This document shows, one piece after another, positions 1-64,000 of a stretch of 64,000 bases of DNA. Where the stretch lies: contig CAVWHO010000020.1 in NCBI GenBank assembly GCA_963754875.1, positions 32,001 through 96,000 on the forward strand. The letters are read 5' to 3'. Positions within the stretch are counted from its first letter, which is position 1. The number at the start of each line of letters is the position of its first letter. The position numbers were made by a program, and so were the translations under genes. The notes under the pieces are model-generated. The model ran no database searches and was not told the DNA's origin. It saw only the letters and a program-made list of their open reading frames with translations. Source of the DNA: Nitrospirota bacterium. Lineage in GTDB: Bacteria > Nitrospirota > UBA9217.

Positions 1-1
1 G

Positions 2-3000
2 TATGGCGACCGGGCCCCCCTTACGGTGCAGCGCGCGATCACGGGCATCAATACAACGCAGCCGGTGGGCAGCAAAGGGTTGGTGACCATTACCATCACC
101 AACAACTCGGGCGGCACGGTCAAGAACATCAGGCTGACGGACCTTCTTCCGCCCGAGTACGTTATTGACCCCACGTACTGGGCAGGCGGGTTTGCCAAAG
201 CCCTGCAGGTGCGGGCCGCTGCCTTTGGCGTCAACACGATTCAACCTGCCTACGGCAGCTATCCCGGAATGATCGATCAGATCACCTGGGCCGATCCAGC
301 GCCGGGTACGTTGACGTCCACCGACCCTGCCGTACCTCTGTCGAATACGCAGCCAATATTCATATTAACCAGCACGACGGCCAACCCGAATTATCCCAAC
401 CAGATCAACATGTTGCGTGAAGGCGACGTCTTGACGGTGACTTTTCCCATCGTTCTTGTCAAATCGTCCTTTTATGACAAAGTCGCGAACCTGGATGTCC
501 GCACCGAGGCCCCGAACAGCGATCCGCCCGGAACCGATCCGGCCAATCAGACAACGTTAACGAACACACTCACGGTTGAGTATGACACCTTCTGCACTAC
601 GCAAGGCCACCAGACCCGTTCCTTCACCGACAACAGACCGGCTTTCCCGGAGGACCTGGATGTCGATATCGTCGGTTCAGAGCTGATCTTCATTCTCACC
701 AATGATCCGACACAGCCGCTGCCCTTGACGGTCGCTGTCACGAACAACGGTGGCCACGATGCGAGCAACAACAACGACAGGAGTCAATACCATACCTATG
801 TTTCTTTCGGGCAGGGCATGGTCGTTTCTTCGGCGCCGGCCGGCTGCACGAGGACAACAAACCCTCCGCCGTTACCTGTCTGGACGCTTCCTTCACCCAT
901 ACCGAACACAGCCGCGATTTATGACTGCACCGGAGGGAGGATAGCCCCCGGCGCGACCGTCAATTACGGCTTTCAGGTCATCAAGAACACCGATCCCAGC
1001 GCGGCCGACGATCTGACGTTCCGCGCGGACACGGTCGGGCAAATCAGGTTATGGGACGGCACGCCGCTGTGGTTCCCGGCGCCGACCCCGCGACCAGACG
1101 GCATCACCGATCGCGCGAACAACTATACGCTCGACGGCATACGCGCGCGCGTCATCGGCTTCAATCTATTGAAGTCCGAGTACGGGACCTGCACGGAGAA
1201 TAATCCGCCGCCCTCGCTGCCCGATCGTCTGGTGCAGATCGGTGAGGACTGCACGTTCCACATCGATACCGGCGGCTGGTTCGGCTTCAAGACCCCGGGT
1301 TTTACCTATATTGCGGTCCAGAAGATTCAGGTCGTCGATCAAGTGCCCGCAGGACAGGGATACCTATCTTCCACGGATCCCTATGCGAACATCGACCCCT
1401 ACGGCAGCACGACCAGCGCCATCAAAAGCATCGGCCTGAACAAGGGGACGAGTCTTGCGCCGCCACCACCCCAGCCCCTGGATGAGGGATGGTTTAACTG
1501 GACGTTCAACCAGGCCGTTCCCGCGGAGCGCATCACCGTCAAGGACGAGTGGTTCCGAGTCAATGTGACAGACCGCATCATGAATGACCCGATCAATGTC
1601 AGCGCGGCACCGAATCAGCACGCCGCGCTCAGCAGCAACGTCCTCAATTCATATTTTCAGGCCGTCTTCTTCAATCCCAACACGAACCAGGAGGAAGTGT
1701 ATGACCTGGGGCCCAACACCGTGGGTTACCCGCACGAGGCGGCGCGAAGGGTCGACCTGACTATCCAGGAGCCAAAGCTGTCGATCGTCAAGGAGGTCTG
1801 TAACGAAGCGCTCTACGGCGTAGGTCCGGCGTGCAGCCACTTCGTGCCGCTGGCCGATGACGGTGATGCCTACGACTCCTACGTCTACCGCCTCACGCTC
1901 ACCAACGAAGCAAGCAGCAACGGCGTCCCGCGCGCACCGGCTTACGATGTCTCCACCACCGACATCCTCGACCCGAGCGATTTGGCCTATGTCGTCCCGT
2001 TCAACAGCGATGGCCTGGACAACGACGGCGACGGGCTGATCGACGGCGCAGACACGGACGGCGAGGGCGCGATCACGACTGACGACGTGGTCAAGAACGG
2101 GGTGCCGGCGACCATCCAGTTTTCGTATACCAACAGCAAACCCTTGCTGCGTATCGATGCGGGAAAGTCCGTCACGCTCTATTACCGCGTCGACTACGAC
2201 GACAGCGCTGCTCCGCTGCAGCAGTTCGTCAACAAGGCGAAGGCGACGTACGACAGCCTCGAGGGGCCGTCCGGTCACCAAAATGCGCCGCAGCGATTGA
2301 ACGGCGACAAGGGCGGCGCACGGGTGTATGAGTCCGCCGAAGCCTCCGCGACGGTCAAGATCATTCCCGTTTTGACGCAGCCGAAAAAAATCGTCGCCAC
2401 GTCCAACACCCCGCTGAGCGGCACCAGCCCGCAGGGGGCGTCGATCGGTGAGGAGATCAAATACGAGTTCACCACCTCGATCCCGGTCGCGCAATTGCGT
2501 AACTTCGTGGTCCGTGATGAATTGCCCGTCGGCATACGGTGCACCGAGGCCCCGGTCGTCAATCTGAGCGCAGCGCCGTATTCCGATGCCGGCTTCGTGC
2601 CCGGCGGGACGATTACGCCGACCTGCACCAACAACGTCGTACAGTGGAACTTCGGCGATCAACAGGTCACGAAGGGGACGACCAACAACCGGTACGACTT
2701 CAAGATTTCGTTCATCGCACGAGTCGAGAACACGACCAACACCAACAGCGGGGGCCTGATTCGCAACGGCGGCAGCGCGACCAACGTGACCGCGAGCTAC
2801 GTCGATCAAGCCGGGCAGCAGGTGGTGCTCACGTACGGCGAGGCGGCGGTGGTCGTGCAGGAGCCGAGGATCACGCTCACCAAGGCGTTCTCAGTTGCAA
2901 GCGGCGATGCCGGCGACATCGTGACCGTGACCGTGACGGCCGCCAACTCGGGCACGGCAACCGCTTACAACCTCCGGGTGCTGGATGACCTCGCGGCTGT

Positions 3001-6000
3001 CAAGGATCTGATCTATGTGGCGGGGAGCACGGGCGGCACTGATCCGCCTGATAGTGTCGATGCGACCACGCTCGGCGCCAATCGCCCGATCTTTCGCTGG
3101 AACCTGTCCGACCCGAAGTACGCGATCGCTCCGGGAGCGGCCCGAAGTTTCACGTTCAAGGTTCGCATCGATACCACGGCACAGCCGCTCGAAGATTTTG
3201 AACAACACCATTCAAGCGAGCTGGCAATCCCTGCCGAGCCAGGCTACGGCGTTGAACAGCACCGGGAAAATAGGCGCGGATGGCGGAGACATGGGAATGC
3301 GCAACGGCGCCTTGCCCAACATCGGCAACGCCATCAACGATTACGAAACGACCGCCAGCGCCTCATTATCGGTGCCTGCCGTCCAGATAACGAAAACGGA
3401 CTTGTCGTTGTCCGTCGTTCCCGCCATCGGCGCGCAGAAGCAGTTCCAGATCGAGTTCCGGCTGCCGGAGGGCACGACCAGGAATCTGGCAATCACCGAC
3501 AACTTGGCCGCGACGGGTCTGAGTTACGTGCTCGCGAACAATGGCAGTTACGACATCACCTACGAATTCGCGGGTATCGCGAGCATCAATGGCCGGACGC
3601 CGGTTGAGGCGTCCTTCCTATCCTTCCCGGCCGACAACACCTCCGGCAACGCGATATGGAACATCGGCACGGTGGTCACTGCCACCGAGGATGACACGGT
3701 CTCCAACACGCTGAATCCGGTCATTCGCATCAAGTATTACGCACGGGCCAATAACGATCTCCAGACCCAGGCAGGCGGTACGCTGCAGAACTCTGTCAGC
3801 GTTACTTTTACGAACGGCGCGACCGGAACGACGCAAACGCTGACCGGCTCCACGTCGCCCGTTACCGTGGTAGAACCGAAACTGACGCTCACCAAGACCG
3901 CAGCCAACATGACGCCGGGCAAACAACCGGGCGATGTGGCCGTGGGGGGCGACATCCTCGAATACCGTGTTACGGCGACCAATGCCGGCAACTCAACGGC
4001 CTTCGACGTCAATGTGAAAGACACGCTGCCGCCCGGGCTCGCGTGGTATTCCGGTTTTGCGCCGACGGCAACGATCAACGGCGTCTCCGTGAGCGGGTTC
4101 GTCCCGACACCCGCCGGTGCGCCGAACGGTCCGCTCATCTGGGGGCAGGGCAACGGCGACGGGAGCCTCGACATCCCCGACGGCCAGACCCTGATACTCA
4201 CGTATCGTGCCACCGTCGTTGTGGCCAATAGCCAGATCGAAAACGGCGTTCTTGCTGACTGGACCTCGCTCGACGGCCCGAGCCCCTATGAAAGAACCGG
4301 TGCGGGCTGCCCGAATGTCACGCCGCCCAATGTCTACTGCGTGGGGCCAGCGTCCGCGACTACGCTCGGCGTGCAACCCGTGCTGGTATTCCAGAAGACC
4401 GTTACGAACGCGACGCCGGGCAAGCAACCGGGCTCGATCGTCACTCCCGGCGATACGCTGCGGTACCAAATTCTGATTAAGAACATCAGCACGGCCCCTG
4501 TCAGCAATTTTTCGATCGTCGACGAGCCGGACAGGCTGAACGCCACCCCGATGTTCGTCCCGGGCACGCTGCAACTCGTCACCGTGCCCTTGGGGGCGAA
4601 TACCTCGAACACCAACCCGACCGGCGGTACCAAGGGGACAGGGCTCATTGACATTCGTAACCTCAGTATCTCGGCCGCGGGCGGGTCGAATGACACGATC
4701 GTCATCGAGTTCGATGTGAAGCTTGCGCCCGTGATCACGAACGGGACGGTCGTGCTGAATCAGGCGCAGTTGATGGTGTCCGGCTTCCTGTTCGGCAACA
4801 GCGACGATCCCAACGTCAACGGCGTCGACAACCCCGCGATACAGGGCGACGAAGATCCGACGCGCACGGTTATATCCTCCGCACCGGCTTTCCGCATCCA
4901 GAAGACGGCGCAGGATATGACGGGAGATCCGGCCGTGCTGATGACGGGGGATACCGTGCGCTACACCATCACGATCAAGAACATCGGCACCGAGAACGCG
5001 ACGGGCGTCACCCTGCGCGATCTGATTCCGGCGAACACGACCTACGTCGCCAACACCACGACGCTGGACGGATCGGCCGTCGCGGACCCCGCACCCGGTG
5101 TTTCGCCGCTGCAAAACGGCATGTTGGTGCACGCACCCGAAGACGCTACCTCGGGCGCCATGCGCGCCGACGCCACCTCGACCTCGAGCAATGTCGCAAC
5201 CATCACGTTCGATGTCGTCGTCGGTCCGAATCTCCTTAACGGCGCGGCCATCTGTAACCAGGGCTTCGTGAGCGGCTCGGGATCGGGCAGCGGCCCCTTT
5301 CCCGAACAGCCGTCCGATAATCCGGCCACGCCGGCGACCAATGATACGACCTGCAAAGTGCTTGGCAACATGCCGCTCGTGTACGCGCAGAAAACCGTGC
5401 AGCTCGCCGTCGACAACGGATCGCCGGGCGTCGTCGATCCGGGCGACGTGCTGCGCTACACCATAACGGTCAGCAACTCGGGGGCGACGCCGGCGACGAA
5501 CGTCGTGCTGACGGATATTGTGCCCCCGAACACGACCTACGTTGCCAACTCCGCAACGCAGAACGGCGCGGCAGTGCCCGATACCGGCGGCTCGCCGCTC
5601 GCCTCCGGTCTTCCCATTAGTTCTTCAAACCTGACGCCGCCGCTGCCGGGAGCCGGCGCCGGCACGTTGTCACCCGGCGCCGCAGCGACCATCACCTTCA
5701 ACGTCCAGGTCAACGCGGGGGTCGCGTCGGGGACGATCATCAGTAACCAGGGCAGTGTTGCCACCAACGAATTGCCTGCGCAGCTCACCGACGCCGACGG
5801 TGATCCATCCAACGGTTATCAGCCGACGCTCGTCGTGGTCGGAAGCGGCCAACAGCTCACAATCACCAAGCAAGTCGCTGTCGTCGGCGGCGGGGCCGCC
5901 GCAGTCGGCGCCGAGCTCGAATACGTGGTGCGCGTAACCAATATCAGCGTCACGGCGGCGACCAACGTAGTGATCACCGATGCCCTGCCCGGCCAACTTT

Positions 6001-8087
6001 CGTATGAGCCGGGATCGGCAGCGCTGAACGGGTCGAGCGCCGGGATCACGGTCGCAGGCCCGGTCATCACCGCGGACTATTCGTCGGTCTACGGCAGCCT
6101 GCCCTCGAACGGTACCGTGGTCCTCCGGTTCCGCGCCCGGATCGTGTCGGGCTCGATCGGCACAACGGTGACCAATACGGCGCAGGTCACGTGGAACACG
6201 CCGAGCCAGAGCGCCTCGGCCAGCGCTTCCGTGGATATCGGCGGTACGCCCGGCAGCGCAATGCTGAACGGCCGTGCGTGGCACGACGCGAACTTCAACA
6301 ATACCTTTGACAACGGTGAAAGGGCGCTTGTGGGCTGGACGGTTCAGGTCTATCGGAACAGCCAGCTGCTGGGGAGCGTGCTGACCGACGGCAGCGGCGC
6401 GTACGGCGTGAGCGGCCTCGCACCCACGACAACGGGCACCGATCTGTACGAAGTCCGGTTCCGCGCGCCCGGTGCAACCACGAGCACGGCGTTGCTCGGC
6501 CTCGCCGACTCGGCGTTCACCAACAGCCTGCAACGGATCTCCGGCATCACGGCTGCTTCGGGCAGCAATCTTCAAAACCTGAATCTGCCGATCGATCCGG
6601 ACGGCGTGGTCTACAACGCGATCCTGCGCACGCCGGTTGCCGGAGGCGCCGTAACCATGGTGCGGGCATCGACGAACAGTGCGCTTCCGGCAAGCTGTTT
6701 CGATGATCCGGCGCAGCAGGACCAGGTGACGCTCGCGCAGGGCTACTACAAGTTCGATCTGAACTTCAGCGACCCCTCCTGTCCATCGGGGGCCGACTAC
6801 GTCATTCGCGTCACACCGCCGGCGAATGGGTACGGCCCCATGCCTTCGCGCATTATTGCGCCCGCGACGAGCGACGCCACCGCGCCGTTTTCGGTCCCGG
6901 GATGCCCCGGCAGCGCCAACGATGCCATTCCGGCGACGGCGTCGTACTGCGAAGCGCAGCCGTCCGAGTTCGCTCCGGCGACGAGCGTCCCTGCGGGTTC
7001 GGTGGGTACGAAGTACTACCTGCACTTCACGCTCAGCAACCCCGCCGAGGGCGACAGCCAGCTCTTCGATAATCACATTCCCGTAGATCCGCCGTTGAAC
7101 ACCGCGGTCGCGATCACGAAAACGGCGTCGCTGCTCAATGTGACGCGCGGACAAATGGTACCGTACACGATCACGGTCAAGAACACGTTGGGTGCGCCGT
7201 TCCCGAACGTGACTATCGTCGACACCTTCCCGCCCGGCTTCAAATACGTCGACGGTTCAGCCCGTTACGACGGCAACCCGCTCGAACCGGTGAAGACCAT
7301 GCGCGACTTACGTTGGGAAAATCTGCAGCTCACCAGTGAGGAGCAGCACGCGATCAGACTACTGCTCGTCCCGGGCGCGGGGGTAAAGGAAGGCAACTAC
7401 GTCAACAACGCCCAGGTAACGACCGGCTTGACGGGCGAAGCCGTGTCCGCCCTGGCGTCGGCGACGGTCCGCATCGTGGCCGACCCAACCTTCGACTGCA
7501 CGGACATCATCGGCAAGGTGTTTGACGATGACAACGCCGACGGCTACCCCGACCGCGGCGAGAAAGGCCTGGGTGGCGTGCGGATCGTGAGTGCGCGCGG
7601 TCTCATTGCGACAACGGACAAATACGGCCGCTTCCACATCACCTGCGCTGCGGTCCCCGATGAGGATCGGGGCAGCAACTTCATCCTGAAGCTCGATGAC
7701 CGCACCCTGCCGACGGGGTACCGCATCACCACCGAGAACCCGCTTGTGCGACGCCTGACCCGCGGCAAGGCGATCAAATACAACTTCGGCGCGACGCTGC
7801 ATCGCGTCGTGAGCCTGGACATTGCGGACGGCGTGTTCGAGCCCGGGTCCACGGAGATGCGGCCGCAATGGAAGCCGAGAATCGAGATGTTGTTGAACGA
7901 ATTGCACAAGGCGCCGGCTGTACTCCGTATCTCGTACCTCGCGGATCTGGAGGATCCGAGCGTTGTGAAGGCTCGCACGGAGGCGGTCAAGCGTGAAATC
8001 GAGAAGCGATGGAAGCAGGGAAGCTACGAATTGACGATCGAAACGGAGATCTTCTGGCGGCGGGGCGGGCCTCCTACAAAAAAGTGA
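2..8087 (+). CDS. Giant DUF11/isopeptide-pilin-like repeat surface protein with SdrD-B-like domains; 5'-truncated by window edge; ORFs 26..3607 and 3015..8087 joined across a +1 frameshift near 3192
   Basis: The frame is open from base 2. Repeated 'K....GD.L.Y.ITV.N.G...A..V.L.D.LP' DUF11 units. 'GRAWHDANFNNTFDNGERALVG' and 'IGKVFDDDNADGYPDRGEKGLGGV' are SdrD-B-like motifs. Removing one A in CTCGAAGATTTTG (~3192) gives ...QPLEILNNTIQASW and fuses the two ORFs. Confidence 0.85.
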
Positions 8088-8143
8088 ACTGCGGGCAATA
8101 ACGTGTCGCCGTCAAGATGCCTCATTAGGGGAAATTAAGGGGA

Positions 8144-11100
8144 ATGCTGAAACGGATTTCACTCATCGTCGCGACCTGTCTCGTTTCCGCCGTTGCCATG
8201 GCGGAAACGAACGCCACGTCTGTTTCGGCTTCGCCGGATGCTTCGGAAACGCGCGTATCGGAGGCGACCGCTCTGGGCCAGGCGGTCGAACAACAAGCGG
8301 GAACCGATGAGCCGCGCACCTTATGGGTGCGCGACGGTGACGCGGCTGGCAAGCAGGGCGACAAAGTCCAAATGGAGAAGGTCAAGGAGAAAGCGGTTAA
8401 GACCATCAAACTGCAGAACCTCGTCCCTCCGATCCACTTTGCATCGGGGGAAGCGGAGATTCCCGAAGGCACTGTACAGCGTCTGCGCGACGTGCTCGAC
8501 AAGATGAAAGGGCGCAGCAACGTCCGGCTGCATTTCGTGGGGTACACGGACAACGCGCAGCTCTTTGGCGGAGTGAAGCAAAAGTACGGCGACAATCTCT
8601 CGTTATCGCGGGAACGAGCGGGAGTCGCCGCCGAGTATTTCCAGAAGGCCCTCCATCTTTCGCCCGAGTCGATTACCTATGAAGGCATGGGCGAATCCCA
8701 GCCAATAGCGAGCAACGCCACCGAGGAAGGCAAGGCGCTCAATCGGCGGGTCGAAGTCGAGGTCTGGTACGACGAGTTCACCGATAAGCTCGTGGATAAA
8801 GAGGTGGTGGTTCCGGAGCAGATGAATCGCGTAAAGGTGTGCCGCGTCCAGACGGTGTGTAAGCTGCGCTACAAGGAGGGGCACGCAAAGCGCGCGCGCA
8901 TCAAGAATCTGGTGGAGCCGCTTCACTTCGACGATGACACGACGGCCATACCCGAGGATTTCGTCCAAAAGGTGCGGCAGGCGCTCACCAACCTCGGAGC
9001 AAAACAGCACGTCGTCGTCAAGTTCATCGGGTATACCGACAACCTGCCTCTTACGGGGCGGGCCGAGCGCGTGTACGGAACTGCGTTGGCGTTGTCGAAG
9101 GCGCGGGCGCGGCGGGCGGCGCTGGCCATTCAGGATGCGCTGAAACTCCCGACGTCGGGGATCGACGTGGATGGCAAGGGCGGAGCCAATCCGATTGCCT
9201 CGAACGACACCGAGAAAGGTCGGGCGCTCAATCGGCGCATCGAAGTCGAATTCTGGTATGACGACGCGCTGCAGGAGCTGTCGGACGAGCCGCAGCTCTG
9301 CCCGGAAGCCGCGGGTGCGGAAACGGTGACCCGCGTTTACGATCCGCCTTCCGGCGGCGTCAAGCCGGTCCTGTTTGAGCAGGGCAAGCCGGTCATTACG
9401 CCGGAACAGCTGGAGCGTCTGCGCAGCAGCATGGACGAGATTCGCGACAAAACGAAGGTGCGATTGCGTTTCATCGGCTATACCAACGACGAGCGCCTCG
9501 ACCGCCGCACTGCGATGGTGTACGGTGACGATATCGGTCTTTCCACCGCCCGTGCCCGCCGGGTCATGAATGCCGTCAAAGAGCAGCTGGGTCTGAAGGA
9601 CGGGCAGGTGGAGTTCGAGGGGCGCGGTTACGTGCAATCGGATGACGTGGTCAATACGGGCTTTGTCGAGTCCGATACGGCGCGCGTCGAAGTGCAGATC
9701 GTATATGACGAGCTGTTGGCGCTTGACGACACCGAGGGGCTGGATATCACGCGCTTCACGCGTGAGGTCACTCCGAAGGATCCCCTTGCGCTGAACCTCA
9801 TGCGCATCACCGTCGACGGCAAACCGGTCGATGATCCCAACAAGAGCATCGCCGATATCGAGCGGTGTACCGACGTGGCCCTGGACAAGGCGAATGTGCA
9901 ATTCAAGTTCGACAATCTGGAGCTAAAACCCCGGCTCAATGCGACGGCCTGGCCGAATTTCATTCGTTATCAGGACGACCCGAATACCGAATACCCGGAA
10001 AACCTGATACGGTTTCGCACGTACACGAACTACGCGGCGTTTATCAGGAAATCGGAAATTCGCATCTTCGACGCGCAGGAGTCGCTCAACGATACACCGC
10101 TGGCTGTCATCGAGGTCAACAAGGACGGCCGGGCCGAGTGGCAGCCGACGCTTCCCAAACCGAAGGCCCCCGGTGACTCATTGAAATACGTGCTTCGTGT
10201 CTACGACGGGTCGAATCATTTCGACGAGACGAAGCCACTGCCGATCTGGATCGTCGACCGGCAGCCTGTGGAAATTCAGGACCACGATGCAGAGAAAGAG
10301 TTGCTGGTCGGCTACGGCGAGAACCACCTCGTCGTAGACAACATTCCGAAGAACGGCGGGACCATCAAGGTGTATGGCAGCGCTGTCCCCACGGATCATT
10401 CGGTGTTCGTGGCCGGCCGCGCAGTCCCGGTCGGAAAGGAAGGCAAGTTTGTCACCGAAGAAATTCTGCCACAGGGCATGCACACCGTTGAGGTGGCGAT
10501 ACTCGATACAGCGGGCAACGGCGACCTGTTCCTGCGCGATCTCGATCTGAAAAAGAATGACTGGTTTTACGTCGGCATCGCCGATGTGACGGTCGCCCGG
10601 GATTTCACGACCGGCCCGGCGGAGCTCGTCACGAACGATCAGACGCACTTTAACAACGAGCTCAGCACCGATGGTCGGCTGGCCTTCTACACCAAGGGCA
10701 AGTTCGGCGAGGGCTGGGAATTGACCTCAAGCGCTGACTCGCTCGAAGGGCCGGTCAAGGATATCTTCAGTAACATAGGAGACAGATCTTCCGACTCATT
10801 GTTCCGGAGCATCGATCCTCAGTATTACTACCCTACCTACGGTGACGACGGCAGCGTGGAGGAGGGGGCACCGACGCTCGGCAAGTTCTACCTGAAGCTG
10901 AAGAAGGACGAGAGCTACGGCCTGTGGGGGAACTTCAAAATCGGGTACAACGATAACGATCTGGCGCATGTCGATCGCGGATTGTACGGCGCCAACGCCC
11001 ATTATCAAACACCGGCGACGACGAGCTTCGGCGAACAGCGGTTCATGATTGACGGCTTTGCCGCGCAACCGGGAACAGTCGGAACACGAGACGAGTTTCT

Positions 11101-13288
11101 GGGTACCGGCGGCTCGCTCTACTACCTCCGTCATCAGGACATCCTCACCGGCTCCGAGCGCGTGCGCATCGAGGTGCGCGACAAGGATTCGGGCATCGTC
11201 ACTTCGGTTAAAAATCTGACGCCGACCCTTGATTACACCGTGGACTATCTGCAGGGACGTATTTCGCTTTCGCAACCCCTGTCGCCGACGGCGAGCGACA
11301 ATCTGCTGGTGACCAGCGACACCGCGGGCGGTAATCCGGTTTACTTGGTCGTGCGCTACGAATACGTGCCGAGCTCCGGAGACACCAACAGCATGAGCCT
11401 CGGCGGTCGTACCCATGTGTGGCTGAACGACTACGTGAAACTGGGCATCACTTCCAGCAAGGACCAGGATTCGGAGAACCCGAGCGGGCTCAATGCCGCC
11501 GATCTTACCCTCAGGAAGAGCGCCGAGTCGTGGATCAAGGTGGAGACGTCTAGGAGCAATGGATCCGGCCTGACTTCCCTTTCTTCCAGCGATGGAGGCT
11601 TCACGTTTGGTTCGACCACCACGTTCGACGGCAGCGGGAACATCAGCGCCGGCGCATACCGGGTCGATGCCAGCCTCGGTTTCAAAGATATCATCGACAA
11701 TGCGAACGGCCAGTTGACGCTCTACACGCAGAGCCTCGATGCGGGCTATTCGGCGCCGGGCCTCGAGACGGCCACGGATACCAGGCAGTACGGCGGCACC
11801 CTGAAGGCGCCGGTGACAGACAGAATCAATGTAACCGCCAAGGCGGACATAACGACCCGGCAACAGGGCCTCGATACCAATGCGTCCGAGGTCGATCTCA
11901 ACTATCTTCTGACCGAGCATTGGACCCTGAGCCCGGGGGCGAGGCTCGACAGCCGTGTGGATCACTCGCCGGTAGTGCCGACGACGCAGATGGAGGGTGA
12001 TCGGACGGACGCGGCCTTGCGGGCGACCTACGATTCCAGGGAGAGATGGAGTGCCTACGGTTTCGTGCAGGATACGGTCAGCAAGACGGGCAACCGCGAA
12101 GACAATGGTCGTGTGGGTTCGGGCGGTTCGTACCGCGTTACCGACCGGTTCAAGGTGACTGGTGAAGTGTCGAGCGGTGATCTCGGCGGCGCCGGCAAGG
12201 CCGGTACGGAGTATCTCTACTCCGACCGGACCAATATGTACCTCAATTACGTGTACGACAACGAGACCCCGGACAACGGTATCCGTTCGAACAAAGGAAA
12301 TATCGTCTCCGGGGTCAAGACCCGTTACTCCGACAGCACGAGCGTGTATGCGGAAGAGAAGTACACCTACGGCGACGTGCCGACGGGCCTCACTCATTCC
12401 GCGGGCGTCGACCTTGCGCCTTTTGATCACTGGAACTTCGGTGCCAATGTTGATTTCGGAACGCTGCGGGACCCCCTCACCGCGGCGCGTCTCGAGCGCA
12501 CTGCGGCCGGCGTGCGGGTCGGTTACGGGATTGTTGATTTCACCTGGACGACCGCGTTCGAGTATCTCGTGGACAAGACCGAAACAGCAAGCCCGGACAT
12601 GAGCGTGAGCACGGTGGATCGGGACAGCTGGCTGATCAAGAACAGCTTCAAATACCAGATGGGCCCCTCGTCGCGGATCCTCGGGAAGCTGAATCACGCC
12701 GAGAGCAAGAGCTCGCTCGGCAGTTTCTTCGACGGCAATTACACGGAAGCCGTCCTGGGTTACGGCTATCGGCCCGTGACGAATGACCGCCTCAACACCT
12801 TGTTCAAATATACGTACTTTTACAATCTCCCGAGCCCCGGCCAGGTCACCGATACGGTCACCAATACGGCCACCAATACCGTCACGAATACGGCCGCGGA
12901 TTTCATTCAGAAGAGCCACATCTTCTCGTTGGATGCGATGTATGACCTCACCCGGCGCTGGACCATCGGCGGCAAGTATGCCTACCGGCTGGGGCAGGTG
13001 AGCCTGGACCGGGTCAACCCCGAGTATTTTGACAGCCGGGCGTCCCTGTATATCGTGCGCGCCGACTTGCACTTCGTCCACAGCTGGGACGCCCTGATCG
13101 AAGGCCGCCTGCTCGACCTGCCCGACGCCAAGGACAGCCTCAGCGGGGTATTGGTGGGTATTTACCGGCAGGTCGGCAATCACATCAAGCTGGGGGTCGG
13201 CTACAACTTCAGCAAATTCTCTGATGATCTGACCCAACTGGATTACAAACACCAGGGCTTGTTCATCAATTTGATCGGGGAAATCTAA
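8144..13288 (+). CDS. Large outer-membrane protein: signal peptide, three OmpA-like peptidoglycan-binding domains, C-terminal beta-barrel-like region
   Basis: Signal peptide MLKRISLIVATCLVSAVAMA. 'GYTDN...LS..RA...G.G...PIASN.T..G.ALNRR.E' occurs twice, plus a third degenerate copy. The long C-terminal region has alternating aromatic/Gly strands and ends GLFINLIGEI. Confidence 0.85.
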   Translation: MLKRISLIVATCLVSAVAMAETNATSVSASPDASETRVSEATALGQAVEQQAGTDEPRTLWVRDGDAAGKQGDKVQMEKVKEKAVKTIKLQNLVPPIHFASGEAEIPEGTVQRLRDVLDKMKGRSNVRLHFVGYTDNAQLFGGVKQKYGDNLSLSRERAGVAAEYFQKALHLSPESITYEGMGESQPIASNATEEGKALNRRVEVEVWYDEFTDKLVDKEVVVPEQMNRVKVCRVQTVCKLRYKEGHAKRARIKNLVEPLHFDDDTTAIPEDFVQKVRQALTNLGAKQHVVVKFIGYTDNLPLTGRAERVYGTALALSKARARRAALAIQDALKLPTSGIDVDGKGGANPIASNDTEKGRALNRRIEVEFWYDDALQELSDEPQLCPEAAGAETVTRVYDPPSGGVKPVLFEQGKPVITPEQLERLRSSMDEIRDKTKVRLRFIGYTNDERLDRRTAMVYGDDIGLSTARARRVMNAVKEQLGLKDGQVEFEGRGYVQSDDVVNTGFVESDTARVEVQIVYDELLALDDTEGLDITRFTREVTPKDPLALNLMRITVDGKPVDDPNKSIADIERCTDVALDKANVQFKFDNLELKPRLNATAWPNFIRYQDDPNTEYPENLIRFRTYTNYAAFIRKSEIRIFDAQESLNDTPLAVIEVNKDGRAEWQPTLPKPKAPGDSLKYVLRVYDGSNHFDETKPLPIWIVDRQPVEIQDHDAEKELLVGYGENHLVVDNIPKNGGTIKVYGSAVPTDHSVFVAGRAVPVGKEGKFVTEEILPQGMHTVEVAILDTAGNGDLFLRDLDLKKNDWFYVGIADVTVARDFTTGPAELVTNDQTHFNNELSTDGRLAFYTKGKFGEGWELTSSADSLEGPVKDIFSNIGDRSSDSLFRSIDPQYYYPTYGDDGSVEEGAPTLGKFYLKLKKDESYGLWGNFKIGYNDNDLAHVDRGLYGANAHYQTPATTSFGEQRFMIDGFAAQPGTVGTRDEFLGTGGSLYYLRHQDILTGSERVRIEVRDKDSGIVTSVKNLTPTLDYTVDYLQGRISLSQPLSPTASDNLLVTSDTAGGNPVYLVVRYEYVPSSGDTNSMSLGGRTHVWLNDYVKLGITSSKDQDSENPSGLNAADLTLRKSAESWIKVETSRSNGSGLTSLSSSDGGFTFGSTTTFDGSGNISAGAYRVDASLGFKDIIDNANGQLTLYTQSLDAGYSAPGLETATDTRQYGGTLKAPVTDRINVTAKADITTRQQGLDTNASEVDLNYLLTEHWTLSPGARLDSRVDHSPVVPTTQMEGDRTDAALRATYDSRERWSAYGFVQDTVSKTGNREDNGRVGSGGSYRVTDRFKVTGEVSSGDLGGAGKAGTEYLYSDRTNMYLNYVYDNETPDNGIRSNKGNIVSGVKTRYSDSTSVYAEEKYTYGDVPTGLTHSAGVDLAPFDHWNFGANVDFGTLRDPLTAARLERTAAGVRVGYGIVDFTWTTAFEYLVDKTETASPDMSVSTVDRDSWLIKNSFKYQMGPSSRILGKLNHAESKSSLGSFFDGNYTEAVLGYGYRPVTNDRLNTLFKYTYFYNLPSPGQVTDTVTNTATNTVTNTAADFIQKSHIFSLDAMYDLTRRWTIGGKYAYRLGQVSLDRVNPEYFDSRASLYIVRADLHFVHSWDALIEGRLLDLPDAKDSLSGVLVGIYRQVGNHIKLGVGYNFSKFSDDLTQLDYKHQGLFINLIGEI
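12848..12895 (+). repeat. 4 x 12-bp in-frame tandem repeat (TDTV-TNTA-TNTV-TNTA)
   Basis: accgatacggtc accaatacggcc accaataccgtc acgaatacggcc. Confidence 0.8.
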
Positions 13289-13302
13289 ATGCTCATTATC
13301 TT

Positions 13303-13380
13303 TGCCACGTATGAACACGGATGGCCGCGGATAAAATCACTTTATCCATTCCTCCGCGTACTCGTGTCCTCCGTGGCTAA
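13303..13380. repeat. Imperfect inverted-repeat intergenic element (GCCACG...CACGGAT / ATCC...CGTGTCCTCCGTGGC)
   Basis: Self-complementary ends between the OmpA gene and the next ORF. Confidence 0.45.
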
Positions 13381-13407
13381 TAGGTGTTCGACGAACAGGA
13401 GGCGGCC

Positions 13408-13923
13408 ATGCTCAATATTTTAGGAAGATTCATTCTATCCGTTGCCCTGCTGATGCTGAGCTTCCCTGCCTATGCGGAAGAAGTCTCCAGGGAACAGATC
13501 AAGGGGCTGGATGAACAGGTACAGGAAATCAAGACCGATGCCCTGAGCATTGCGGCGGAACTGAACCAGCTTGAAGAGAAGCTGCTGTATCCGTCCAATA
13601 CGCAGGTCGCGGTGTTCCTATCGCTGGTCAAGGGCGAAACCTTTCGTCTCGACTCTGTCGAGATCCGGTTGGACGGCAAGCCGGTTGCCTATCATCTTTA
13701 CACCTTCAAGGAACTCGAAGCCCTGCAGAAGGGGGGGGTGCAGCGCATCTACACCGGCAATGTCCGGTCCGGTGAGCATGATCTCCAGGTTGTTGTCATC
13801 GGCAAAACCAGGGGAGGCTCCGACCTGCAAAAATCGGAGAGCTTCAAGGTCAACAAGGCCGTGGGCCCCAAGATCGTGGAACTATCTCTGGCCGCCCAAA
13901 GCATTACCCTGAATGATAGGTAG
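13408..13923 (+). CDS. Exported hypothetical protein (signal peptide, coiled coil, small beta domain), first gene of the TPR operon
   Basis: AGGAGG RBS at 13397-13402 precedes ATG 13408; signal peptide ending AYA; heptad pattern. Confidence 0.75.
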   Translation: MLNILGRFILSVALLMLSFPAYAEEVSREQIKGLDEQVQEIKTDALSIAAELNQLEEKLLYPSNTQVAVFLSLVKGETFRLDSVEIRLDGKPVAYHLYTFKELEALQKGGVQRIYTGNVRSGEHDLQVVVIGKTRGGSDLQKSESFKVNKAVGPKIVELSLAAQSITLNDR

Positions 13924-13927
13924 ACCA

Positions 13928-15817
13928 ATGAACAGGCTGCTTGTTTTATTGACAATTCTGATATTCTCTGCGTCTTCGGCATCGGCCGCTCCGTCCGCTC
14001 CGAAAGAACTGAAGGATCTCTATTTCGGGGAGGCCCTGTACGACGCATTCCAGGGGGACTGGTTCGACGCCATCGCCAGGCTCGACACCGAGCTTGCGCA
14101 GCACTACCGGGTCGATGAACCGGAACGCGACACCCTTCACTACCACGTCAACCAGGCGGAGTTTGACGTGGGTGATTTCGAATTGGCATACCGGATGCAC
14201 CAGCGTGCCGGGCACGCCATCAAGGCGGTGATCGAGGGCAATGTCGAGGAGACCGTGCGCAACGAGGCCATTTTCCGTCTGGCCCGGATGTACTTCCGGA
14301 AAGACCAGCCGGAAAACGCATTGCATGCCGTCGAGCGCATCCACGGCGCCGTTCCCGCGAAGGTCCGCGTCGATCTCGCTTTCTTGCGCGCGAATATCGC
14401 CATGGCCAACAACCGCAACGCCGAGGCCGTCCGCATTCTGAGAGACCTGCAAAAAGAGAAGAGCCTGGAAGGGTTCAGCTCCTACAACCTGGGGATCGCG
14501 CTGCTCCGGAACGGCAAGGAGAAGAACGGCCGGGAGTATCTCGATCGGACCGGCCGGATCGAGAGCGACAATCCGGCAACGCTGGCGATCAGGGACAAAG
14601 CGAACCTGGTGCTCGGCGACAAGCTCATGAGCGAGAAAAGTTTCACCACCGCCAAGGAGGTGCTCGACAGGGTGCGCCTGAGCGGACCGTTCTCCAACCG
14701 CGCCCTGCTCGGTTCGGGATGGGCCGACGCCTCCCGCGAACGGTTCGAACGCGCCCTGGTGCCGTGGACCATCCTGTCCGAACGCGCGGTCACGGACCCG
14801 GCGGTGCAGGAAGCCATGCTCGCCGTGCCCTATGCCTACGGGAAGCTCGGCGTGTTCAGCAAGGCGGCGCTGATGTACGGCCGGGCGCTGGAGGCGTTCG
14901 GCAAGGAGATCGACAAGCTCGGCTCCTCGATCTCGAGCATCCGCGAAGGCAAATTTCTCAACGCCCTGGTGCGGGAAGAGCTGAAGCAGGACCCCGACTG
15001 GGTGGTCAAGCTGCGCGAGCTGCCGGGAACGCCCGAGACGTTCTATCTGCTCGACTTGATGGCGTCCCATGATTTCCAGGAATCGCTCAAAAATTACCTC
15101 GACCTCGAGGAGCTGCGCAAGAAACTGGAGGTCTGGTCGGATGACCTGGCCGCCTTCGAGGACTTGATCGGTCAGCGCCGGGCCTATTACCAGCCGCTGC
15201 TGCCCGCGATCGACCGGGAATTCAGACGGCTCGATTCGCTGATGCGGTTGCGGCTGGAGCAGCGGGACCGGATCGAACAACGGCTGCAGGCCATGCTGGT
15301 GGCGCCGAGGCCGGACTACCTGGCGACGGCGCAGGAGCGGATTTTCGGGGAGCACCTTGCACGGTTGGAGAAGGCCATGGCGCGCGGAGGCACGTCCGTA
15401 CACGGCGAAGTTGAGGCCCGTATCAAACGCCTGCGGGGAGTTCTGGACTGGAAGATCTATACGGAATACGACCAGCGTCTTACCTCGGCGTACAGACATC
15501 TTCGGGAACTGAACAACGTCATCGACGCGCTGCACCGGCAATATGCCTCCTTTGTCCGTACCCGCCAGGCGGCGACGCAGAGCTATGAAGGGTACGACGA
15601 GGTGATCCGCACCCAGCGGGCCCGGATCACTGTTGCCCGGGAGAGCGTGCGGGACCTGATGGCCCGTCAGGGGCACATGCTCGAAGTCATGGCCGTGAAT
15701 GAACTCACGAAGCGGCGCGATCGCCTCGAAGAGTTCCAGATCAAGGCGCGCTTCGCCATGGCGGACAGTTACGATCGCGCCATGAAGGACCAACTCCGGA
15801 AGAGGGACGAGCGATGA
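13928..15817 (+). CDS. Periplasmic TPR/coiled-coil protein (GltC-like by gene order)
   Basis: Signal peptide (..ASA), TPR-like helices, C-terminal coiled coil; ATGA overlap with the next gene. Confidence 0.75.
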   Translation: MNRLLVLLTILIFSASSASAAPSAPKELKDLYFGEALYDAFQGDWFDAIARLDTELAQHYRVDEPERDTLHYHVNQAEFDVGDFELAYRMHQRAGHAIKAVIEGNVEETVRNEAIFRLARMYFRKDQPENALHAVERIHGAVPAKVRVDLAFLRANIAMANNRNAEAVRILRDLQKEKSLEGFSSYNLGIALLRNGKEKNGREYLDRTGRIESDNPATLAIRDKANLVLGDKLMSEKSFTTAKEVLDRVRLSGPFSNRALLGSGWADASRERFERALVPWTILSERAVTDPAVQEAMLAVPYAYGKLGVFSKAALMYGRALEAFGKEIDKLGSSISSIREGKFLNALVREELKQDPDWVVKLRELPGTPETFYLLDLMASHDFQESLKNYLDLEELRKKLEVWSDDLAAFEDLIGQRRAYYQPLLPAIDREFRRLDSLMRLRLEQRDRIEQRLQAMLVAPRPDYLATAQERIFGEHLARLEKAMARGGTSVHGEVEARIKRLRGVLDWKIYTEYDQRLTSAYRHLRELNNVIDALHRQYASFVRTRQAATQSYEGYDEVIRTQRARITVARESVRDLMARQGHMLEVMAVNELTKRRDRLEEFQIKARFAMADSYDRAMKDQLRKRDER

Positions 15818-18800
15818 GGACGATGACTTGTCTTCGCTGGAGCGCGCTCGCGCTGTTGCCGCTTCTGGCCGCCTGTCAGTCGATCGGCAGCAGGGACACG
15901 ATTGCCTCGCTGCGGAACAGGCACATCGAAATCAAGGAAGAGAAGATCGAAGGCGGACTCGAGAAAGCCATGGAGGGTTACCAACGCTTTCTCGAGGAAA
16001 CTCCGGAATCGGCCCTGAAGCCGGAGGCCATTCGACGCCTGGCGGACCTCAAGATCGAGAGGGAATACGGGTATATCGGAGGCGGAGAAGAGCGCCCCCG
16101 GACGGCCCCGAAACTGCCCGCCCCGGCGCCTCGGCCTGTTGTTGCGCCGCCAACCGTTGCATCGGCCCCGACGCGGTCCGGCAGTGAGTCCGACGCCGAT
16201 TTCGAGAAAAGGACCGCCCTGAGCAAGCCGGTTACGCATACGGCAGCGAAGGAGGGCATCGCCTTGCCGGGCGCCGAGGACCTGGAACGGGCGGGAGCGC
16301 GCGAGGCCATCGCGCTGTACCAGAAGCTTCTTAAGCAGTACCCGCTGTACGAACACAACGACGAGGTGCTGTATCAGATGTCCCGTGCCTACGAGGAACA
16401 GGGGCAGGTCGAGGAGGCCATGCAGGTCATGGACCGGATGGTGCGGGAGTACCCGAAGTCCCGCTACATGGATGAAGTGCAGTTCCGGCGCGCCGAATAC
16501 TTTTTCACCCGCAGGCGTTACCTGGATGCCGAGGATGCCTACAGCAGCATCGTGACCATGGGCGCTTCTTCTTCCTATTATCAGCTCGCGCTGTACAAGC
16601 TGGGCTGGACGTTCTACAAGCAGGAACTCTACGACGACGCCCTGGATCGGTTCGTCGCCCTGCTGGATTACAAGGTGTCGACGGGCTATGACTTCGCCCA
16701 GACCGCGGACGAGCCGGAACGCAAGCGCATGGAGGACACCTTCCGCGTCGTCAGCCTGAGCTTTTCAAACACCGGCGGCGCCAATTCCGTGGTCGAGTAC
16801 TTCACCCGGCACGGCAAGCGCGGCTACGAGGACCGCGTCTACAGCAACCTCGGCGAATTCTACTTCGACAAGCGCCGTTACGCCGACGCCGCGGCGACCT
16901 ACAACGCCTATGTCAGCCGCAATCCGTTCGAGAAGGTATCGCCGCAATTCGCCATGCGGGTGATCGAGATCCAGGTTGCCGGGGGGTTCCCCAGCCTGGT
17001 CATCGACGCGAAAAAGCAATTTGCTGCCACGTACGGACTCAAGGCCGAATACTGGGGGCATTTCGATCCGGCCGCCCGTCCGGAAGTCCTGGCCTGGCTC
17101 AAAACGAACCTCACAGATCTGGCAAAGCATTATCACGCGCTTTACCAGAGCCCGCAGCAGGTGAAGGAAAAGAAGACGAACTTCGAAGAAGCGCTGCACT
17201 GGTACCAGGAATTCCTGACGTCCTTCCCGAAGGACCCTTCGTCGCCGGCCATCAATTATCTGCTGGCGGACCTGTTGCTGGAAAACCGCTCCTTCGATCT
17301 GGCGGCCACGGAATACGAAAAGACCGCCTATGCATATCCGCGCCACGAAAAGTCGTCGAAGGCCGGCTACGCGGCAATTTACGCCTGGCGCCAGCAGCTG
17401 GCCGGAGCCGCAGCCGGGGCAAAAGATCAGGTGAGACGGGAGGTCGTTCGCAGCTCGCTGAAGTTTGCCGACACCTATCCGGAGCACGAGAAGGCGGCGA
17501 TCGTCCTGGGTGCGGCCGCAGACGATCTGTACGACATGCGGGATTATGAGCAGGCGCTGGCGACCGCGCAAAAACTCAACACGGTTTTCCCCAACGCCGA
17601 CAAGGAGGTCAAGCGCGGGGCTTGGGACGTCATTGCCCATTCCTCCTTCGAACTCCATCGCTACAGCGAGGCCGAAACCGCGTACGTGAAGCTCCTGGAT
17701 TTCGTTCCCGAAGGCGACAAGGAACGCAGCGCCCTGGTGGACAACCTCGCGGTCTCGATTTACAAGCAGGGCGAGGAGGCGAATGCCCGCAAGGATTACC
17801 GGGCCGCGGCCGACCATTTTCTCCGCGTAGGGGTCCTCGCGCCGACCTCCAAAGTCTGGCCGAACGCGGAATATGACGCCGCTGCGGCCCTGATCCGGCT
17901 CAAGGACTGGAGTAAAGCGGCCGTCGTGCTGACCGGGTTCCGCGACAAATTCCCCGGCCACAAGCTGCAGCCCGAGGTGACCAAGAAGATCGCCTATGTC
18001 TATAAGGAAGACGGCCAGCTGTCGCAGGCCGCCGATGAGTATGAACGCATAGAAACAGAATCCCACGACGACGCAGTCAGGCGGGAGGCCCTGCTTATTG
18101 CCGCCGATCTGCACGAACAGGTCGGCAACCTCGTCCGCGCGATCGGGGTGTACCGCCGCTATGTGGGTTACTTCCCCCATCCGGTGGAACCCAACCTGGA
18201 AACGTGCAATAAAATCGCGGATGCCCTGAAGAAGAAAAACGATCATGACAGCTATCTCGCCGAGCTGAGACACATGGTGTCCATCGATGCGGGCGCGGGG
18301 GCCGAGCGTACGCCGCGGACCCGGTATCTTGCCGGGAACGCCGCGCTGGTGCTGGCCGAGCAAACCTTCGACCAGTTCGCCGAGGTCAAACTGGTCAAGC
18401 CGTTCAAGGCCAACCTGGGCAGGAAAAAAGAGCTGATGGAAAAAGCGACCAGGAAATTCACCAAACTCCTGGATTATGAAGTCGGCGAGGTTACGGCGGG
18501 GGCGACCTTTTATCTCGCCGAGATCTACGCCAACTTCAGCAAAGCGCTGCTGAAATCCGAACGTCCGGAGGGCTTGAGGCCCGCGGAGAAGGAGCAGTAC
18601 GACCTGGCCATAGAAGAGCAGGCCTATCCCTTCGAGGACAAAGCCATCGCAGTGCATAAAAAGAATCTTGAACTGATTACCGTGGGCATCTACAACGAGT
18701 GGATCGACAAGAGCCTGCAGAAACTGGCCAGGTTCGTACCTGCCCGCTATGACAAGCCGGAAGAGGAAAGCGCCGTGATCTCCTCGCCGGACACCTACGT

Positions 18801-19017
18801 GTTCGCGATCGACCGTCCGGCGCCGCCCGCGAAGGCGCCCGACAAGGCCGCAGCGGCCGCGGAACCGGAGCAGGCTGCGAAGCCCTCTGAGGCCAAAGAA
18901 GCAGTGAAGGCGGACGAACCGAAGCAGGCTGCGAAGCCGTCTGAAGCCAAAAAAGCAGCGCCAGGAGCGGGCGACAGCGGCGACAAGGGCATCCCGCCTG
19001 CCGCAACGGGGGAATAA
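15814..19017 (+). CDS. Large TPR lipoprotein (GltD/AgmU-like)
   Basis: Lipobox LAAC; many TPR units; C-terminal 'YDLAIEEQAYPFEDKAIAVHKKN' segment; Pro/Ala/Lys-rich tail. Confidence 0.8.
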   Translation: MRTMTCLRWSALALLPLLAACQSIGSRDTIASLRNRHIEIKEEKIEGGLEKAMEGYQRFLEETPESALKPEAIRRLADLKIEREYGYIGGGEERPRTAPKLPAPAPRPVVAPPTVASAPTRSGSESDADFEKRTALSKPVTHTAAKEGIALPGAEDLERAGAREAIALYQKLLKQYPLYEHNDEVLYQMSRAYEEQGQVEEAMQVMDRMVREYPKSRYMDEVQFRRAEYFFTRRRYLDAEDAYSSIVTMGASSSYYQLALYKLGWTFYKQELYDDALDRFVALLDYKVSTGYDFAQTADEPERKRMEDTFRVVSLSFSNTGGANSVVEYFTRHGKRGYEDRVYSNLGEFYFDKRRYADAAATYNAYVSRNPFEKVSPQFAMRVIEIQVAGGFPSLVIDAKKQFAATYGLKAEYWGHFDPAARPEVLAWLKTNLTDLAKHYHALYQSPQQVKEKKTNFEEALHWYQEFLTSFPKDPSSPAINYLLADLLLENRSFDLAATEYEKTAYAYPRHEKSSKAGYAAIYAWRQQLAGAAAGAKDQVRREVVRSSLKFADTYPEHEKAAIVLGAAADDLYDMRDYEQALATAQKLNTVFPNADKEVKRGAWDVIAHSSFELHRYSEAETAYVKLLDFVPEGDKERSALVDNLAVSIYKQGEEANARKDYRAAADHFLRVGVLAPTSKVWPNAEYDAAAALIRLKDWSKAAVVLTGFRDKFPGHKLQPEVTKKIAYVYKEDGQLSQAADEYERIETESHDDAVRREALLIAADLHEQVGNLVRAIGVYRRYVGYFPHPVEPNLETCNKIADALKKKNDHDSYLAELRHMVSIDAGAGAERTPRTRYLAGNAALVLAEQTFDQFAEVKLVKPFKANLGRKKELMEKATRKFTKLLDYEVGEVTAGATFYLAEIYANFSKALLKSERPEGLRPAEKEQYDLAIEEQAYPFEDKAIAVHKKNLELITVGIYNEWIDKSLQKLARFVPARYDKPEEESAVISSPDTYVFAIDRPAPPAKAPDKAAAAAEPEQAAKPSEAKEAVKADEPKQAAKPSEAKKAAPGAGDSGDKGIPPAATGE
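18862..18960 (+). repeat. 54-bp-period in-frame duplication (EP.QAAKPSEAK.A) in the tail of the TPR lipoprotein
   Basis: gaaccg..gcaggctgcgaagcc.tctga.gccaaa starts at both 18862 and 18916. Confidence 0.8.
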
Positions 19018-19019
19018 AC

Positions 19020-19760
19020 ATGGAGGCGAACGGGATAAGGAACCGGGAGATGCAGACAAAGAATGCAGAGCCGTCAAAGCAATCGAACTTCCGAAGACGG
19101 GCCGGCCAATCGGCCCTGATGATCGTGCTCGCGGTTTTATCGGGGTGCGCTACCGGCGGCATGGTCAAACCGCAGCCCGGTGCAGACCGGGAAGTATCCG
19201 TGGCCTGGCTCGCAGACGGCAGGCAAGGGTTCGTCATCCGGGAAAACCCGGGTCTCGATGCCGAGTCGCGCGCCGAATTCGAGCGAGCCGTCGCCCTGAT
19301 GAACGACGGCAAGAACGACGAGGCCATCGAACTTCTGACAAAGGTGATCGGCCGCTCACCGGGAGTCACGGCGCCGTATATCGATCTTGCGGAGGCCTAT
19401 ATTCGGATCAACAAGCCGGGGCCGGCGGAGCAGGACCTCAAAACCGCCCTGGGACTGGTCCCCGAGCACCCGGTGGCCAGTAATGAATACGGCTTGCTGC
19501 TTCGCAAGAGCGGCCGTTTCAAGGAGGCACGGGAGATCTATGAGAAGGCGATCGCGAGCTTTCCCGGACTATCTTCCTGATCCGCAGAAATCTCGGGATC
19601 CTCTGCGATCTCTATCTCAATGACCCGGCATGCGCTCTCAAACAATTCGAGATCTACAGCGAGGAGATGCCCGCGGACGCGCAGGTCAAAATCTGGATTG
19701 CCGAGCTGCATATGCGGCGGCTGCAAGCGTTCAAAGGAAACTCCAAGGAGGAGGATCGTA
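19020..19760 (+). CDS. TPR lipoprotein (GltE/AglT-like), frameshifted near 19560-19580; 3' end uncertain
   Basis: Lipobox LSGC; TPRs; continues in another frame as RRNLGILCDLYLNDPACALKQFEIYSEEMPADAQVKIWIAEL. Confidence 0.7.
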
Positions 19761-20141
19761 TAAGGTTTCGAACGAAATCTATTGACTCTGGCTGTGATCT
19801 GTTTCTGGCGCTCGCCGCGTGCACTGTTGGTCAGGATTGCCGGGGCCGAAGGAGGACGAATCGAAAACCACAGTTCGGACGTGTCAGATGCCGGACGATC
19901 AGCACGGTGCGGAAGGCATAAGGCTCGACGGACAAGGCACCGGCCGCCAAAGAACTTTCGGGCATGTCCATCGTCGGCAACGATGAAGCCCCCAAATCCC
20001 TGTATATCGTGCCCTGGAAAAAGCTCTGAAGTCGGTGCGGAGACAGGTTTGAACATGATGTTGACCGAACGTGCGGTGCCGGTGGATCGAGATGTGTTTA
20101 TGCGGCAATTGGACTTTTACGAGATCAGCACCAAAAAATAA
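19760..20141 (+). CDS. Small protein (GltF-like), frameshifted; start uncertain
   Basis: Removing one A from the A5 run at 20018-20022 gives KELSGMSIVGNDEAPKSLYIVPWKSSEVGAETGLNMMLTERAVPVDRDVFMRQLDFYEISTKK*. Confidence 0.55.
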
Positions 20142-20178
20142 CTTCATTATCTCGTTACTGAAAAAGGAGGAACCAAAG

Positions 20179-20833
20179 ATGGGATTCTCCAATACAATAA
20201 TACAGGTTTTTCCAGATGGGCGGGTTCTTCATGTTCCCTATTCTGCTCACGCTGGCGGTCGGTCTCGCCATTGCGTTTGAACGCTGGGTCCACTTGAACC
20301 GCGTCCGGGACGCAAACCAAAAGATGTGGGACGAGGTGCATCCGGCGCTGGCTAAGGGAGAGTTCGATAAGGCCCGGGAAATGGCCAACAAGGACAAATC
20401 CAGCATGGCGCAGATGCTGGGGATGGGATTGGCGCGCCAGGGGGCGGTCAGGCGGCGGGAAGACATAGAAATCGCCATGGAAGAGAGCATGATGGAGATC
20501 ATTCCTCAATTGGAAAAGCGCACGCCGTACCTGGCGCTGTTCTCGAATATCGCCACCCTGTTCGGGCTGCTCGGCACCATCATGGGTCTTATCCAGGCCT
20601 TCGCCGCGGTCGCCACGGCGAGCCCCGCCGAAAAGGCCGCCCTGCTCGCGGCCAGCATTTCGGAGGCCATGAACTGCACCGCCTTCGGTCTGATGTCCGC
20701 GATCCCGCTTCTCCTGCTCCATGCCCGCCTGACAACGACCACGGGCCAGATCGTGAACAGCCTGGAGATGGCATCGGTAAAGGCGCTCAATACGATCTCC
20801 ACTTTTACCAAGCACCAATTTGACAGGAGCTGA
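20179..20833 (+). CDS. MotA/TolQ/ExbB proton channel subunit (AglR-like); +1 frameshift near 20205
   Basis: RBS AAGGAGG at 20164; 'GGFFMFPIL', 'ATLFGLLGTIMGLIQAF', 'ISEAMNCTAFGL'. Confidence 0.9.
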
Positions 20834-20835
20834 TC

Positions 20836-21348
20836 ATGGCCAGACGATATCGTTACAAAAGGAGAAAGGAAGAATCGCTCGATACGGATATCATGCACGC
20901 TCCTGAACCTGACGCCGATGATGGATATTCTGACCGTTCTGGTGGTCTTTCTGCTCATCACTGCCGTCTTTACGAGTATTACGGTCATGGAATTGAGCGT
21001 CCCGACCAGCGCCGGCGAAGCCGGTTCGCGCAAGCCGAATTTCGCCATCGAGGTGATCGTCCGCAAGGCAGGACTGGAAATCGCCAACGGGTCGTCCGTG
21101 GAGGCCGCGATTCCGAAAAAGGACGGCCAGTACGATATCGAGCAGCTGTCCAAACTGCTCGTTGCGCCTGAAAGACACAATATCCGGAGAAGGAAGACGC
21201 GACGATCCTGATGGAGCCGAAGATCGAATACGACTATCTGATCCAGGTCATGGATGCGGTCCGCAGCGCCGACGTGCGGGCGGAAGGGAGCAAAGAGATC
21301 AGGAAAATCGTTCTCTTTCCGAAGATATCCATAGGAGACGCGCCATGA
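20836..21348 (+). CDS. ExbD/TolR family subunit 1 (AglQ-like), frameshifts near 20900 and 21165-21185
   Basis: 'LNLTPMMDILTVLVVFLL' TM segment with the conserved Asp; C-terminal 'YDYLIQVMDAVR...LFPKISIGDAP*'. Confidence 0.8.
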
Positions 21349-21848
21349 GAGACAGCAGACGTATGAAACGCATGGAGCGTAACAACAGGAAAGGCGATGT
21401 ACAGGCCTCGGTCTGAACCTGATACCGATGATGGATGTTCTTTCCGTGCTGGTGTTCTTTCTGCTTTTTCACTCATTCAACGGCGACCATGCCGGAACGC
21501 GCAGATCACGCTGCCCGATTCCGTCGTCGAGACCAAGCCGCGGGAAACCGTGGCGATCGTGGTCACCCCCGAAACGGTAATGGTCCAGGGCGAAGCCGTG
21601 GTCAGCACCGCCAACCTTTTCGATGACCGCATCGGACATCGTGTCATGAAGTAACAGAGCGGCTGGAACAGCTTCAACGCGCTTATCGATACGGCGCCAA
21701 CAGGGCCGACGGAAAGCAGGGAAATCACGCTCCTTGCCGATAAAACGATTCCGTTCAAGGTGCTTAAAAAAATAATGTCGACCTGCACGGCTTCTGGATA
21801 CGGAAGGATTTCCCTCGCCGTCATCCAGAAGGCCGAACGAAAAGATAG
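21345..21848 (+). CDS. ExbD/TolR family subunit 2 (AglS-like), several frameshifts; end approximate
   Basis: ATGA overlap; 'LNLIPMMDVLSVLVFFLL'; 'ADKTIPFKVLKKIMSTCTASGYGRISLAVIQK'. Confidence 0.75.
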
Positions 21849-21858
21849 CGGGGATGCT

Positions 21859-23235
21859 GTGAATACATCCATTGTTAGAACAGGAATTGGCGCAGCTGAA
21901 CGCGCAGATCGAGCAAACTCCGGCGAAAGCAAGGAGTGCTCGAAGGCGAGATGCGCGCCGTCGAGGCAGAGCTGGAAACGTTTTCCGCCGACACGGCAGC
22001 GGTTCGATGCCTTGCGGGACGTCTGCACCGCCCTCGACAAACTGGAGCGAACTGAAAGCGGATGAACTCTTTTGGGAAGGCATTGCGGAGGCCCAGCATG
22101 CCGCCGGACACCTGGAACAGGCGAGGAGACGGCTCGCCCGCTTCGAGGGGGAGATACGCGGAATCCTGGAAAAACAGGCAGCTCTCAAGGAGCAGATCAA
22201 CCGGAGCCTGCGATGAACTGAACTTCCTGAACGAAGAGATACGCGATGCGTACGCACGTGAGGAACGGCGCCAGGAGGAGTACGTCGTCGAGCGGGAGAT
22301 TTCGCCCGTTCCTGACCACGTCATGGTCATGCCGTGGTCCAGGGACGCGGAGAGCGAACAACGCTTCCGCCGGGCACTGCTGGTCGCTCTGTCATTCTGC
22401 CTCTTCTTCAGCGTGCTGGTCCGCCTTTGGATACTGCCCGCGCCGGTCCGCCCGGCCGTGGCCGTGGTTCCGGAACGCCTGGTCTCTATGCTGAGAAGAG
22501 AGCGGCCCAGGCCCGAGCCGCAGCGGCCCAAGGAAGAAAAGAAGCCGGACCAGGAAAAGGCGAAAGCGAAGGAAGATCGGCCCAAACCGACCGCCGCGGA
22601 AACGCAGGCCGCGCGTAAAAAAGCGGAGAGCACGGGGGTCCTCGCCTTCAAGGACGCCTTTAAAGATCTGATGAACGAAACACCCGTTGCGCAGCTCGGC
22701 GCCGAGGCGCGCCTGAGCAGGCAGTCGGCCGAGGCGGCGGGCCAGGCCCGGTCCAACCGGTCGATCATCGCCATGGAGTCAACGGGCGGCACCAACGGCA
22801 GCATCGCCAACGCGGCAGTCAGCCGCAACGTCGGCAGGGGCAGCGGCAATCGTCTCGGGGGTGTGGGCTTTACCAGGGTGGAAAGCAAGGTTGCGGGGCT
22901 GACGGAGCGGGCGAGACCGCTCAGTTCCGGACCCGGACCTGCCCGGACCGACGAAGAGATCCAGATCGTCTTCGACCGGTACAAGGCGACGCTCTACCGG
23001 ATCTACAATACCGAATTACGCAAGGACCCGACCCTGCGCGGCAAGATCATACTGCGCATCACCATCGAGCCGGACGGCGAAGTCTCCGCATGTACGGTGC
23101 AGTCGAACGATCTGGCTTCGCCGGAGTTGGTGGCGAAGATTGTGGAGCGAGTCAAGAAGTTCAACTTCGGACCGAAGGAGAAGGTTTCCAGGATCACCAT
23201 TCTGTATCCCGATCGATTTCCTGCCCGGAGGCTAG
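21859..23235 (+). CDS. Coiled coil, TM helix, charged linker and TonB-C/AgmX-PglI-type C-terminal domain protein (GltG-like); frameshifted
   Basis: C-terminal 'RTDEEIQIVFDRYKATLYRIYNTELRKDPTLRGKIILRITIEPDGEV...FNFG'. Removing one C near 23210 gives the end TILYPIDFLPGG*. Confidence 0.75.
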
Positions 23236-23416
23236 TGCCTGAGGCCGGAGACTGGAGCCGGTAGATTACGCTCAAATCACCTTCTGCAGGCAGGAGAAAA
23301 AACTGAGGATACTCGGAGAGGGGTGATCTGGAATAAGACCAAGTGAAGGACGACAGTATTCCTAAGAGTAGTAATACGATGCATTGCATGCATCGAAATC
23401 CATGGGAGGAATCGCT

Positions 23417-23974
23417 ATGAACAAGATGAACAGGAAGAGAGTATGGCAGTTAATGATTGTACTAGGTATTGGGATGCTCGCTTTATGGGGGTGTCCAAAG
23501 AAGGCCGAGGTTTCAGCTGTACCGGAAACACAAAGGGAAGAGGCGCCGGCTGTAGTGGCGGCTCAACCCGAGCAGAAGACGGAACCAGCGAAGGCCGAAG
23601 CAATAGAAACCAAGGAACAGGCAGCCGCTGCCCCGGTCAAGGGGCTGCAGTCCGTGTATTTCGATTTCGATCAATCTTCTATCCGTGGTGATGCGAGCGA
23701 GGCCCTGAAGGCGAATGCGGAATGGCTTAAAGCCCATCCGCAGTCTAACATCAAGATCGAGGGAAATTGCGACGAACGAGGGACAAAAGAATATAACCAG
23801 GCTCTCGGACAGCGGCGTGCGGCAAACGCCAAAAAATACCTTGCCAATTTGGGCATTTCCGAGCGTCGTATTTCGCTTGTCAGCTACGGAAAAGAAAAAC
23901 CGGGTTGTACCGAAAGTACAGAAAGCTGCTGGCAGATGAACAGAAGAGATGAATTTATCGTTATGTCCGAATAA
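23417..23974 (+). CDS. pal: Peptidoglycan-associated lipoprotein
   Basis: Lipobox LWGC; 'VYFDFDQS', 'IEGNCDERGTKEYNQALGQRRA', 'SYGKEKP', 'NRR'. Confidence 0.92.
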   Translation: MNKMNRKRVWQLMIVLGIGMLALWGCPKKAEVSAVPETQREEAPAVVAAQPEQKTEPAKAEAIETKEQAAAAPVKGLQSVYFDFDQSSIRGDASEALKANAEWLKAHPQSNIKIEGNCDERGTKEYNQALGQRRAANAKKYLANLGISERRISLVSYGKEKPGCTESTESCWQMNRRDEFIVMSE

Positions 23975-23993
23975 ATGTCCGGAATATTGAAGC

Positions 23994-24015
23994 TCCCCGG
24001 AGCAAGCTCCGGGGA
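23994..24015. repeat. Perfect 10-bp hairpin (REP-like or IS200/IS605-end-like palindrome)
   Basis: TCCCCGGAGC-AA-GCTCCGGGGA. Confidence 0.55.
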
Positions 24016-24152
24016 ATCATCGATTCATAAGTAGGAACATGTCGTATTCGCTCACTACGCTTACTCGGGGATTCAAGATACACCCGTCATCTGAGTGAGA
24101 AAGTTGAGCGCGCAGAGAAACAGTATAATAGCTGTTTATATAGTAATGCCAG

Positions 24153-24195
24153 GGTGCCGAGGGTTGCCATTCCCTCGGCACCTGCTTCTTTTATT
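24153..24195 (+). terminator. Intrinsic terminator
   Basis: Stem GGTGCCGAGGG...CCCTCGGCACC followed by TGCTTCTTTTATT. Confidence 0.6.
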
Positions 24196-24423
24196 CAACC
24201 GGTGCTTGGGTCCTGTCCCTTGAAAACCCTGACGATGTCCTGATATTACTCCGATCTTAATTTTCCTTATGCGTGAGATATGACGACGGATGGTAATTAA
24301 TTGGCGCAGTTGTAATCCTCTGTTGTCTTAAGCGGAGAAGAGTTTTTACTTACTCATACATATATAGGAACGTTTGCGGGGAGAAATGTTTTAAAAGTAA
24401 GCAATTGAATTATGAAAATATAT

Positions 24424-24448
24424 TGGGGGGAGAGCATGAGAATCGAAC
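24424..24448 (-). mobile_element. att-like site 1: degenerate 3' end of a tRNA-Sec-like gene
   Basis: TGGGGGGAGAGCATGAGAATCGAAC differs by 1 nt from the three-copy consensus. An IHF-like TATCCATGAGTTA follows at 24466-24478. Confidence 0.75.
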
Positions 24449-24671
24449 TTCTATTCCCCATAATTTATCCATGAGTTATAGGCCTATACGGCCGAGGCTC
24501 AGTCTCGTATTACCGCAAAATGAGTTAAAGCTATTCTGCTCAATACAATGTATTATGTCTCTATCCCCGGGAGAAGCGTAGATTCAGAAGGTTCCGAATT
24601 CACCCCTCTCTTCGAGAAGTTTCAAGGACAGACATCGTCGGAAACGATATTGATACGAGGAGGAAACAGTA

Positions 24672-25076
24672 ATGGTGGAAAAGAATGCAGCAGGAAAAAA
24701 CATTGCGTCCTATTGTGGGAAGTGCAAAGTGAGTCGCGACCATACGATCATGACGATGGTTGGAGAAGCGGTCGATAAGGTGAGATGCCAGGACTGCGGC
24801 AGTATGCATAAGTACAGTGACCCGCTTGTTGTTCAAAAAGTCCGGAAGCCGAGAGCGAAAAAAAGCGTTGAAGAAACAGCGGAGATTGTCTGGCAGGCCG
24901 GTCTTGCAGAGGCAAAAGGAAAAGAGCGCGATTACAGCATGGCCTCGAAATATTGCATAGGCGACATTGTCAATCACCAAAAGTTCGGCAAGGGCGTTGT
25001 AATGAAGCTCTATGCCAATAAATGCGATATGCTGTTTAAGGACAGGGAACGGCTGATGGTCTCGACCAATGAATAA
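24672..25076 (+). CDS. Hypothetical protein: Zn-ribbon (CGKC...CQDC) plus C-terminal SH3/Tudor-like segment
   Basis: Two CxxC motifs; 'IGDIVNHQKFGKGVV'; GAGGAGG RBS. Confidence 0.7.
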   Translation: MVEKNAAGKNIASYCGKCKVSRDHTIMTMVGEAVDKVRCQDCGSMHKYSDPLVVQKVRKPRAKKSVEETAEIVWQAGLAEAKGKERDYSMASKYCIGDIVNHQKFGKGVVMKLYANKCDMLFKDRERLMVSTNE

Positions 25077-25397
25077 ACGGACCTCTCACTTATCTACGTA
25101 AATCAGAGGGTCTTTTCTTGATGCCTTGACGTGTCCAAATTTTCATCTCTTCACTCCTGCCCTTGTTGTCGTTTTTCAGCGTACCTCTCTGCATGCTGGC
25201 ATTTGCTCTTATAACGGCCTGATAATCAGTCCTGATATACTACTACTAACCCGGACAAGCCGGAATAAAGAGTCATTAATCACAGTCCCGCGCAGACGCG
25301 GGAACACGGAGAAAAAGCAAGCACTTGTTTTATCTGTGTGTATTGACAAAGTCAAGACCCGTGGTTTCAAAGGTTTGTATCTTAAGGAGCGTATTCA

Positions 25398-28300
25398 TTG
25401 AAGTTGAGCAACAAGACCATCCTCGGGAACCTGCCTACTGTGCTGGCGCGTCTACAAGGAAACGATCTGAAAACAAAGTGCGCCGTCTACGAGCCGCCGC
25501 TGCGATCGGAATTGTTCAGCAGCGACCAGATGGAGCAGCATGGCAAGACCCTGGCGGGTCTGCACAAGCTCTCCCCTGGGCATGCTCCTGATCGGCTTTT
25601 GGCGCGGTTGGCTGAGAATGAAGCCATCCTGACCGGGACCCGCGGTCTGCTGGTAGAGGCCGTCGAGACGGACAGCAGGATTACGCCGGCGGCTGAATGG
25701 CTGCTCGATAACTTCTATCTGATAGAAGAACAGATCCGCGCGGCAAGGAGACACTTGCCGAAGGGTTACAGCCGGGAGCTGCCCCGCCTGCAAGGTGGAC
25801 CATCTGCCGGGCTTCCGCGCGTGTATGACATCGCCCTGGAGACGATCTCGCACGGCGACGGGCGGGTGGACCCGGAAAGTCTCAGCAGTTTTCTTGCGGC
25901 CTACCAGACAGTCACCGTCCTGAAGCTTGGGGAATTGTGGGCAATCCCGATCATGCTGCGCCTGGCGTTGATCGAGAATCTCCGGCGCGTCGGCGCCCGG
26001 ATCGCTATTGACAGGATGGACCGGGACCTGGCCGGCTATTGGGCGGACCGGATCACCGAGATTGCTGCTCAGGACCCGAAGAGCCTGATCCTGGTCATTG
26101 CGGACATGGCACGCTCAAACCCGCCGCTCAAGAGCGCGTTTGTTGCGGAATTTGCCCGCAGGCTTCAAGGACAGGGTCCTGCCCTGGCAATGCCGCTCAC
26201 CTGGATCGAGCAGCACCTATCCGAGTGCAGCATGACGATCGATCAGATGGTTCAGTCGGAGAACCAGCAGCAAGCGGCTGATCAGGTGTCGATGAGCAAC
26301 AGCATCGGCAGCCTTCGTTTTCTGGCTGTGATGGACTGGCGCGAGTTCGTCGAGACGATGAGCGTTGTCGAGCAGACCTTGCATGGAGACCCTCGCGGCA
26401 CCTACGGCAAAATGGATTTCTCTACTCGTGACCGCTACCGTCACGTGGTGGAAAAGATTGCTCGGAGCGGCCGGCTGTCGGAAAGGGAGGTGGCAGTCAA
26501 AGCAATAAGGCTTGCGCGCGAGAGCACAGCCCATGGAGACGACTCTCAAGGTAAAGACGAGCGCACGGCCCATGTAGGCTACTACCTCATAGACAAGGGA
26601 CTGACGCAGCTTGAACGCCTGGCAGGTGCCCGCACATCTGTCACCGAGTCCCTTCGAAAGGCGAGCAGCCGGTTTCCTTTGTTCCTTTATCTGGGCGCGA
26701 TTATTCTGTTCACGACTATTTTTTTCTACGGCTTGGTGGCAAAGGCTCATGGTTCCGACTTGGAACCCTGGCTCCTTCTGGTAACGGGTATCCTTTCATT
26801 GATCTGCGCGAGTCATCTGGCAATTGCCGTGGTGAACTGGCTTGCTACCTTGCTCGTAGCGCCTCATTCGCTGCCGAGAATGGACTTCTCAAAGGGCATT
26901 CCGCCTGAATCGCGGACCCTGGCCATCGTCCCTACCATGCTTACCAGCACCCAAGGGATCGAAGACCTGATCGAGGCGTTGGAAGTGAGGTTCCTGGCAA
27001 ATCGTGACAATAACCTGCACTTCGGACTGCTGACTGATTTTCAGGACGCGGCAGAGGAAATGCTGTTGTCGGACGAACCGCTGTTACTTCTCGTCCGAGA
27101 GAAAATCGAAGAGCTGAATGAAAAGTATGGGGATGCAAACAGCGACAGGTTCTTCCTCTTTCACCGCCCGCGCCGATGGAACCCCAACGAGTGCGTCTGG
27201 ATGGGTTACGAGCGTAAGCGGGGAAAACTTGCAGAATTGAATTTTTTCTTGCGCAGCATAACAGATACTGATGAGATCATAAATACTCCCCCCTCACCCT
27301 CGCCCTCTCCCGCGAGGGGAGAGGGTTGTACTATTTCCCCTCCCTTGATGGGAGGGGATAAAGGGGAGGGTGTTGGTATCTCCGCGAATGGCTTCTCCCT
27401 CGTCGTGGGCAATATTGCTGCGTTGTCGAACGTACAGTACGTGATCACTCTTGACACGGATACCCAACTGCCGCGCGATTCGGCAAGGCAGCTTGTGGGA
27501 GCAATGGCGCATCCACTGAACCGTGCGCTTTACGACGAAAGCCAACAGCGCGTTGTTGCCGGGTACGGCATCCTTCAGCCGCGGGTTGCCGTAAGCCTGC
27601 CGGGAACAAACCGGTCGCGGTATGCCCGCATGGAGGGGAGCAATCCGGGCATCGATCCTTATACGCGCGCTGTCTCCGATGTCTACCAGGACCTTTTCCA
27701 TGAGGGTTCCTTTATCGGGAAGGGGATCTACGAAGTCGACGCCTTCGAGCGGGCGCTCTGCGGACAATTTCCGGAGAACCGGATCCTGAGCCACGATCTT
27801 ATCGAAGGGTGTTACGCCCGGGCCGGACTGTTGAGTGACGTCATGGTGTATGAGGAATATCCTTCCCGCTACAGCGCGGACGTGAGCCGCCGGCACCGGT
27901 GGATCCGCGGGGATTGGCAGCTTCTGCCGTGGCTGCGGCCGAATATCCCTGGTTCCGGGCCCGGTCTTGCAAAACAACGCCAAAAGAACCCCCTCTCGCT
28001 CCTGTCCCAGTGGAAGCTCTTCGACAACCTTCGGCGCAGTCTCGTGCCGTCGGCATTGACGGTCCTTTTCGTGCTCGGTTGGACGGTTTTATCATCGGCA
28101 TGGTTCTGGACCCTGTCGATACTCGGGATTATTCTGATACCTTCTTTGATCTCTTCTCTCCTCGATCTGCTTCGAAAACCAGAGGATGTGCTTCTTGGGC
28201 AGCATCTCGCTGCTACGGGGCGAGCTATCGGCAGGCGCTTTGCTCGGGATGTGTTTACGCTTGTGTGCCTTCCCTACGAGGCTTTTTTCAGTCTCGATGC

Positions 28301-31300
28301 CATTGTGCGTACTAATTGGAGAATGGTCGTTTTGCACAAGCGGCTTCTCGAATGGAGTCCGTCAGGCGACCCGGATAGAAAGAGCCAAACGGGCCTCGCC
28401 GGTGTTTGTCGGACGATGTGGTTCGCCCCCTTTCTTGCAGTCGCAATGGTGATCTATCTGGCCTTGTCGAATTTTGCTGCATGGGGAGCTGCGGGGCCTC
28501 TCCTGGCGCTCTGGTTTGCATCACCCCTCATCGCGTGGTGGATCAGCCGGCCTCTTGTCTTGCATAAAGCAAGATTGACAGACGACCAGACCCTTTTTCT
28601 CCGGAAGCTTTCGCGAAAAACCTGGGCCTTCTTCGAGACCTTTGTGGGCCCGGGGGACCATTGGCTGCCGCCTGATAACTATCAGGAGAATCCTGTCCCT
28701 GTTGTCGCGCATCGCACGTCGCCCACGAACATGGGGCTTGCGCTCCTGGCAAATTTGTCCGCCTTTGACTTCGGCTACATTGGGGCGGGGCAGTTCATCG
28801 AACGCACGACGAAGGCTCTTTCTACGATGGAAGCGTTGGCTCGATACCGGGGCCACTTCTACAACTGGTACGACACGCAGTCTCTGAAGCCGCTGTCGCC
28901 CAAGTACGTATCTACGGTGGACAGCGGCAACCTTGCGGCCCATCTGCTGACCTTGCGGCAGGGGCTTTTGGCACTGCCTGATCAGACGATCGTCCCTGCG
29001 AGATTGTGTGACGGGCTCTCCGACACTCTGGAGATTCTCGTGGAAGCCCTGGAAGCTGAAGAACCGCCTGGCGACTCGACGAAGCTCGTTGAAGTCCTTG
29101 CTCGACTTCGGAAGGACCTGAATTCCTCGTACTCATCCCAGCCAAGTACGCTCGCTGCTGCGCGACTCTGCCTTGAGAGCCTAACAACGTCCGCAGACGA
29201 GCTGCTTTCCCGGATCGATAATTCCAATATCCTTCTGGAGAACCAGGCAGCATGGTGGGCGCGCGCCTTTGCCGCACAATGCAGGGCCGCGCAAAACGAA
29301 CTGACCCTCCTCGTCCCCATGTCCGATCTCAGCAGCGATGAGATCCCGACGTTGCGCGATCTGGCTCATAGAGGAAACGATAGTGCCGCAGAGAGGATTC
29401 TTGCTGTCGAACGGCTTGCAGTGCAGTGCGGTGAATTGAGCCGCATGGAGTACGAGTTCCTGTTCGACAAGGCGAGTCATTTGCTGTCCATCGGGTACAA
29501 CGTCGACGGCCGCAGGCGGGATACGGGTTACTACGATCTGCTGGCTTCGGAAGCGAGACTCTGCAGTTTCGTAGGGATTTCCCAAGGACAATTACCGCAG
29601 GAGAGCTGGTTTGCCCTTGGCCGCCTGCTCACGAACGCGGGCGGAGAGCCGATCCTCGTTTCCTGGAGCGGTTCGATGTTCGAATACCTCATGCCGCTCC
29701 TGGTGATGCCGACGTATGAACGCACGCTGCTCGACGAGACCTGCAAGGCGGCGGTGGCCAGACAGATCGAGTACGGGAGGGAGCGCGGTGTGGCTTGGGG
29801 CATTTCGGAGTCCGGCTACAACACGATCGACGCTCATCTCAATTACCAGTACCGCGCCTTCGGCGTACCCGGCCTTGGACTCAAACGCGGGCTCGCCGAC
29901 GATCTGGTCATCGCTCCCTATGCCTCAATGCTTGCGCTCATGGTGGCGCCCGAGGCAGCCTGCCTGAATCTGCAGCGACTCGCTGCGGAAGGAAGTGAGG
30001 GCAAATTCGGGTTCTATGAAGCGATCGACCACACGCCTTCCCGTCTGCAGCGCGGCCAATCGAGCAACCTGGTCCGGTCCTTCATGGCGCATCATGTAGG
30101 CATGAGCTTTCTCTCCCTGGCCCATCTGCTCCTGGACCGTCCCATGCAGAAACGCTTCGAGTCGGACCCCTTGTTCCAGGCAACCATGCTTCTCCTCCAG
30201 GAGCGCGTGCCGAGGGCCACGGCGTTCTATTCGCAGATTGCCGATCGTTCCGATTCCTATGCGGCTTCCTCCGGCATGGAGGCGTCGTTGCGCGTCTTCA
30301 CCAGCCCGGACACGTTGTCTCCGCAGGTGCAGTTGCTGTCGAACGGCAGATACCATGTGATGATCACAAACGCGGGGGGCGGGTACAGCCGCTGGAAGGA
30401 CATCGCGGTCACTCGCTGGCAAGAAGACACGACCCGCGACGATTGGGGAGCGTTCTGTTACATCCGCGACGCGGAAAGCGGGGAGTTCTGGTCAACAGCA
30501 CATCAGCCTGCGCTCAAACGCTCGAAGAATTATGAAGCAATTTTCTCGGAAGGCCGCGCTGAGTTTCGCCGCCGGGACTATGACTTTGACACCCATACCG
30601 AGATTGCTGTTTCTCCGGAAGACGATATCGAGCTGCGGCGGATCACGATCACCAACCGCAGCCGGACACGTCGAGAGATCGAGGTCACGAGTTACGCTGA
30701 GGTCGTGCTTGCGCCGCCTGCCTCGGACGCGCTGCATCCGGCGTTCAGCAATCTTTTTGTTCAGACGGAAATCATCGAGCAAAGGCAGGCGATCCTCTGC
30801 ACCCGCCGCCCCCGCTCCCAGGACGAGCACGCGCCATGGATGTTCCATCTGATGGCCGTGCACGGTGCGGAAATCGGCCAGGTTTCCTATGAGACCGATC
30901 GCCTGCAGTTCATCGGTCGAGGAAGGACCGTTGTCGACCCGCGGGCAATGGACAGGCCAGGAGCGCTCACGGACAGCCAGGGCTCGGTGCTCGATCCGAT
31001 CGTCGCTATCCGGTATCGGATCACCCTTGATCCGGAGAAATCGGCAACCATCAATATCGTCACCGGCATCGGCGAAACCCGGGACGTCTGTATGGGCCTT
31101 GTTGAGAAATATCAGGACCGGCGGCTTGCGGACCGCGTTTTCGACCTGGCCTGGACCCACAGCCAGGTGCTCCTTCGCCAGATCAATGCCACAGAAGCCG
31201 ATGCCCAGCTTTATGGACGCCTTGCCGGCTCTGTTCTCTATGCCAATTCTTCTCTGCGGGCCGACCCGGGCATCCTCCTGAAGAACCGCCGCGGTCAGTC

Positions 31301-34153
31301 CGGTCTCTGGGGCTACTCCATTTCCGGAGATCTCCCGATCGTGCTCTTGCGGATCGAAGATCCGGCAAATATCGAGCTGGTGCGCCAGCTCGTACAGGCC
31401 CACGCGTACTGGCGTCTCAAGGGTCTGGCAGTAGACCTCGTGATCTGGAATGAAGATCACGCCGGTTACCGGCAGCTTTTGCAGGAACAGATCATGGGGC
31501 TCATTGCCGCAGGCGTTGAAGCGAACGTGGTGGAGCGACCGGGCGGCATCTTCGTAAGACCAATGGACCAGATATCGACCGAGGACCGTATCCTGCTTCA
31601 AACAGTGGCCCGCGCCGTGATCACCGACAGCCTGGGCACGCTTGCGGACCAGGTAGACCGCCGCGCTCTTCCGGCCGCGCCGGCGCCGCGCCTCGTACCA
31701 ACGGGTCGCCACAGGCCTGAATCCGGAGGCGCCGCAATAACAGCCCGCAACGACCTGCTGTTCTTTAACGGTATCGGTGGATTCACGCCTGACGGCCGCG
31801 AGTACATCATTACGACCACGCAGGGGCAGAGTACTCCGGCGCCCTGGGTAAACGTGATGGCAAACCCGCATTTCGGGACAGTTATCTCGGAGAGCGGAGC
31901 TGCTTACACATGGAGAGAAAATGCTCACGAGTTCCGCCTCACTCCCTGGAACAATGATCCGGTAAGCGATTCCAGTGGAGAAGCTTTTTATCTCCGCGAT
32001 GAAGAGAGCGGCCATTTCTGGTCCCCCTTGCCGCTGCCTGGCTGCGGGGCGATGCATTACGTGAGCCGCCATGGATTCGGTTACAGTGTCTTTGAACACA
32101 TGGAGGACGGGATCAGCTCGGAGGTCTGGGTTTACGTTGCAACTGATGCATCGATCAAATTTACGGCACTGAAGGTGAAAAACAGATCGGGCCGCCGGCG
32201 ACGGATCTCAGCCTTCGGGTACGTGGAATGGGTGCTCGGAGATTTGCGGCCGAAAACATCGATGCATGTGATCACCGAAATCGACCCTAAAACAGGCGCG
32301 ATCTTCGCGCGGAACCCTTATAACTCGGAGTTTGCTGACCGGACCGCGTTCTTTGATGCGGGCGAGGCGACCCGGACCGTGACCGGCGACCGGACCGAGT
32401 TCCTCGGCCGCAACGGCGTACTTCGGAGCCCGGCTGCGATGACCCGTAGCCGGCTTTCCGGAAGGGTGGGGGCTGGTCTGGACCCCTGCGCCGCTATCCA
32501 GGTCCCCTTCGATCTGGCGGACGGGCAGGAGCGGGAGATTATCTTCAGGCTCGGGGCAGGGAGAAACACCGAGGACGCAGGTAACCTGGTGCGGCGCTTC
32601 CGGGGGGCCGTTGCCGGCCGCGGGGCGCTTGAAAAGGTCTGGGAGTACTGGAACCACACCCTCGGCGCAGTGCAGGTGGAAACGCCCGACCAGTCCGTCA
32701 ACATGCTGGCCAACGGCTGGCTCCTCTACCAGACCCTGGCATGCCGACTTTGGGCGCGGTCCGGATACTACCAGTCCGGCGGAGCATTCGGTTTCCGCGA
32801 CCAGTTGCAGGACGTGATGGCGCTCGTCCATTCCGAACCGCGGCTCGTACGAGAGCACCTTCTCCTCTGCGCGGCCCATCAGTTCAGGGAGGGAGATGTC
32901 CAGCACTGGTGGCATCCCCCGACAGGACGGGGTGTGCGTACACGCTGCTCCGATGATTTTCTCTGGCTGCCCCTGGCCGCGTGCCGCTACGTTCTCTTAA
33001 CCGGAGACACGGGGGTGCTGGATGAAACCGTCCGTTTCATCGACGGCCGGCCGCTCAACCCGGACGAGGACTCCTATTACGATCTTCCTCATGCGTCTGA
33101 AGAAACAGCAAGTTTGTACGATCATTGTGTGCGGGCCATTCTGAAGGGCCTTACCCGCGGCGAGCACGGTCTGCCGCTCATCGGCTCCGGTGATTGGAAC
33201 GACGGCATGAACCTGGTTGGCAGGCTTGGCAAGGGTGAAAGCGTCTGGCTTGGATTTTTCCTGTATGAAGTGCTTGTGCGTTTTTCGGAGATTGCGCGGC
33301 TCCATGGCGATCCGTCGCTCGTTGAACGCTGCCAGGAGGAAGCTGCCCGTTTGCGCGGGGATATCGAGGGAAATGGCTGGGACGGCGAGTGGTACAGGCG
33401 TGCTTTTTTTGACGACGGTTCTCCTCTGGGTTCTGCAACCAATCCTGAATGCCGCATCGATTCCATTGCGCAAAGCTGGTCCGTTCTCTCGGGCGCCGGA
33501 GATCATGAACGCTCCCTCACTGCAATGGAATCAGTGAACAAGCTGCTTGTTCGACGGGACCACAACCTGATCCAGCTCCTTGCCCCGCCGTTCGACAAAT
33601 CGGATCTGAATCCGGGCTATATCAAGGGCTACGTTCCCGGTGTAAGGGAGAACGGCGGGCAGTACACCCACGCGGCAATCTGGACTGCCATGGCCTTTGC
33701 CGCACGGGGCGACAGCAACCGGGCGTGGGAACTGCTCAAAATGATCAACCCGATAAACCATGCGAGAACGCCGCGAGAGGTCGCGATCTACAAGGGCGAG
33801 CCGTACGTTGTCGCCGCCGACGTGTATGCGGCCCCTCCTCACATCGGACAAGGCGGATGGACCTGGTACACGGGATCGGCCGGGTGGATGTACCGGCTGA
33901 TCGTGGAGTCGCTCCTGGGGCTGCAGCTTGAAACAGACAGCCTGCGCTTCGAACCGTGCCTGCCCAAGGAGTGGGATTCGTTCAAGGTGCACTACGGTAC
34001 CGGGAAACCATCTACCATATCACTATCCGACAATTGCGCGACAACAGCGAGGCAAGCGTGACCGTCGACGGCGTTATGCAGAGCAAGAAGACTATTCCCC
34101 TTGTTGACGACCGTCAGGAGCATGAGGTAGAGGTGAGAATTGCAGCGAAGTGA
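25398..34153 (+). CDS. ndvB: Cyclic beta-1,2-glucan synthase (Cgs/NdvB/ChvB family, with C-terminal GH94 phosphorylase domain); frameshift near 33992
   Basis: 'WMGYERKRGKL', 'YVITLDTDT', 'LSHDLIEG', 'RRHRWIRGDWQ', 'YYDLLASEARL', 'SGYYQSGGAFGFRDQLQD', 'GDWNDG', 'GVRENGGQYTH', 'GWTWYTGSAGW'. The tail YRETIYHI... lies in ORF 33956..34153. Confidence 0.92.
27288..27372. repeat. Palindromic REP/MITE-like double hairpin inserted in frame within the glucan synthase
   Basis: CCCTCTCCC/GGGAGAGGG (27303-27325) and TCCCCTCCC/GGGAGGGGA (27336-27358), enclosed by CACCCTC/GAGGGTG; encodes PPSPSPSPARGEG...SPPLMGGDKGEG. Confidence 0.8.
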
Positions 34154-34222
34154 GTGATTGAAAATTTTGTAATGGCCTCAAAATGGCCTGTACATGCTCT
34201 GCGCTTTCAAACCGCCTCAAGA

Positions 34223-34308
34223 CCCATCCCCACCCCGACCCTCCCCTTGAAAGGGAGGGAGAATTCATTTCTCCCCCTTCAAGGGGGAGACTGAAGAGGG
34301 GGATGGGT
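34223..34308. repeat. Intergenic member of the same palindromic family
   Basis: CCCATCCCC...CCCTCCC-cttgaaa-GGGAGGG...TCTCCCCC-ttcaa-GGGGGAGA...GGGGATGGG. Confidence 0.75.
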
Positions 34309-34437
34309 TTTCTGTGAATCGTCTATACTATTTTAAGACGACTAAAAAAATTATCACATCACATCGTACTTCACTATGATCGTCAAGTTTCTTTCCCGCA
34401 TGTTGTACTAACTCCAAATGTCCTATATACTATTCTT

Positions 34438-35931
34438 ATGACCATATCAAACTACAGTGACAAACAACACCGTTCCCTGTTGCAAAGGATCGCCCGTCGG
34501 GCGATGGTCGAGCGAGGGCTGCTTCCTGACTTCTCTCCCCAGGCGCTTACGGAACTTGACGAGATCCACGGACCTGCGACACAAACGGAAAAGGCCGTGC
34601 ACGATCTGCGGCACTTCCTCTGGTGTTCAATCGACAACGATGACTCGCGCGATCTGGACCAGTTGACCGTTGCAGAGACTATGCCGGACAAAAGTGTAAA
34701 GGTCCTCATTGCAGTCGCTGATGTCGACTCCCTCGTCAAAAGGGGATCGGCAATCGATGAGCACGCGCGCAAGAATACTACTTCAGTATATACTGCTGCC
34801 AAGATCTTTCCCATGCTGCCGGAAAAGCTTTCTACGGACCTTACGTCCCTCAACTTCGCGTCGGATCGGCATGCGATGATCGTCGAACTGGTTGTGAGCG
34901 AAGAGGGAGCGCTGCTCCGTTCCGACGTGTACGAAGCGCTTGTCCGGAACCATGCAAAGCTCGCGTACAACAGCGTTGCCGCCTGGCTGGAGAGCGCCGG
35001 TGCAATCCCGCCCGAGATACCTGCGGTCCCCGGCCTAGAGGAGAACCTCCGGATGCAGGACCGCGTCGCCCAGCAACTGAAGACGCGCAGGCACGAGCAC
35101 GGCGCGCTTACCCTTGAGACCGTGGAGGCGCGGCTGGTGTTCGACGCCGATGAATTGAAGGACCTTCAGGCAGAACGAAAGAACAGGGCTAAAGACATCA
35201 TCGAGGACCTCATGATCGCAGCGAACGGCGTGACAGCGCGCTTTCTCTCAGCCAAGGGCCTGCCGTCGTTCCGGCGCGTTGTCCGGACACCGAAACGGTG
35301 GGACCGGATCAGAGAGCTGGCCTCGGACCATGGCCAAACGCTTCCTGAAGAACCTGATGCGAGATCTCTTGAAGCGTTCCTCACCAAGGCGCAGGCTGCT
35401 GACCCGCTCCGGTTTCCCGATCTTTCCCTCGCAATCATCAAACTGCTTGGCGCAGGCGAGTACGCGCTGGAGGTACCGGGAGGCAGTACAGGCGGTCACT
35501 TTGGGCTTGCAGTCCAGGATTATTCCCACTCCACGGCTCCGAACCGGCGGTATCCGGACCTGATCACGCAGCGCTTGCTCAAGGCGGCCATAGCCGGTCA
35601 ACACATGCCGTACGAAAACGGGGAGCTGTCAGCATTGGCAACACACTGTACGGAACAAGAGGACGCGGCAAAGAAGGTAGAACGTCAGGTCAGAAAATCC
35701 GCAGCGGCAATGCTCTTGGAACACAGGATCAACGAGCAGTTCGACGCCTTCGTTACGGGCGCAGCGGAAAAAGGCACCTGGGTCAGGCTTCTCTCTCCGC
35801 CTATAGAAGGAAGGCTTACAAGCGGTTTTGAGGGCCTCGACGTGGGCCACAGGGTCCGCGTCCAGCTTATGAGTACGGATGTGGAACGCGGCTATATCGA
35901 CTTCAGGAGGGTCGGGGAAGGGAAGGCGTAA
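34438..35931 (+). CDS. RNB-domain exoribonuclease (RNase II/R family, short type)
   Basis: 'SIDNDDSRDLDQ' catalytic motif; 'HFGLAVQDYSHSTAPNRRYPDL'; C-terminal S1-like region. Confidence 0.9.
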   Translation: MTISNYSDKQHRSLLQRIARRAMVERGLLPDFSPQALTELDEIHGPATQTEKAVHDLRHFLWCSIDNDDSRDLDQLTVAETMPDKSVKVLIAVADVDSLVKRGSAIDEHARKNTTSVYTAAKIFPMLPEKLSTDLTSLNFASDRHAMIVELVVSEEGALLRSDVYEALVRNHAKLAYNSVAAWLESAGAIPPEIPAVPGLEENLRMQDRVAQQLKTRRHEHGALTLETVEARLVFDADELKDLQAERKNRAKDIIEDLMIAANGVTARFLSAKGLPSFRRVVRTPKRWDRIRELASDHGQTLPEEPDARSLEAFLTKAQAADPLRFPDLSLAIIKLLGAGEYALEVPGGSTGGHFGLAVQDYSHSTAPNRRYPDLITQRLLKAAIAGQHMPYENGELSALATHCTEQEDAAKKVERQVRKSAAAMLLEHRINEQFDAFVTGAAEKGTWVRLLSPPIEGRLTSGFEGLDVGHRVRVQLMSTDVERGYIDFRRVGEGKA

Positions 35932-36263
35932 GAGCAAAGAAGAAACAAATCAAATCCTGCTCAAAAAGAAATGTATGCCAAAACGCGGGCACAAACAGTA
36001 CCGCAGAGAAAAACTCAAAACAATGTTCTGGGTTAGAGCACTGTCCGTGTCGTTTCAAGGCGAAGACCCGGCATAGTTAATATGCGGTGCCGCCGGCCTG
36101 CGCCCGTAGCCCTCGCTGTTCTTTGGTTTTTTCTCCTGTTCGCCTATCGGAATAATTGATGCTATAATTTATGTATACAATCGAGTATTTCCCAGGAAAC
36201 CTGATTCGGTCGGTTGAATACCGAAACGAACCGAAAAAAGCAAAAGAAAGGTGATAGACGAGC

Positions 36264-36410
36264 ATGAAAAAAATTAGGATACTGATAATCGGTCTCCTGT
36301 TGGTCGTGTCCAGCGGTTGTTTTCCCGTTTTTGTGCCTGTCGACGGCGGCCACGGAGGACATGGGGAACACGAACGTGGTGGAGATCGCGATCGTGGCGA
36401 ACGCCATTAA
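36264..36410 (+). CDS. 48-aa lipoprotein with a Gly/His/Arg-rich tail (missing from the ORF track)
   Basis: MKKIRILIIGLLLVVSSGC-FPVFVPVDGGHGGHGEHERGGDRDRGERH*; AAGGTG RBS-like sequence upstream. Confidence 0.65.
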   Translation: MKKIRILIIGLLLVVSSGCFPVFVPVDGGHGGHGEHERGGDRDRGERH

Positions 36411-36548
36411 AGTGCTGCCGGGTTAGATCAGGGTCTATCTGTTTCACAGCGCATCTCGCATCTCGTTTCTCAAAAAAAGAACGCTGTTATTTCCCGTGCG
36501 AAATTCACGGCCCGCTGATCCACCTCGGACAAATACGCAGACAGTCTC

Positions 36549-36580
36549 GTAGGTCGGGTAGAGCAGAGCGAAACCCGACA
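36549..36580 (+). repeat. GTAG-type REP element
   Basis: GTAG-GTCGGGT...ACCCGAC. Confidence 0.6.
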
Positions 36581-36774
36581 CAATGATCCCAACCACGCCG
36601 AGCGGAACGCTGAGTAAAGAGGCTCTCCTTAAAAAATACCATTAAATAGCAAGAATTGGTATAAATCATTGCATCTCTCGCCGTGCCGGCAATGATACGT
36701 GAAATTGATGAGAAATAATGTTATAATGCGTTCAGCTGAAATGAGCGTAAATCTACTGAATTGGAGCTGGAGCC

Positions 36775-36996
36775 ATGATAAAACAACTTACAGCAATTAT
36801 TGAGCGTGAAGAGGGCGGATACGTATCTCTTTGCCCGGAATTTGATATCGCCAGCCAGGGCGATACAATCGAAGAGGCCCGCTTGAACCTTCGAGAGGCC
36901 CTTGAGTTGTTCTTCGAGACTGCATCCCCCAAAGAGATTCAGACGCGTATGCACGAAGAAGTTCACGTTACCAGAGTGGAGGTTGCGGTTGGGTAA
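36775..36996 (+). CDS. hicB: HicB-family antitoxin (short, no DNA-binding domain)
   Basis: 'YVSLCPEFDIASQGDTIEEARLNLREALELF'. Confidence 0.85.
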   Translation: MIKQLTAIIEREEGGYVSLCPEFDIASQGDTIEEARLNLREALELFFETASPKEIQTRMHEEVHVTRVEVAVG

Positions 36997-37211
36997 GCTT
37001 CGCATCCTTTCGGGGAAATTAGTTGCGACATCCTTGAGAAACGCGGTTTTATTCAGGTGCGTCAGCGTGGCAGTCATATTGTGATGCAGAAGCGATTGCC
37101 TGATACGACAATCACCGTACCCGTTCCAAATCATGCCGAGTTATGCATCGGCACACTTCACAATCCATCATCCGCCAGTCTGGTTTAAATAAATCTGAAT
37201 TCGGGTCCTGA
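36989..37211 (+). CDS. hicA: HicA-family toxin, frameshifts near 37020 and 37160
   Basis: Reconstructed as GKLRILSG..CDILEKRGFIQVRQRGSHIVMQKR...TVPVPNHAELCIGTLQSIIRQSGL; the catalytic GSH motif is present. Confidence 0.8.
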
Positions 37212-37269
37212 ATAGATTCCGACCAACGGATACATAGCGACGCGCCAGAGGCGGCGCGAAGAGGTTATC

Positions 37270-37992
37270 ATGGCCAAATTGCAGCAGAGGGAAGTCCTTT
37301 GCCAGATTTGCAAAGAACAAAAGAAAATGAGCGAAGTGTTTTCAGCGGATGTTGTCCGGGAGCCGATCGTCGAGAAGATTTTGGCGAACCACCCCGACTG
37401 GTCCTCGCAGGGTTTCATCTGTAAAGCCGACCTCAATCGCTATCGGGCAGAGTATGTCAAGGACGTCATCAAGGCGGACAAAGGCGAGTTGTCGGTATTG
37501 GATGAACAGGTCGTAAAAAGTCTGGAAGAGCAGGAACTTCTGTCAAAAAACATCAATGTTGAGTATGACCGGCAGCGGAGCGTAGGCGAGATCATGGCGG
37601 ACAGGCTTGCCGACTTCGGCGGCAGCTGGCTCTTTATCGGCATCTTCTGTGTGGTGCTGTTAGTATGGATAGTCATGAATTCCGCTGTCATGCTCATGAA
37701 GCCCTTTGATCCCTATCCGTATATATTTCTCAACCTGATCCTATCCTGTCTTGCCGCCATGCAGGCCCCTGTCATTCTCATGAGCCAGAACCGCCAGGAG
37801 GCGAGGGACCGCATTCAGGCGGAGCATGATTATCGTATCAACCTCAAGGCTGAACTGGAGATCCGCCACTTGCACGAGAAGATCGACCATCTTCTCATGA
37901 ATCAGTGGCAGCGGCTGATGGAAATCCAGCAGATCCAGATGGAGCTCATGGAAGAGCTTGCGCATAAAAAAGGGCGGGAACGGACGGAATAA
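37270..37992 (+). CDS. DUF1003 membrane protein
   Basis: 'ADFGGSWLFI', 'FDPYPYIFLNLILSCLAAMQAPVILMSQNRQ', 'INLKAELEI'. Confidence 0.9.
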   Translation: MAKLQQREVLCQICKEQKKMSEVFSADVVREPIVEKILANHPDWSSQGFICKADLNRYRAEYVKDVIKADKGELSVLDEQVVKSLEEQELLSKNINVEYDRQRSVGEIMADRLADFGGSWLFIGIFCVVLLVWIVMNSAVMLMKPFDPYPYIFLNLILSCLAAMQAPVILMSQNRQEARDRIQAEHDYRINLKAELEIRHLHEKIDHLLMNQWQRLMEIQQIQMELMEELAHKKGRERTE

Positions 37993-38287
37993 CGCTTTCT
38001 TGTGAGGTCTATGGTCAGCATTCCTGTACGTCGGTTTGAGCGTTGGTGTTGGACTGTGCCCTTCCTTGATGTGTTGCCAAAACAGGCATAATACTTATTT
38101 TGGCAGTATACTTATAGCCAGATAAACTCACTTGAAAGATCACTTACGCGGCAGTTCAAATGTACACTGTTGCGCTCACGCACGCGTTATTTTACACACT
38201 TTAGATCAAAGGTCATGGAGACTGGCGGCTGATGCGGGGGATGCACCGGCCGGTAATGAATCTGAGGCAGCTTGAAAGGAGGATCAT

Positions 38288-38437
38288 ATGTTGTGGACAA
38301 TCGCCGCGGTACTGATAATTCTGTGGTTGTTGGGGCTGGTGTCCGGCTATACGATGGGTTATTTTATTCACATCCTGCTGGTCATTGCCATCATCGTTGT
38401 GCTGGTCAGAGTCATTCGGGGACGAAAACCGTTTTAG
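38288..38437 (+). CDS. lmo0937-family small membrane protein (missing from the ORF track)
   Basis: MLWTIAAVLIILWLLGLVSGYTMGYFIHILLVIAIIVVLVRVIRGRKPF*; AGGAGG RBS. Confidence 0.85.
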   Translation: MLWTIAAVLIILWLLGLVSGYTMGYFIHILLVIAIIVVLVRVIRGRKPF

Positions 38438-38492
38438 ATCTCAAGTTCAGTACTAACAGGTCACATCATGATCACAAAAAGGAGTAATTGCC

Positions 38493-38807
38493 ATGAAAAA
38501 TAGAAATATTGTTATCCGAGGTTTAATGCTTCTTATGTTGATCTCCTTTTTTGCAGCCTGCGCATCCACTACTACACATGAGAGTACAGGTGAATACGTT
38601 GACGATTCGGTCATCACGGCCAAGGTAAAATCTCTGCTTGCAGCAGATGATTTTCTCAAGTCATTTCAGATCAACGTCAAAACCTACCAGGGAATTGTGC
38701 AACTGAGCGGGTTCGTTAATTCTCAGCAGACCGTTGATAAAGCGGGTGAGGTCGTAAAGAGCGTCAAAGGGGTAAAATCCATAAAAAATGATCTGATCAT
38801 GAAATAG
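38493..38807 (+). CDS. BON-domain lipoprotein (OsmY-like)
   Basis: Lipobox FAAC; 'STGEYVDDSVITAKVK...INVKTYQGIVQLSGFV'. Confidence 0.9.
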   Translation: MKNRNIVIRGLMLLMLISFFAACASTTTHESTGEYVDDSVITAKVKSLLAADDFLKSFQINVKTYQGIVQLSGFVNSQQTVDKAGEVVKSVKGVKSIKNDLIMK

Positions 38808-39072
38808 GCGACCGTTGTCCTTTTCCGGATGAAGCATTGCGGCCCTCGTCGGCCAGAATTCCAAAGTCCGTTATTTCGCTTGTGAACGCTGTTGAGTGGT
38901 GTAGAGCAGAGTCATCCAGAGCCGAAAACTCTTTTAGGCGAAGGGAGACGATGAATTCATCCCGGATAAACTCTCCTAAGCGTGTACGAGAGGCTACCCC
39001 GGGGAAGTCGTAATTGACGGCAAAAAGCGACAGAAGCAATACCGACCAGAAGAGTGAAGAAAGGTGTGAATC

Positions 39073-40953
39073 GTGGCTGAAGATAAGAAGGACGACAAAG
39101 GCAGTACCCCCAGTGTCTATTGGAGGTACCTTGCGGTATTTTTTGCTGTTTCCGTTTTAATGTATTTATGGGGCGGTTTTTTCAATAGTAACGCTCCCGC
39201 GCACACTACAATAAACTACAGCCAGTTTATGGAGCAGCTGAGCGCAGGCAATATCAAATCCGTTTCCATAAAAAAGGAATTGCTCAGCGGGGAGTTCGTG
39301 AAAGAGACGAGCGTCTTGCTCCCGGAAGAAAAGAAGCCCAGCCAGGTGAAATACTTCAAGACCGTCCTGCCTTCTTTCCAGGGGGAAGGGCTCCTGTCCC
39401 AGCTCAAAGAAAAGAATGTGAACATCACCATCGAATCCTCTGAACAAGGGGCGCTCTGGCAGATGGTGATAGGGTTCCTGCCCTGGTTATTGATCATCGG
39501 TTTCTGGATTTTCATATCGAAGCGGAATCAGCAGATCCAGGGAGGTCCCGGTGGCCTCTTTGCGTTCGGGGCAAGCAAGGCCAAGCTGTATGATGTGAAA
39601 AAACCGAAAGTGACCTTTCAGGACGTTGCCGGGATGGACAATGTGAAGATGGAACTGAGGGAGACCATCGAGTTCCTGAAAGATCCCTCCCGGTTCGAAA
39701 AGATCGGGGCAAAGGTCCCGAAAGGCGTGCTTCTGATCGGACCTCCGGGCACAGGCAAAACCCTTTTTGCTCGCGCAACCGCAGGCGAGGCCGCAGTGCC
39801 TTTTTACAGCATCAGCGCCTCGGAATTCATAGAAATGTTCGTAGGCGTCGGCGCCTCACGGGTCAGGGATATGTTCAAAAAAGCCAAGGAGACTCAGCCG
39901 AGCATCATTTTTATCGACGAGCTCGATGCGGTAGGACGTACGCGCGGAGCAGGGCTTGGAGGCGGAAGTGATGAACGGGAGCAGACGCTGAACCAGTTGT
40001 TGAGCGAGATGGACGGATTCAACCCTCATGAAGAAGTGATCGTCATGGCCGCGACCAACAGGCCCGATGTCCTGGACCCCGCGCTTCTCCGGCCGGGAAG
40101 GTTCGACCGTCACATCGTGGTAGACCGGCCGGGCTGGAAAGAACGGAAGGCGATCCTGGAGATCCATGTGAGGGGCAAGAAGCTGGCGCCTGATGTGGAT
40201 TTCGAAGCCCTGGCAAAGGGCACGCCGGGCATGACCGGCGCCGACCTCAAGAACCTCACCAACGAGGCCGCTTTGGTCGCCTTGCGGAAGAACAAAGAGA
40301 TGATTGACCGGATCGACTTTTTAGAGGCCGAGGACAGTATCCTGATGGGGGCCGTGAAGGAGTTGACCATCAGCGATCTGGAAAAACGGATAACCGCCTA
40401 TCATGAGGCAGGTCATACGCTCACGGCCTGGGAATTGCCCGGCGCTGATCCCATCTACAAGGTCAGCATCATCCCGCGCGGAATGGCGATGGGTGTTACG
40501 CAACTCCTGCCTGGAGAAGACCGGCACTATTATCCCCGTACCTATCTGATGAACAGGTTGAGCATCAACCTTGCCGGACGGGTTGCGGAAAAGATCGTGT
40601 TTAACGATATCAGCAGCGGCGCACAGAACGACCTGAAAGACGCGACCGCGCTTGCCGAGAAGATGGTGGCGCAGTGGGGCATGAGCGATAAGGTCGGTCC
40701 GGTAAATCTCGGCCGCGGCGAAGAACATCCGTTCCTGGGCAGGGAGTTGTCTTTGCCGAAGCGCTACAGTGAGGAGATGGCCTGGCTCATGGACCAGGAG
40801 ATCCAGAAAATCATCATTGATGCGGAATCACGGGCAACGGAAATATTGATCGGGAAAAGGCATACCCTTGACGCGCTCGCGGAAGCTTTGATGAAGGAAG
40901 AAATGCTGGAACGGGCTGATGTGGAACGGATAATAGAGGCTACGAAAGGATAA
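39073..40953 (+). CDS. ftsH: ATP-dependent zinc metalloprotease FtsH (probably an accessory paralog)
   Basis: Two TM helices; Walker A GPPGTGKT; Walker B IIFIDE; SRH '[19 protein letters not shown]'; HEAGH. Confidence 0.95.
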
Positions 40954-40993
40954 CAAGAGTCACACCCATCCAGGCCTTATATAATGGACAGAC

Positions 40994-41027
40994 AAAAACT
41001 CAGAGGTTTTATTTCCTCTGAGTTTTT
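40994..41027. terminator. Bidirectional intrinsic terminator after ftsH
   Basis: AAAAACTCAGAGG...CCTCTGAGTTTTT. Confidence 0.75.
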
Positions 41028-41043
41028 CTGATTGATCCTCTTA

Positions 41044-41182
41044 CGGTGCGACCACGGTACGAGGTTTTCAGGGCTAGTTCGTTGATTAATAATTTGGCGG
41101 GAGAGCATGAAAATTCGAACTACTGTTTGCACTTAAATTATCAAAGAGTTACAGACCTTTGCGGTACGATCACGGTACGAGG
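41044..41182. mobile_element. att-like site 2 (attP-type layout: arm repeats, IHF, tRNA-Sec-like core at 41095-41120, IHF, arm repeats)
   Basis: CGGT(A/G)CGA pairs with an 11-bp period at 41044/41055 and 41162/41173. TATCAAAGAGTTA at 41139-41151 matches WATCAANNNNTTR exactly. A 1-mismatch copy lies on the minus strand at 41075-41087. Confidence 0.8.
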
Positions 41183-41422
41183 TTGAAAATATTCACGTTA
41201 CGCCCCCGATTTGAGTCACCCATTTGAAGGCGACCTGTCAACGGTAATTCTAATTATTCTTGCCGGGCAGTGAGACTGCAAAGTTCAGTATTCTAACGCG
41301 TTCCTAAGTAAGTATTTCTTGTATCGTATTCTGCAGGTCTATTCAAGATGCAGTTCAGAAGCATAAGTACGACTAATGTAGTGATGATTGAGTGGTTCGG
41401 CAAATGAATTGTTAATTTTGGA

Positions 41423-41454
41423 GCAATTGACAACAATTGCCGAAGAGCTAAAAT
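41423..41454 (+). promoter_or_regulatory. Putative sigma70 promoter with a palindromic operator over the -35 box
   Basis: TTGACA (41427) - 16 bp - TAAAAT (41449); palindrome GCAATTG-ACAA-CAATTGC. Confidence 0.45.
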
Positions 41455-41611
41455 TTAATTGGTGGCCGAAAAAGCATGGTGTTAGCGATCCGATAGAAGA
41501 AAAAAACAGTTTATAAAAAATGAAGAATGATTTTAAGATTCAATTAGAAATGGACTCCTGTAACGCAGGAAGTAACAATCGCTATCATCATAATATGCCG
41601 ATGGCAACATC

Positions 41612-42652
41612 ATGAAACAAATCCTCCAACGAGCAGCGGCTGGTTTTTATCCCGGCTATTTTTCTTTTGTCATGGCCACAGGCATTGTATCCATAGCCGC
41701 GTTGCTGCAGCGAATGGAAATGACGGCAGCGGCCCTTTTTATTCTGAATAAGATCGCTTATGCTGTTTTGATTTTTCTTATGGCCTTGCGAGGGCTGCTG
41801 TTGCCAAGAGAATTTGTATCCGACATGACAACGCCGGCCCGGGCGCCTGCACTGTTTACGATAACTGCCGGGACGTGTATTCTCGGCAGTCAATTTCTTA
41901 TTTTATCGGGATCGTTTCATGTTGGTTACTTCTTCTGGTCCGCTGGCTTATTCTTCTGGACGGTTCTCAGCTACGCATTTTTTACTGCGGTTATTATCAG
42001 GAAAGAAAAAACTACGGACGAGGGTGAGCTGAGCGGTTCATGGCTGATCTTTGCAGTCGGGACACAGGCTGCAGCTGTCGTCACCATCCTGCTCACACCT
42101 TACCTCGCCCGCGGGCAGGACGTTATGCTGCTGGTCGCATCGACCATGCACGGTGCGGGAATCGCACTCTATTTTATCCTCATTGTCCTTATAAGCCGCC
42201 GCATGATATTCTTTGAACTTGCTGCGGAAAAATTGATTCCAACCTACTGGATTAACATGGGTGCTGCCGCCATCAGCACACTGGCAGGGGCCGAACTCAT
42301 GCTGCACGCCCGCTTCTGGGGTTTTTTGCAGGAAGCGCTTCCCGCTCTCAGGTGGACGACGCTGGTGCTCTGGGCAGTGACGACCTGGTGGTTTCCCCTC
42401 CTGGTATTGCTCAACCTCTGGCGGTATGGATACAAGCGTTTTCCCATTGCCTACGACGTCGAACACTGGAGCATGGTTTTTCCGCTCGGCATGTATGCGG
42501 CATGCACGTTTCAATTCGGAGAAGCTGCAGGGCTACCAGCTCTTTTATCCATCTCCCGCTATTTGTTCTACCTTGCCCTGGCTGCATGGATACTGGTATT
42601 CACCGGTATGGTTGTCAGTCTGTTGCGAAAGTTCACTAATATCATCGCTTAA
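41612..42652 (+). CDS. TDT/SLAC1-family anion transporter (tellurite resistance/C4-dicarboxylate family)
   Basis: 'PGYFSFVMATGIVS', 'PTYWINMGAAAISTLAG', 'WSMVFPLGMY'; about 10 TM helices. Confidence 0.88.
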   Translation: MKQILQRAAAGFYPGYFSFVMATGIVSIAALLQRMEMTAAALFILNKIAYAVLIFLMALRGLLLPREFVSDMTTPARAPALFTITAGTCILGSQFLILSGSFHVGYFFWSAGLFFWTVLSYAFFTAVIIRKEKTTDEGELSGSWLIFAVGTQAAAVVTILLTPYLARGQDVMLLVASTMHGAGIALYFILIVLISRRMIFFELAAEKLIPTYWINMGAAAISTLAGAELMLHARFWGFLQEALPALRWTTLVLWAVTTWWFPLLVLLNLWRYGYKRFPIAYDVEHWSMVFPLGMYAACTFQFGEAAGLPALLSISRYLFYLALAAWILVFTGMVVSLLRKFTNIIA

Positions 42653-43096
42653 TGCTGGTTTCCCTTGCTGTACTTGAATTAGGTGTGAGAGGCCAAATTA
42701 AAGAAAGACAGCCATCCAGACCTATGAGGGGCAGACCACAGCCTCCTATATTGTAGGGTCCAAGCAGTAAAGCTGGTCTGTCATATACTTTAAAACTGAT
42801 GTTTAGCCCCTCCTGAACAAGATTAATGTCTGGTTCGCTGCTGAATAATCTGTTTGTTCAATAGGAAGTTTTCTGCGGAATAACGGGCTGCTTCTAATAG
42901 TGGTAAAATTTTAATTAAGGGCACAAAGATTCTGAGGTGTTTTCGTTCAACCTGTGTAATAAAAAAGTTTCGTAAAAACTCAACTCTCTTTGCCCCTTAG
43001 ATTCACAGCAACAAAAAAAATATTTACCGTGGATAAAGGAAAGCAGGTTATGAAAATGAAGTTATCACTGTACGACTTAATGAAAAAGGAGGCCTT

Positions 43097-43399
43097 ATGA
43101 TTTCAAAGTTACTTGTACCAATAGATGGATCAAAAGTATCGCATAAAGCCGCAAAATACGCGGTTGAACTCGCCAGGCAGACAGGCGCATCTTTGGCGCT
43201 GCTGAGCGTCATTGATAATCGCTTCGTCGTCGATCAGACAGTTTCAGCTTCCGCATCGCCGACCCATTTAAAAGAGTCTGTCGAAGATTATTTGAAGCAG
43301 TCAGCGCAATCTTTCACTGACGAGATAGCAAAAGTCTGCAAGCGGAATCGCATTCAATGCAAAGCTGTTATAAAGAAATGGACAAATATCGATGCATAG
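43097..43399 (+). pseudogene. Universal stress protein, C-terminally truncated
   Basis: The 'KLLVPIDGSKVSHKAAKYAVELA' N-terminus is present. The G-x-P...DLIVMG-x-x-G C-terminal part is absent and the sequence runs directly into rubredoxin. Confidence 0.7.
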
Positions 43400-43569
43400 T
43401 ATGTGGATACATTTATGATCCTGATATGGGCGAGCCTGACAACGAGATTCTTTCGGGCACCGGCTTTGAAAACGTGCCGGACACCTATGTTTGTCCTATA
43501 TGCGGTGCGCCCAAGGACCAGTTTGAAAAAGTAAACTGGAGGAGGATAAACGCATGGGTTATACAATAG
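43378..43569 (+). CDS. Rubredoxin
   Basis: [15 protein letters not shown]...[23 protein letters not shown]; the true stop may lie near 43535 if the A run is mis-called. Confidence 0.9.
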
Positions 43570-43817
43570 TTGCGCTGAAGGCTAAGATTCTGGAGATGTA
43601 CCCCGAAATTGAAAAACAAGGCATCTCAGCGAGCCTAGAATTCAGCGAGCAGAAAAATGCCTATATTGTAAAGTTCAAAAAAGAGCAGCATGAACTTATA
43701 ACGTACCTTGAGAAAAAGGATGCCGACGATTGCATGGACGGCATTAAATGCGTATATCTCGGCGTACAGATCGGACAGTTCGTAAAAAACTTCGAAATTA
43801 GAGAAAAGGATTATTGA
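43554..43817 (+). CDS. Hypothetical protein (87 aa, C-x4-C near the C-terminus)
   Basis: GGAGGAGG RBS; plausible composition; co-oriented with neighbours. Confidence 0.65.
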
Positions 43818-43837
43818 AGTCAAGAGTGGAGTGAATA

Positions 43838-44015
43838 ATGCATAAACTGCTGATAGATTGGGACACCTGTATAGGCTGTGGTTCATGCGTTGCTATTTGT
43901 CCTGCCGTATTCGAACTCAGAGATGACGAAAAGCCGGGTTTACGGCCCGGACAAGTGCGATACCTGTAATTGTCAGGGGGCAATATACGTTTGTCCTACT
44001 CAAGCGATAATTTAG
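43838..44015 (+). CDS. Small monocluster ferredoxin, frameshifted near 43935 (missing from the ORF track)
   Basis: MHKLLIDWDTCIGCGSCVAICPAVFEL ... GPDKCDTCNCQGAIYVCPTQAII*. Confidence 0.75.
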
Positions 44016-44069
44016 ATCGAATATGAAGAAAGGCTGAAATCCGTTATCGAAAATAAAGGAGGATCCACC

Positions 44070-44516
44070 GTGGCACTCACAGCTCCCGAATCTCTGAAAC
44101 GTGAACATGAGGAACTTCATGCGGACCTTGTCGCCGCGACCAAGGCGGGTGGGAAGACCGGCCTTGCTGCGCAGGCAGTCGCACAGGCGCTCCATCCCCA
44201 TTTTTTAAAGGAGGAGGAGTACGCAATGCCGCCGCTTGGCCTCCTGGCGCAGATCGCGAAAGGCGACGTGCCGCCTGACAGCGGCGCGGTCATAGCAATG
44301 ACCGATGAACTGAAGAAGGACCTCGGACACATGCTCCACGAGCATAAGGCTATTGTTATTCAGCTTCACCGGCTTATGGAAGATGCAAAGAGCGAACGAA
44401 GGGACGAATACGTCCATCTGGCGGAACGGCTTATGCTGCACGCCCGGACCGAGGAGGAAGTTTTGTATCCTGCCGCCATTTTGATCGGAGAGTATCTGAA
44501 ACTGAAAAAAGGATGA
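44070..44516 (+). CDS. Hemerythrin-like (HHE) domain protein
   Basis: 'EHEELH', 'HFLKEEE', 'EHKAI', 'HARTEEEVLYPAA'. Confidence 0.8.
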   Translation: MALTAPESLKREHEELHADLVAATKAGGKTGLAAQAVAQALHPHFLKEEEYAMPPLGLLAQIAKGDVPPDSGAVIAMTDELKKDLGHMLHEHKAIVIQLHRLMEDAKSERRDEYVHLAERLMLHARTEEEVLYPAAILIGEYLKLKKG

Positions 44517-44533
44517 AAGGAAGGTCGGCTGAC

Positions 44534-44749
44534 ATGGGGAAAAGACTATTTAAAGTAGAAGATCGATTCTGCGACGAATGCGCCCTTGCCCTGCGAAGAT
44601 TCATCGGGCATGAGGAAGGGGTTGAGGCCGTTGACGTGGAAAACAAGATGATCGCTGTTGTCTTCAATCCCGCAAAGATGCCGGAGGAACGGCTCGACAG
44701 GATCACGAAGGACAGCCTGGAGAAGCTCGGGCATAAGTTGATCGAATGA
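44534..44749 (+). CDS. Heavy-metal-associated (HMA)-like small protein
   Basis: 'FKVEDRFCDECALALRRFI...GVEAVDV'. Confidence 0.65.
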   Translation: MGKRLFKVEDRFCDECALALRRFIGHEEGVEAVDVENKMIAVVFNPAKMPEERLDRITKDSLEKLGHKLIE

Positions 44750-44824
44750 CGGTCTTTGATAGCGCAGCTGGACTACCAACAATCTTAGGCATGAACGGAC
44801 TGTTCGACGCAGGAGGAATCGACC

Positions 44825-45999
44825 ATGATTGAAAAAGCCCTCGAAGGAAGTAAACGCTATTGGGCGTGGCTTATCTTCCTGAGTATCCTGGCGCTGGTGG
44901 GGCTCTTGTACTATCTTCGACAGTTTAGTGTCGGGTTGGGCATCACCGGTCTGGGCCGGGACGTCTCATGGGGCCTGTATATCGGCCAGTTTACCTTCCT
45001 GGTCGGCGTGGCTGCCTCGGCGGTGATGCTCGTCATCCCCTACTACCTGCACGATTATCATAAGTTCAGCAAGATCGTGATACTCGGCGAATTCCTTGCG
45101 ATCTCCTCAGTCACGATGTGCATTCTGTTCATCTTCGCGGACATGGGACAGCCCATGAGGATCATGAATGTGGTCCTGCACCCCACGCCGAGTTCCATCA
45201 TGTTCTGGGATATGATCGTTCTTGTGGGATACCTTATCCTGAACATCCTGATCGGATGGGTCACCTTGGACGCCGACCGGCAAGGGGTCCCACCGCCAGG
45301 ATGGATTAAACCTTTCATCTATTTATCCATACCCTGGGCCATCAGCATTCATACGGTAACGGCATTCCTGTACGCCGGCCTTCCGGGCAGGTACTTCTGG
45401 CTCAGCGCGATCATGGCGGCCCGGTTTCTGGCCTCGGCCTTTGCCGGCGGGCCCGCCTTCCTGATTATTCTTGCCCTGATCGTTCGGAGGCTGACGAAAT
45501 TCGATCCGGGCAGGGAGCCCATTCAGGCTCTGGGGAAGATCGTGACCTATGCTATGTTCGCAAATGTCTTTTTCCTCGGGCTGGAGTTTTTTTCAGCCTT
45601 CTACAGCAGCATCCCCGAGCACACGGTATCGTTCAAGTATCTCTATGTCGGTCTCGAAGGGCATCGTGAGTTGGTGCCTCTTATGAGGGTTTCATCAATC
45701 TTTGCGGTCCTGTCGCTGGTGATGTTGCTCATACCTTCTTTGCGGAATAAATGAGGGATCGCTCGTGATCGCCTGCATCCTGCTCTTCATCTCCCTCTGG
45801 ATCGACAAAGGATTCGGGCTGGTCATCGGCGGTTTCATTCCGAATCCCATGGGACCAGGTGCGTACCTACTGGCCGACCTTGCCCGAGATGTGGATAACG
45901 ATCGGCATCTGGTCCACGGGACTCTTGATCCTGAGCATGCTCTACAAAATTGCCGTTTCCGTCAGAATTGAGACTCAAGGCATTGAGATTAAGCATTAG
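44825..45999 (+). CDS. dsrP: NrfD/PsrC-family membrane protein, DsrP-like; frameshifts near 45750, 45852 and 45920
   Basis: 'GLGITGLGRDVSWGLYIGQFTFLVGVAASAVMLVIPYYLHD', 'SIPWAISIHTVTAF', then 'WIDKGFGLVIGGFIPNP...YWPTLPE'. Confidence 0.75.
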
Positions 46000-46083
46000 T
46001 TCATGATACTTAGGCAGTATTGAACGGTATTTAGCCGGATCGTCACGTTCAAAGGATGAGGAGCAGGTCTGAAGAAACTTCCC

Positions 46084-47373
46084 ATGGAAAATGAAGAATT
46101 CCGAATACTGAATCGCCTTCAGACCTTCACGCGCACTTTTCCCATTGCAGCCGCAATGCTGGACCGAAACATGCACTACATGGCAGTAAGCGACCGCTGG
46201 CTGGAAACCTTCCACTTAGTCGGCCAGATTCTCATGGGACGCAGTCATTATGATATTTTTCCCGAAACGAGCGACGACTGGAAAGCTCTTTATAACCGCA
46301 GCATGGCAGGCGGACATGAAATCCGGGAAGGGAACCGCATCGATCGCGAGGACGGCTCGACTCAATGGCTCAGATGGGAAGTCGTTCCGTGGCTTGATGA
46401 AGAAGAGAGCGAAACAGGCGGAATTATCATAAGCGTTGAAGATATTACCGAACGAAAAAAGACCGAGGACGCTCTCAAACGTAGCGAAACACGCTTCCGG
46501 CAGTTGCTCGAGTTCGCCCCGGACGGAATAGTCGTAGTCAACGAACAGCATGAGATCATTATGGTCAATGGCCGGACACGGCAATTGACCGGCTACTCCA
46601 GTGAAGAACTGATCCAACAGCCGATCGAAAAGCTCGTTCCTGATGAAATCTCTGTCGTGCATGTGGGGTGGAGAAATGAATTCGTACAGGGACTTCGCCC
46701 GAACGCGCACAAACGCGGTGAGAGCAGCGAACTCTTTTGCCGACGTAGGGATGGATCGACGTTTCCTGCCGATATCAGCGTCAGCCCCCTTGCCGGTGAT
46801 GAAGGGCCGATGGTATTTGCAATTATTCGGGACATAACTGAACGCAAGAAACTCGAAGAAATACTGCGAAAACTATCAATAACAGATGGACTGACAGGGC
46901 TGGCCAATCGGCGCGCTTTCGATGAAGCAATCGAGCTTGAGTGGAGGCGGGCCGTCCGAGCCGGGACCCCGATAGCGCTCATCATGATAGACATCGACAA
47001 TTTCAAAAAATTAAACGACACTTACGGACATCCTGCCGGCGATGAATGCCTGAGAATTATCGGCAAGGTGCTCAAAAATATGATCCGTCGGGCCGGCGAT
47101 CTCGCGGCCCGGTACGGCGGAGATGAGTTCGTTCTTCTGTTGCCTGCTACTAATGTAAGCGAGTCACAAAAAATAGCTGAAGAAATAAGATCTACTTTAG
47201 CAATGACGAAGATATTGCCCGGTGGAAGGGACACAGGCTTTTTTGCACGGCTCAGTATTGGTATTAGTGCAGTTGTACCGAACCAGGGTGCCTCTGCCGA
47301 AGGGCTGCTCGCAATAGCGGACCAGGCTCTGTATCGGGCAAAACAATCGGGGAAAAACCGAATAGCAAGCTGA
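46084..47373 (+). CDS. PAS-PAS-GGDEF diguanylate cyclase
   Basis: Two PAS/PAC domains; 'DIDNFKKLNDTYGHPAGD'; RAGD I-site; 'ARYGGDEF'. Confidence 0.92.
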   Translation: MENEEFRILNRLQTFTRTFPIAAAMLDRNMHYMAVSDRWLETFHLVGQILMGRSHYDIFPETSDDWKALYNRSMAGGHEIREGNRIDREDGSTQWLRWEVVPWLDEEESETGGIIISVEDITERKKTEDALKRSETRFRQLLEFAPDGIVVVNEQHEIIMVNGRTRQLTGYSSEELIQQPIEKLVPDEISVVHVGWRNEFVQGLRPNAHKRGESSELFCRRRDGSTFPADISVSPLAGDEGPMVFAIIRDITERKKLEEILRKLSITDGLTGLANRRAFDEAIELEWRRAVRAGTPIALIMIDIDNFKKLNDTYGHPAGDECLRIIGKVLKNMIRRAGDLAARYGGDEFVLLLPATNVSESQKIAEEIRSTLAMTKILPGGRDTGFFARLSIGISAVVPNQGASAEGLLAIADQALYRAKQSGKNRIAS

Positions 47374-47535
47374 CGCATGAAACTAGGCAGCTCCTTCTTT
47401 TTGATTTGATGATCGTTTTCCAAACCGGAATCACTTGATTTCGTACGAATTGCATCTTTTCTTCCCTTACCCCTCTAATACCTACGACCCATTGACTCAA
47501 AGTTTCATGAAGTGATAACATTTACTTAGAGGAGG

Positions 47536-47919
47536 TTGCATACTGTGATAATAACAAAACGCGTCTATGAACCGCCGTCTCGTGACGACGGCAAAAGAAT
47601 ACTTGTCGATCGGCTATGGCCAAGAGGTCTGGAAAAAAAAGCTGCTCAGGTGGATGAATGGATGAAAGATGTCGCTCCGAGCAGCGAACTCCGGAAATGG
47701 TTCGGCCATGATCCCGAAAAATGGGCCGAGTTCAAACAGCGCTTTTTTAAAGAACTTCAGGGGAAACAGGAACAGCTCGAGCGGATCGCTGACTTTGCCC
47801 AAAAAGGACGGGTTACCTTGCTGTTCGGGTCAAAGGAAGAACGCTTTAACAACGCATCAGCCCTGAAAGAATACTTGGAAGCTCGGATGAAAGCTTCTGA
47901 AAGGAAAAAAGCCGCATGA
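47536..47919 (+). CDS. DUF488 (YeaO-like) protein
   Basis: 'KRVYEP...DGKRILVDRLWPRG...APSSELRKWFGHDPEKW'. Confidence 0.9.
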   Translation: MHTVIITKRVYEPPSRDDGKRILVDRLWPRGLEKKAAQVDEWMKDVAPSSELRKWFGHDPEKWAEFKQRFFKELQGKQEQLERIADFAQKGRVTLLFGSKEERFNNASALKEYLEARMKASERKKAA

Positions 47920-47937
47920 TACGCGACGACCTTTTCA

Positions 47938-48870
47938 TTGCTGAGCATGGAGCAAATCACGCTGCACATAAAACCACGATCGCCTTTTCGGTTGGATCTG
48001 ACGGTATGGGCGCTACGGCGTCAACCGCACAACAAAATCGATCTGTGGGACGGTAAGACCTACACACGGATCTTTGTTATGGACGGCCTGCAGTTCAAGG
48101 TAGAGGTGACGCAGAAAGATCCAGGGGACAATTCTTGAGTCTCCGTGCTTGTTTCAGGCCATAAGCTCGTCACAGACCAAGTAAAAAGAGCGACCACCGT
48201 TCTTCTCAGGAAGATCTTAGGAACTGACGTAGAGTTAGGAAAATTTTATCAAATCGCGGACAAGGATGGGGTGCTTAGTCCGCTTGCGAGCAGATTCGCC
48301 GGACTTAAGCCGCCCCGTTTTCCCACCATATTTGAAGCCCTCATTAACGCCTTTGCCTGCCAGCAACTTTCCCTTAGCGTAGGAATTACGCTCCTGAACC
48401 GATTAAGTGCAACGTATGGAGCATCTTTCGGTGACGATATCAATTCTCCCCACGCCTTTCCTACGCCGGAAGATCTTGCGAGTGCGGAACCAGCAATGCT
48501 TAGAAAGCTTGGATTCAGCCGAAATAAAGGACACGCAATCATAACCCTGGCGCAGTCCGTCCTCGACAGGAAAATCGACCTTGAGAGCCTGGAATTGATG
48601 AACGACCAGGAGGCTGTCGATGGTCTGCAGCAGATCGCCGGCGTCGGCCGCTGGTCTGCGGAGTATGTGTTGCTCAGAGGGCTGAGGCGTCTCAATATTT
48701 TTCCGGGAGATGATGTAGGAGCGCGAAATAATCTTCAACGATTTTTATCGTTGAAAGGTAAACCGGATTACGCGGCCATAAAGCGGGTAATGCTCCGCTG
48801 GAAACCGTACCAAGGGTTCGTGTATTTCCATCTTTTACTTGAGAAACTGAGGTCGAAAGGTTTTTTGTAA
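47938..48870 (+). pseudogene. alkA: AlkA-type DNA-3-methyladenine glycosylase interrupted by an in-frame TGA at 48136-48138
   Basis: Both ORFs are in the same frame; 'FEALINAFACQQLS', 'FPTPEDL', HhH-GPD 'IAGVGRWSAEYVLLRG...FPGDDVG'. Confidence 0.75.
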
Positions 48871-49103
48871 TCATGGACCGATTTTGGAGACAACTGTCGC
48901 GACAGAAAGGGGGCGATGCCTCTCACAGAAATACTAAGAAAGAGGCTGAGATGCTATGGATACTGAAACATTGAAGGAATATGTCGAAGCCTGAGTGAAT
49001 GCATCGGAGCGGAAAAGCCGCATAGTGTGACGATAATACCATACTCGGGATCGATCCTCTATGATTGAGGGCAAGTGAGTTTTTTAGAAAAGGAGGAGGA
49101 TTT

Positions 49104-49973
49104 ATGACAACCTATAGCGCCGTTAAAATCGACAATGTTAATATATTCTACCGCGAAGCGGGGCCCGCCGACGCCCCGGTGATCGTTCTTCTGCACGGCT
49201 TTCCGTCTTCGTCGCACATGTACAGGAATCTGCTGACGAAACTTGAGGACGACTTTCATCTCATCGCACCCGACTACCCGGGCTTTGGAAACAGCGACCG
49301 GCCTCTGATCGGCGAATTCGCGTACACCTTCGATCATCTGGCGGAAGTCGTGGAAAAATTCTTTCAAAAGCTGGGTCTAAAGAAATTCTCGCTCTATATG
49401 CAGGATTACGGCGGGCCCGTCGGCTTTCGTATTGCCGCGAAACATCCCGACTGGATTGCTGCGCTCATCATTCAGAACACCAATGCCTATGAAGAGGGCC
49501 TGACACCACTCTTTGAACGGTTGCGGCCGCTCTGGGAAGAACAGACGATCTCAACCGAACGACGGGTCAATAAGACCCTTCACCGGTCAGGCACGATGTG
49601 GCAGTACATCCACGGTGCTCGCGACAAGAGAAAGATTAGCCCAGATGCCTGGAACATGGACCAGTATTTTCTGGACCAGCCCCAGAGCCATTTCATCCAG
49701 TTCAAACTGCAGGCGGATTTCGACTCGAACCTGAAGCGCTATCCTGAATGGCAGAACTACTTTAGAACGCACCAGCCGCCGACGCTTGTCGTGTGGGGCA
49801 AGAATGACAAAATCTTCAGCCCCAAGGGCGCCGAAGCATATAAGCGCGACCTCAGGAACATCGAGGTGCATATGCTCGATACGGGTCATTTCGCCCTTGA
49901 AGAGGACTGCGATGTCATCGCAGGCCACATGAGGAGGTTCCTCAAGGCCTACGAACGGGAAAAAGCAGCTTAA
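49104..49973 (+). CDS. Alpha/beta hydrolase (epoxide hydrolase/haloalkane dehalogenase-like)
   Basis: 'LLHGFPSSSHM', nucleophile 'QDYGGP', 'WGKND', 'TGHFALE'. Confidence 0.9.
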   Translation: MTTYSAVKIDNVNIFYREAGPADAPVIVLLHGFPSSSHMYRNLLTKLEDDFHLIAPDYPGFGNSDRPLIGEFAYTFDHLAEVVEKFFQKLGLKKFSLYMQDYGGPVGFRIAAKHPDWIAALIIQNTNAYEEGLTPLFERLRPLWEEQTISTERRVNKTLHRSGTMWQYIHGARDKRKISPDAWNMDQYFLDQPQSHFIQFKLQADFDSNLKRYPEWQNYFRTHQPPTLVVWGKNDKIFSPKGAEAYKRDLRNIEVHMLDTGHFALEEDCDVIAGHMRRFLKAYEREKAA

Positions 49974-50249
49974 ACCAATCCAGTGCTGCCTTCGCGGCTG
50001 GATTTTACCGTCTGGTGCTATGTTGCCAATTATTTAACCGACTGACCAATGAAACGGAAAGACGTAGGGGTGGGTTTTTGCCATGTCACTGTTCTTGGTC
50101 GGTTCGCAGATGTCCATTCTAAGAACCAATCGGCACACACATTTCTGAAAAAAAATCATACTCCTAATACTATAGTTATATTGACAACGAAATAGACGAT
50201 GGTAAGTTCATAACATACGGCTTTTATTCATTCGGTACGGGAGTTTATC

Positions 50250-50790
50250 ATGAAACCGGTAGCCCCCTTGATGATAGAACACAGGCTTATTGATCGCATG
50301 CTCGCGCTCCTGGCCCTGGAGCATCGCAGAATCGTTGAATCCGAAAATATTGATTATGGTTTCCTCGATGTGAGCATAGATTTCTTAAAGACCTACGTAG
50401 ATAAATATCACCACGGGAAGGAAGAAGATATCCTGTTCAGGGAACTCGACGAAAAACCGCTTTCTCCGGAAGACCGGAAAATGCTGAATGAGTTGATTGA
50501 AGAACATGGTCGTACACGAAAAGCAGTCCGAAGGCTTGAGAGCCGCACGGAGACAGCAGGCCGGTGAAAAAAATGTCATAACGGAAATCACAAGGCAAAT
50601 AGAAACTCTCACAAAGTGGTACCCTGTCCATATCGAGAAAGAAGATAAACAATTTTTTGTTTCTTCCATGAACTACCTGAGCGAGCAGGAACAGGCGACA
50701 ATGCTGGAAAAATCGAGGGAGTTCGACAGGAACTTTACGCAACATCGGTTCGAGGACATCATCACGGAACTGGAAGCAGCGAAAAAGTAG
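50250..50790 (+). CDS. Hemerythrin-domain protein, frameshift near 50540
   Basis: 'LMIEHRLI', 'HHGKEEDILF', 'EEH', then 'YPVHIEKEDKQFF'. Confidence 0.8.
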
Positions 50791-50891
50791 CTGTTGGTCA
50801 TCCGGGAATCCTCTTCGGTAATGCTGATTCACCGGCATGACGGCTCATTTTACAACGGATTGCTTTTAAAATTCAGAAAGGGAGGCATGAC

Positions 50892-51314
50892 ATGGTACAA
50901 AAAGCGAGCACGAAGCTGACGGAGATGATGAACCAGGCTCTCGCCGCCGAACTGCAGGCGATCATTCAGTACCAGTGGCATCACGTGATGGTCAAGGGGA
51001 TGTATTCCGTCGAGTTGTCAGAAGTTTTCAAGAAGGCATCTATGGTGGAAATGAGGCATGCTGAAGAGATCGCGGAACGGCTGAATTATTTTGCCGTTGT
51101 GCCTACGATCAAGCCCGGTCCCATCGCGATCGGGGGTGACGCACCAACGATGATCAGGGCAGATGTCAAGGCGGAGGAAGAGGCTATCACGCTGTACAAG
51201 ACCATAATCAACCAGGCGGCCTCTGAGGGGGACGAAACGACGAGGCTCCTTTTTGAGGAGATCCTTTCCGACGAAGAAGACCACCATGATACATTTACTA
51301 CACTGCTTGGATAA
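50892..51314 (+). CDS. Ferritin-like/bacterioferritin-type diiron protein
   Basis: 'AELQAIIQY', 'EMRHAE', 'EEEAITLY', 'DEEDHHD'. Confidence 0.88.
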   Translation: MVQKASTKLTEMMNQALAAELQAIIQYQWHHVMVKGMYSVELSEVFKKASMVEMRHAEEIAERLNYFAVVPTIKPGPIAIGGDAPTMIRADVKAEEEAITLYKTIINQAASEGDETTRLLFEEILSDEEDHHDTFTTLLG

Positions 51315-51341
51315 CTGATCACTTATTTTCACTTGGAAGCA

Positions 51342-51484
51342 ACTTTGACGAACTCGTAAAAATTTGTTTTTCACACGAAGGCACAGAGAACACGAAGAAA
51401 ATATAATTGATAATAAAAGATTCTTCTCTTTGTGGCTTCGTGGCTTTGTGTGAGGCAAGACTTTTTACGAATTTATCAACTTTG
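51342..51484. repeat. Nested inverted-repeat element (MITE-like)
   Basis: TTGACGAACTCGTAAAAA...TTTTTACGAATTTATCAA encloses TCACACGAAGGCAC...GTGGCTTTGTGTGA. Confidence 0.6.
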
Positions 51485-51526
51485 ATAAAGAATTAACCGC
51501 AACTTGGAAAAGGTAGGAAGAAAAAT

Positions 51527-51896
51527 ATGAATAGTGATCAACTTTATCTCGGAAGCAACAAAAGAAATATCTGAAAAGAGAGCTGCCTTTGCTCCGGAAA
51601 TAATGGAGGCATTCCGTAACTTTAGCAAAAAAGTCTTTAAAGAGGGCGCTCTTCCCGAAAAAACGAAACAGCTTATCGCCGTGGCAGTGGCGCATGTAAC
51701 TCAATGTCCTTATTGCATTCACGACCATACCGCACAGGCCATGAGAAAAGGAGCCAGCAAAGAAGAAATTATGGAAGCCATTTGGGTGGCTTCTGAAATG
51801 CGGGCCGGAGCAGCTTATGCTCATGCTGCATTGGCAATAGATGAAAAAAAAACCATAGAAGGCCACTATGATTTATTTACGACCTTGCTCGGATAA
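51527..51896 (+). CDS. Carboxymuconolactone decarboxylase/AhpD-family protein (CPYC); probable frameshift near the start
   Basis: 'GALPEKTKQLIAVAVAHVTQCPYCIHDH...EEIMEAIWVASEMRAGAA'. Confidence 0.85.
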
Positions 51897-52057
51897 GTGA
51901 TCTGTTTCTTGAAGTGGAAACGAATTCGAAAAAAAATAAAAATTTTTGTATTTCCAGAACACGTGAAAACACCGCTTAAACGCCGTTGCCTGAAAAATCT
52001 TCTTGTGCTGTTGTTTTGTTTAAGCGCAGGTAAAAAGAAAGATGCCGGGCGGACAGT

Positions 52058-52537
52058 ATGACAACGAATGCAAACAGCCGACCGCCGCTACCGCCGTTCA
52101 ATCGGGAAACCGCGGTCCAGAAGGTACGTATGGCCGAGGATGGTTGGAATTCACGCGATCCCGAGCGGGTATCGCTTGCCTACACGGTTGACAGCAGATG
52201 GAGGAACCGGGCCGAATTCATTTCAGGACGCGAGGAGATCGTCAGGTTCCTGCAGCGCAAATGGGCAAAGGAGCTCGACTACCGGCTCATCAAGGAAGTA
52301 TGGGCGTTTCATGAAGCGCGGATAGCGGTACGCTTCGCGTATGAGTGGCACGACGACGCGGGCAATTGGTTCCGGTCGTACGGCAACGAGAACTGGGAGT
52401 TCGACGAATACGGACTGATGCGCGTCCGTCTTGCGAGCATCAACGATCTCCCGATCAAAGAAGCGGACCGGAAATACCGCTGGCCGCTGGGTAGACGTCC
52501 CGATGATCATCCCGGGCTTTCGGATCTTGGACTCTGA
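52058..52537 (+). CDS. DUF1348/SnoaL-like (NTF2 fold) protein
   Basis: '[24 protein letters not shown]', '[13 protein letters not shown]'. Confidence 0.9.
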
Positions 52538-52618
52538 TCAAGGGTTATCTGTCAGTTACGAAATTGGTCAGGTATAATAAATTAAAGACTACAACTCAAA
52601 TAGAAGGAGGAAGAGAAA

Positions 52619-53263
52619 ATGAAGAAAAGATTGTTTAAGATGGCAGTTGTATTTTTAGGAGTGTTCATAGTACTTGCGGCACCGTATTCTTTTGCCAAGG
52701 AAAAGAAGGTGGCAGTCAAATTCAACCACAAAACGGTCGAGTTGCAGCTTGCGCTCCGTGATCTATGGGTGGGTCACATATTCTGGGTCAGGAACGTAGT
52801 CCTGGCGACGAAGTACGGAGACGCCGATGCCGCGAAGGCTGCCGAGGACAAGGTGGTAGAGAATGCAAAAGCGATAGGCGAAGCCATCGTCCCGATTTAC
52901 GGTAAAGAGGCAGGCGACAAACTCTTTGGCCTTCTGGCCGGGCATTACGGCGCGGTCAAGGATTACATGACCGCTGCTTTCGCCGGCAACGCCGATGCCA
53001 AGGGTGCGGCCGTTGAGAAGCTCAAAAAGAACGCCGAGGAAATTGCGACGTTCCTGAGCTCGGCGAACCCTAACTGGCCCAAACAGACGCTCGTCGACCT
53101 GTTGATGGCCCATGGCGCCCATCATGTTGCTCAGATCGACCAGGTCAATATTAAAGACTTCGCAGCTGAAGCGAAGACCTGGGATGATATGAGAAAGCAT
53201 ATTTATGTGATCGCCGACGCTCTGGCGGGCGGCATTGTGAAACAGTTCCCCAAAAAGTTCTAA
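52619..53263 (+). CDS. Exported all-alpha hypothetical protein with His/Met residues
   Basis: Signal peptide ending SFA; 'LRDLWVGHIFWVRN', 'LAGHYG', 'LMAHGAHH', 'MRKH'; AAGGAGG RBS. Confidence 0.75.
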   Translation: MKKRLFKMAVVFLGVFIVLAAPYSFAKEKKVAVKFNHKTVELQLALRDLWVGHIFWVRNVVLATKYGDADAAKAAEDKVVENAKAIGEAIVPIYGKEAGDKLFGLLAGHYGAVKDYMTAAFAGNADAKGAAVEKLKKNAEEIATFLSSANPNWPKQTLVDLLMAHGAHHVAQIDQVNIKDFAAEAKTWDDMRKHIYVIADALAGGIVKQFPKKF

Positions 53264-53413
53264 AACGAAGATCAGAACTTCCGCTGAGCGGATTGGCGGA
53301 ACGGAAGAATGCTGCAAAACCACGGTGTGAATCAGCTGGGGAGCCGGCGGTGAAAAATGTTTGCAGCATTCATCCGTTTTCTTACAGTCGCAGAACGCCA
53401 GGGAGTTTCATCG

Positions 53414-54286
53414 ATGACCACAAGAGGCGCATTTCTCCAATTCCTCAGCAGATTCTTCTGTTCGCTGCTGGCGCTGCTATACTTCGTCCTCCCGCCAACT
53501 GCATTCGCGACAACCACTGACATAGAAAAAGGGAAAGAGATCTTCAATGCCAAATGCACGCCCTGCCACACGATCGGCGGGGGAAGGAAGGTCGGTCCTG
53601 ATCTCCGGGGCGTAACGGCCGATCACCCGAAGACCTGGCTTTTCTCCTTCATATCCGATCCCGATAAAATGTTCAGTGCGAACGACCCCATGGCAACCGG
53701 TTTGCTGAAAGAATACAAATGAAGATGCCGAATTTGGGGCTGTCGGCCGAAGACGTCAATGCTGTTATCAGTTATCTTGAAACGCAGGCAGGCGCCGAAC
53801 AAAAGACTGCTGCACCAAGTCAGGTAGAAGCGAAAGGACCGTCACCTGCTGCAGATGCTGAGCGAGGGGGAAAATATTTTTCCGGACAGCTCGTATTCAA
53901 GAATAACGGTCCGGCGTGCATGGCCTGTCATACCGTGGCAGGTATCAAGTTCTGGGGCGGCGGCACCCTCGGCCCGGATTTGACGGATATTTATGCGCAG
54001 CTGGGCGAGGGAATCGTCTCCCTGCTCGTAACTGTGCCTTTCCCGACCATGAAGCCGATCTTCGACAACCATCCGTCTGTCGGAAGACGAGGCCCGTGAT
54101 CTTGCGGCTTTTCTCAGGGGGACAGCTTCCCGGCACGCTGAAAATCATACTACGCAGATCATAGTGAGTTCTTTCCTTGCCTTTGTCATTCTGATGATCA
54201 TCATCCTCGTCCTTTGGCGGAACCGGCTCACGAGCGTCCGTAAGGCATTAGTGGAGAGGGCAGAGCGGGAGGATAATATTCGATGA
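53414..54286 (+). CDS. Membrane-anchored diheme cytochrome c (NarC-like); frameshifts near 53718 and 54075
   Basis: Signal peptide; CTPCH...GPDL...KMP; CMACH...GPDL...FPTM; C-terminal TM helix; ATGA overlap with narG. Confidence 0.8.
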
Positions 54287-57200
54287 GCTGGATACAGGAC
54301 ATCATGGATCCCGAAGAAGCGGCTCTGGGAAGAGATGTACCGGAACCGCTGGCAGCATGACAAGCGCGTCCGCAGCACCCACGGCGTGAACTGCACCGGC
54401 GGTTGCTCCTGGGAAGTCTACGTGAAAGACGGCATCGTGACCTGGGAGATGCAGGCCACTGATTACCCGCGTCTCGAACCAGGCCTCCCGCCCTATGAGC
54501 CCCGCGGGTGCCAGCGCGGGATCACGTTCTCCTGGTATGTCTACAGCCCCTTGCGGGTCAAGTATCCCTACGTGCGAGGCGTCCTCCTAGACCTGTGGCG
54601 CACGGCGCGGGCAGCGCATGCAGATCCTGTTGCAGCCTGGGCCTCTATTGTCGAGAATGAGGCGAGCAGGAAGAGCTATCAGCAGGCGAGGGGCAAAGGG
54701 GGGCTGCGCCGGAGCACCTGGGACGAGGTGCTGGAGATCATTGCTGCGTCCACGATCTATACGGCAAAAAAATACGGGCCTGACCGGGTCATCGGCTTCT
54801 CTCCCATCCCCGCCATGTCCATGCTGAGTTATGCTGCGGGCACGAGGTTCCTCCAGCTTTTCGGCGGCGTGGCCCTGAGTTTCTACGACTGGTATGCTGA
54901 TTTTCCTCCTGCATCTCCCGAGGTCTGGGGCGAGAAAACGGACGTGGCCGAGAGCGCGGACTGGTACAACAGCAAATTCATCGTCACCATGGGCGCAAAT
55001 CTCAACATGACCCGAACGCCTGACGTGCATTTTGTTGCCGAAGCGCGGAACAACGGAACCAAGCTCGTCGTGTGCTCGCCGGACTTCAGCCAGGTCGCGA
55101 AATACGCCGACTGGTGGCTCCCGATCAACGCGGGACAGGACGGCGCTTTCTGGATGGCGGTCAATCACGTGATCCTGAAGGAATTTCATGTTGATTCCGA
55201 AGTCCCTTATTTTACCGATTATCTCAAACGCCTAAGCGACTGCCCCCTTTCTGGTGGAGCTGGAAGAACACGAGGGAGCATACACGGGCAGGGAGGTTTC
55301 TGCGCGCAGACCGTATAGATCGCTACCATAAAGAAGAAAAGGGCGAATGGAAGTTCCTCGTCTTCGACAGGATATCCAGCGAACCCCGCATGCCCAAGGG
55401 CAGCATCGGGTTCCGGTGGCAGGAGCAAAAAGGCAAGTGGAACCTCGAGATGAAGGACGGAACGGATGGAAGCGCGATCGATCCACTCCTCACACTCCTC
55501 GATACGCGCGAAGGCGCGCTCCCTATGGTCTTTACCGAATTCGCGAGCAAAAAAAACTTCTCCCGGCACGTACCGGTACGGTACGTGCAGACCGACAAGG
55601 GGAGGATAGCCGTTACAACGGTCTTCGACATTTTAATGGCGCAGCATGGTGTCGGCCGTGGGCTCGAAGGAGAATATCCGGAGAACTACGCTGCTCAGGA
55701 CGCTCCTTATACACCGGCCTGGCAGGAGCAGTATACCGGTATCAGCAGGGACACGGTGGTCCGCTTCGCCCGAGAATGGGCGCAGACCGCAGAGAAGACG
55801 AAGGGCAAGTGCATGGTCATCGTCGGCTCGGGTGTCAACCACTGGTACCATGCGAACATTACTTACCGGACCGCGATCACGGCGCTCATCCTTTGCGGCT
55901 GTGTTGGGAAGAACGGCGGCGGTCTGAACCACTACACAGGGCAGGAAAAGCTCGCGCCCGAGGCATCGTGGAAGAGCCTCGCCTTCGCCCTTGACTGGAC
56001 GCACGCTCCCCGGCTGGTGAATGCGCCGTCCTTTCATTACGTGCACTGCGACCAGTGGCGCTACGACGATCCGCAGCATGAGGGTGAGGTCCTGGGGTTC
56101 CGGCACCCCATGGACATGCAGGTGAACGCAGTGCGCCAGGGCTGGCTGCCCTTCTTCCCCCAGTTCAATCGAAATCCCATCGAGCTCGTGCGTGAGGCCG
56201 AAAAGGCAGGCGCAAAGAGCGAGACAGAAATCATCGACTGGCTCGTAAGACAGCTGAAGGAAAAGAAAGTGCAGTTCGCCGTGGAAGACCCGGACGCTCC
56301 CGAGAACTGGCCTCGCGTCTGGTATATCTGGAGGGGGAACGCGCTTTTGACGAGCGCCAAGGGGCATGAGTATTTTCTCCGCCATTATCTCGGCACGGAT
56401 TCGAATGCCGTGGCCGATGAAACAGGGAGCGATAAGACGAGCGAAGTAAAGCGGGATGGCCCGGTCCCCACGGGCAAGCTCGACCTCGTTGTGGACATCA
56501 ACTTCCGCATGGATTCCTCGGCCCTGTATTCGGACATCATTCTTCCGACTGCGACGTGGTATGAAAAGGACGATCTCAATACGACCGATCTCCACTCGTT
56601 CATCCATCCTTTGTCCGAAGCGGTCCCCCCGTGCTGGGAATCGAAGACCGACTGGGACATTTTCAAAGCCGTAGCGGAAAAGGTGAGCGAGCTCGCGCCT
56701 GCTCATTTTCCCGGGCCTTTTCGGGACATCGTGGCAGTTCCGCTCGGACACGATACGCCGCAGGAAATATCCCAGCCCGAGGTCAAGGACTGGTACCGGG
56801 GCGAGTGCGATCCCGTGCCGGGAACAGACCATGCCGCAATTCAAGGTGGTCGAGCGCGATTACGTAAATCTGCATAACCGTTTTGTCTCCTACGGACACC
56901 AGGAGCGGGACGAAGGCATGGCTGAACGCGGGATCCGGTGGGACATCAAGGACCTTTACGACGATTTCACGAAAGCTGCTCCGACGATCACCTGGAACGG
57001 AAAACAGTATCTTTCTCTTACGAATGTCCGGGAAGCAGCGAACGTGCTTCTTCATTTTGCGCCGGAGACGAACGGAGAGATCGCTCATCGAGGTTTCAAA
57101 GCACTCGAGAATGCGGTCGGACTTCCGCTTGCAGACCTTGCGGACGACAATCGTGCTGTCCGGCGAAGTTTTGACGACCTGGTTGCACAGCCCCGGAGGA

Positions 57201-57886
57201 TCCTCACGAGCCCGATGTGGACAGGCATCACGAACGAAGGCAGGGCCTATGCGTCCTTCTGTCTCAACGTCGAACGGCTCGTGCCGTGGCGCACGCTCAC
57301 GGGACGTCAGCATTTCTACGTAGACCATCAGGGATACATCGACTTCGGAGAAAACCTCCCGGCGTTCAAATCGAAGATCGGACTTCAGGACACGCGTGAT
57401 CTCTTGAAAAACGCTCCATCGGACAAGGCCCTCGTCCTCAACTGCATCACGCCCCACGGGAAATGGCACATCCACAGCACCTATTCCGATAACCTGATCA
57501 TGCTCACGCTTTCACGCGGCGTGGAGCCCTTCTGGTTGAACCTCGAGGATGCGAAAAAGATTGGAGTAAAGGACAACGATTGGATAGAGGTGTACAACGA
57601 CAACGGCGTGATCGTGACCCGCGCGGCAGTGAGTGTCCGCATCCCCCGGGGAGTCGGGATCTTTTACCATGCACCGGAGCGGACCGTCTCGTTCCCCAAG
57701 TCGCCCACAAGAAACAACCGGCGCGGAGGCGGGACGAACAGCATAACACGCATCCGGCTCAAGCCGTCGCTTATGGTCGGCGCATACGCGCAGCTGTCTT
57801 TTGCCTTCAATGCCTGGGGCCCTCCGGCAGGGGACCGGGACACGTACACGATCGTGCGCAAGCTGGAAGGGAAACCGGTTTTTTAG
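54283..57886 (+). CDS. narG: Respiratory nitrate reductase/nitrite oxidoreductase alpha subunit; frameshifts near 54312, 55247-55320 and 56827
   Basis: '[14 protein letters not shown]', 'EPRGCQRG', 'SFYDWYAD', 'ESADWYN', '[11 protein letters not shown]', '[12 protein letters not shown]'; no Tat signal. Confidence 0.92.
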
Positions 57887-57918
57887 CGAATCCTAAAATA
57901 GGTTCAGATGACAACAAA

Positions 57919-57993
57919 CGCACCCTAAAGGGTGCGGCTACAAAAAGAAATATCAACATGCTTCGTTTTGGTAGCCGCAGGCTTCAGCCTGCG
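57919..57993. repeat. Pair of inverted GTAG-type REP hairpins between narG and narH
   Basis: CGCACCC-taaa-GGGTGCG-GCTAC ... GTAGC-CGCAGGC-ttca-GCCTGCG. Confidence 0.75.
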
Positions 57994-58034
57994 AGAATAG
58001 CTTACAAGTCAGTGAGGGTTTGAAGGAGTTTCTC

Positions 58035-59524
58035 ATGAATATTCGCGCGCAGGTTTCCATGGTGTTTCATCTCGATAAATGCATCGGCTGCCACACTTGC
58101 AGCATCGCCTGCAAGAACATCTGGACGTCGCGCCGCGGGGCCGAGTACATGTGGTGGAACAACGTGGAGACCAAGCCCGGGACCGGCTATCCCACACTTT
58201 GGGAGGACCAGGAGAAATACTCCGGCGGATGGCTCAAGGGAAAGGACAAGCCGAAGCTCCGGCTCCAGGGCCGGGCCGGTGCGCTCGGCAATATCTTTTT
58301 CAATCCCCGCCTGCCGACCATGGATGACTATTACGAGCCCTGGACCTATCGCTACGAAGAGCTGTTCACCGCGCCGCAGGGGAAGGATCAGCCTGTTGCG
58401 GCCCCTGTTTCGCAGATGACGACACAAGCACATCGACATCGAGGCCGGCCCAAACTGGGACGATGACCTCGGGGGTTCGTCCATTTACGCAGCGAACGAT
58501 CCCAACTTCAAGGCTTTAACTGTGGAAGAGCGGAGGCAGGTCTTCGAACTCGAGCGCATGGTCATGTTCTATCTGCCGCGCATCTGCAACCACTGCCTGA
58601 ACCCCGGTTGCGTTGCAGCCTGTCCGTCCGGTGCGATCTACAAACGGGGAGAGGACGGCATAGTACTCGTGAGCCAGGAAAAATGCCGGGCCTGGCGCAT
58701 GTGCATCTCCGGGTGCCCGTACAAGAAAACCTATTTCAACTGGAACACGGGCAAGGCGGAAAAGTGCATCCTCTGCTATCCCCGGCAGGAAACAGGCCAG
58801 GCGCCTGCGTGTTTCCATTCCTGCGTCGGCCGCATCCGCTATCTGGGGGTCGTGCTCTATGACGCGGACCGGATCAGCGAGATGGCGAATTTGCCGGATA
58901 AAGACCTTGTTGAAGGCCAGCAATCGCTGATCCTCGATCCCTTTGACAAGGAAGTCGTTAAAAAAGCGAAAGAGGACGGCATTCCGGACGCTGTGCTCGA
59001 AGCGGCCCAAAAATCGCCGGTGTACTGGTTCGTAAAAGTATGGAAGCTGGCCCTGCCGCTCCATCCCGAGTTCCGGACCCTGCCCATGCTTTTTTACGTG
59101 CCTTCTCTCACGCCGGTTATGGCCTCGGTCTCGAACGGGCTCTACGAGCTCAAGGAATCTCTTTTCGGCACTTCCAACAGTTCCCGTGTCTCGACCCGCT
59201 ACCTTGCCTCGCTCTTTACTGCCGGAGACGAGGACGAAATCGTTCGGGTGAACAAAAAGCTCCTGGCAGTACGCATGTACAAACGGGCGGAAACCGTGGG
59301 AGACCTGGACCAAAAGGAAGTGAAGAGAATACTCGAGGAGGCGCGCACAACACCTGAAGAGGCTGAGGCGATCTTTCGGCTTGACTTCTCTGCCATCTTT
59401 CAAGGACCGGTTCGTGATACCGCCGTTCCTGCGCGAACAGGCTGTCGAGTCCCTGCAGAAGCCTCAAACCCACAAGGAGGAGGCGGGCTTCGGATTTATT
59501 CGTCCTCCGAAGCGCGGGTGGTAG
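58035..59524 (+). CDS. narH: Nitrate reductase beta subunit; frameshifts near 58420 and 59382
   Basis: 'DKCIGCHTCSIACKN', 'WWNNVETKPG', 'PRICNHCLNPGCVAACPSG', 'CRAWRMCISGCPYKK', 'EKCILCYPR'. Confidence 0.93.
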
Positions 59525-59527
59525 CTC

Positions 59528-60058
59528 ATGATGATGCAAATGAACAAAAATATATACAATTTGCTCGCTGATGTCCTTGAGTATCCCGGTCCCGGGGTCA
59601 GGGGGCAGGCGGAGGCGTGCAGCCTTGCTCTGAAATCCTTGAACGTGAAGGCACAAGGCCGTTTCGAAGCATTCTCGAAATTTTGCACAACCATGCCGGT
59701 CAGCCGCCTCGAAGAACTGTACACCGACACCTTTGATCTTCAGGCCATCTGCTGCCCCTACGTGGGCTTTCACCTCTTCGGCGAGGACCGCGGCCGGGGC
59801 ATGTTCATGGTCAAGTTGAAGGAGCATTACCGTAAAGAAGGCTATCCCGGGAACGGAGAGCTTCCTGACCATATCAGCGTCATGCTCCGCTTCCTGTCTC
59901 ACGCGGAACGTAATAACGAGACCATGGACCTGATCAGCTATTGCCTTATTCCGGCAATGAAAAAAATGGTTTCTCTATTCAAGGATAGCGCTAACCCCTA
60001 CCAAGGAGTCCTCGAAACGGCACTCGTGCTGCTCGAACCGGAAAAAGGCGGGTCCTAA
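59528..60058 (+). CDS. narJ: Nitrate reductase assembly chaperone
   Basis: 'LEYP', 'EELYTDTFDL', 'GEDRGRG', 'ELPDH'. Confidence 0.85.
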   Translation: MMMQMNKNIYNLLADVLEYPGPGVRGQAEACSLALKSLNVKAQGRFEAFSKFCTTMPVSRLEELYTDTFDLQAICCPYVGFHLFGEDRGRGMFMVKLKEHYRKEGYPGNGELPDHISVMLRFLSHAERNNETMDLISYCLIPAMKKMVSLFKDSANPYQGVLETALVLLEPEKGGS

Positions 60059-60062
60059 CCGA

Positions 60063-60668
60063 ATGTATATAATTGAAGAAGAAAAGAAGCTCAAGTTTGA
60101 AAAACTGCTTGCGGAGTCCGTGCATAGTCATGGACACCTGTGCCCCGGGCAGGTACTCGGCGTGAAGATGTCCCTTCGGGGGCTGTGCGAGATCGGCATT
60201 CAGGACCCGAAGTGCAAACAGCGAAAAGACTTCATCGTAATCGTTGAAATGGACCGCTGCGTGCTCGACGCGGTGCAGTCCGTGACCGGCTGCAGCCCGG
60301 GCCGAAGAACGTTAAAGTTCATGGATTACGGCAAAATGGCAGCGACCTTCGTTAACCTGCAGACGGGACGATCCGTCAGAATTCTTGCGCGGGAGGACTC
60401 CCGGGAACTGGCTAAAGAGTACGCGCCGGATTTCGCTGACGTCTACGCTGCACAGTGCGAAGCGTACAAAAACATGTCCGATGAGCTGCTGTTTGATGTT
60501 ACGAACGTTGAGGTCCTGCTAAGACCCGAAGACATGCCGGGCAGGCCGCTCAGACGTATCCGCTGTGACAGCTGCGGAGAACAGGTGCAGGACATGCGCG
60601 AGATCTATCGCAACGGGAAGGTGTTGTGCAAGCCCTGCGCTGATGGAGGGTATTACTTCACAAAGTAA
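60063..60668 (+). CDS. FmdE/FwdE-family protein with a C-terminal C4 zinc finger
   Basis: 'HGHLCPGQVLG', 'CVLDAVQSVTGCSPG', 'DYGK', 'CDSCGE...CKPC'. Confidence 0.88.
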   Translation: MYIIEEEKKLKFEKLLAESVHSHGHLCPGQVLGVKMSLRGLCEIGIQDPKCKQRKDFIVIVEMDRCVLDAVQSVTGCSPGRRTLKFMDYGKMAATFVNLQTGRSVRILAREDSRELAKEYAPDFADVYAAQCEAYKNMSDELLFDVTNVEVLLRPEDMPGRPLRRIRCDSCGEQVQDMREIYRNGKVLCKPCADGGYYFTK

Positions 60669-60691
60669 CTCTTAAAAGGAAGGGACCATTC

Positions 60692-61417
60692 ATGGCAGAA
60701 AGCATTTACTTTGTCGTATTTCCTTATATTGCCGTTGTGCTGGCCATGGGAGTTGGGCTCTATCGGTATTTCACGAACCGGTTCTCCTATTCGAGCATGT
60801 CCACCCAGTTTCTAGAAAACCGCGCACTCTTCTGGGGTTCAATTCCCTGGCATTACGGCATCGTACTTATCCTGATCGCCCACTTGCTTGCGACCGTGAT
60901 CCCGGGTTTTTGGGTTTCGCTTCATAGCAACAGGGTTTTGATGATGGTCATAGAGCTTGTCGGCGGGGCCCTGGGTCTGCTTACGCTTCTGGGCATCGCA
61001 GTCCTCATAATCCGAAGGCTCGTCAATGCAAAGACACGACACGTTACCACGGTCATGGACTGGATACTTCTTATTGACCTTTTGCTCCAGGTCGTCGCAG
61101 GCCTTTATATCGCACTCTTTGTGCGATGGGGGTCCCTATGGTATGAGTACATTGCCACACCGTGGCTCATTTCCCTCGCTGGGCTGTCGCCGCGGACCGA
61201 CTTGGTAACTTCGTTGCCGTGGATCGTCCGGTTCCACATGGTCAATGCCTTCGTCCTCATCGGCCTTTTTCCGTTCACCCGTCTTGTGCACATTTTTACC
61301 GTGCCGCTCTCCTACTTGTGGAGATCGTACCAGGTAACGATCTGGAACATTGATCGATCAGGAGGAAAAGCTGAGATGAAAGTCGAAACTAAAGGTAGTA
61401 CTCGTGAAGTGGATTGA
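60692..61417 (+). CDS. narI: Nitrate reductase gamma subunit (cytochrome b)
   Basis: 'FVVFPY', 'WHYGIVLILIAH', 'FHMVNA...FPFTRLVH'; 5 TM helices. Confidence 0.92.
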   Translation: MAESIYFVVFPYIAVVLAMGVGLYRYFTNRFSYSSMSTQFLENRALFWGSIPWHYGIVLILIAHLLATVIPGFWVSLHSNRVLMMVIELVGGALGLLTLLGIAVLIIRRLVNAKTRHVTTVMDWILLIDLLLQVVAGLYIALFVRWGSLWYEYIATPWLISLAGLSPRTDLVTSLPWIVRFHMVNAFVLIGLFPFTRLVHIFTVPLSYLWRSYQVTIWNIDRSGGKAEMKVETKGSTREVD

Positions 61418-61530
61418 AGGTTGGCATATCTCATATGCATTGCTCGGGCTTTGCCGCAGCCTCCGCGGTCGCGAACCTCTTTATCCGACGTTCGTTCGAA
61501 TCTGAAGTGGGACGCGCATGGGCTCGCCAT

Positions 61531-61594
61531 ACGGTACGAGTTTTTCAGGGCTAGTTCGTTGATTAAAAAATGGCGGGAGAGCATGAGAATCGAA
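61531..61594. mobile_element. att-like site 3: ~65-bp direct repeat of 41054-41120, including the tRNA-Sec-like core at 61571-61594
   Basis: ACGGTACGAG.TTTTCAGGGCTAGTTCGTTGATTAA....TGGCGGGAGAGCATGA.AAT is shared by both sites. Confidence 0.82.
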
Positions 61595-62109
61595 AACACT
61601 TGACGCTTAATGGAATCAAAGGCTTCCATCTACGTGCTGTATGATTGCTGTATAGCATTTTTTGGCTATCAGAATAAAAAGATAATTAATCACGCCGGAG
61701 TTGCAGCATCTCGCTTTTAACTAACACAGAACAACGGCTGCCCGAATGGACTTTCCGTGATGATCTATAGTGCGCACTTCATATCCATTGTATCCAGACT
61801 TCATTTCGAAGTTATTATCCAAACATAACATCAATCGTCATTTCTTGTTGTTTGTGACTGCTCTTTGCTTTTTCGATCCATTTATCCACATCGCTCCAGT
61901 CATCCTCCTCCCCGAAAAAACTCCGCCGAAGTCCTTGATCTCCATGATTAGACGGTTTTATTTGTGATAAGCTTACTATAGCGAAGTGCCCGACGCTGCA
62001 AGGCAGAAGCTCTAAATGAAGCAGTAACTCTGCTTAAAGTTGTGTTTTCGAATCTCAATGAACGGTTCGAACATGTCAACCGCGGAAAATACATATCAAA
62101 GAGGATGAC

Positions 62110-62517
62110 ATGACAAACAAATACGTATTACTACTGATTGCTTCATTGTCTTTAATGACTTTCCTCTTAGGTTGCGGCAAGGGGGGAAGCAATCCCTACT
62201 CATCGCCGAACGTGGCCGAAACTTGGAGTGGTATCTGGATTAGCAATAAAGTTATCTCATCTGGAACTTTTTCCATGACAATAACTCAATCGAATACGGC
62301 ATTCTCTGGCAGCATAACAATGAGTGGCTCTCCTTGTTTTTCAACTGCCACCATCGCCGACTGGACTGTTGCGGGGAATACGGTCAGTTGGAGTTCTCCT
62401 GAAATTGGTAATTTTACAGGGACTATTTCCGGAGCTACGATATCCGGGACTTACTCTGTGACCTCAGCAGGCGCATGCTTCGGCGATACCGGAATTTTTT
62501 CAGTCACAAGCACGTGA
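62110..62517 (+). CDS. Ser/Thr/Gly-rich beta-stranded lipoprotein
   Basis: Lipobox LLGC; 'TWSGIW.S', one Cys pair; GAGGA RBS. Confidence 0.7.
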   Translation: MTNKYVLLLIASLSLMTFLLGCGKGGSNPYSSPNVAETWSGIWISNKVISSGTFSMTITQSNTAFSGSITMSGSPCFSTATIADWTVAGNTVSWSSPEIGNFTGTISGATISGTYSVTSAGACFGDTGIFSVTST

Positions 62518-62679
62518 TGATATTACGTAACTCGTAGATGAGGGCAGGTGCAACTTTACAGAAAGTATTTCTCCTTGTCTCCCTCTTTGAAAGAGTAGTA
62601 AAAGCTAAAATGGCGCGGAATAGTCTTCTTTCACTCACTGAAAAGGGAAGTTTTCCTCAAAGTGCCTCAGTAAGCCGCT

Positions 62680-63327
62680 TCAGGCTGCTGCCCGGCGTTG
62701 GAAGTTCCGGAGGAACATTGTCACATCCGCATCGGTCACCTGCATGAAATCCTCGTAGTAACTGCCGACAGAAAAAAAATCCTCGGGCATGGCCAGACAA
62801 ACAAAGACATCGACCATCTTTTGCAATTCCGCTGCGGTCTCTGGAGGGGCAACCGGTACGGCGACGACGAGCTTCCCGACCTGTTGACGCTTCAACGTCT
62901 CCACGGCCGCCTTCATCGTAGCACCGGTAGCAACGCCGTCGTCGACAAGAATAATGGTTTTGCCCCGAAGGTTCACGAGCTTTTGACCGCCTCGGTACAG
63001 CCGCTGCCTGCGGGCGGTCTCCTCACGCTGACGTGCGGCCTCGCCGCGCAGATATTCCCTTGTGACGCCCGCCGAGGCAACAACGTCCTCGTTATAGACG
63101 ATGCTGCCGGTTTCGGAAATTGCACCTACAGCAAGCTCGGGTTGCCCGGGGTGTCCTATTTTCCGGACGATGAGGACGTCGAGAGGGGCTTTGAGGCGAT
63201 TCGCGATCTCGACACCGGTGACGACCCCGCCCCGGGGAAGCGCGAGTACGAGCATGTTCTTCTGGCCGATATATTCCTTCAAACGTTCCGCAAGCTGTGC
63301 TCCTGCATCTTTTCTGTCTTTGAACAT
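62680..63327 (-). CDS. Phosphoribosyltransferase family protein
   Basis: 'FKDRKDAG', 'LPRGGV', 'RKIGHP.QPELAVGA', PRPP motif 'ILVDDGVATGAT'. Confidence 0.92.
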   Translation of the reverse strand: MFKDRKDAGAQLAERLKEYIGQKNMLVLALPRGGVVTGVEIANRLKAPLDVLIVRKIGHPGQPELAVGAISETGSIVYNEDVVASAGVTREYLRGEAARQREETARRQRLYRGGQKLVNLRGKTIILVDDGVATGATMKAAVETLKRQQVGKLVVAVPVAPPETAAELQKMVDVFVCLAMPEDFFSVGSYYEDFMQVTDADVTMFLRNFQRRAAA

Positions 63328-63623
63328 GGTCAAGTCTCCTCATTTCATTTTATCAAATAAGCTTCTGAACCGTGATCGTTCTCTATGAACAACAGCAAGT
63401 TGCGGATTGTACGTATTCATTGCTTTTCCGAAACGAGAAAGGCTTTAGGCATTCGCCCTCCTGGTCTTCTGCTCATGAAGATTGAGTCCTGCGTGCGCAA
63501 GGACTGTTTCTCTGCCCATGACAAGGGACAAAGAGCAAAGTCCTGCAACATTCATCCTTGTCCGGCAGAGCTATAATGTAGATATCAGCAAGGACAATGT
63601 TCAGTGAAAAGAGGTGAGTGTGT

Positions 63624-63806
63624 ATGAACGTCAACCTGGAGAAGAACGAGCGGGATTTGCTCGTCACCGAGCTGGAAAATACCACAATTCCCCAGCTCAG
63701 GGAACTGATTGCCTCGGGGAGCATGCGGAAAAAAGGCCGCGATGAACTGAAGCTGGACGAGGAAGTTCTCAAGGGCTTGCTCGAGAAACTGAAAAAGGCT
63801 GCCTGA
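63624..63806 (+). CDS. Small hypothetical protein
   Basis: GAGGTG RBS; amphipathic helical sequence. Confidence 0.55.
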   Translation: MNVNLEKNERDLLVTELENTTIPQLRELIASGSMRKKGRDELKLDEEVLKGLLEKLKKAA

Positions 63807-64000
63807 TCTGCAGCAATGGTGTTTCCGGGAAATAATTTCGCAGCCGCCCGATGGAGCCGGGCGAAAGAGAGAAGGAGTGCATCAATTGTGCACTCCTTTT
63901 TGCATTTTACGGCAGCCCGTCATGAATTGTAACAATGAACTATTTGAACTTCATACCAGCCTATCTCAAGCTTCCTTCCGGCATATTGATGCACAAAGCG

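Follow-up and report, generated by a model that had tools for sequence, protein, structure and literature searches.

An Agl-Glt-type motor core linked to a giant Ig-repeat protein and a predicted OmpA-anchored barrel in a clade that spans several phyla

In the available parts of Luciano 2011 (PMC3169522), the Agl-Glt core of non-gliding bacteria is described as gltC, D, E, G, aglR, Q, S and one extra gene, with Geobacter loci at Gura_3070-3077 and GM21_0438-0445, and the function of the core outside myxobacteria is stated to be unknown. The function was again given as unknown in 2020, with secretion suggested, in the available text of a preprint (bioRxiv 2020.07.22.216333). For Myxococcus, the accessible sections of PMC3858216 attribute surface transport to the coupling of AglR with GltG and cite an aglQ D28N change. 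The Myxococcus Agl-Glt/Agl-Nfs machines have one MotA-like and two ExbD-like subunits, a GltG-like TonB-C arm and TPR scaffolds, as does the locus described here, and in both the machine would probably act on an adhesin and a barrel of the outer membrane. The outer-membrane partners differ: in Myxococcus the partner is the small vWA lipoprotein CglB, whereas here it is one very large wall-anchored barrel with an Ig-repeat fibre of about 3000 aa. No match above the cut-off to TIGR04565 (OMP_myx_plus), a model that we take to represent GltA/B-type barrels, was found in this genome, which is 90% complete.

All the genes that an earlier note had listed as one co-oriented, tightly spaced block were present in the window (the whole stretch of 64,000 nt that was analysed), on the plus strand and in the order given (Table 1), and the gaps from the giant gene to the GltE-like gene were 56, 119, 4, -4 and 2 bases. 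Three corrections to that description were needed. The giant gene is present but its extent was wrong, as it is a single gene of about 3080 aa that begins about 1.15 kb before the first base of the window and has one frame break near 3192. Pal, which had been counted as a member of the block, is adjacent only and was ruled out as a machine part, given that it follows GltG in 3/55 related loci with enough downstream DNA; its GC content is lower (0.51 versus 0.60) and two paralogues lie elsewhere in the genome. A terminator-like hairpin is located at 24152-24183, and the promoter-like sites near pal were no better than expected by chance. Compared with three intact relatives, about 20 single-base frame breaks, nearly all of them insertions, were found in the genes at about 19550-23240, the window's own motor genes among them. 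Among the 12 of 38 indels listed, these breaks were absent from related public contigs, and the single-base insertions in the 3' genes are likely to be read errors.

Table 1. Features of the giant-barrel-core locus, with positions in the window.
Feature	Position	Strand	Basis or remark
Giant DUF11 (CLIPPER)/isopeptide Ig-repeat protein	2..8087	+	Pfam/NCBIfam; 5' part outside window
1714-aa outer-membrane protein, three OmpA-like domains and predicted barrel	8144..13288	+	Domain searches, AlphaFold
171-aa exported protein	13408..13923	+	Constant position in core
GltC-like periplasmic TPR protein, 629 aa	13928..15817	+	Size and position compared with Geobacter core
GltD-like TPR lipoprotein (LAAC), 1067 aa	15814..19017	+	Domain search; sizes in Geobacter core
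GltE-like TPR lipoprotein (LSGC), frame-broken	19020..19735, end approximate	+	
Small exported protein with GNDEAPKSLYIVPW motif, frame-broken	19757..20141, start approximate	+	
AglR-like MotA/TolQ/ExbB proton-channel subunit, break near 5' end	20179..20833	+	PF01618, E=9e-25
AglQ-like ExbD/TolR subunit, frame-broken	20836..21348	+	Transmembrane Asp kept
AglS-like second ExbD/TolR subunit, frame-broken	21345..21862	+	Transmembrane Asp kept
GltG-like single-pass protein, frame-broken	21859..23235	+	NF033768, above cut-off
Ordinary Pal lipoprotein	23417..23974	+	TIGR02802, 138 bits, above cut-off

The nine genes downstream of the giant-barrel pair match the Geobacter-type core of Luciano 2011 in identity, order and size, and agree with the rows for Gura and GM21 in the part of its Table S3 that was consulted. 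The GltC-like protein has the same length as Gura_3077 (629 aa) and nearly that of GM21_0438 (626 aa), with 61-70% identity to Geomonas/Geobacter orthologues, and the GltD-like protein compares with 1108 aa for Gura_3076 and 1090 aa for GM21_0439. Of 80 loci, 56 had all nine core genes, and in 54 of these the order was that of the window. The 171-aa exported protein lies directly upstream of the GltC-like gene in 74/75 loci and is a constant ninth member of the core; it has no Pfam or NCBIfam match and belongs to Atlas clusters that are without a name or automatically labelled AraC. Neither this gene nor the giant and the barrel are mentioned in the accessible part of the 2011 description (PMC3169522), whereas in the clade of the window they are tied to the core. 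The small exported protein, in which the GNDEAPKSLYIVPW motif was read directly at about 19977-20020, sits where Luciano's 'additional gene' does, and its 40 members gave no NCBIfam match. A suspected likeness of this small GNDEAP protein to GltF/CglF had no NCBIfam support.

The motor part of the core consists of one MotA/TolQ-like and two distinct ExbD/TolR-like subunits in which the transmembrane Asp, which we take to be the channel residue, is kept. The locus shares its channel superfamily and a TonB-C-type arm with Tol-Pal and TonB-ExbBD, and a pal gene is adjacent in the window, but the scores were far below the cut-offs of those families (MotA-like protein, 71 bits versus 221 for TolQ and 47 versus 206 for ExbB; TolR model, 43 versus 127 in an intact relative) and the window has two ExbD-like genes and a TPR scaffold. 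The genome holds three further MotA/TolQ/ExbB loci; elsewhere in it are a tolQ-like locus, which includes a TonB_2-domain gene, and an exbB-like locus. The GltG-like protein carries the only AgmX/PglI domain above the cut-off in the genome (NF033768, 60.5 bits versus cut-off 40) and matches NF033760 (GltG) with E=5e-8, which is below the cut-off of that model. It has a coiled-coil-like cytoplasmic N-terminal segment of about 165 aa, one transmembrane helix (at 168-186 in an intact relative), a flexible linker and the TonB-C-type AgmX/PglI domain. The N-terminal segment was found in 47/51 loci of the window's clade versus 0/13 of the other clade. The Myxococcus models do not single out the GltC-like and GltE-like genes of the window: NF033756 (M. 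xanthus GltC) had no match to the former and NF033758 (GltE) gave generic TPR matches only. Judged by gene order, size and family scores, the downstream genes are an Agl-Glt core and not an ordinary Tol-Pal or TonB-ExbBD system.

The giant protein is 79-84% identical to intact relatives of 3068 and 3090 aa. With its signal peptide and a tandem array of DUF11/DUF7507/DUF7619/SdrD_B domains, among them an SdrD_B-like domain close to the C-terminus, it has the domain composition by which fibrillar adhesins are recognized, and DUF11 (CLIPPER) builds the stalks of such adhesins according to the available text of PMC12617251. When relatives were compared, the N-terminal parts of the giants were swapped and the C-terminal 600-1400 aa were conserved; no known adhesive domain was found in six N-terminal regions. 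An OmpA-like appearance of the last 118 aa, noticed by eye, was unsupported (hhalign E=0.53). The giant and the barrel form one unit, and in three genomes (G112, G120 and G156) they are fused as a single ORF of 4425-4646 aa. This pair usually occurs without the core, even with three OmpA domains: an adjacent core was absent in 4/4 plasmid records inspected, and also in G623 and G466, sister lineages of the linked clade that have barrels with a long OmpA region and a giant partner. These two lineages rule out the triple OmpA as a mark of the motor-linked form.

The 1714-aa protein has a signal peptide, three OmpA-like peptidoglycan-binding domains at about aa 95-520, an Ig-like linker and a predicted barrel domain at about aa 808-1714. 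The motifs GxTD/LSxxRA, which we take to have their usual meaning in OmpA domains, are retained in two of the three. In the AlphaFold model of the barrel (pLDDT 85, pTM 0.78) 40 wall strands are predicted, as counted by hand; an earlier model made from 30 close sequences was of low quality (pLDDT 59), and nothing could be learned from fold searches with it. No close solved structure was found in PDB fold searches. The longest structural alignment, to 6h3i, covered 635 residues (Z 12.7, rmsd 12.7), with a Z score that ties with unrelated porins. SprA/Sov, the T9SS translocon represented by this entry, is likewise a single-chain barrel of very large size, and T9SS has a proton-driven motor, but no sequence similarity to SprA was found, and the barrel protein is less than half as long and has OmpA anchors. 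A suspected resemblance between SprA and the domain inserted in the barrel was likewise without sequence support. Autotransporters and two-partner (type V) systems also combine a dedicated passenger with a barrel, split or fused and with the barrel C-terminal, but their barrels have 12-16 strands compared with the 40 predicted here, and here the passenger and the barrel are separated by periplasmic OmpA domains; POTRA and autotransporter families gave no match above chance.

In three taxon samples, 16/17 close barrels were located beside the core, or 13/14 without the three centre genomes. In the window's phylum (121 genomes) 9/9 close barrels, and in the phylum of G158 (201 genomes) 2/2, lay within 1 kb of a GltC-like gene; in the class of G020 (301 genomes) 5/6 were within 20-27 kb of a core marker. 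Genomes with distant barrels only had no GltC-like match in 11/12 cases in the window's phylum and 13/13 in the phylum of G158. Nitrospirota and Desulfobacterota have the order giant-barrel-core, gammaproteobacteria and a spirochaete the order core-giant-barrel. Trees were made by FastTree, for which reason branch supports are SH-like only; linked barrels form one branch (support 100), and linked cores form one branch with one unlinked pair nested inside. The linked core clade includes Geomonas/Geobacter, Nitrospirota and one bin each with the titles Spirochaetales and Verrucomicrobiota. Over 37 loci, the identities of the barrels covary with those of GltC (Mantel r=0.78, 0/2000 permutations as high), with a value of r that is inflated by shared ancestry. 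Two genomes (G141 and G138), both fragmented assemblies, have a window-clade core with no adjacent pair, and in G629 a close barrel lies at a contig end with only a core of another clade. The core marker is present in 62 of 300 genomes of the class of G020, only five of them with linkage to a barrel of the window's type, and most gammaproteobacterial cores have other partners. Other core clades adjoin other outer-membrane partners, such as OMP_myx_plus barrels and TonB-dependent receptors. The giant-barrel-core linkage is thus specific to one clade, which spans several phyla. Literature searches that covered few subscription papers found no paper on this linkage, on DUF11 with isopeptide and outer membrane, or on a 40-stranded outer-membrane beta-barrel, and a search on five Geobacter locus tags adjoining the core, extrapolated or guessed, gave no match.

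The linkage of motor, giant and barrel persists in several phyla, which makes it likely that an adhesin at the cell surface is deployed or released with power from the motor. Our main reading, with a probability of roughly 0.45, is that the pair displays a wall-anchored adhesin and that the motor adds an energised step, in which the adhesin is deployed, retracted or released. The giant and the barrel protein would cross the inner membrane by Sec, the OmpA domains would tie the barrel to the cell wall, and the stalk and variable tip of the giant would exit via the wide barrel; the conserved C-terminal part of the giant, which in the fused forms runs on into the OmpA domains, would stay periplasmic. 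Proton flow through the MotA/ExbD/ExbD channel would then move the GltG-like TonB-C arm, and the TPR scaffold may pass the action of this arm on to the barrel module. This motor-to-barrel coupling is inferred from gene linkage; a complex prediction between the barrel periplasmic region and the GltG C-domain of one related locus (L014) scored 0.00 twice, a result that says nothing either way. Since most members of the family have no core, basic export probably does not depend on the motor. Of the earlier proposal that an Agl-Glt-like motor exports or moves the adhesin through the barrel, the identity of the core held up, and so did the link to adhesin and barrel within this clade, across phyla and in two gene orders. 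Since the pair is often core-free, most cores elsewhere are pair-free and Pal stands outside the unit, the motor is probably not an obligatory export engine. As the core swaps its outer-membrane partners between clades, the adhesin answer would cover one clade only.

A bolder form of this reading, which we regard as tentative and rather unlikely, is an undescribed export route in which a barrel formed by 40 strands of one chain, and wider than every solved barrel, threads and holds a cross-linked fibre of 3000-5000 aa, and in which one clade's Agl-Glt motor pays out, reels in or sheds the fibre as a proton-powered retractable adhesin. If true, it would offer a living model of the first coupling of the gliding motor to an adhesin.

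Three other explanations appear improbable to a similar degree. The modules might be co-regulated and co-transferred for surface life while acting independently, without mechanical coupling; each is common without the other and a single linkage event with joint transfer could account for both clades, but the linkage persists through different gene orders, several jumps between phyla and the fusion of giant and barrel, and the GltG-like protein of this clade has its own N-terminal segment. There is likewise little probability that the core is a Ton-like importer that gates the large barrel for uptake of bulky material caught by the giant. The TonB-C-type domain of the GltG-like protein, TonB-dependent receptor genes after two distant-clade cores and barrels annotated 'TonB-dependent receptor', one of them followed by exbB-exbD-tonB, are consistent with import, but 30 barrel members had no match to TonB-receptor Pfam families and the barrel model did not superpose on 22-strand receptors (TM <=0.26). 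Moreover, 7/20 core-linked loci have c-di-GMP-I-class riboswitches in the 1.5 kb that precede the giant, a finding in favour of the adhesin reading, and such cyclic-dinucleotide switches suit attachment more than uptake; Rfam gave no match in the window itself or in the DNA that precedes the giant of this genome. We also doubt that the system is structural, with the giant as a periplasmic or surface lattice, the OmpA domains anchoring the outer membrane to the wall, and these tethers being placed by the motor in a Tol-Pal-like manner: the three OmpA domains with their retained motifs, the adjacent Pal and the fusion of giant to periplasmic domains argue for it, but Pal is rare at related loci, the genome has its separate tolQ-like locus, and tip swapping and patchy distribution fit an accessory surface function. 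Least probable is a simple surface-motility machine, an option of the earlier note for which no support was found in this analysis: kinship with AglRQS-Glt and an adhesin-like cargo would suit movement of the adhesin along the cell, or of the cell pulled on the adhesin, but the wall-binding domains of the barrel would presumably impede lateral travel, no GltA/B-type barrel was above the cut-off in the genome, and in the available part of Luciano 2011 (PMC3169522) it is argued that motility driven by nothing more than the core is unlikely.

The preferred reading, an adhesin displayed by the pair and acted on by the motor, gives the core a concrete cargo and channel, and the linked clade includes cultured hosts (Geomonas oryzae and Geomonas edaphica). 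The barrel family is large: matches with E up to 0.001 fall into 4324 clusters (50% identity); it has no name, and members are mislabelled 'MotB' or 'TonB-dependent receptor'.

All the genes listed in the earlier note were found on the plus strand of the window in the order claimed, the closest related loci being in Nitrospirota. The giant DUF11/isopeptide Ig-repeat protein (about 3080 aa) is the product of a single gene, which begins ~1.15 kb before the first base of the window; it shows 79-84% identity to intact relatives. Of the single-base breaks in the motor region (see table), those listed in the comparison do not occur in related public contigs, and the frame-broken motor genes retain their channel residues. 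We infer that these breaks are consensus errors, pseudogenisation being possible, and tests of the frame-broken genes were run with intact relatives throughout. A split molybdopterin oxidoreductase elsewhere in the window is probably another sign of frame errors in the assembly.

The downstream motor genes are those of an Agl-Glt core, as proposed earlier, and not of a Tol-Pal or TonB-ExbBD system. This core is already known: in the parts covered here, Luciano et al. 2011 (PMC3169522) described it as a "core complex" of stated unknown function, and its Geobacter gene order (629/626, 1108/1090 and 240/272 aa, an extra gene, then 211, 166, 166/165 and 484/505 aa) is that of the window. The GltC-like gene has 61-70% identity to Geomonas and Geobacter loci, the GltG-like protein scored above the AgmX/PglI domain cut-off, and the motor subunits fell far under the cut-offs of TolQ, TolR, ExbB and ExbD; other MotA/TolQ/ExbB loci are present elsewhere in the genome. 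Given that Myxococcus-specific GltC and GltE models did not single out the corresponding genes of the window, the Glt names are based on gene order, protein size and the Geobacter loci as a bridge. In 74/75 loci the gene directly before the GltC-like one encodes a 171-aa protein; it belongs to the core as its ninth member. Pal, listed in the block by the earlier note, follows the core in only 3/55 loci and is not a conserved part of it.

The linkage of this core to the giant and to the adjoining 1714-aa protein with three OmpA domains and a predicted outer-membrane beta-barrel (the barrel) recurs in other genomes. From 80 loci collected with the GltC-like protein, 44 had GltC identity of at least 60% and enough upstream DNA, and the barrel was directly upstream in 38. 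A search of 37 genomes whose locus was without the barrel included 23 in which GltC identity was at least 45%, and 21 of these held a close barrel ("close" being at least 54% identity, a cut chosen post hoc that coincides with a supported tree branch). Taxon samples gave a cleaner test than GltC-found loci: close barrels were beside the core in 9/9 cases in the window's phylum (121 genomes), 2/2 in the phylum of G158 (201 genomes) and 5/6 in the class of G020 (301 genomes), or 13/14 combined without the centre genomes. The linkage anticipated by the earlier note thus holds within this clade, and in two gene orders, since G001, G005, G006, G007, G008, G020 and G031 have core-giant-barrel on one contig. 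The linked barrels form one branch (in trees for which 26 and 16 linked rows were chosen, L101 being called linked from genome co-occurrence only), as do the linked cores, with G141 and G138 nested inside as an unlinked pair. As kin are not independent, these numbers stand for a single, ancient linkage that has persisted while the genes were transferred and their order changed. The system is real and conserved.

The giant and the barrel form a unit: their genes are neighbours in every plasmid record and genome inspected for this, and three Nitrospirota genomes have them fused into one ORF (4425-4646 aa). Across carriers the C-terminal part of the giant is conserved and the N-terminal part swapped; according to the part of PMC12617251 covered, DUF11 is a domain that builds the stalk of fibrillar adhesins and is stabilised by isopeptide bonds. 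In the fused forms the tail of the giant continues straight into the OmpA domains, so this end should be periplasmic, and display would require passage of the chain across the membrane, for which the barrel would be the simplest route. The barrel belongs to an undescribed family, the most surprising part of the system, with 4324 relatives (50% cluster level), many 2000-6900 aa long, and matches no Pfam family. Its AlphaFold model (pLDDT 85, pTM 0.78, 67-sequence alignment) has 40 predicted wall strands, counted from the secondary-structure list with consistently alternating turns and loops, and porin alignments reach across the first and last strands, which would fit a closed barrel. Foldseek TM-scores were at most 0.26 (normalised by the model), and SprA gave the longest structural alignment with a score that is not distinctive.

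We tentatively read the block (probability about 0.45) as a wall-anchored adhesin display unit, formed by giant and barrel, to which the motor may add an energised step of deployment, retraction or release. A motor acting on the surface protein is kept from the earlier proposal, with the coupling putative. This reading resembles a proposed Myxococcus model in which the TonB-C domains of GltG/J act on outer-membrane barrels, exposing CglB (bioRxiv 2020.07.22.216333, in part); Myxococcus AglR binds GltG (PMC3858216, in part). No report tying the core to a giant DUF11 protein and barrel was found in the literature searched (mostly open-access; supplements of Luciano et al. 2011 in part), and the portions seen of PMC8238504 and bioRxiv 2024.09.26.615229 have no bearing on this linkage.

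The core marker occurs in 62/300 genomes of the class sample, and in only 5 of these is it linked to this barrel; elsewhere the neighbours of the core are ApbE, TlpA-like redoxins, OMP_myx_plus barrels (another outer-membrane family) or TonB-dependent receptors. The core is therefore a transducer module whose partner in the outer membrane varies. That it serves import here is unlikely, and we give an envelope-structural role of the block equally little weight. In four plasmid records, distant barrels that have a giant partner lack a core beside them. The lineages closest to the linked clade, those of G623 and G466, already have the long OmpA region and a giant, again with no adjacent core. It follows that the pair predates its motor link and is more widespread than that link; co-regulation of pair and core without coupling is about as doubtful as the two preceding readings. 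Motility, also suggested earlier, is the least probable. Beside the energised display reading, the fused barrel proteins with FecR-like and kinase genes are possibly a surface-sensing system on the same barrel, and the neighbours of the other gammaproteobacterial core clade (see table) suggest that this type of motor is put to redox-linked use there.

Riboswitches of the c-di-GMP-I class, whose ligand may differ from the class name, lie just upstream of the giant in 7/20 core-linked versus 0/4 unlinked loci whose 5' regions were scanned; the carriers are Geobacteraceae, Desulfatitalea, Desulforhopalus, a gammaproteobacterium and a spirochaete bin. In the window's genome and near relatives this place is taken by AraC-type response regulators instead; G112, G120, G147 and G156 each have one or two such genes ahead of the giant.

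Positions of features in the window and in other loci (L-numbers; G000, the window's genome, in which the window is C20:32001-96000)
Sequence	Position	Feature
Window	near 3192	The one frame break in the giant
Window	about 19550-23240	About 20 breaks of one base each, almost all of them insertions when compared with three relatives
Window	25398-34061	2887-aa protein with GH94/glucoamylase domains, presumably of cyclic beta-1,2-glucan synthase type
Window	54335-59571	Molybdopterin oxidoreductase across three ORFs, then a nitrate-reductase beta-like subunit
G000:C8 (L121)	about 235,000-243,000	Second barrel-family member, distant and frame-broken; one OmpA domain and SdrD-like segment; no core nearby
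L001	2610-5867 (- strand)	Three genes resembling, by eye, a set of vWA protein, PP2C-like phosphatase and kinase; Pfam search at E 1e-6 gave no match
L001	6679-8435	Two tandem near-duplicate AraC-type response regulators directly upstream of the giant, outside the window
L073 (also L147, L149, L065-L078)	5076-9346	Other gammaproteobacterial core clade, accompanied by ApbE, a TlpA-like redoxin, OMP_myx_plus barrels and a gene of 375-405 aa that resembles DUF3570 only in its size and surroundings
L085 (also L089, L091, L092, L120)	12713-19435	Fused SdrD-OmpA-Ig-barrel proteins of about 2000 aa, a distant but widespread subfamily; followed by FecR-like gene, histidine kinase and response regulator
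L127; L128; L129	12298-13341; 5926-6249; 5260-5536	c-di-GMP-I-GGC variant riboswitches, 2-3 in tandem, preceding the giant gene in Geobacteraceae
L135	15281-19899	Second core-like cluster in G031, directly adjoining the adhesin-linked core

Follow-up and report, generated by a model that had tools for sequence, protein, structure and literature searches.

A tandem array of integrase-less islands at the selC gene of a Nitrospirota genome

selC and its partial copies

The DNA considered here (the window) is a stretch of 64,000 nucleotides from contig C20 of a Nitrospirota metagenome-assembled genome (MAG, 90% complete with 4.5% contamination; G000 in our comparison). It contains three partial copies of a tRNA-Sec 3′ end that bound blocks of cellular genes. 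Its features are listed below in window coordinates, and positions prefixed by C20 are those of the contig.

24360-24423, minus strand: flank outside copy 1, with a weak resemblance to a third-class proximal (P′) arm with a single TTTCTCCCCGC
24424-24447, minus strand: copy 1, tRNA-Sec 3′ end (T-loop to CCA) with one substitution; distal boundary of island D
24448-24490, minus strand: truncated distal (P) arm of island D, spacer TAACTCATGGATAAATTA kept and docking-repeat doublet lost (alignments)
24491-41040, plus strand: cargo of island D (Pfam)
25398-34061, plus strand: cyclic beta-1,2-glucan synthase-like GH94 protein, island D (Pfam)
34438-35931, plus strand: RNase II, island D (Pfam)
39073-40953, plus strand: FtsH paralogue, island D (Pfam)
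41041-41094, minus strand: proximal (P′) arm of island D, TACCGT class, docking-type doublet CTCGTACCGTGGTCGCACCGTAAG in tRNA orientation
41095-41119, minus strand: copy 2, tRNA-Sec 3′ end; junction of islands C and D
41120-41184, minus strand: distal (P) arm of island C, TACCGT class, doublet GTACCGTGATCGTACCGC
41185-61522, plus strand: cargo of island C (Pfam, PHROGs)
54335-61417, plus strand: NarGHJI-like molybdoenzyme cluster with three frameshifts, island C
61523-61570, minus strand: proximal (P′) arm of island C, TACCGT class
61571-61594, minus strand: copy 3, tRNA-Sec 3′ end, 24 nt exact; junction of islands B and C
61595-61657, minus strand: distal (P) arm of island B, TACAGCA class, doublet ATACAGCAATCATACAGCA
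61658-64000, no strand assigned: start of the cargo of island B (unknown ORF, phosphoribosyltransferase)

The original prediction took these repeats for tRNA-Sec 3′ ends and placed the host selC to the right of the window on the minus strand, and an intact tRNA-Sec gene with such an end does lie there, at C20:121416-121514 (minus strand), 25.4 kb beyond the window. ARAGORN describes this gene as a tRNA-SeC of 99 nt with anticodon tca, a 9-bp variable arm, a 5-bp T stem, and seven acceptor pairs plus a G.G eighth position, and it scores 62.3 bits against Rfam RF01852 (cut-off 47); it thus has the UCA anticodon, long variable arm, extended acceptor with 5-bp T stem, and Rfam score by which a bacterial tRNA-Sec is recognized. 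Its 3′ end reads ...CTCATGCTCTCCCGCCA, and selA and selB lie 4-7 kb upstream. The window itself contains no tRNA according to ARAGORN, and no Rfam family at gathering score.

Partial copies of the selC 3′ end begin at C20:105824, 93571, 73095, and 56424, all on the minus strand. Copies 1-3 are inside the window, at spacings of 16,671 and 20,476 bases, and copy 4 (C20:105824), which lies outside it, extends the original set of sites to four islands with two arm classes. Together with selC, these make five co-oriented copies on one contig, all within a single 65-kb stretch immediately downstream of selC and in selC orientation, with none elsewhere in the genome. The original prediction described one 24-mer recurring at 24424, 41095, and 61571; the sites, coordinates, and single orientation stand, but the match is exact only at 61571-61594. 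Copy 1 reads TGGGGGG..., and copy 2, which has one substitution and a 1-nt insertion in its T-loop part and reads ...CATGAAAATTCGAA (direct reading), matches the tRNA exactly over 16 nt (BLAST) and also contains the exact 15-mer CATGCTCTCCCGCCA. A search of the window with the 24-mer at ≤3 mismatches, a threshold at which copy 2 is missed, matched the sites at 24424 and 61571, with no match in 100 shuffles. A Hamming scan of C20:1-125000 with the 15-mer at ≤3 mismatches recovered the four partial copies and selC, along with two extra 3-mismatch matches, both without T-loop context.

Arms and cargo of the four islands

Read in the direction of the tRNA, the order is selC, island A, copy 4, island B, copy 3, island C, copy 2, island D, and copy 1. 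The islands (12-20 kb: A 15.6 kb, B 12.2 kb, C 20.5 kb, D 16.6 kb) are all co-oriented, and the locus has the layout of a tandem tRNA-island array, in which the intact target tRNA closes one end and repeats of its 3′ end, all in one orientation, flank the individual blocks. Every island is framed by a proximal arm of ~50-65 nt at its start and a distal arm of ~65-75 nt at its end. The arms hold a short word, single or repeated at a spacing of 11 nt, which we regard as a putative arm-type integrase binding site. In each of the four islands the two ends agree in word class, which is TACCGT for islands A, C, and D and TACAGCA for island B, with the class of the truncated distal arm of D assigned from its spacer. 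Genome-wide, the doubled words occur only at the array junctions, plus one odd match each on C8 and C17. The common flanks noticed originally are confirmed, over ~50 nt to the left of sites 2 and 3 (the proximal arm of D is near-identical over ~50 nt to that at 61523-61570) and over ~45-65 nt to the right of sites 1 and 2, and the suggestion of two related tandem elements agrees with the same arm class being present in both window segments.

Arm sequence is also held in common between genomes. About 95 nt at the distal arm of island B are held in common with the distal arm of the G002 island, and island B has >200 nt of its proximal end, as well as its arm class, in common with island 3 of G012. 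In the case of copy 4, the repeat region is identical at 32 of 33 nt to the arm of a different species, G001, and the spacer at only about two thirds of its positions. A metagenome scan with the TACCGT distal arm and core returned a single 2.1-kb contig, L056, which is another integrase-less junction and at this length is compatible with either a circle or an array, and a scan with the proximal arm and core returned 0 records. Five of the six TACCGT distal arms in the comparison are without an integrase (copies 1, 2, and 4, G001, and L056), the exception being L045. In the four of these that retain the doublet (copies 2 and 4, G001, and L056), similarity ends at the outer edge of the outermost repeat in every case; random decay would not predict such sharp edges, and in this respect the observation runs counter to the history that we favor below.

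We note that the flank at 24360-24423, compared with the P′ arms that follow selC in G002 and the first island in G012, may mark where a fifth, older island begins, running left beyond the window. It is not counted as an island here, the support for it being the single CTCCCCGC word, and no distal att was found.

The cargo of the blocks is mutually unrelated. Island D carries, besides the genes listed above, orfX, DUF1003, and BON genes (Pfam); similarity to the orfX-Cgs locus of congeners begins at ~24491-24518, and the orfX-Cgs-FtsH module has 77-89% nucleotide identity to congeners, in which it lies away from selC and with no att context. Island C, in addition to its Nar-like cluster, encodes a SLAC1-type channel, a truncated Usp, hemerythrins, an NrfD-like protein, PAS-GGDEF and DUF488 proteins, an HhH-GPD glycosylase, a hydrolase, a ferritin, and two cytochromes c. 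The Nar-like cluster has a match in one of 14 congeners (G002, 83-85% nucleotide identity), where it is intact, away from selC, and devoid of att flanks. Island B extends beyond the window to C20:105823 and holds an IS200 and a transposase fragment. Among the 80 ORFs scanned, no integrase, excisionase, relaxase, phage structural, or replication family was found, the sole integration-and-excision PHROG match being the IS200 transposase of island B, and island D has no phage or integration PHROG. Island GC content is 0.49-0.55 (genome mean 0.53). Two observations on the cargo do not sit easily with serial integration of mobile elements: it is not foreign-looking, and the presence of congener modules between att ends is left unaccounted for.

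The integrase of related islands

The original prediction saw no integrase, intact tRNA, relaxase, or phage gene in the window, and the scans described above and below bear this out. PF00589 has 14 matches in the genome, none of which falls in C20:56,000-121,500. Furthermore, tblastn of four selC-island integrases against the genome gave only XerC/D-like loci at 21-27% identity, and nothing better than E = 0.2 inside the array, such that the genome-wide search likewise yields no cognate tyrosine integrase. As the genome is a MAG, a cognate integrase could lie on unbinned DNA.

Comparison with relatives located the missing integrase family at their selC islands, where a tyrosine integrase of 406-425 aa lies directly beside the distal tRNA copy, at the end of the island away from selC. 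It is intact in G031, G026, island 1 of G012, and L045, which in contrast to the present islands each encode their own site-specific recombinase; it is disrupted in G006 and a pseudogene in island 3 of G012, and no integrase was found at island 2 of G012 or at the selC islands of G001, G002, and G009. The integrase beside selC in G001 is part of an IS91-type insertion (Y2 transposase, Zn_Tnp_IS91 domains) and not the island's own. A search for loci with the integrase alignment returned only three genomes, all already in the comparison. The docking repeats of the relatives sit within the last codons of the integrase, as in L045, where the reading frame ends in ..STYRERTLLNKKP and a stop codon over the arm words TACCGTGAGCGTACC. 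The distal arms of the present array still read ..SYREHTV and a stop codon (copy 4) and ..SYRDRTAK (copy 2), keeping 7-9 codons, and we infer from this that an integrase gene was once present. The integrase-bearing islands also encode a cI-type HTH protein, an HTH_36/DnaD-like protein, an IstB-like ATPase, and a ClpP-capsid fusion, and look phage- or satellite-like rather than conjugative.

The same layout is found on single contigs in seven other genomes of the family, and six relatives show synteny in the flank upstream of selC. In both G031 and G026, a cytochrome c7 gene follows the distal copy of the island; its counterpart here is at C20:8865-9263, which puts ~112 kb between selC and that flank in this genome, and the G031/G026 flank after the distal copy matches C20:7804-9322, 47 kb beyond copy 1. 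This flank and the upstream synteny identify the blocks as insertions when set against the ancestral locus. The TPR gene of the left flank was rejected as an empty-site anchor, lying 0.5-1.2 Mb from selC in G001 and G002. Sequencing runs holding the stretch were not found (best share 0.08 of its words), and a literature search over titles and the starts of abstracts found no paper on selC islands in Nitrospirota.

Origin of the array and known systems

Taking these data together, we consider it probable that the four-island stack arose by successive site-specific integrations at selC and that the integrase genes have since been lost. Each new element would have entered a restored selC, with the older ones moved outward, and the resulting islands would fit the definition of CIMEs (cis-mobilizable elements), which retain both att ends but have lost their recombination genes: attL and attR are kept in four of four islands (the distal arm of D being truncated), and the only mobility gene among the 80 ORFs is the IS200 transposase. 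Such islands would be immobile alone, and could move only if an element of matching arm class supplied the integrase; no helper element was found in this genome. The islands are probably what is left of mobile elements, a known kind of genome scar, here unusually clean. The choice posed by the original prediction, between cargo moved in trans and decayed islands, has been narrowed, with both sides still standing.

One can tentatively suppose that the elements are long dead, that their arms persist by chance and only core-keeping junctions remain recognizable, and that the present cargo was brought in or reordered through ordinary homologous recombination and IS activity, the region being a plastic one. 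This would suit the gene order around common cargo modules, which differs in every congener examined, the insertion sequences (IS200 and the transposase fragment in B; IS110, IS66, and IS91 in the islands of relatives), the imperfect copies 1 and 2, the lost distal doublet of D, the frameshifted Nar-like genes, and the single island of G002, whose two arms belong to different classes, as would result from the deletion of an inner junction. It is harder to reconcile with the class match at both ends of all four islands, the near-identity of the C and D proximal arms over ~50 nt, and arm boundaries that are sharp and repeatable, and a partial tRNA between two blocks requires the inner block to have entered selC after the outer one. 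A somewhat unlikely alternative is a living lineage of non-autonomous cargo cassettes, in which two arms and a tRNA-like core surround interchangeable cellular genes, and which spreads or reshuffles with the integrase of phage- or satellite-like helpers of matching arm class. The frequency of integrase-less TACCGT distal arms (five of six) points in this direction, as do the homology that ends exactly at the outer repeat in the four doublet-keeping arms, the 32 of 33 nt conserved in the repeat region of copy 4 and G001 when their spacers agree at only about two thirds, the presence of three TACCGT islands with unrelated cargo in one array, and cellular cargo that is also found in integrase-less islands of relatives (sigma-54 activators, patatin, glycogen phosphorylase, FtsH, PAS kinase). 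However, the sample of arms is small, no two genomes were seen to share an island with the same cargo, no polymorphism, circle, or empty site was observed, the metagenome scans yielded one short contig, the integrase family was found in just 7 of the 64 genomes of the family (G000, G001, and G002 not among them), and the conserved binding words could remain from a recent active past.

That the repeats are not att sites at all, being instead a MAG assembly artefact, a segmental duplication of the selC region, or a tRNA-like dispersed repeat, is very improbable. The assembly does have apparent indel errors or pseudogenes (split genes are NarG, NarH, RNase R, and an intron's reverse transcriptase), but the copies are confined to the 65 kb directly downstream of selC in one orientation, the blocks between them are unrelated and hence not a duplication, the seven relatives have this layout on single contigs, and integrases abut such copies there. 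The most far-reaching proposal is that selC in these Nitrospirota anchors a modular system of gene exchange. In it, small helpers resembling phage satellites would move and reshuffle, from genome to genome, integrase-less cassettes of 12-20 kb, each with nothing but two arms and a tRNA-like core framing everyday metabolic and regulatory genes. The helper integrases would have several arm specificities and carry their own docking words in their last codons, and selC in other soil phyla might show a similar arrangement. We find this proposal rather doubtful.

Returning to serial integration followed by integrase loss, the array shows a tRNA gene turning into a long-lived plasticity zone in an uncultivated phylum, with stacked cargo for cyclic-glucan synthesis, proteases, RNases, signalling proteins, and a respiratory molybdoenzyme. 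The class-matched arms and docking words in the integrase tail offer a concrete, testable code as to which helper would move which block. If the ends remain functional, one incoming element could move any block, or all of them together, and the movement of ordinary cellular genes in the absence of plasmids and complete phages would thereby be explained. If they are dead, what we see is an ordinary scar that happens to be very easy to read.

CIMEs and their tandem accretion, in which att ends are kept and integration genes lost, are described for the ICESt1/ICESt3 model of Streptococcus thermophilus (PMC5704250). As far as the part of that article on CIMEs goes, the present islands resemble them in keeping attL and attR, in having lost the integration genes, in being stacked at the 3′ end of a target gene, and in that movement would be possible only with the integrase of a related element, which is here a prediction from sequence. 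They differ in that the integrase-bearing relatives are phage- or satellite-like and not conjugative, that four integrase-less units stand in a row with no resident helper, that the cargo is wholly cellular with no element-gene remnant, and that two or three arm classes share one tRNA core. The primary papers on ICESt1/ICESt3 are reportedly those of Pavlovic in 2004 and Bellanger in 2011.

At the tRNA islands of Prochlorococcus, repeated integrations of tycheposons at one tRNA displace older elements deeper into the island, partial tRNAs and fragmented integrases lie scattered in it, and the bulk of the island DNA cannot be recognized as element DNA (bioRxiv 10.1101/2020.12.28.424599). On the reading that we favor, the present array has these features in common with them, within what the relevant portion of that preprint describes. 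The present case differs in host phylum and integrase family, and in att arms that are intact and class-matched around each block. Tycheposons carry integrase and replication modules beside the cargo; our islands have neither, no such module being left in this genome, and G031 and island 1 of G012 have integrase, HTH_36/DnaD-like, and IstB-like genes.

The selC islands of enterobacteria (LEE, SHI-2; P4-type integrases) are bounded by direct repeats of the tRNA-Sec 3′ end, usually keep the integrase next to selC, and carry virulence cargo. The target and the bounding repeats are the same here. The integrase family, by contrast, is located at the end of the element away from selC, and no member of it was found in this genome. 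Finally, the array is similar to integron arrays in its co-oriented gene packets, which lack a recombinase and have recombination sites between them. An integron was nevertheless rejected, with no IntI, attI, or attC, and neither the array nor its immediate surroundings contain a tyrosine recombinase; the repeats are tRNA 3′ ends with arms and not attC hairpins, and, unlike in integrons, the cores are tRNA-derived with lambda-like arms and the units are multigene blocks of 12-20 kb with their own promoters.

The selC gene, its partial copies and the islands between them

The original prediction placed one repeat, read as a tRNA-Sec 3' end, at 24424, 41095 and 61571. Partial tRNA-Sec ends do occur at all three sites (copies 1, 2 and 3, respectively), but they are not identical: the 24-mer is letter-perfect only at 61571–61594, the copy at 24424 has one substitution (TGGGGGG...), and that at 41095 differs by a substitution and one inserted nucleotide (...CATGAAAATTCGAA). 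A search with up to 3 mismatches returned two sites in the window (24424 and 61571) compared to none in 100 shuffles, and missed the 41095 copy, which is evident on direct reading (16 nt exact against the tRNA; exact 15-mer CATGCTCTCCCGCCA). The predicted host gene was located to the right of the window, with the repeat as its final 24 nt.

tRNA-Sec gene and additional partial copy on contig C20 (CAVWHO010000020.1; window, C20:32001–96000)
C20:121416–121514, minus strand: intact tRNA-Sec (selC), by ARAGORN and Rfam RF01852; 25.4 kb right of the window
C20:105824, same strand as selC: copy 4, partial tRNA-Sec 3' end; outside the window

ARAGORN describes this gene as a tRNA-SeC(tca) of 99 nt, in which the T stem has 5 bp, the variable arm 9 bp and the acceptor 7 pairs and, at the eighth position, G.G; its RF01852 score is 62.3 bits (cut-off 47), and selA and selB lie 4–7 kb upstream. 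All five copies share one strand. Copy 4 was the one extra partial copy in the genome, with none further in the remainder of the 4.3-Mb assembly, and a search of C20:1–125000 with the 15-mer (up to 3 mismatches) gave nothing beyond the known copies except two matches without T-loop context. In the window itself, we found no tRNA and no PF00589 integrase, as had been anticipated, and no Rfam family at gathering score.

Read in the tRNA direction, selC is followed by island A (15.6 kb) and copy 4, then by island B (12.2 kb) and copy 3, island C (20.5 kb) and copy 2, and finally island D (16.6 kb) and copy 1. The two related tandem elements originally proposed are C and D; the total, however, is four. 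The flank similarities also hold, on the left of sites 2 and 3 over ~50 nt and on the right of sites 1 and 2 over ~45–65 nt. With all junctions aligned in tRNA orientation, each of islands A–D has two conserved arms, a proximal one at its start (the selC side) and a distal one at its end. Both kinds of arm carry a short word in one or two copies at a spacing of 11 nt: ..C(G/A)TACCGT.. at either end of islands A, C and D (the distal arm of D being reduced to a 43-nt spacer), and ATACAGCA at either end of island B (TACAGCA class). Genome-wide, doubled words occur at array junctions only, barring one occurrence each on contigs C8 and C17, which look like chance. Class-matched arms around each block are the expectation for genuine element boundaries, and we infer that repeated words such as AACCTCGTACCGTG are putative arm-type integrase binding sites. 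Because a single TTTCTCCCCGC, the word of a third arm class known from relatives, stands left of copy 1, an older fifth island may leave the window leftwards beyond this copy, where its far end was not found.

Integrases of related genomes and their overlap with the arms

A search of 61 genomes for the 24-mer (up to 2 mismatches) gave 32 with a match, every one from the family to which the window belongs; leaving aside the source genome G000, 31 of 36 family members have it, versus 0 of 24 genomes from other families. Seven relatives repeat the selC layout, with two copies on a single contig in each of G001, G002, G006, G009, G026 and G031 and four in G012, the row being headed by an intact tRNA-Sec in every case. 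Where an integrase of the family concerned was found, it lies at the island's far end, oriented towards the partial tRNA copy, with its stop within a few tens of bases.

Integrases of selC islands
G031 island: intact, 409 aa
G026 island: intact, 425 aa
G012 island 1: intact, 419 aa
L045 (another Nitrospirota chromosome): intact, 406 aa
G006 island: disrupted
G012 island 3: pseudogene, residues 247–408, with stops
G012 island 2, G001, G002, G009: no integrase found
Sharing the CxxC...CPKC motif: L035:4896–6125, L036:4444–5721, L028:13803–15062, L045:1628–2848

These integrases combine a PF00589 catalytic domain with an N-terminal CxxC...CPKC motif without Pfam match. We note that this motif is zinc-ribbon-like and occupies the position of the arm-binding domain in lambda-type integrases. 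With the L045 protein as query (E ≤ 1e-30), the family was detected in 7 of 64 family genomes, and not in G000, G001 or G002. The integrase-bearing islands are small (~10–13 kb) and, by gene content (cI-type HTH, HTH_17, HTH_36/DnaD-like protein, IstB-like ATPase, ClpP-capsid fusion), are phage- or satellite-like. The 9.6-kb G012 island 1 (L028:5537–15080) resembles a small phage or capsid-encoding satellite; it carries an integrase, a cI-like HTH, HTH_17, an HTH_36/DnaD-like protein and a ClpP protease-major capsid fusion of 767 aa.

The final codons of the selC-island integrases overlap the arm words; in L045, whose integrase is of the TACCGT class, the words lie within these codons (..STYRERTLLNKKP* over TACCGTGAGCGTACC). 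Comparing arm DNA with the alignment consensus, CTCTCCCCGCGTTCTCCC would provide the codons for SPRVLP in CTCCCCGC-class integrases. The distal arm at copy 2 still translates as ..SYRDRTAK and that at copy 4 as ..SYREHTV*, the reading frame being closed 2–3 codons upstream, and a metagenome contig has a like pattern (..PYRDRTV*). An integrase was thus apparently once present in the window's islands. Searching the genome for a tyrosine integrase by tblastn with four of these proteins gave nothing else within the array (best E 0.2), and elsewhere only XerC/D-like genes at 21–27% identity. Island B has its arm class and >200 nt of proximal end in common with G012 island 3, which kept its integrase pseudogene.

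Probable entry and possible mobility of the islands

We consider it probable that the array arose by serial integration at selC followed by integrase loss. An integrase would have recombined an element's attP with the selC 3' end, once per island, each entry restoring the tRNA and displacing older islands outward, and the integrase genes would have been lost afterwards. The doublet is retained in four TACCGT-class distal arms without an integrase, namely those at copies 2 and 4, in G001 and on the short metagenome contig L056. In all four, similarity breaks off at the outer boundary of the outermost word. Copy 4 and G001 agree at 32 of 33 nt in the word region, versus about two thirds of the spacer. 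Such a repeatable edge would not be expected from random deletion, but would be from selection for working arms, or from the spread of one integrase-less ancestor.

These sharp edges lean towards islands that a helper's integrase can still move, which we nevertheless regard as rather unlikely, considering that no island is common to two genomes (the comparisons resting on one genome per species) and that no helper was found in G000, a metagenome-assembled genome of 22 contigs, 90% complete with 4.5% contamination. Both observations favor inert islands, a reading against which the arm edges count and which we likewise regard as less likely than not.

Integrase-less islands stacked at tRNA genes are a familiar phenomenon; new are the host phylum, an integrase family with docking words in its own tail, and how many clean units, class-matched and lacking an integrase, follow one another. 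Serial integration with integrase loss would yield an array that fits the definition of cis-mobilizable elements (CIMEs, integrase-less with both att ends kept) and tandem accretion (PMC5704250). The array also resembles Prochlorococcus islands, which are likewise strewn with partial tRNAs (10.1101/2020.12.28.424599).

Among relatives, the lone 11-kb island of G002 (L034) pairs a CTCCCCGC-class proximal arm with a distal arm of the TACAGCA class, as if loss of the intervening junction had fused two stacked elements. In G009 (L038:172–1033), just 763 bp separate the intact selC from a partial 3' copy, an almost empty att-bounded unit.

Cargo and displaced ancestral DNA

None of the phage- or satellite-type genes of the relatives' islands (cI-type HTH, ClpP-capsid fusion etc.) was found in the window's islands, and the sole integration-and-excision match in a PHROGs scan of 80 ORFs was an IS200 transposase in island B. 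By Pfam, the cargo consists of ordinary cellular genes.

Cargo of the islands (Pfam)
Island D: GH94 cyclic-glucan synthase-like giant, RNase II, FtsH paralogue
Island C: SLAC1-type channel, PAS-GGDEF, ferritin, cytochromes c, NarGHJI-like cluster
Islands A and B: ABC/FtsX transporters, sigma-54 two-component pair, hybrid-cluster protein, others

In G001, G002 and G012, islands without an integrase hold similar cargo plus IS elements. Island GC spans 0.49–0.55, on either side of the genome average (0.53). At least seven congeners carry island D's orfX-Cgs(-FtsH) module (77–89% nucleotide identity), and one of 14, G002, carries island C's Nar-like cluster (83–85%). Since these loci are distant from selC, with no adjoining tRNA copy or arm and with neighbors that vary in every genome, the cargo is, as far as sequence comparison goes, accessory DNA of the genus that exists also outside att contexts. 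Its GC and congener distribution, and the repeatable arm edges, sit poorly with islands of simply foreign origin.

Several G000 genes are split by frameshifts, possibly sequencing errors. The NarG-like gene lies in three frames (window 54335–55318, 55390–56877, 56831–57886) and the NarH-like gene in two (58020–58466, 58522–59571), the G002 orthologues each being uninterrupted (1254 and 510 aa); the splits (54335–59571) are either real pseudogenes or assembly indel errors. In the part of island B outside the window, the IS200-type transposase is at L013:10272–10715, and a transposase-like fragment, seen by eye and without family match, is at the proximal end (L013:12331–12818); the DNA here is ~76–85% alike to the start of G012 island 3. 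DUF488 (N3i subclade) is represented by two paralogues, at 47536–47919 in island C and at L015:5109–5591 in the DNA from copy 1 to the ancestral flank.

Past the island's distal copy, G031 and G026 have a cytochrome c7 gene with its terminator. The counterpart in G000 is at C20:7804–9322, with a second copy ending at C20:12924, 43–47 kb past copy 1, and six relatives share synteny upstream of selC. Judging from this displaced flank and the conserved upstream side, the ~112 kb from the cytochrome c7 flank to selC is apparently particular to G000 relative to the genera of G031 and G026. A group II intron (C20:9324 to ~11400, L041, outside the window; RF02001 135 bits, RF01998 65 bits), its reverse-transcriptase ORF apparently split, directly follows the cytochrome c7 terminator and is followed by the second cytochrome c7 copy and terminator (C20:~12500–12970). 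Window positions 1–24000 hold a cluster for giant proteins of surface type, comprising DUF11 repeats (1201+ and 1490 aa), an OmpA-domain protein of 1714 aa, two TPR proteins (634 and 1067 aa), MotA/ExbB and OmpA; a TPR gene of this cluster is 0.5–1.2 Mb from selC in congeners. Outside the array, an RNase R-like gene appears as two ORFs (L014:17647–19603), a possible assembly indel.
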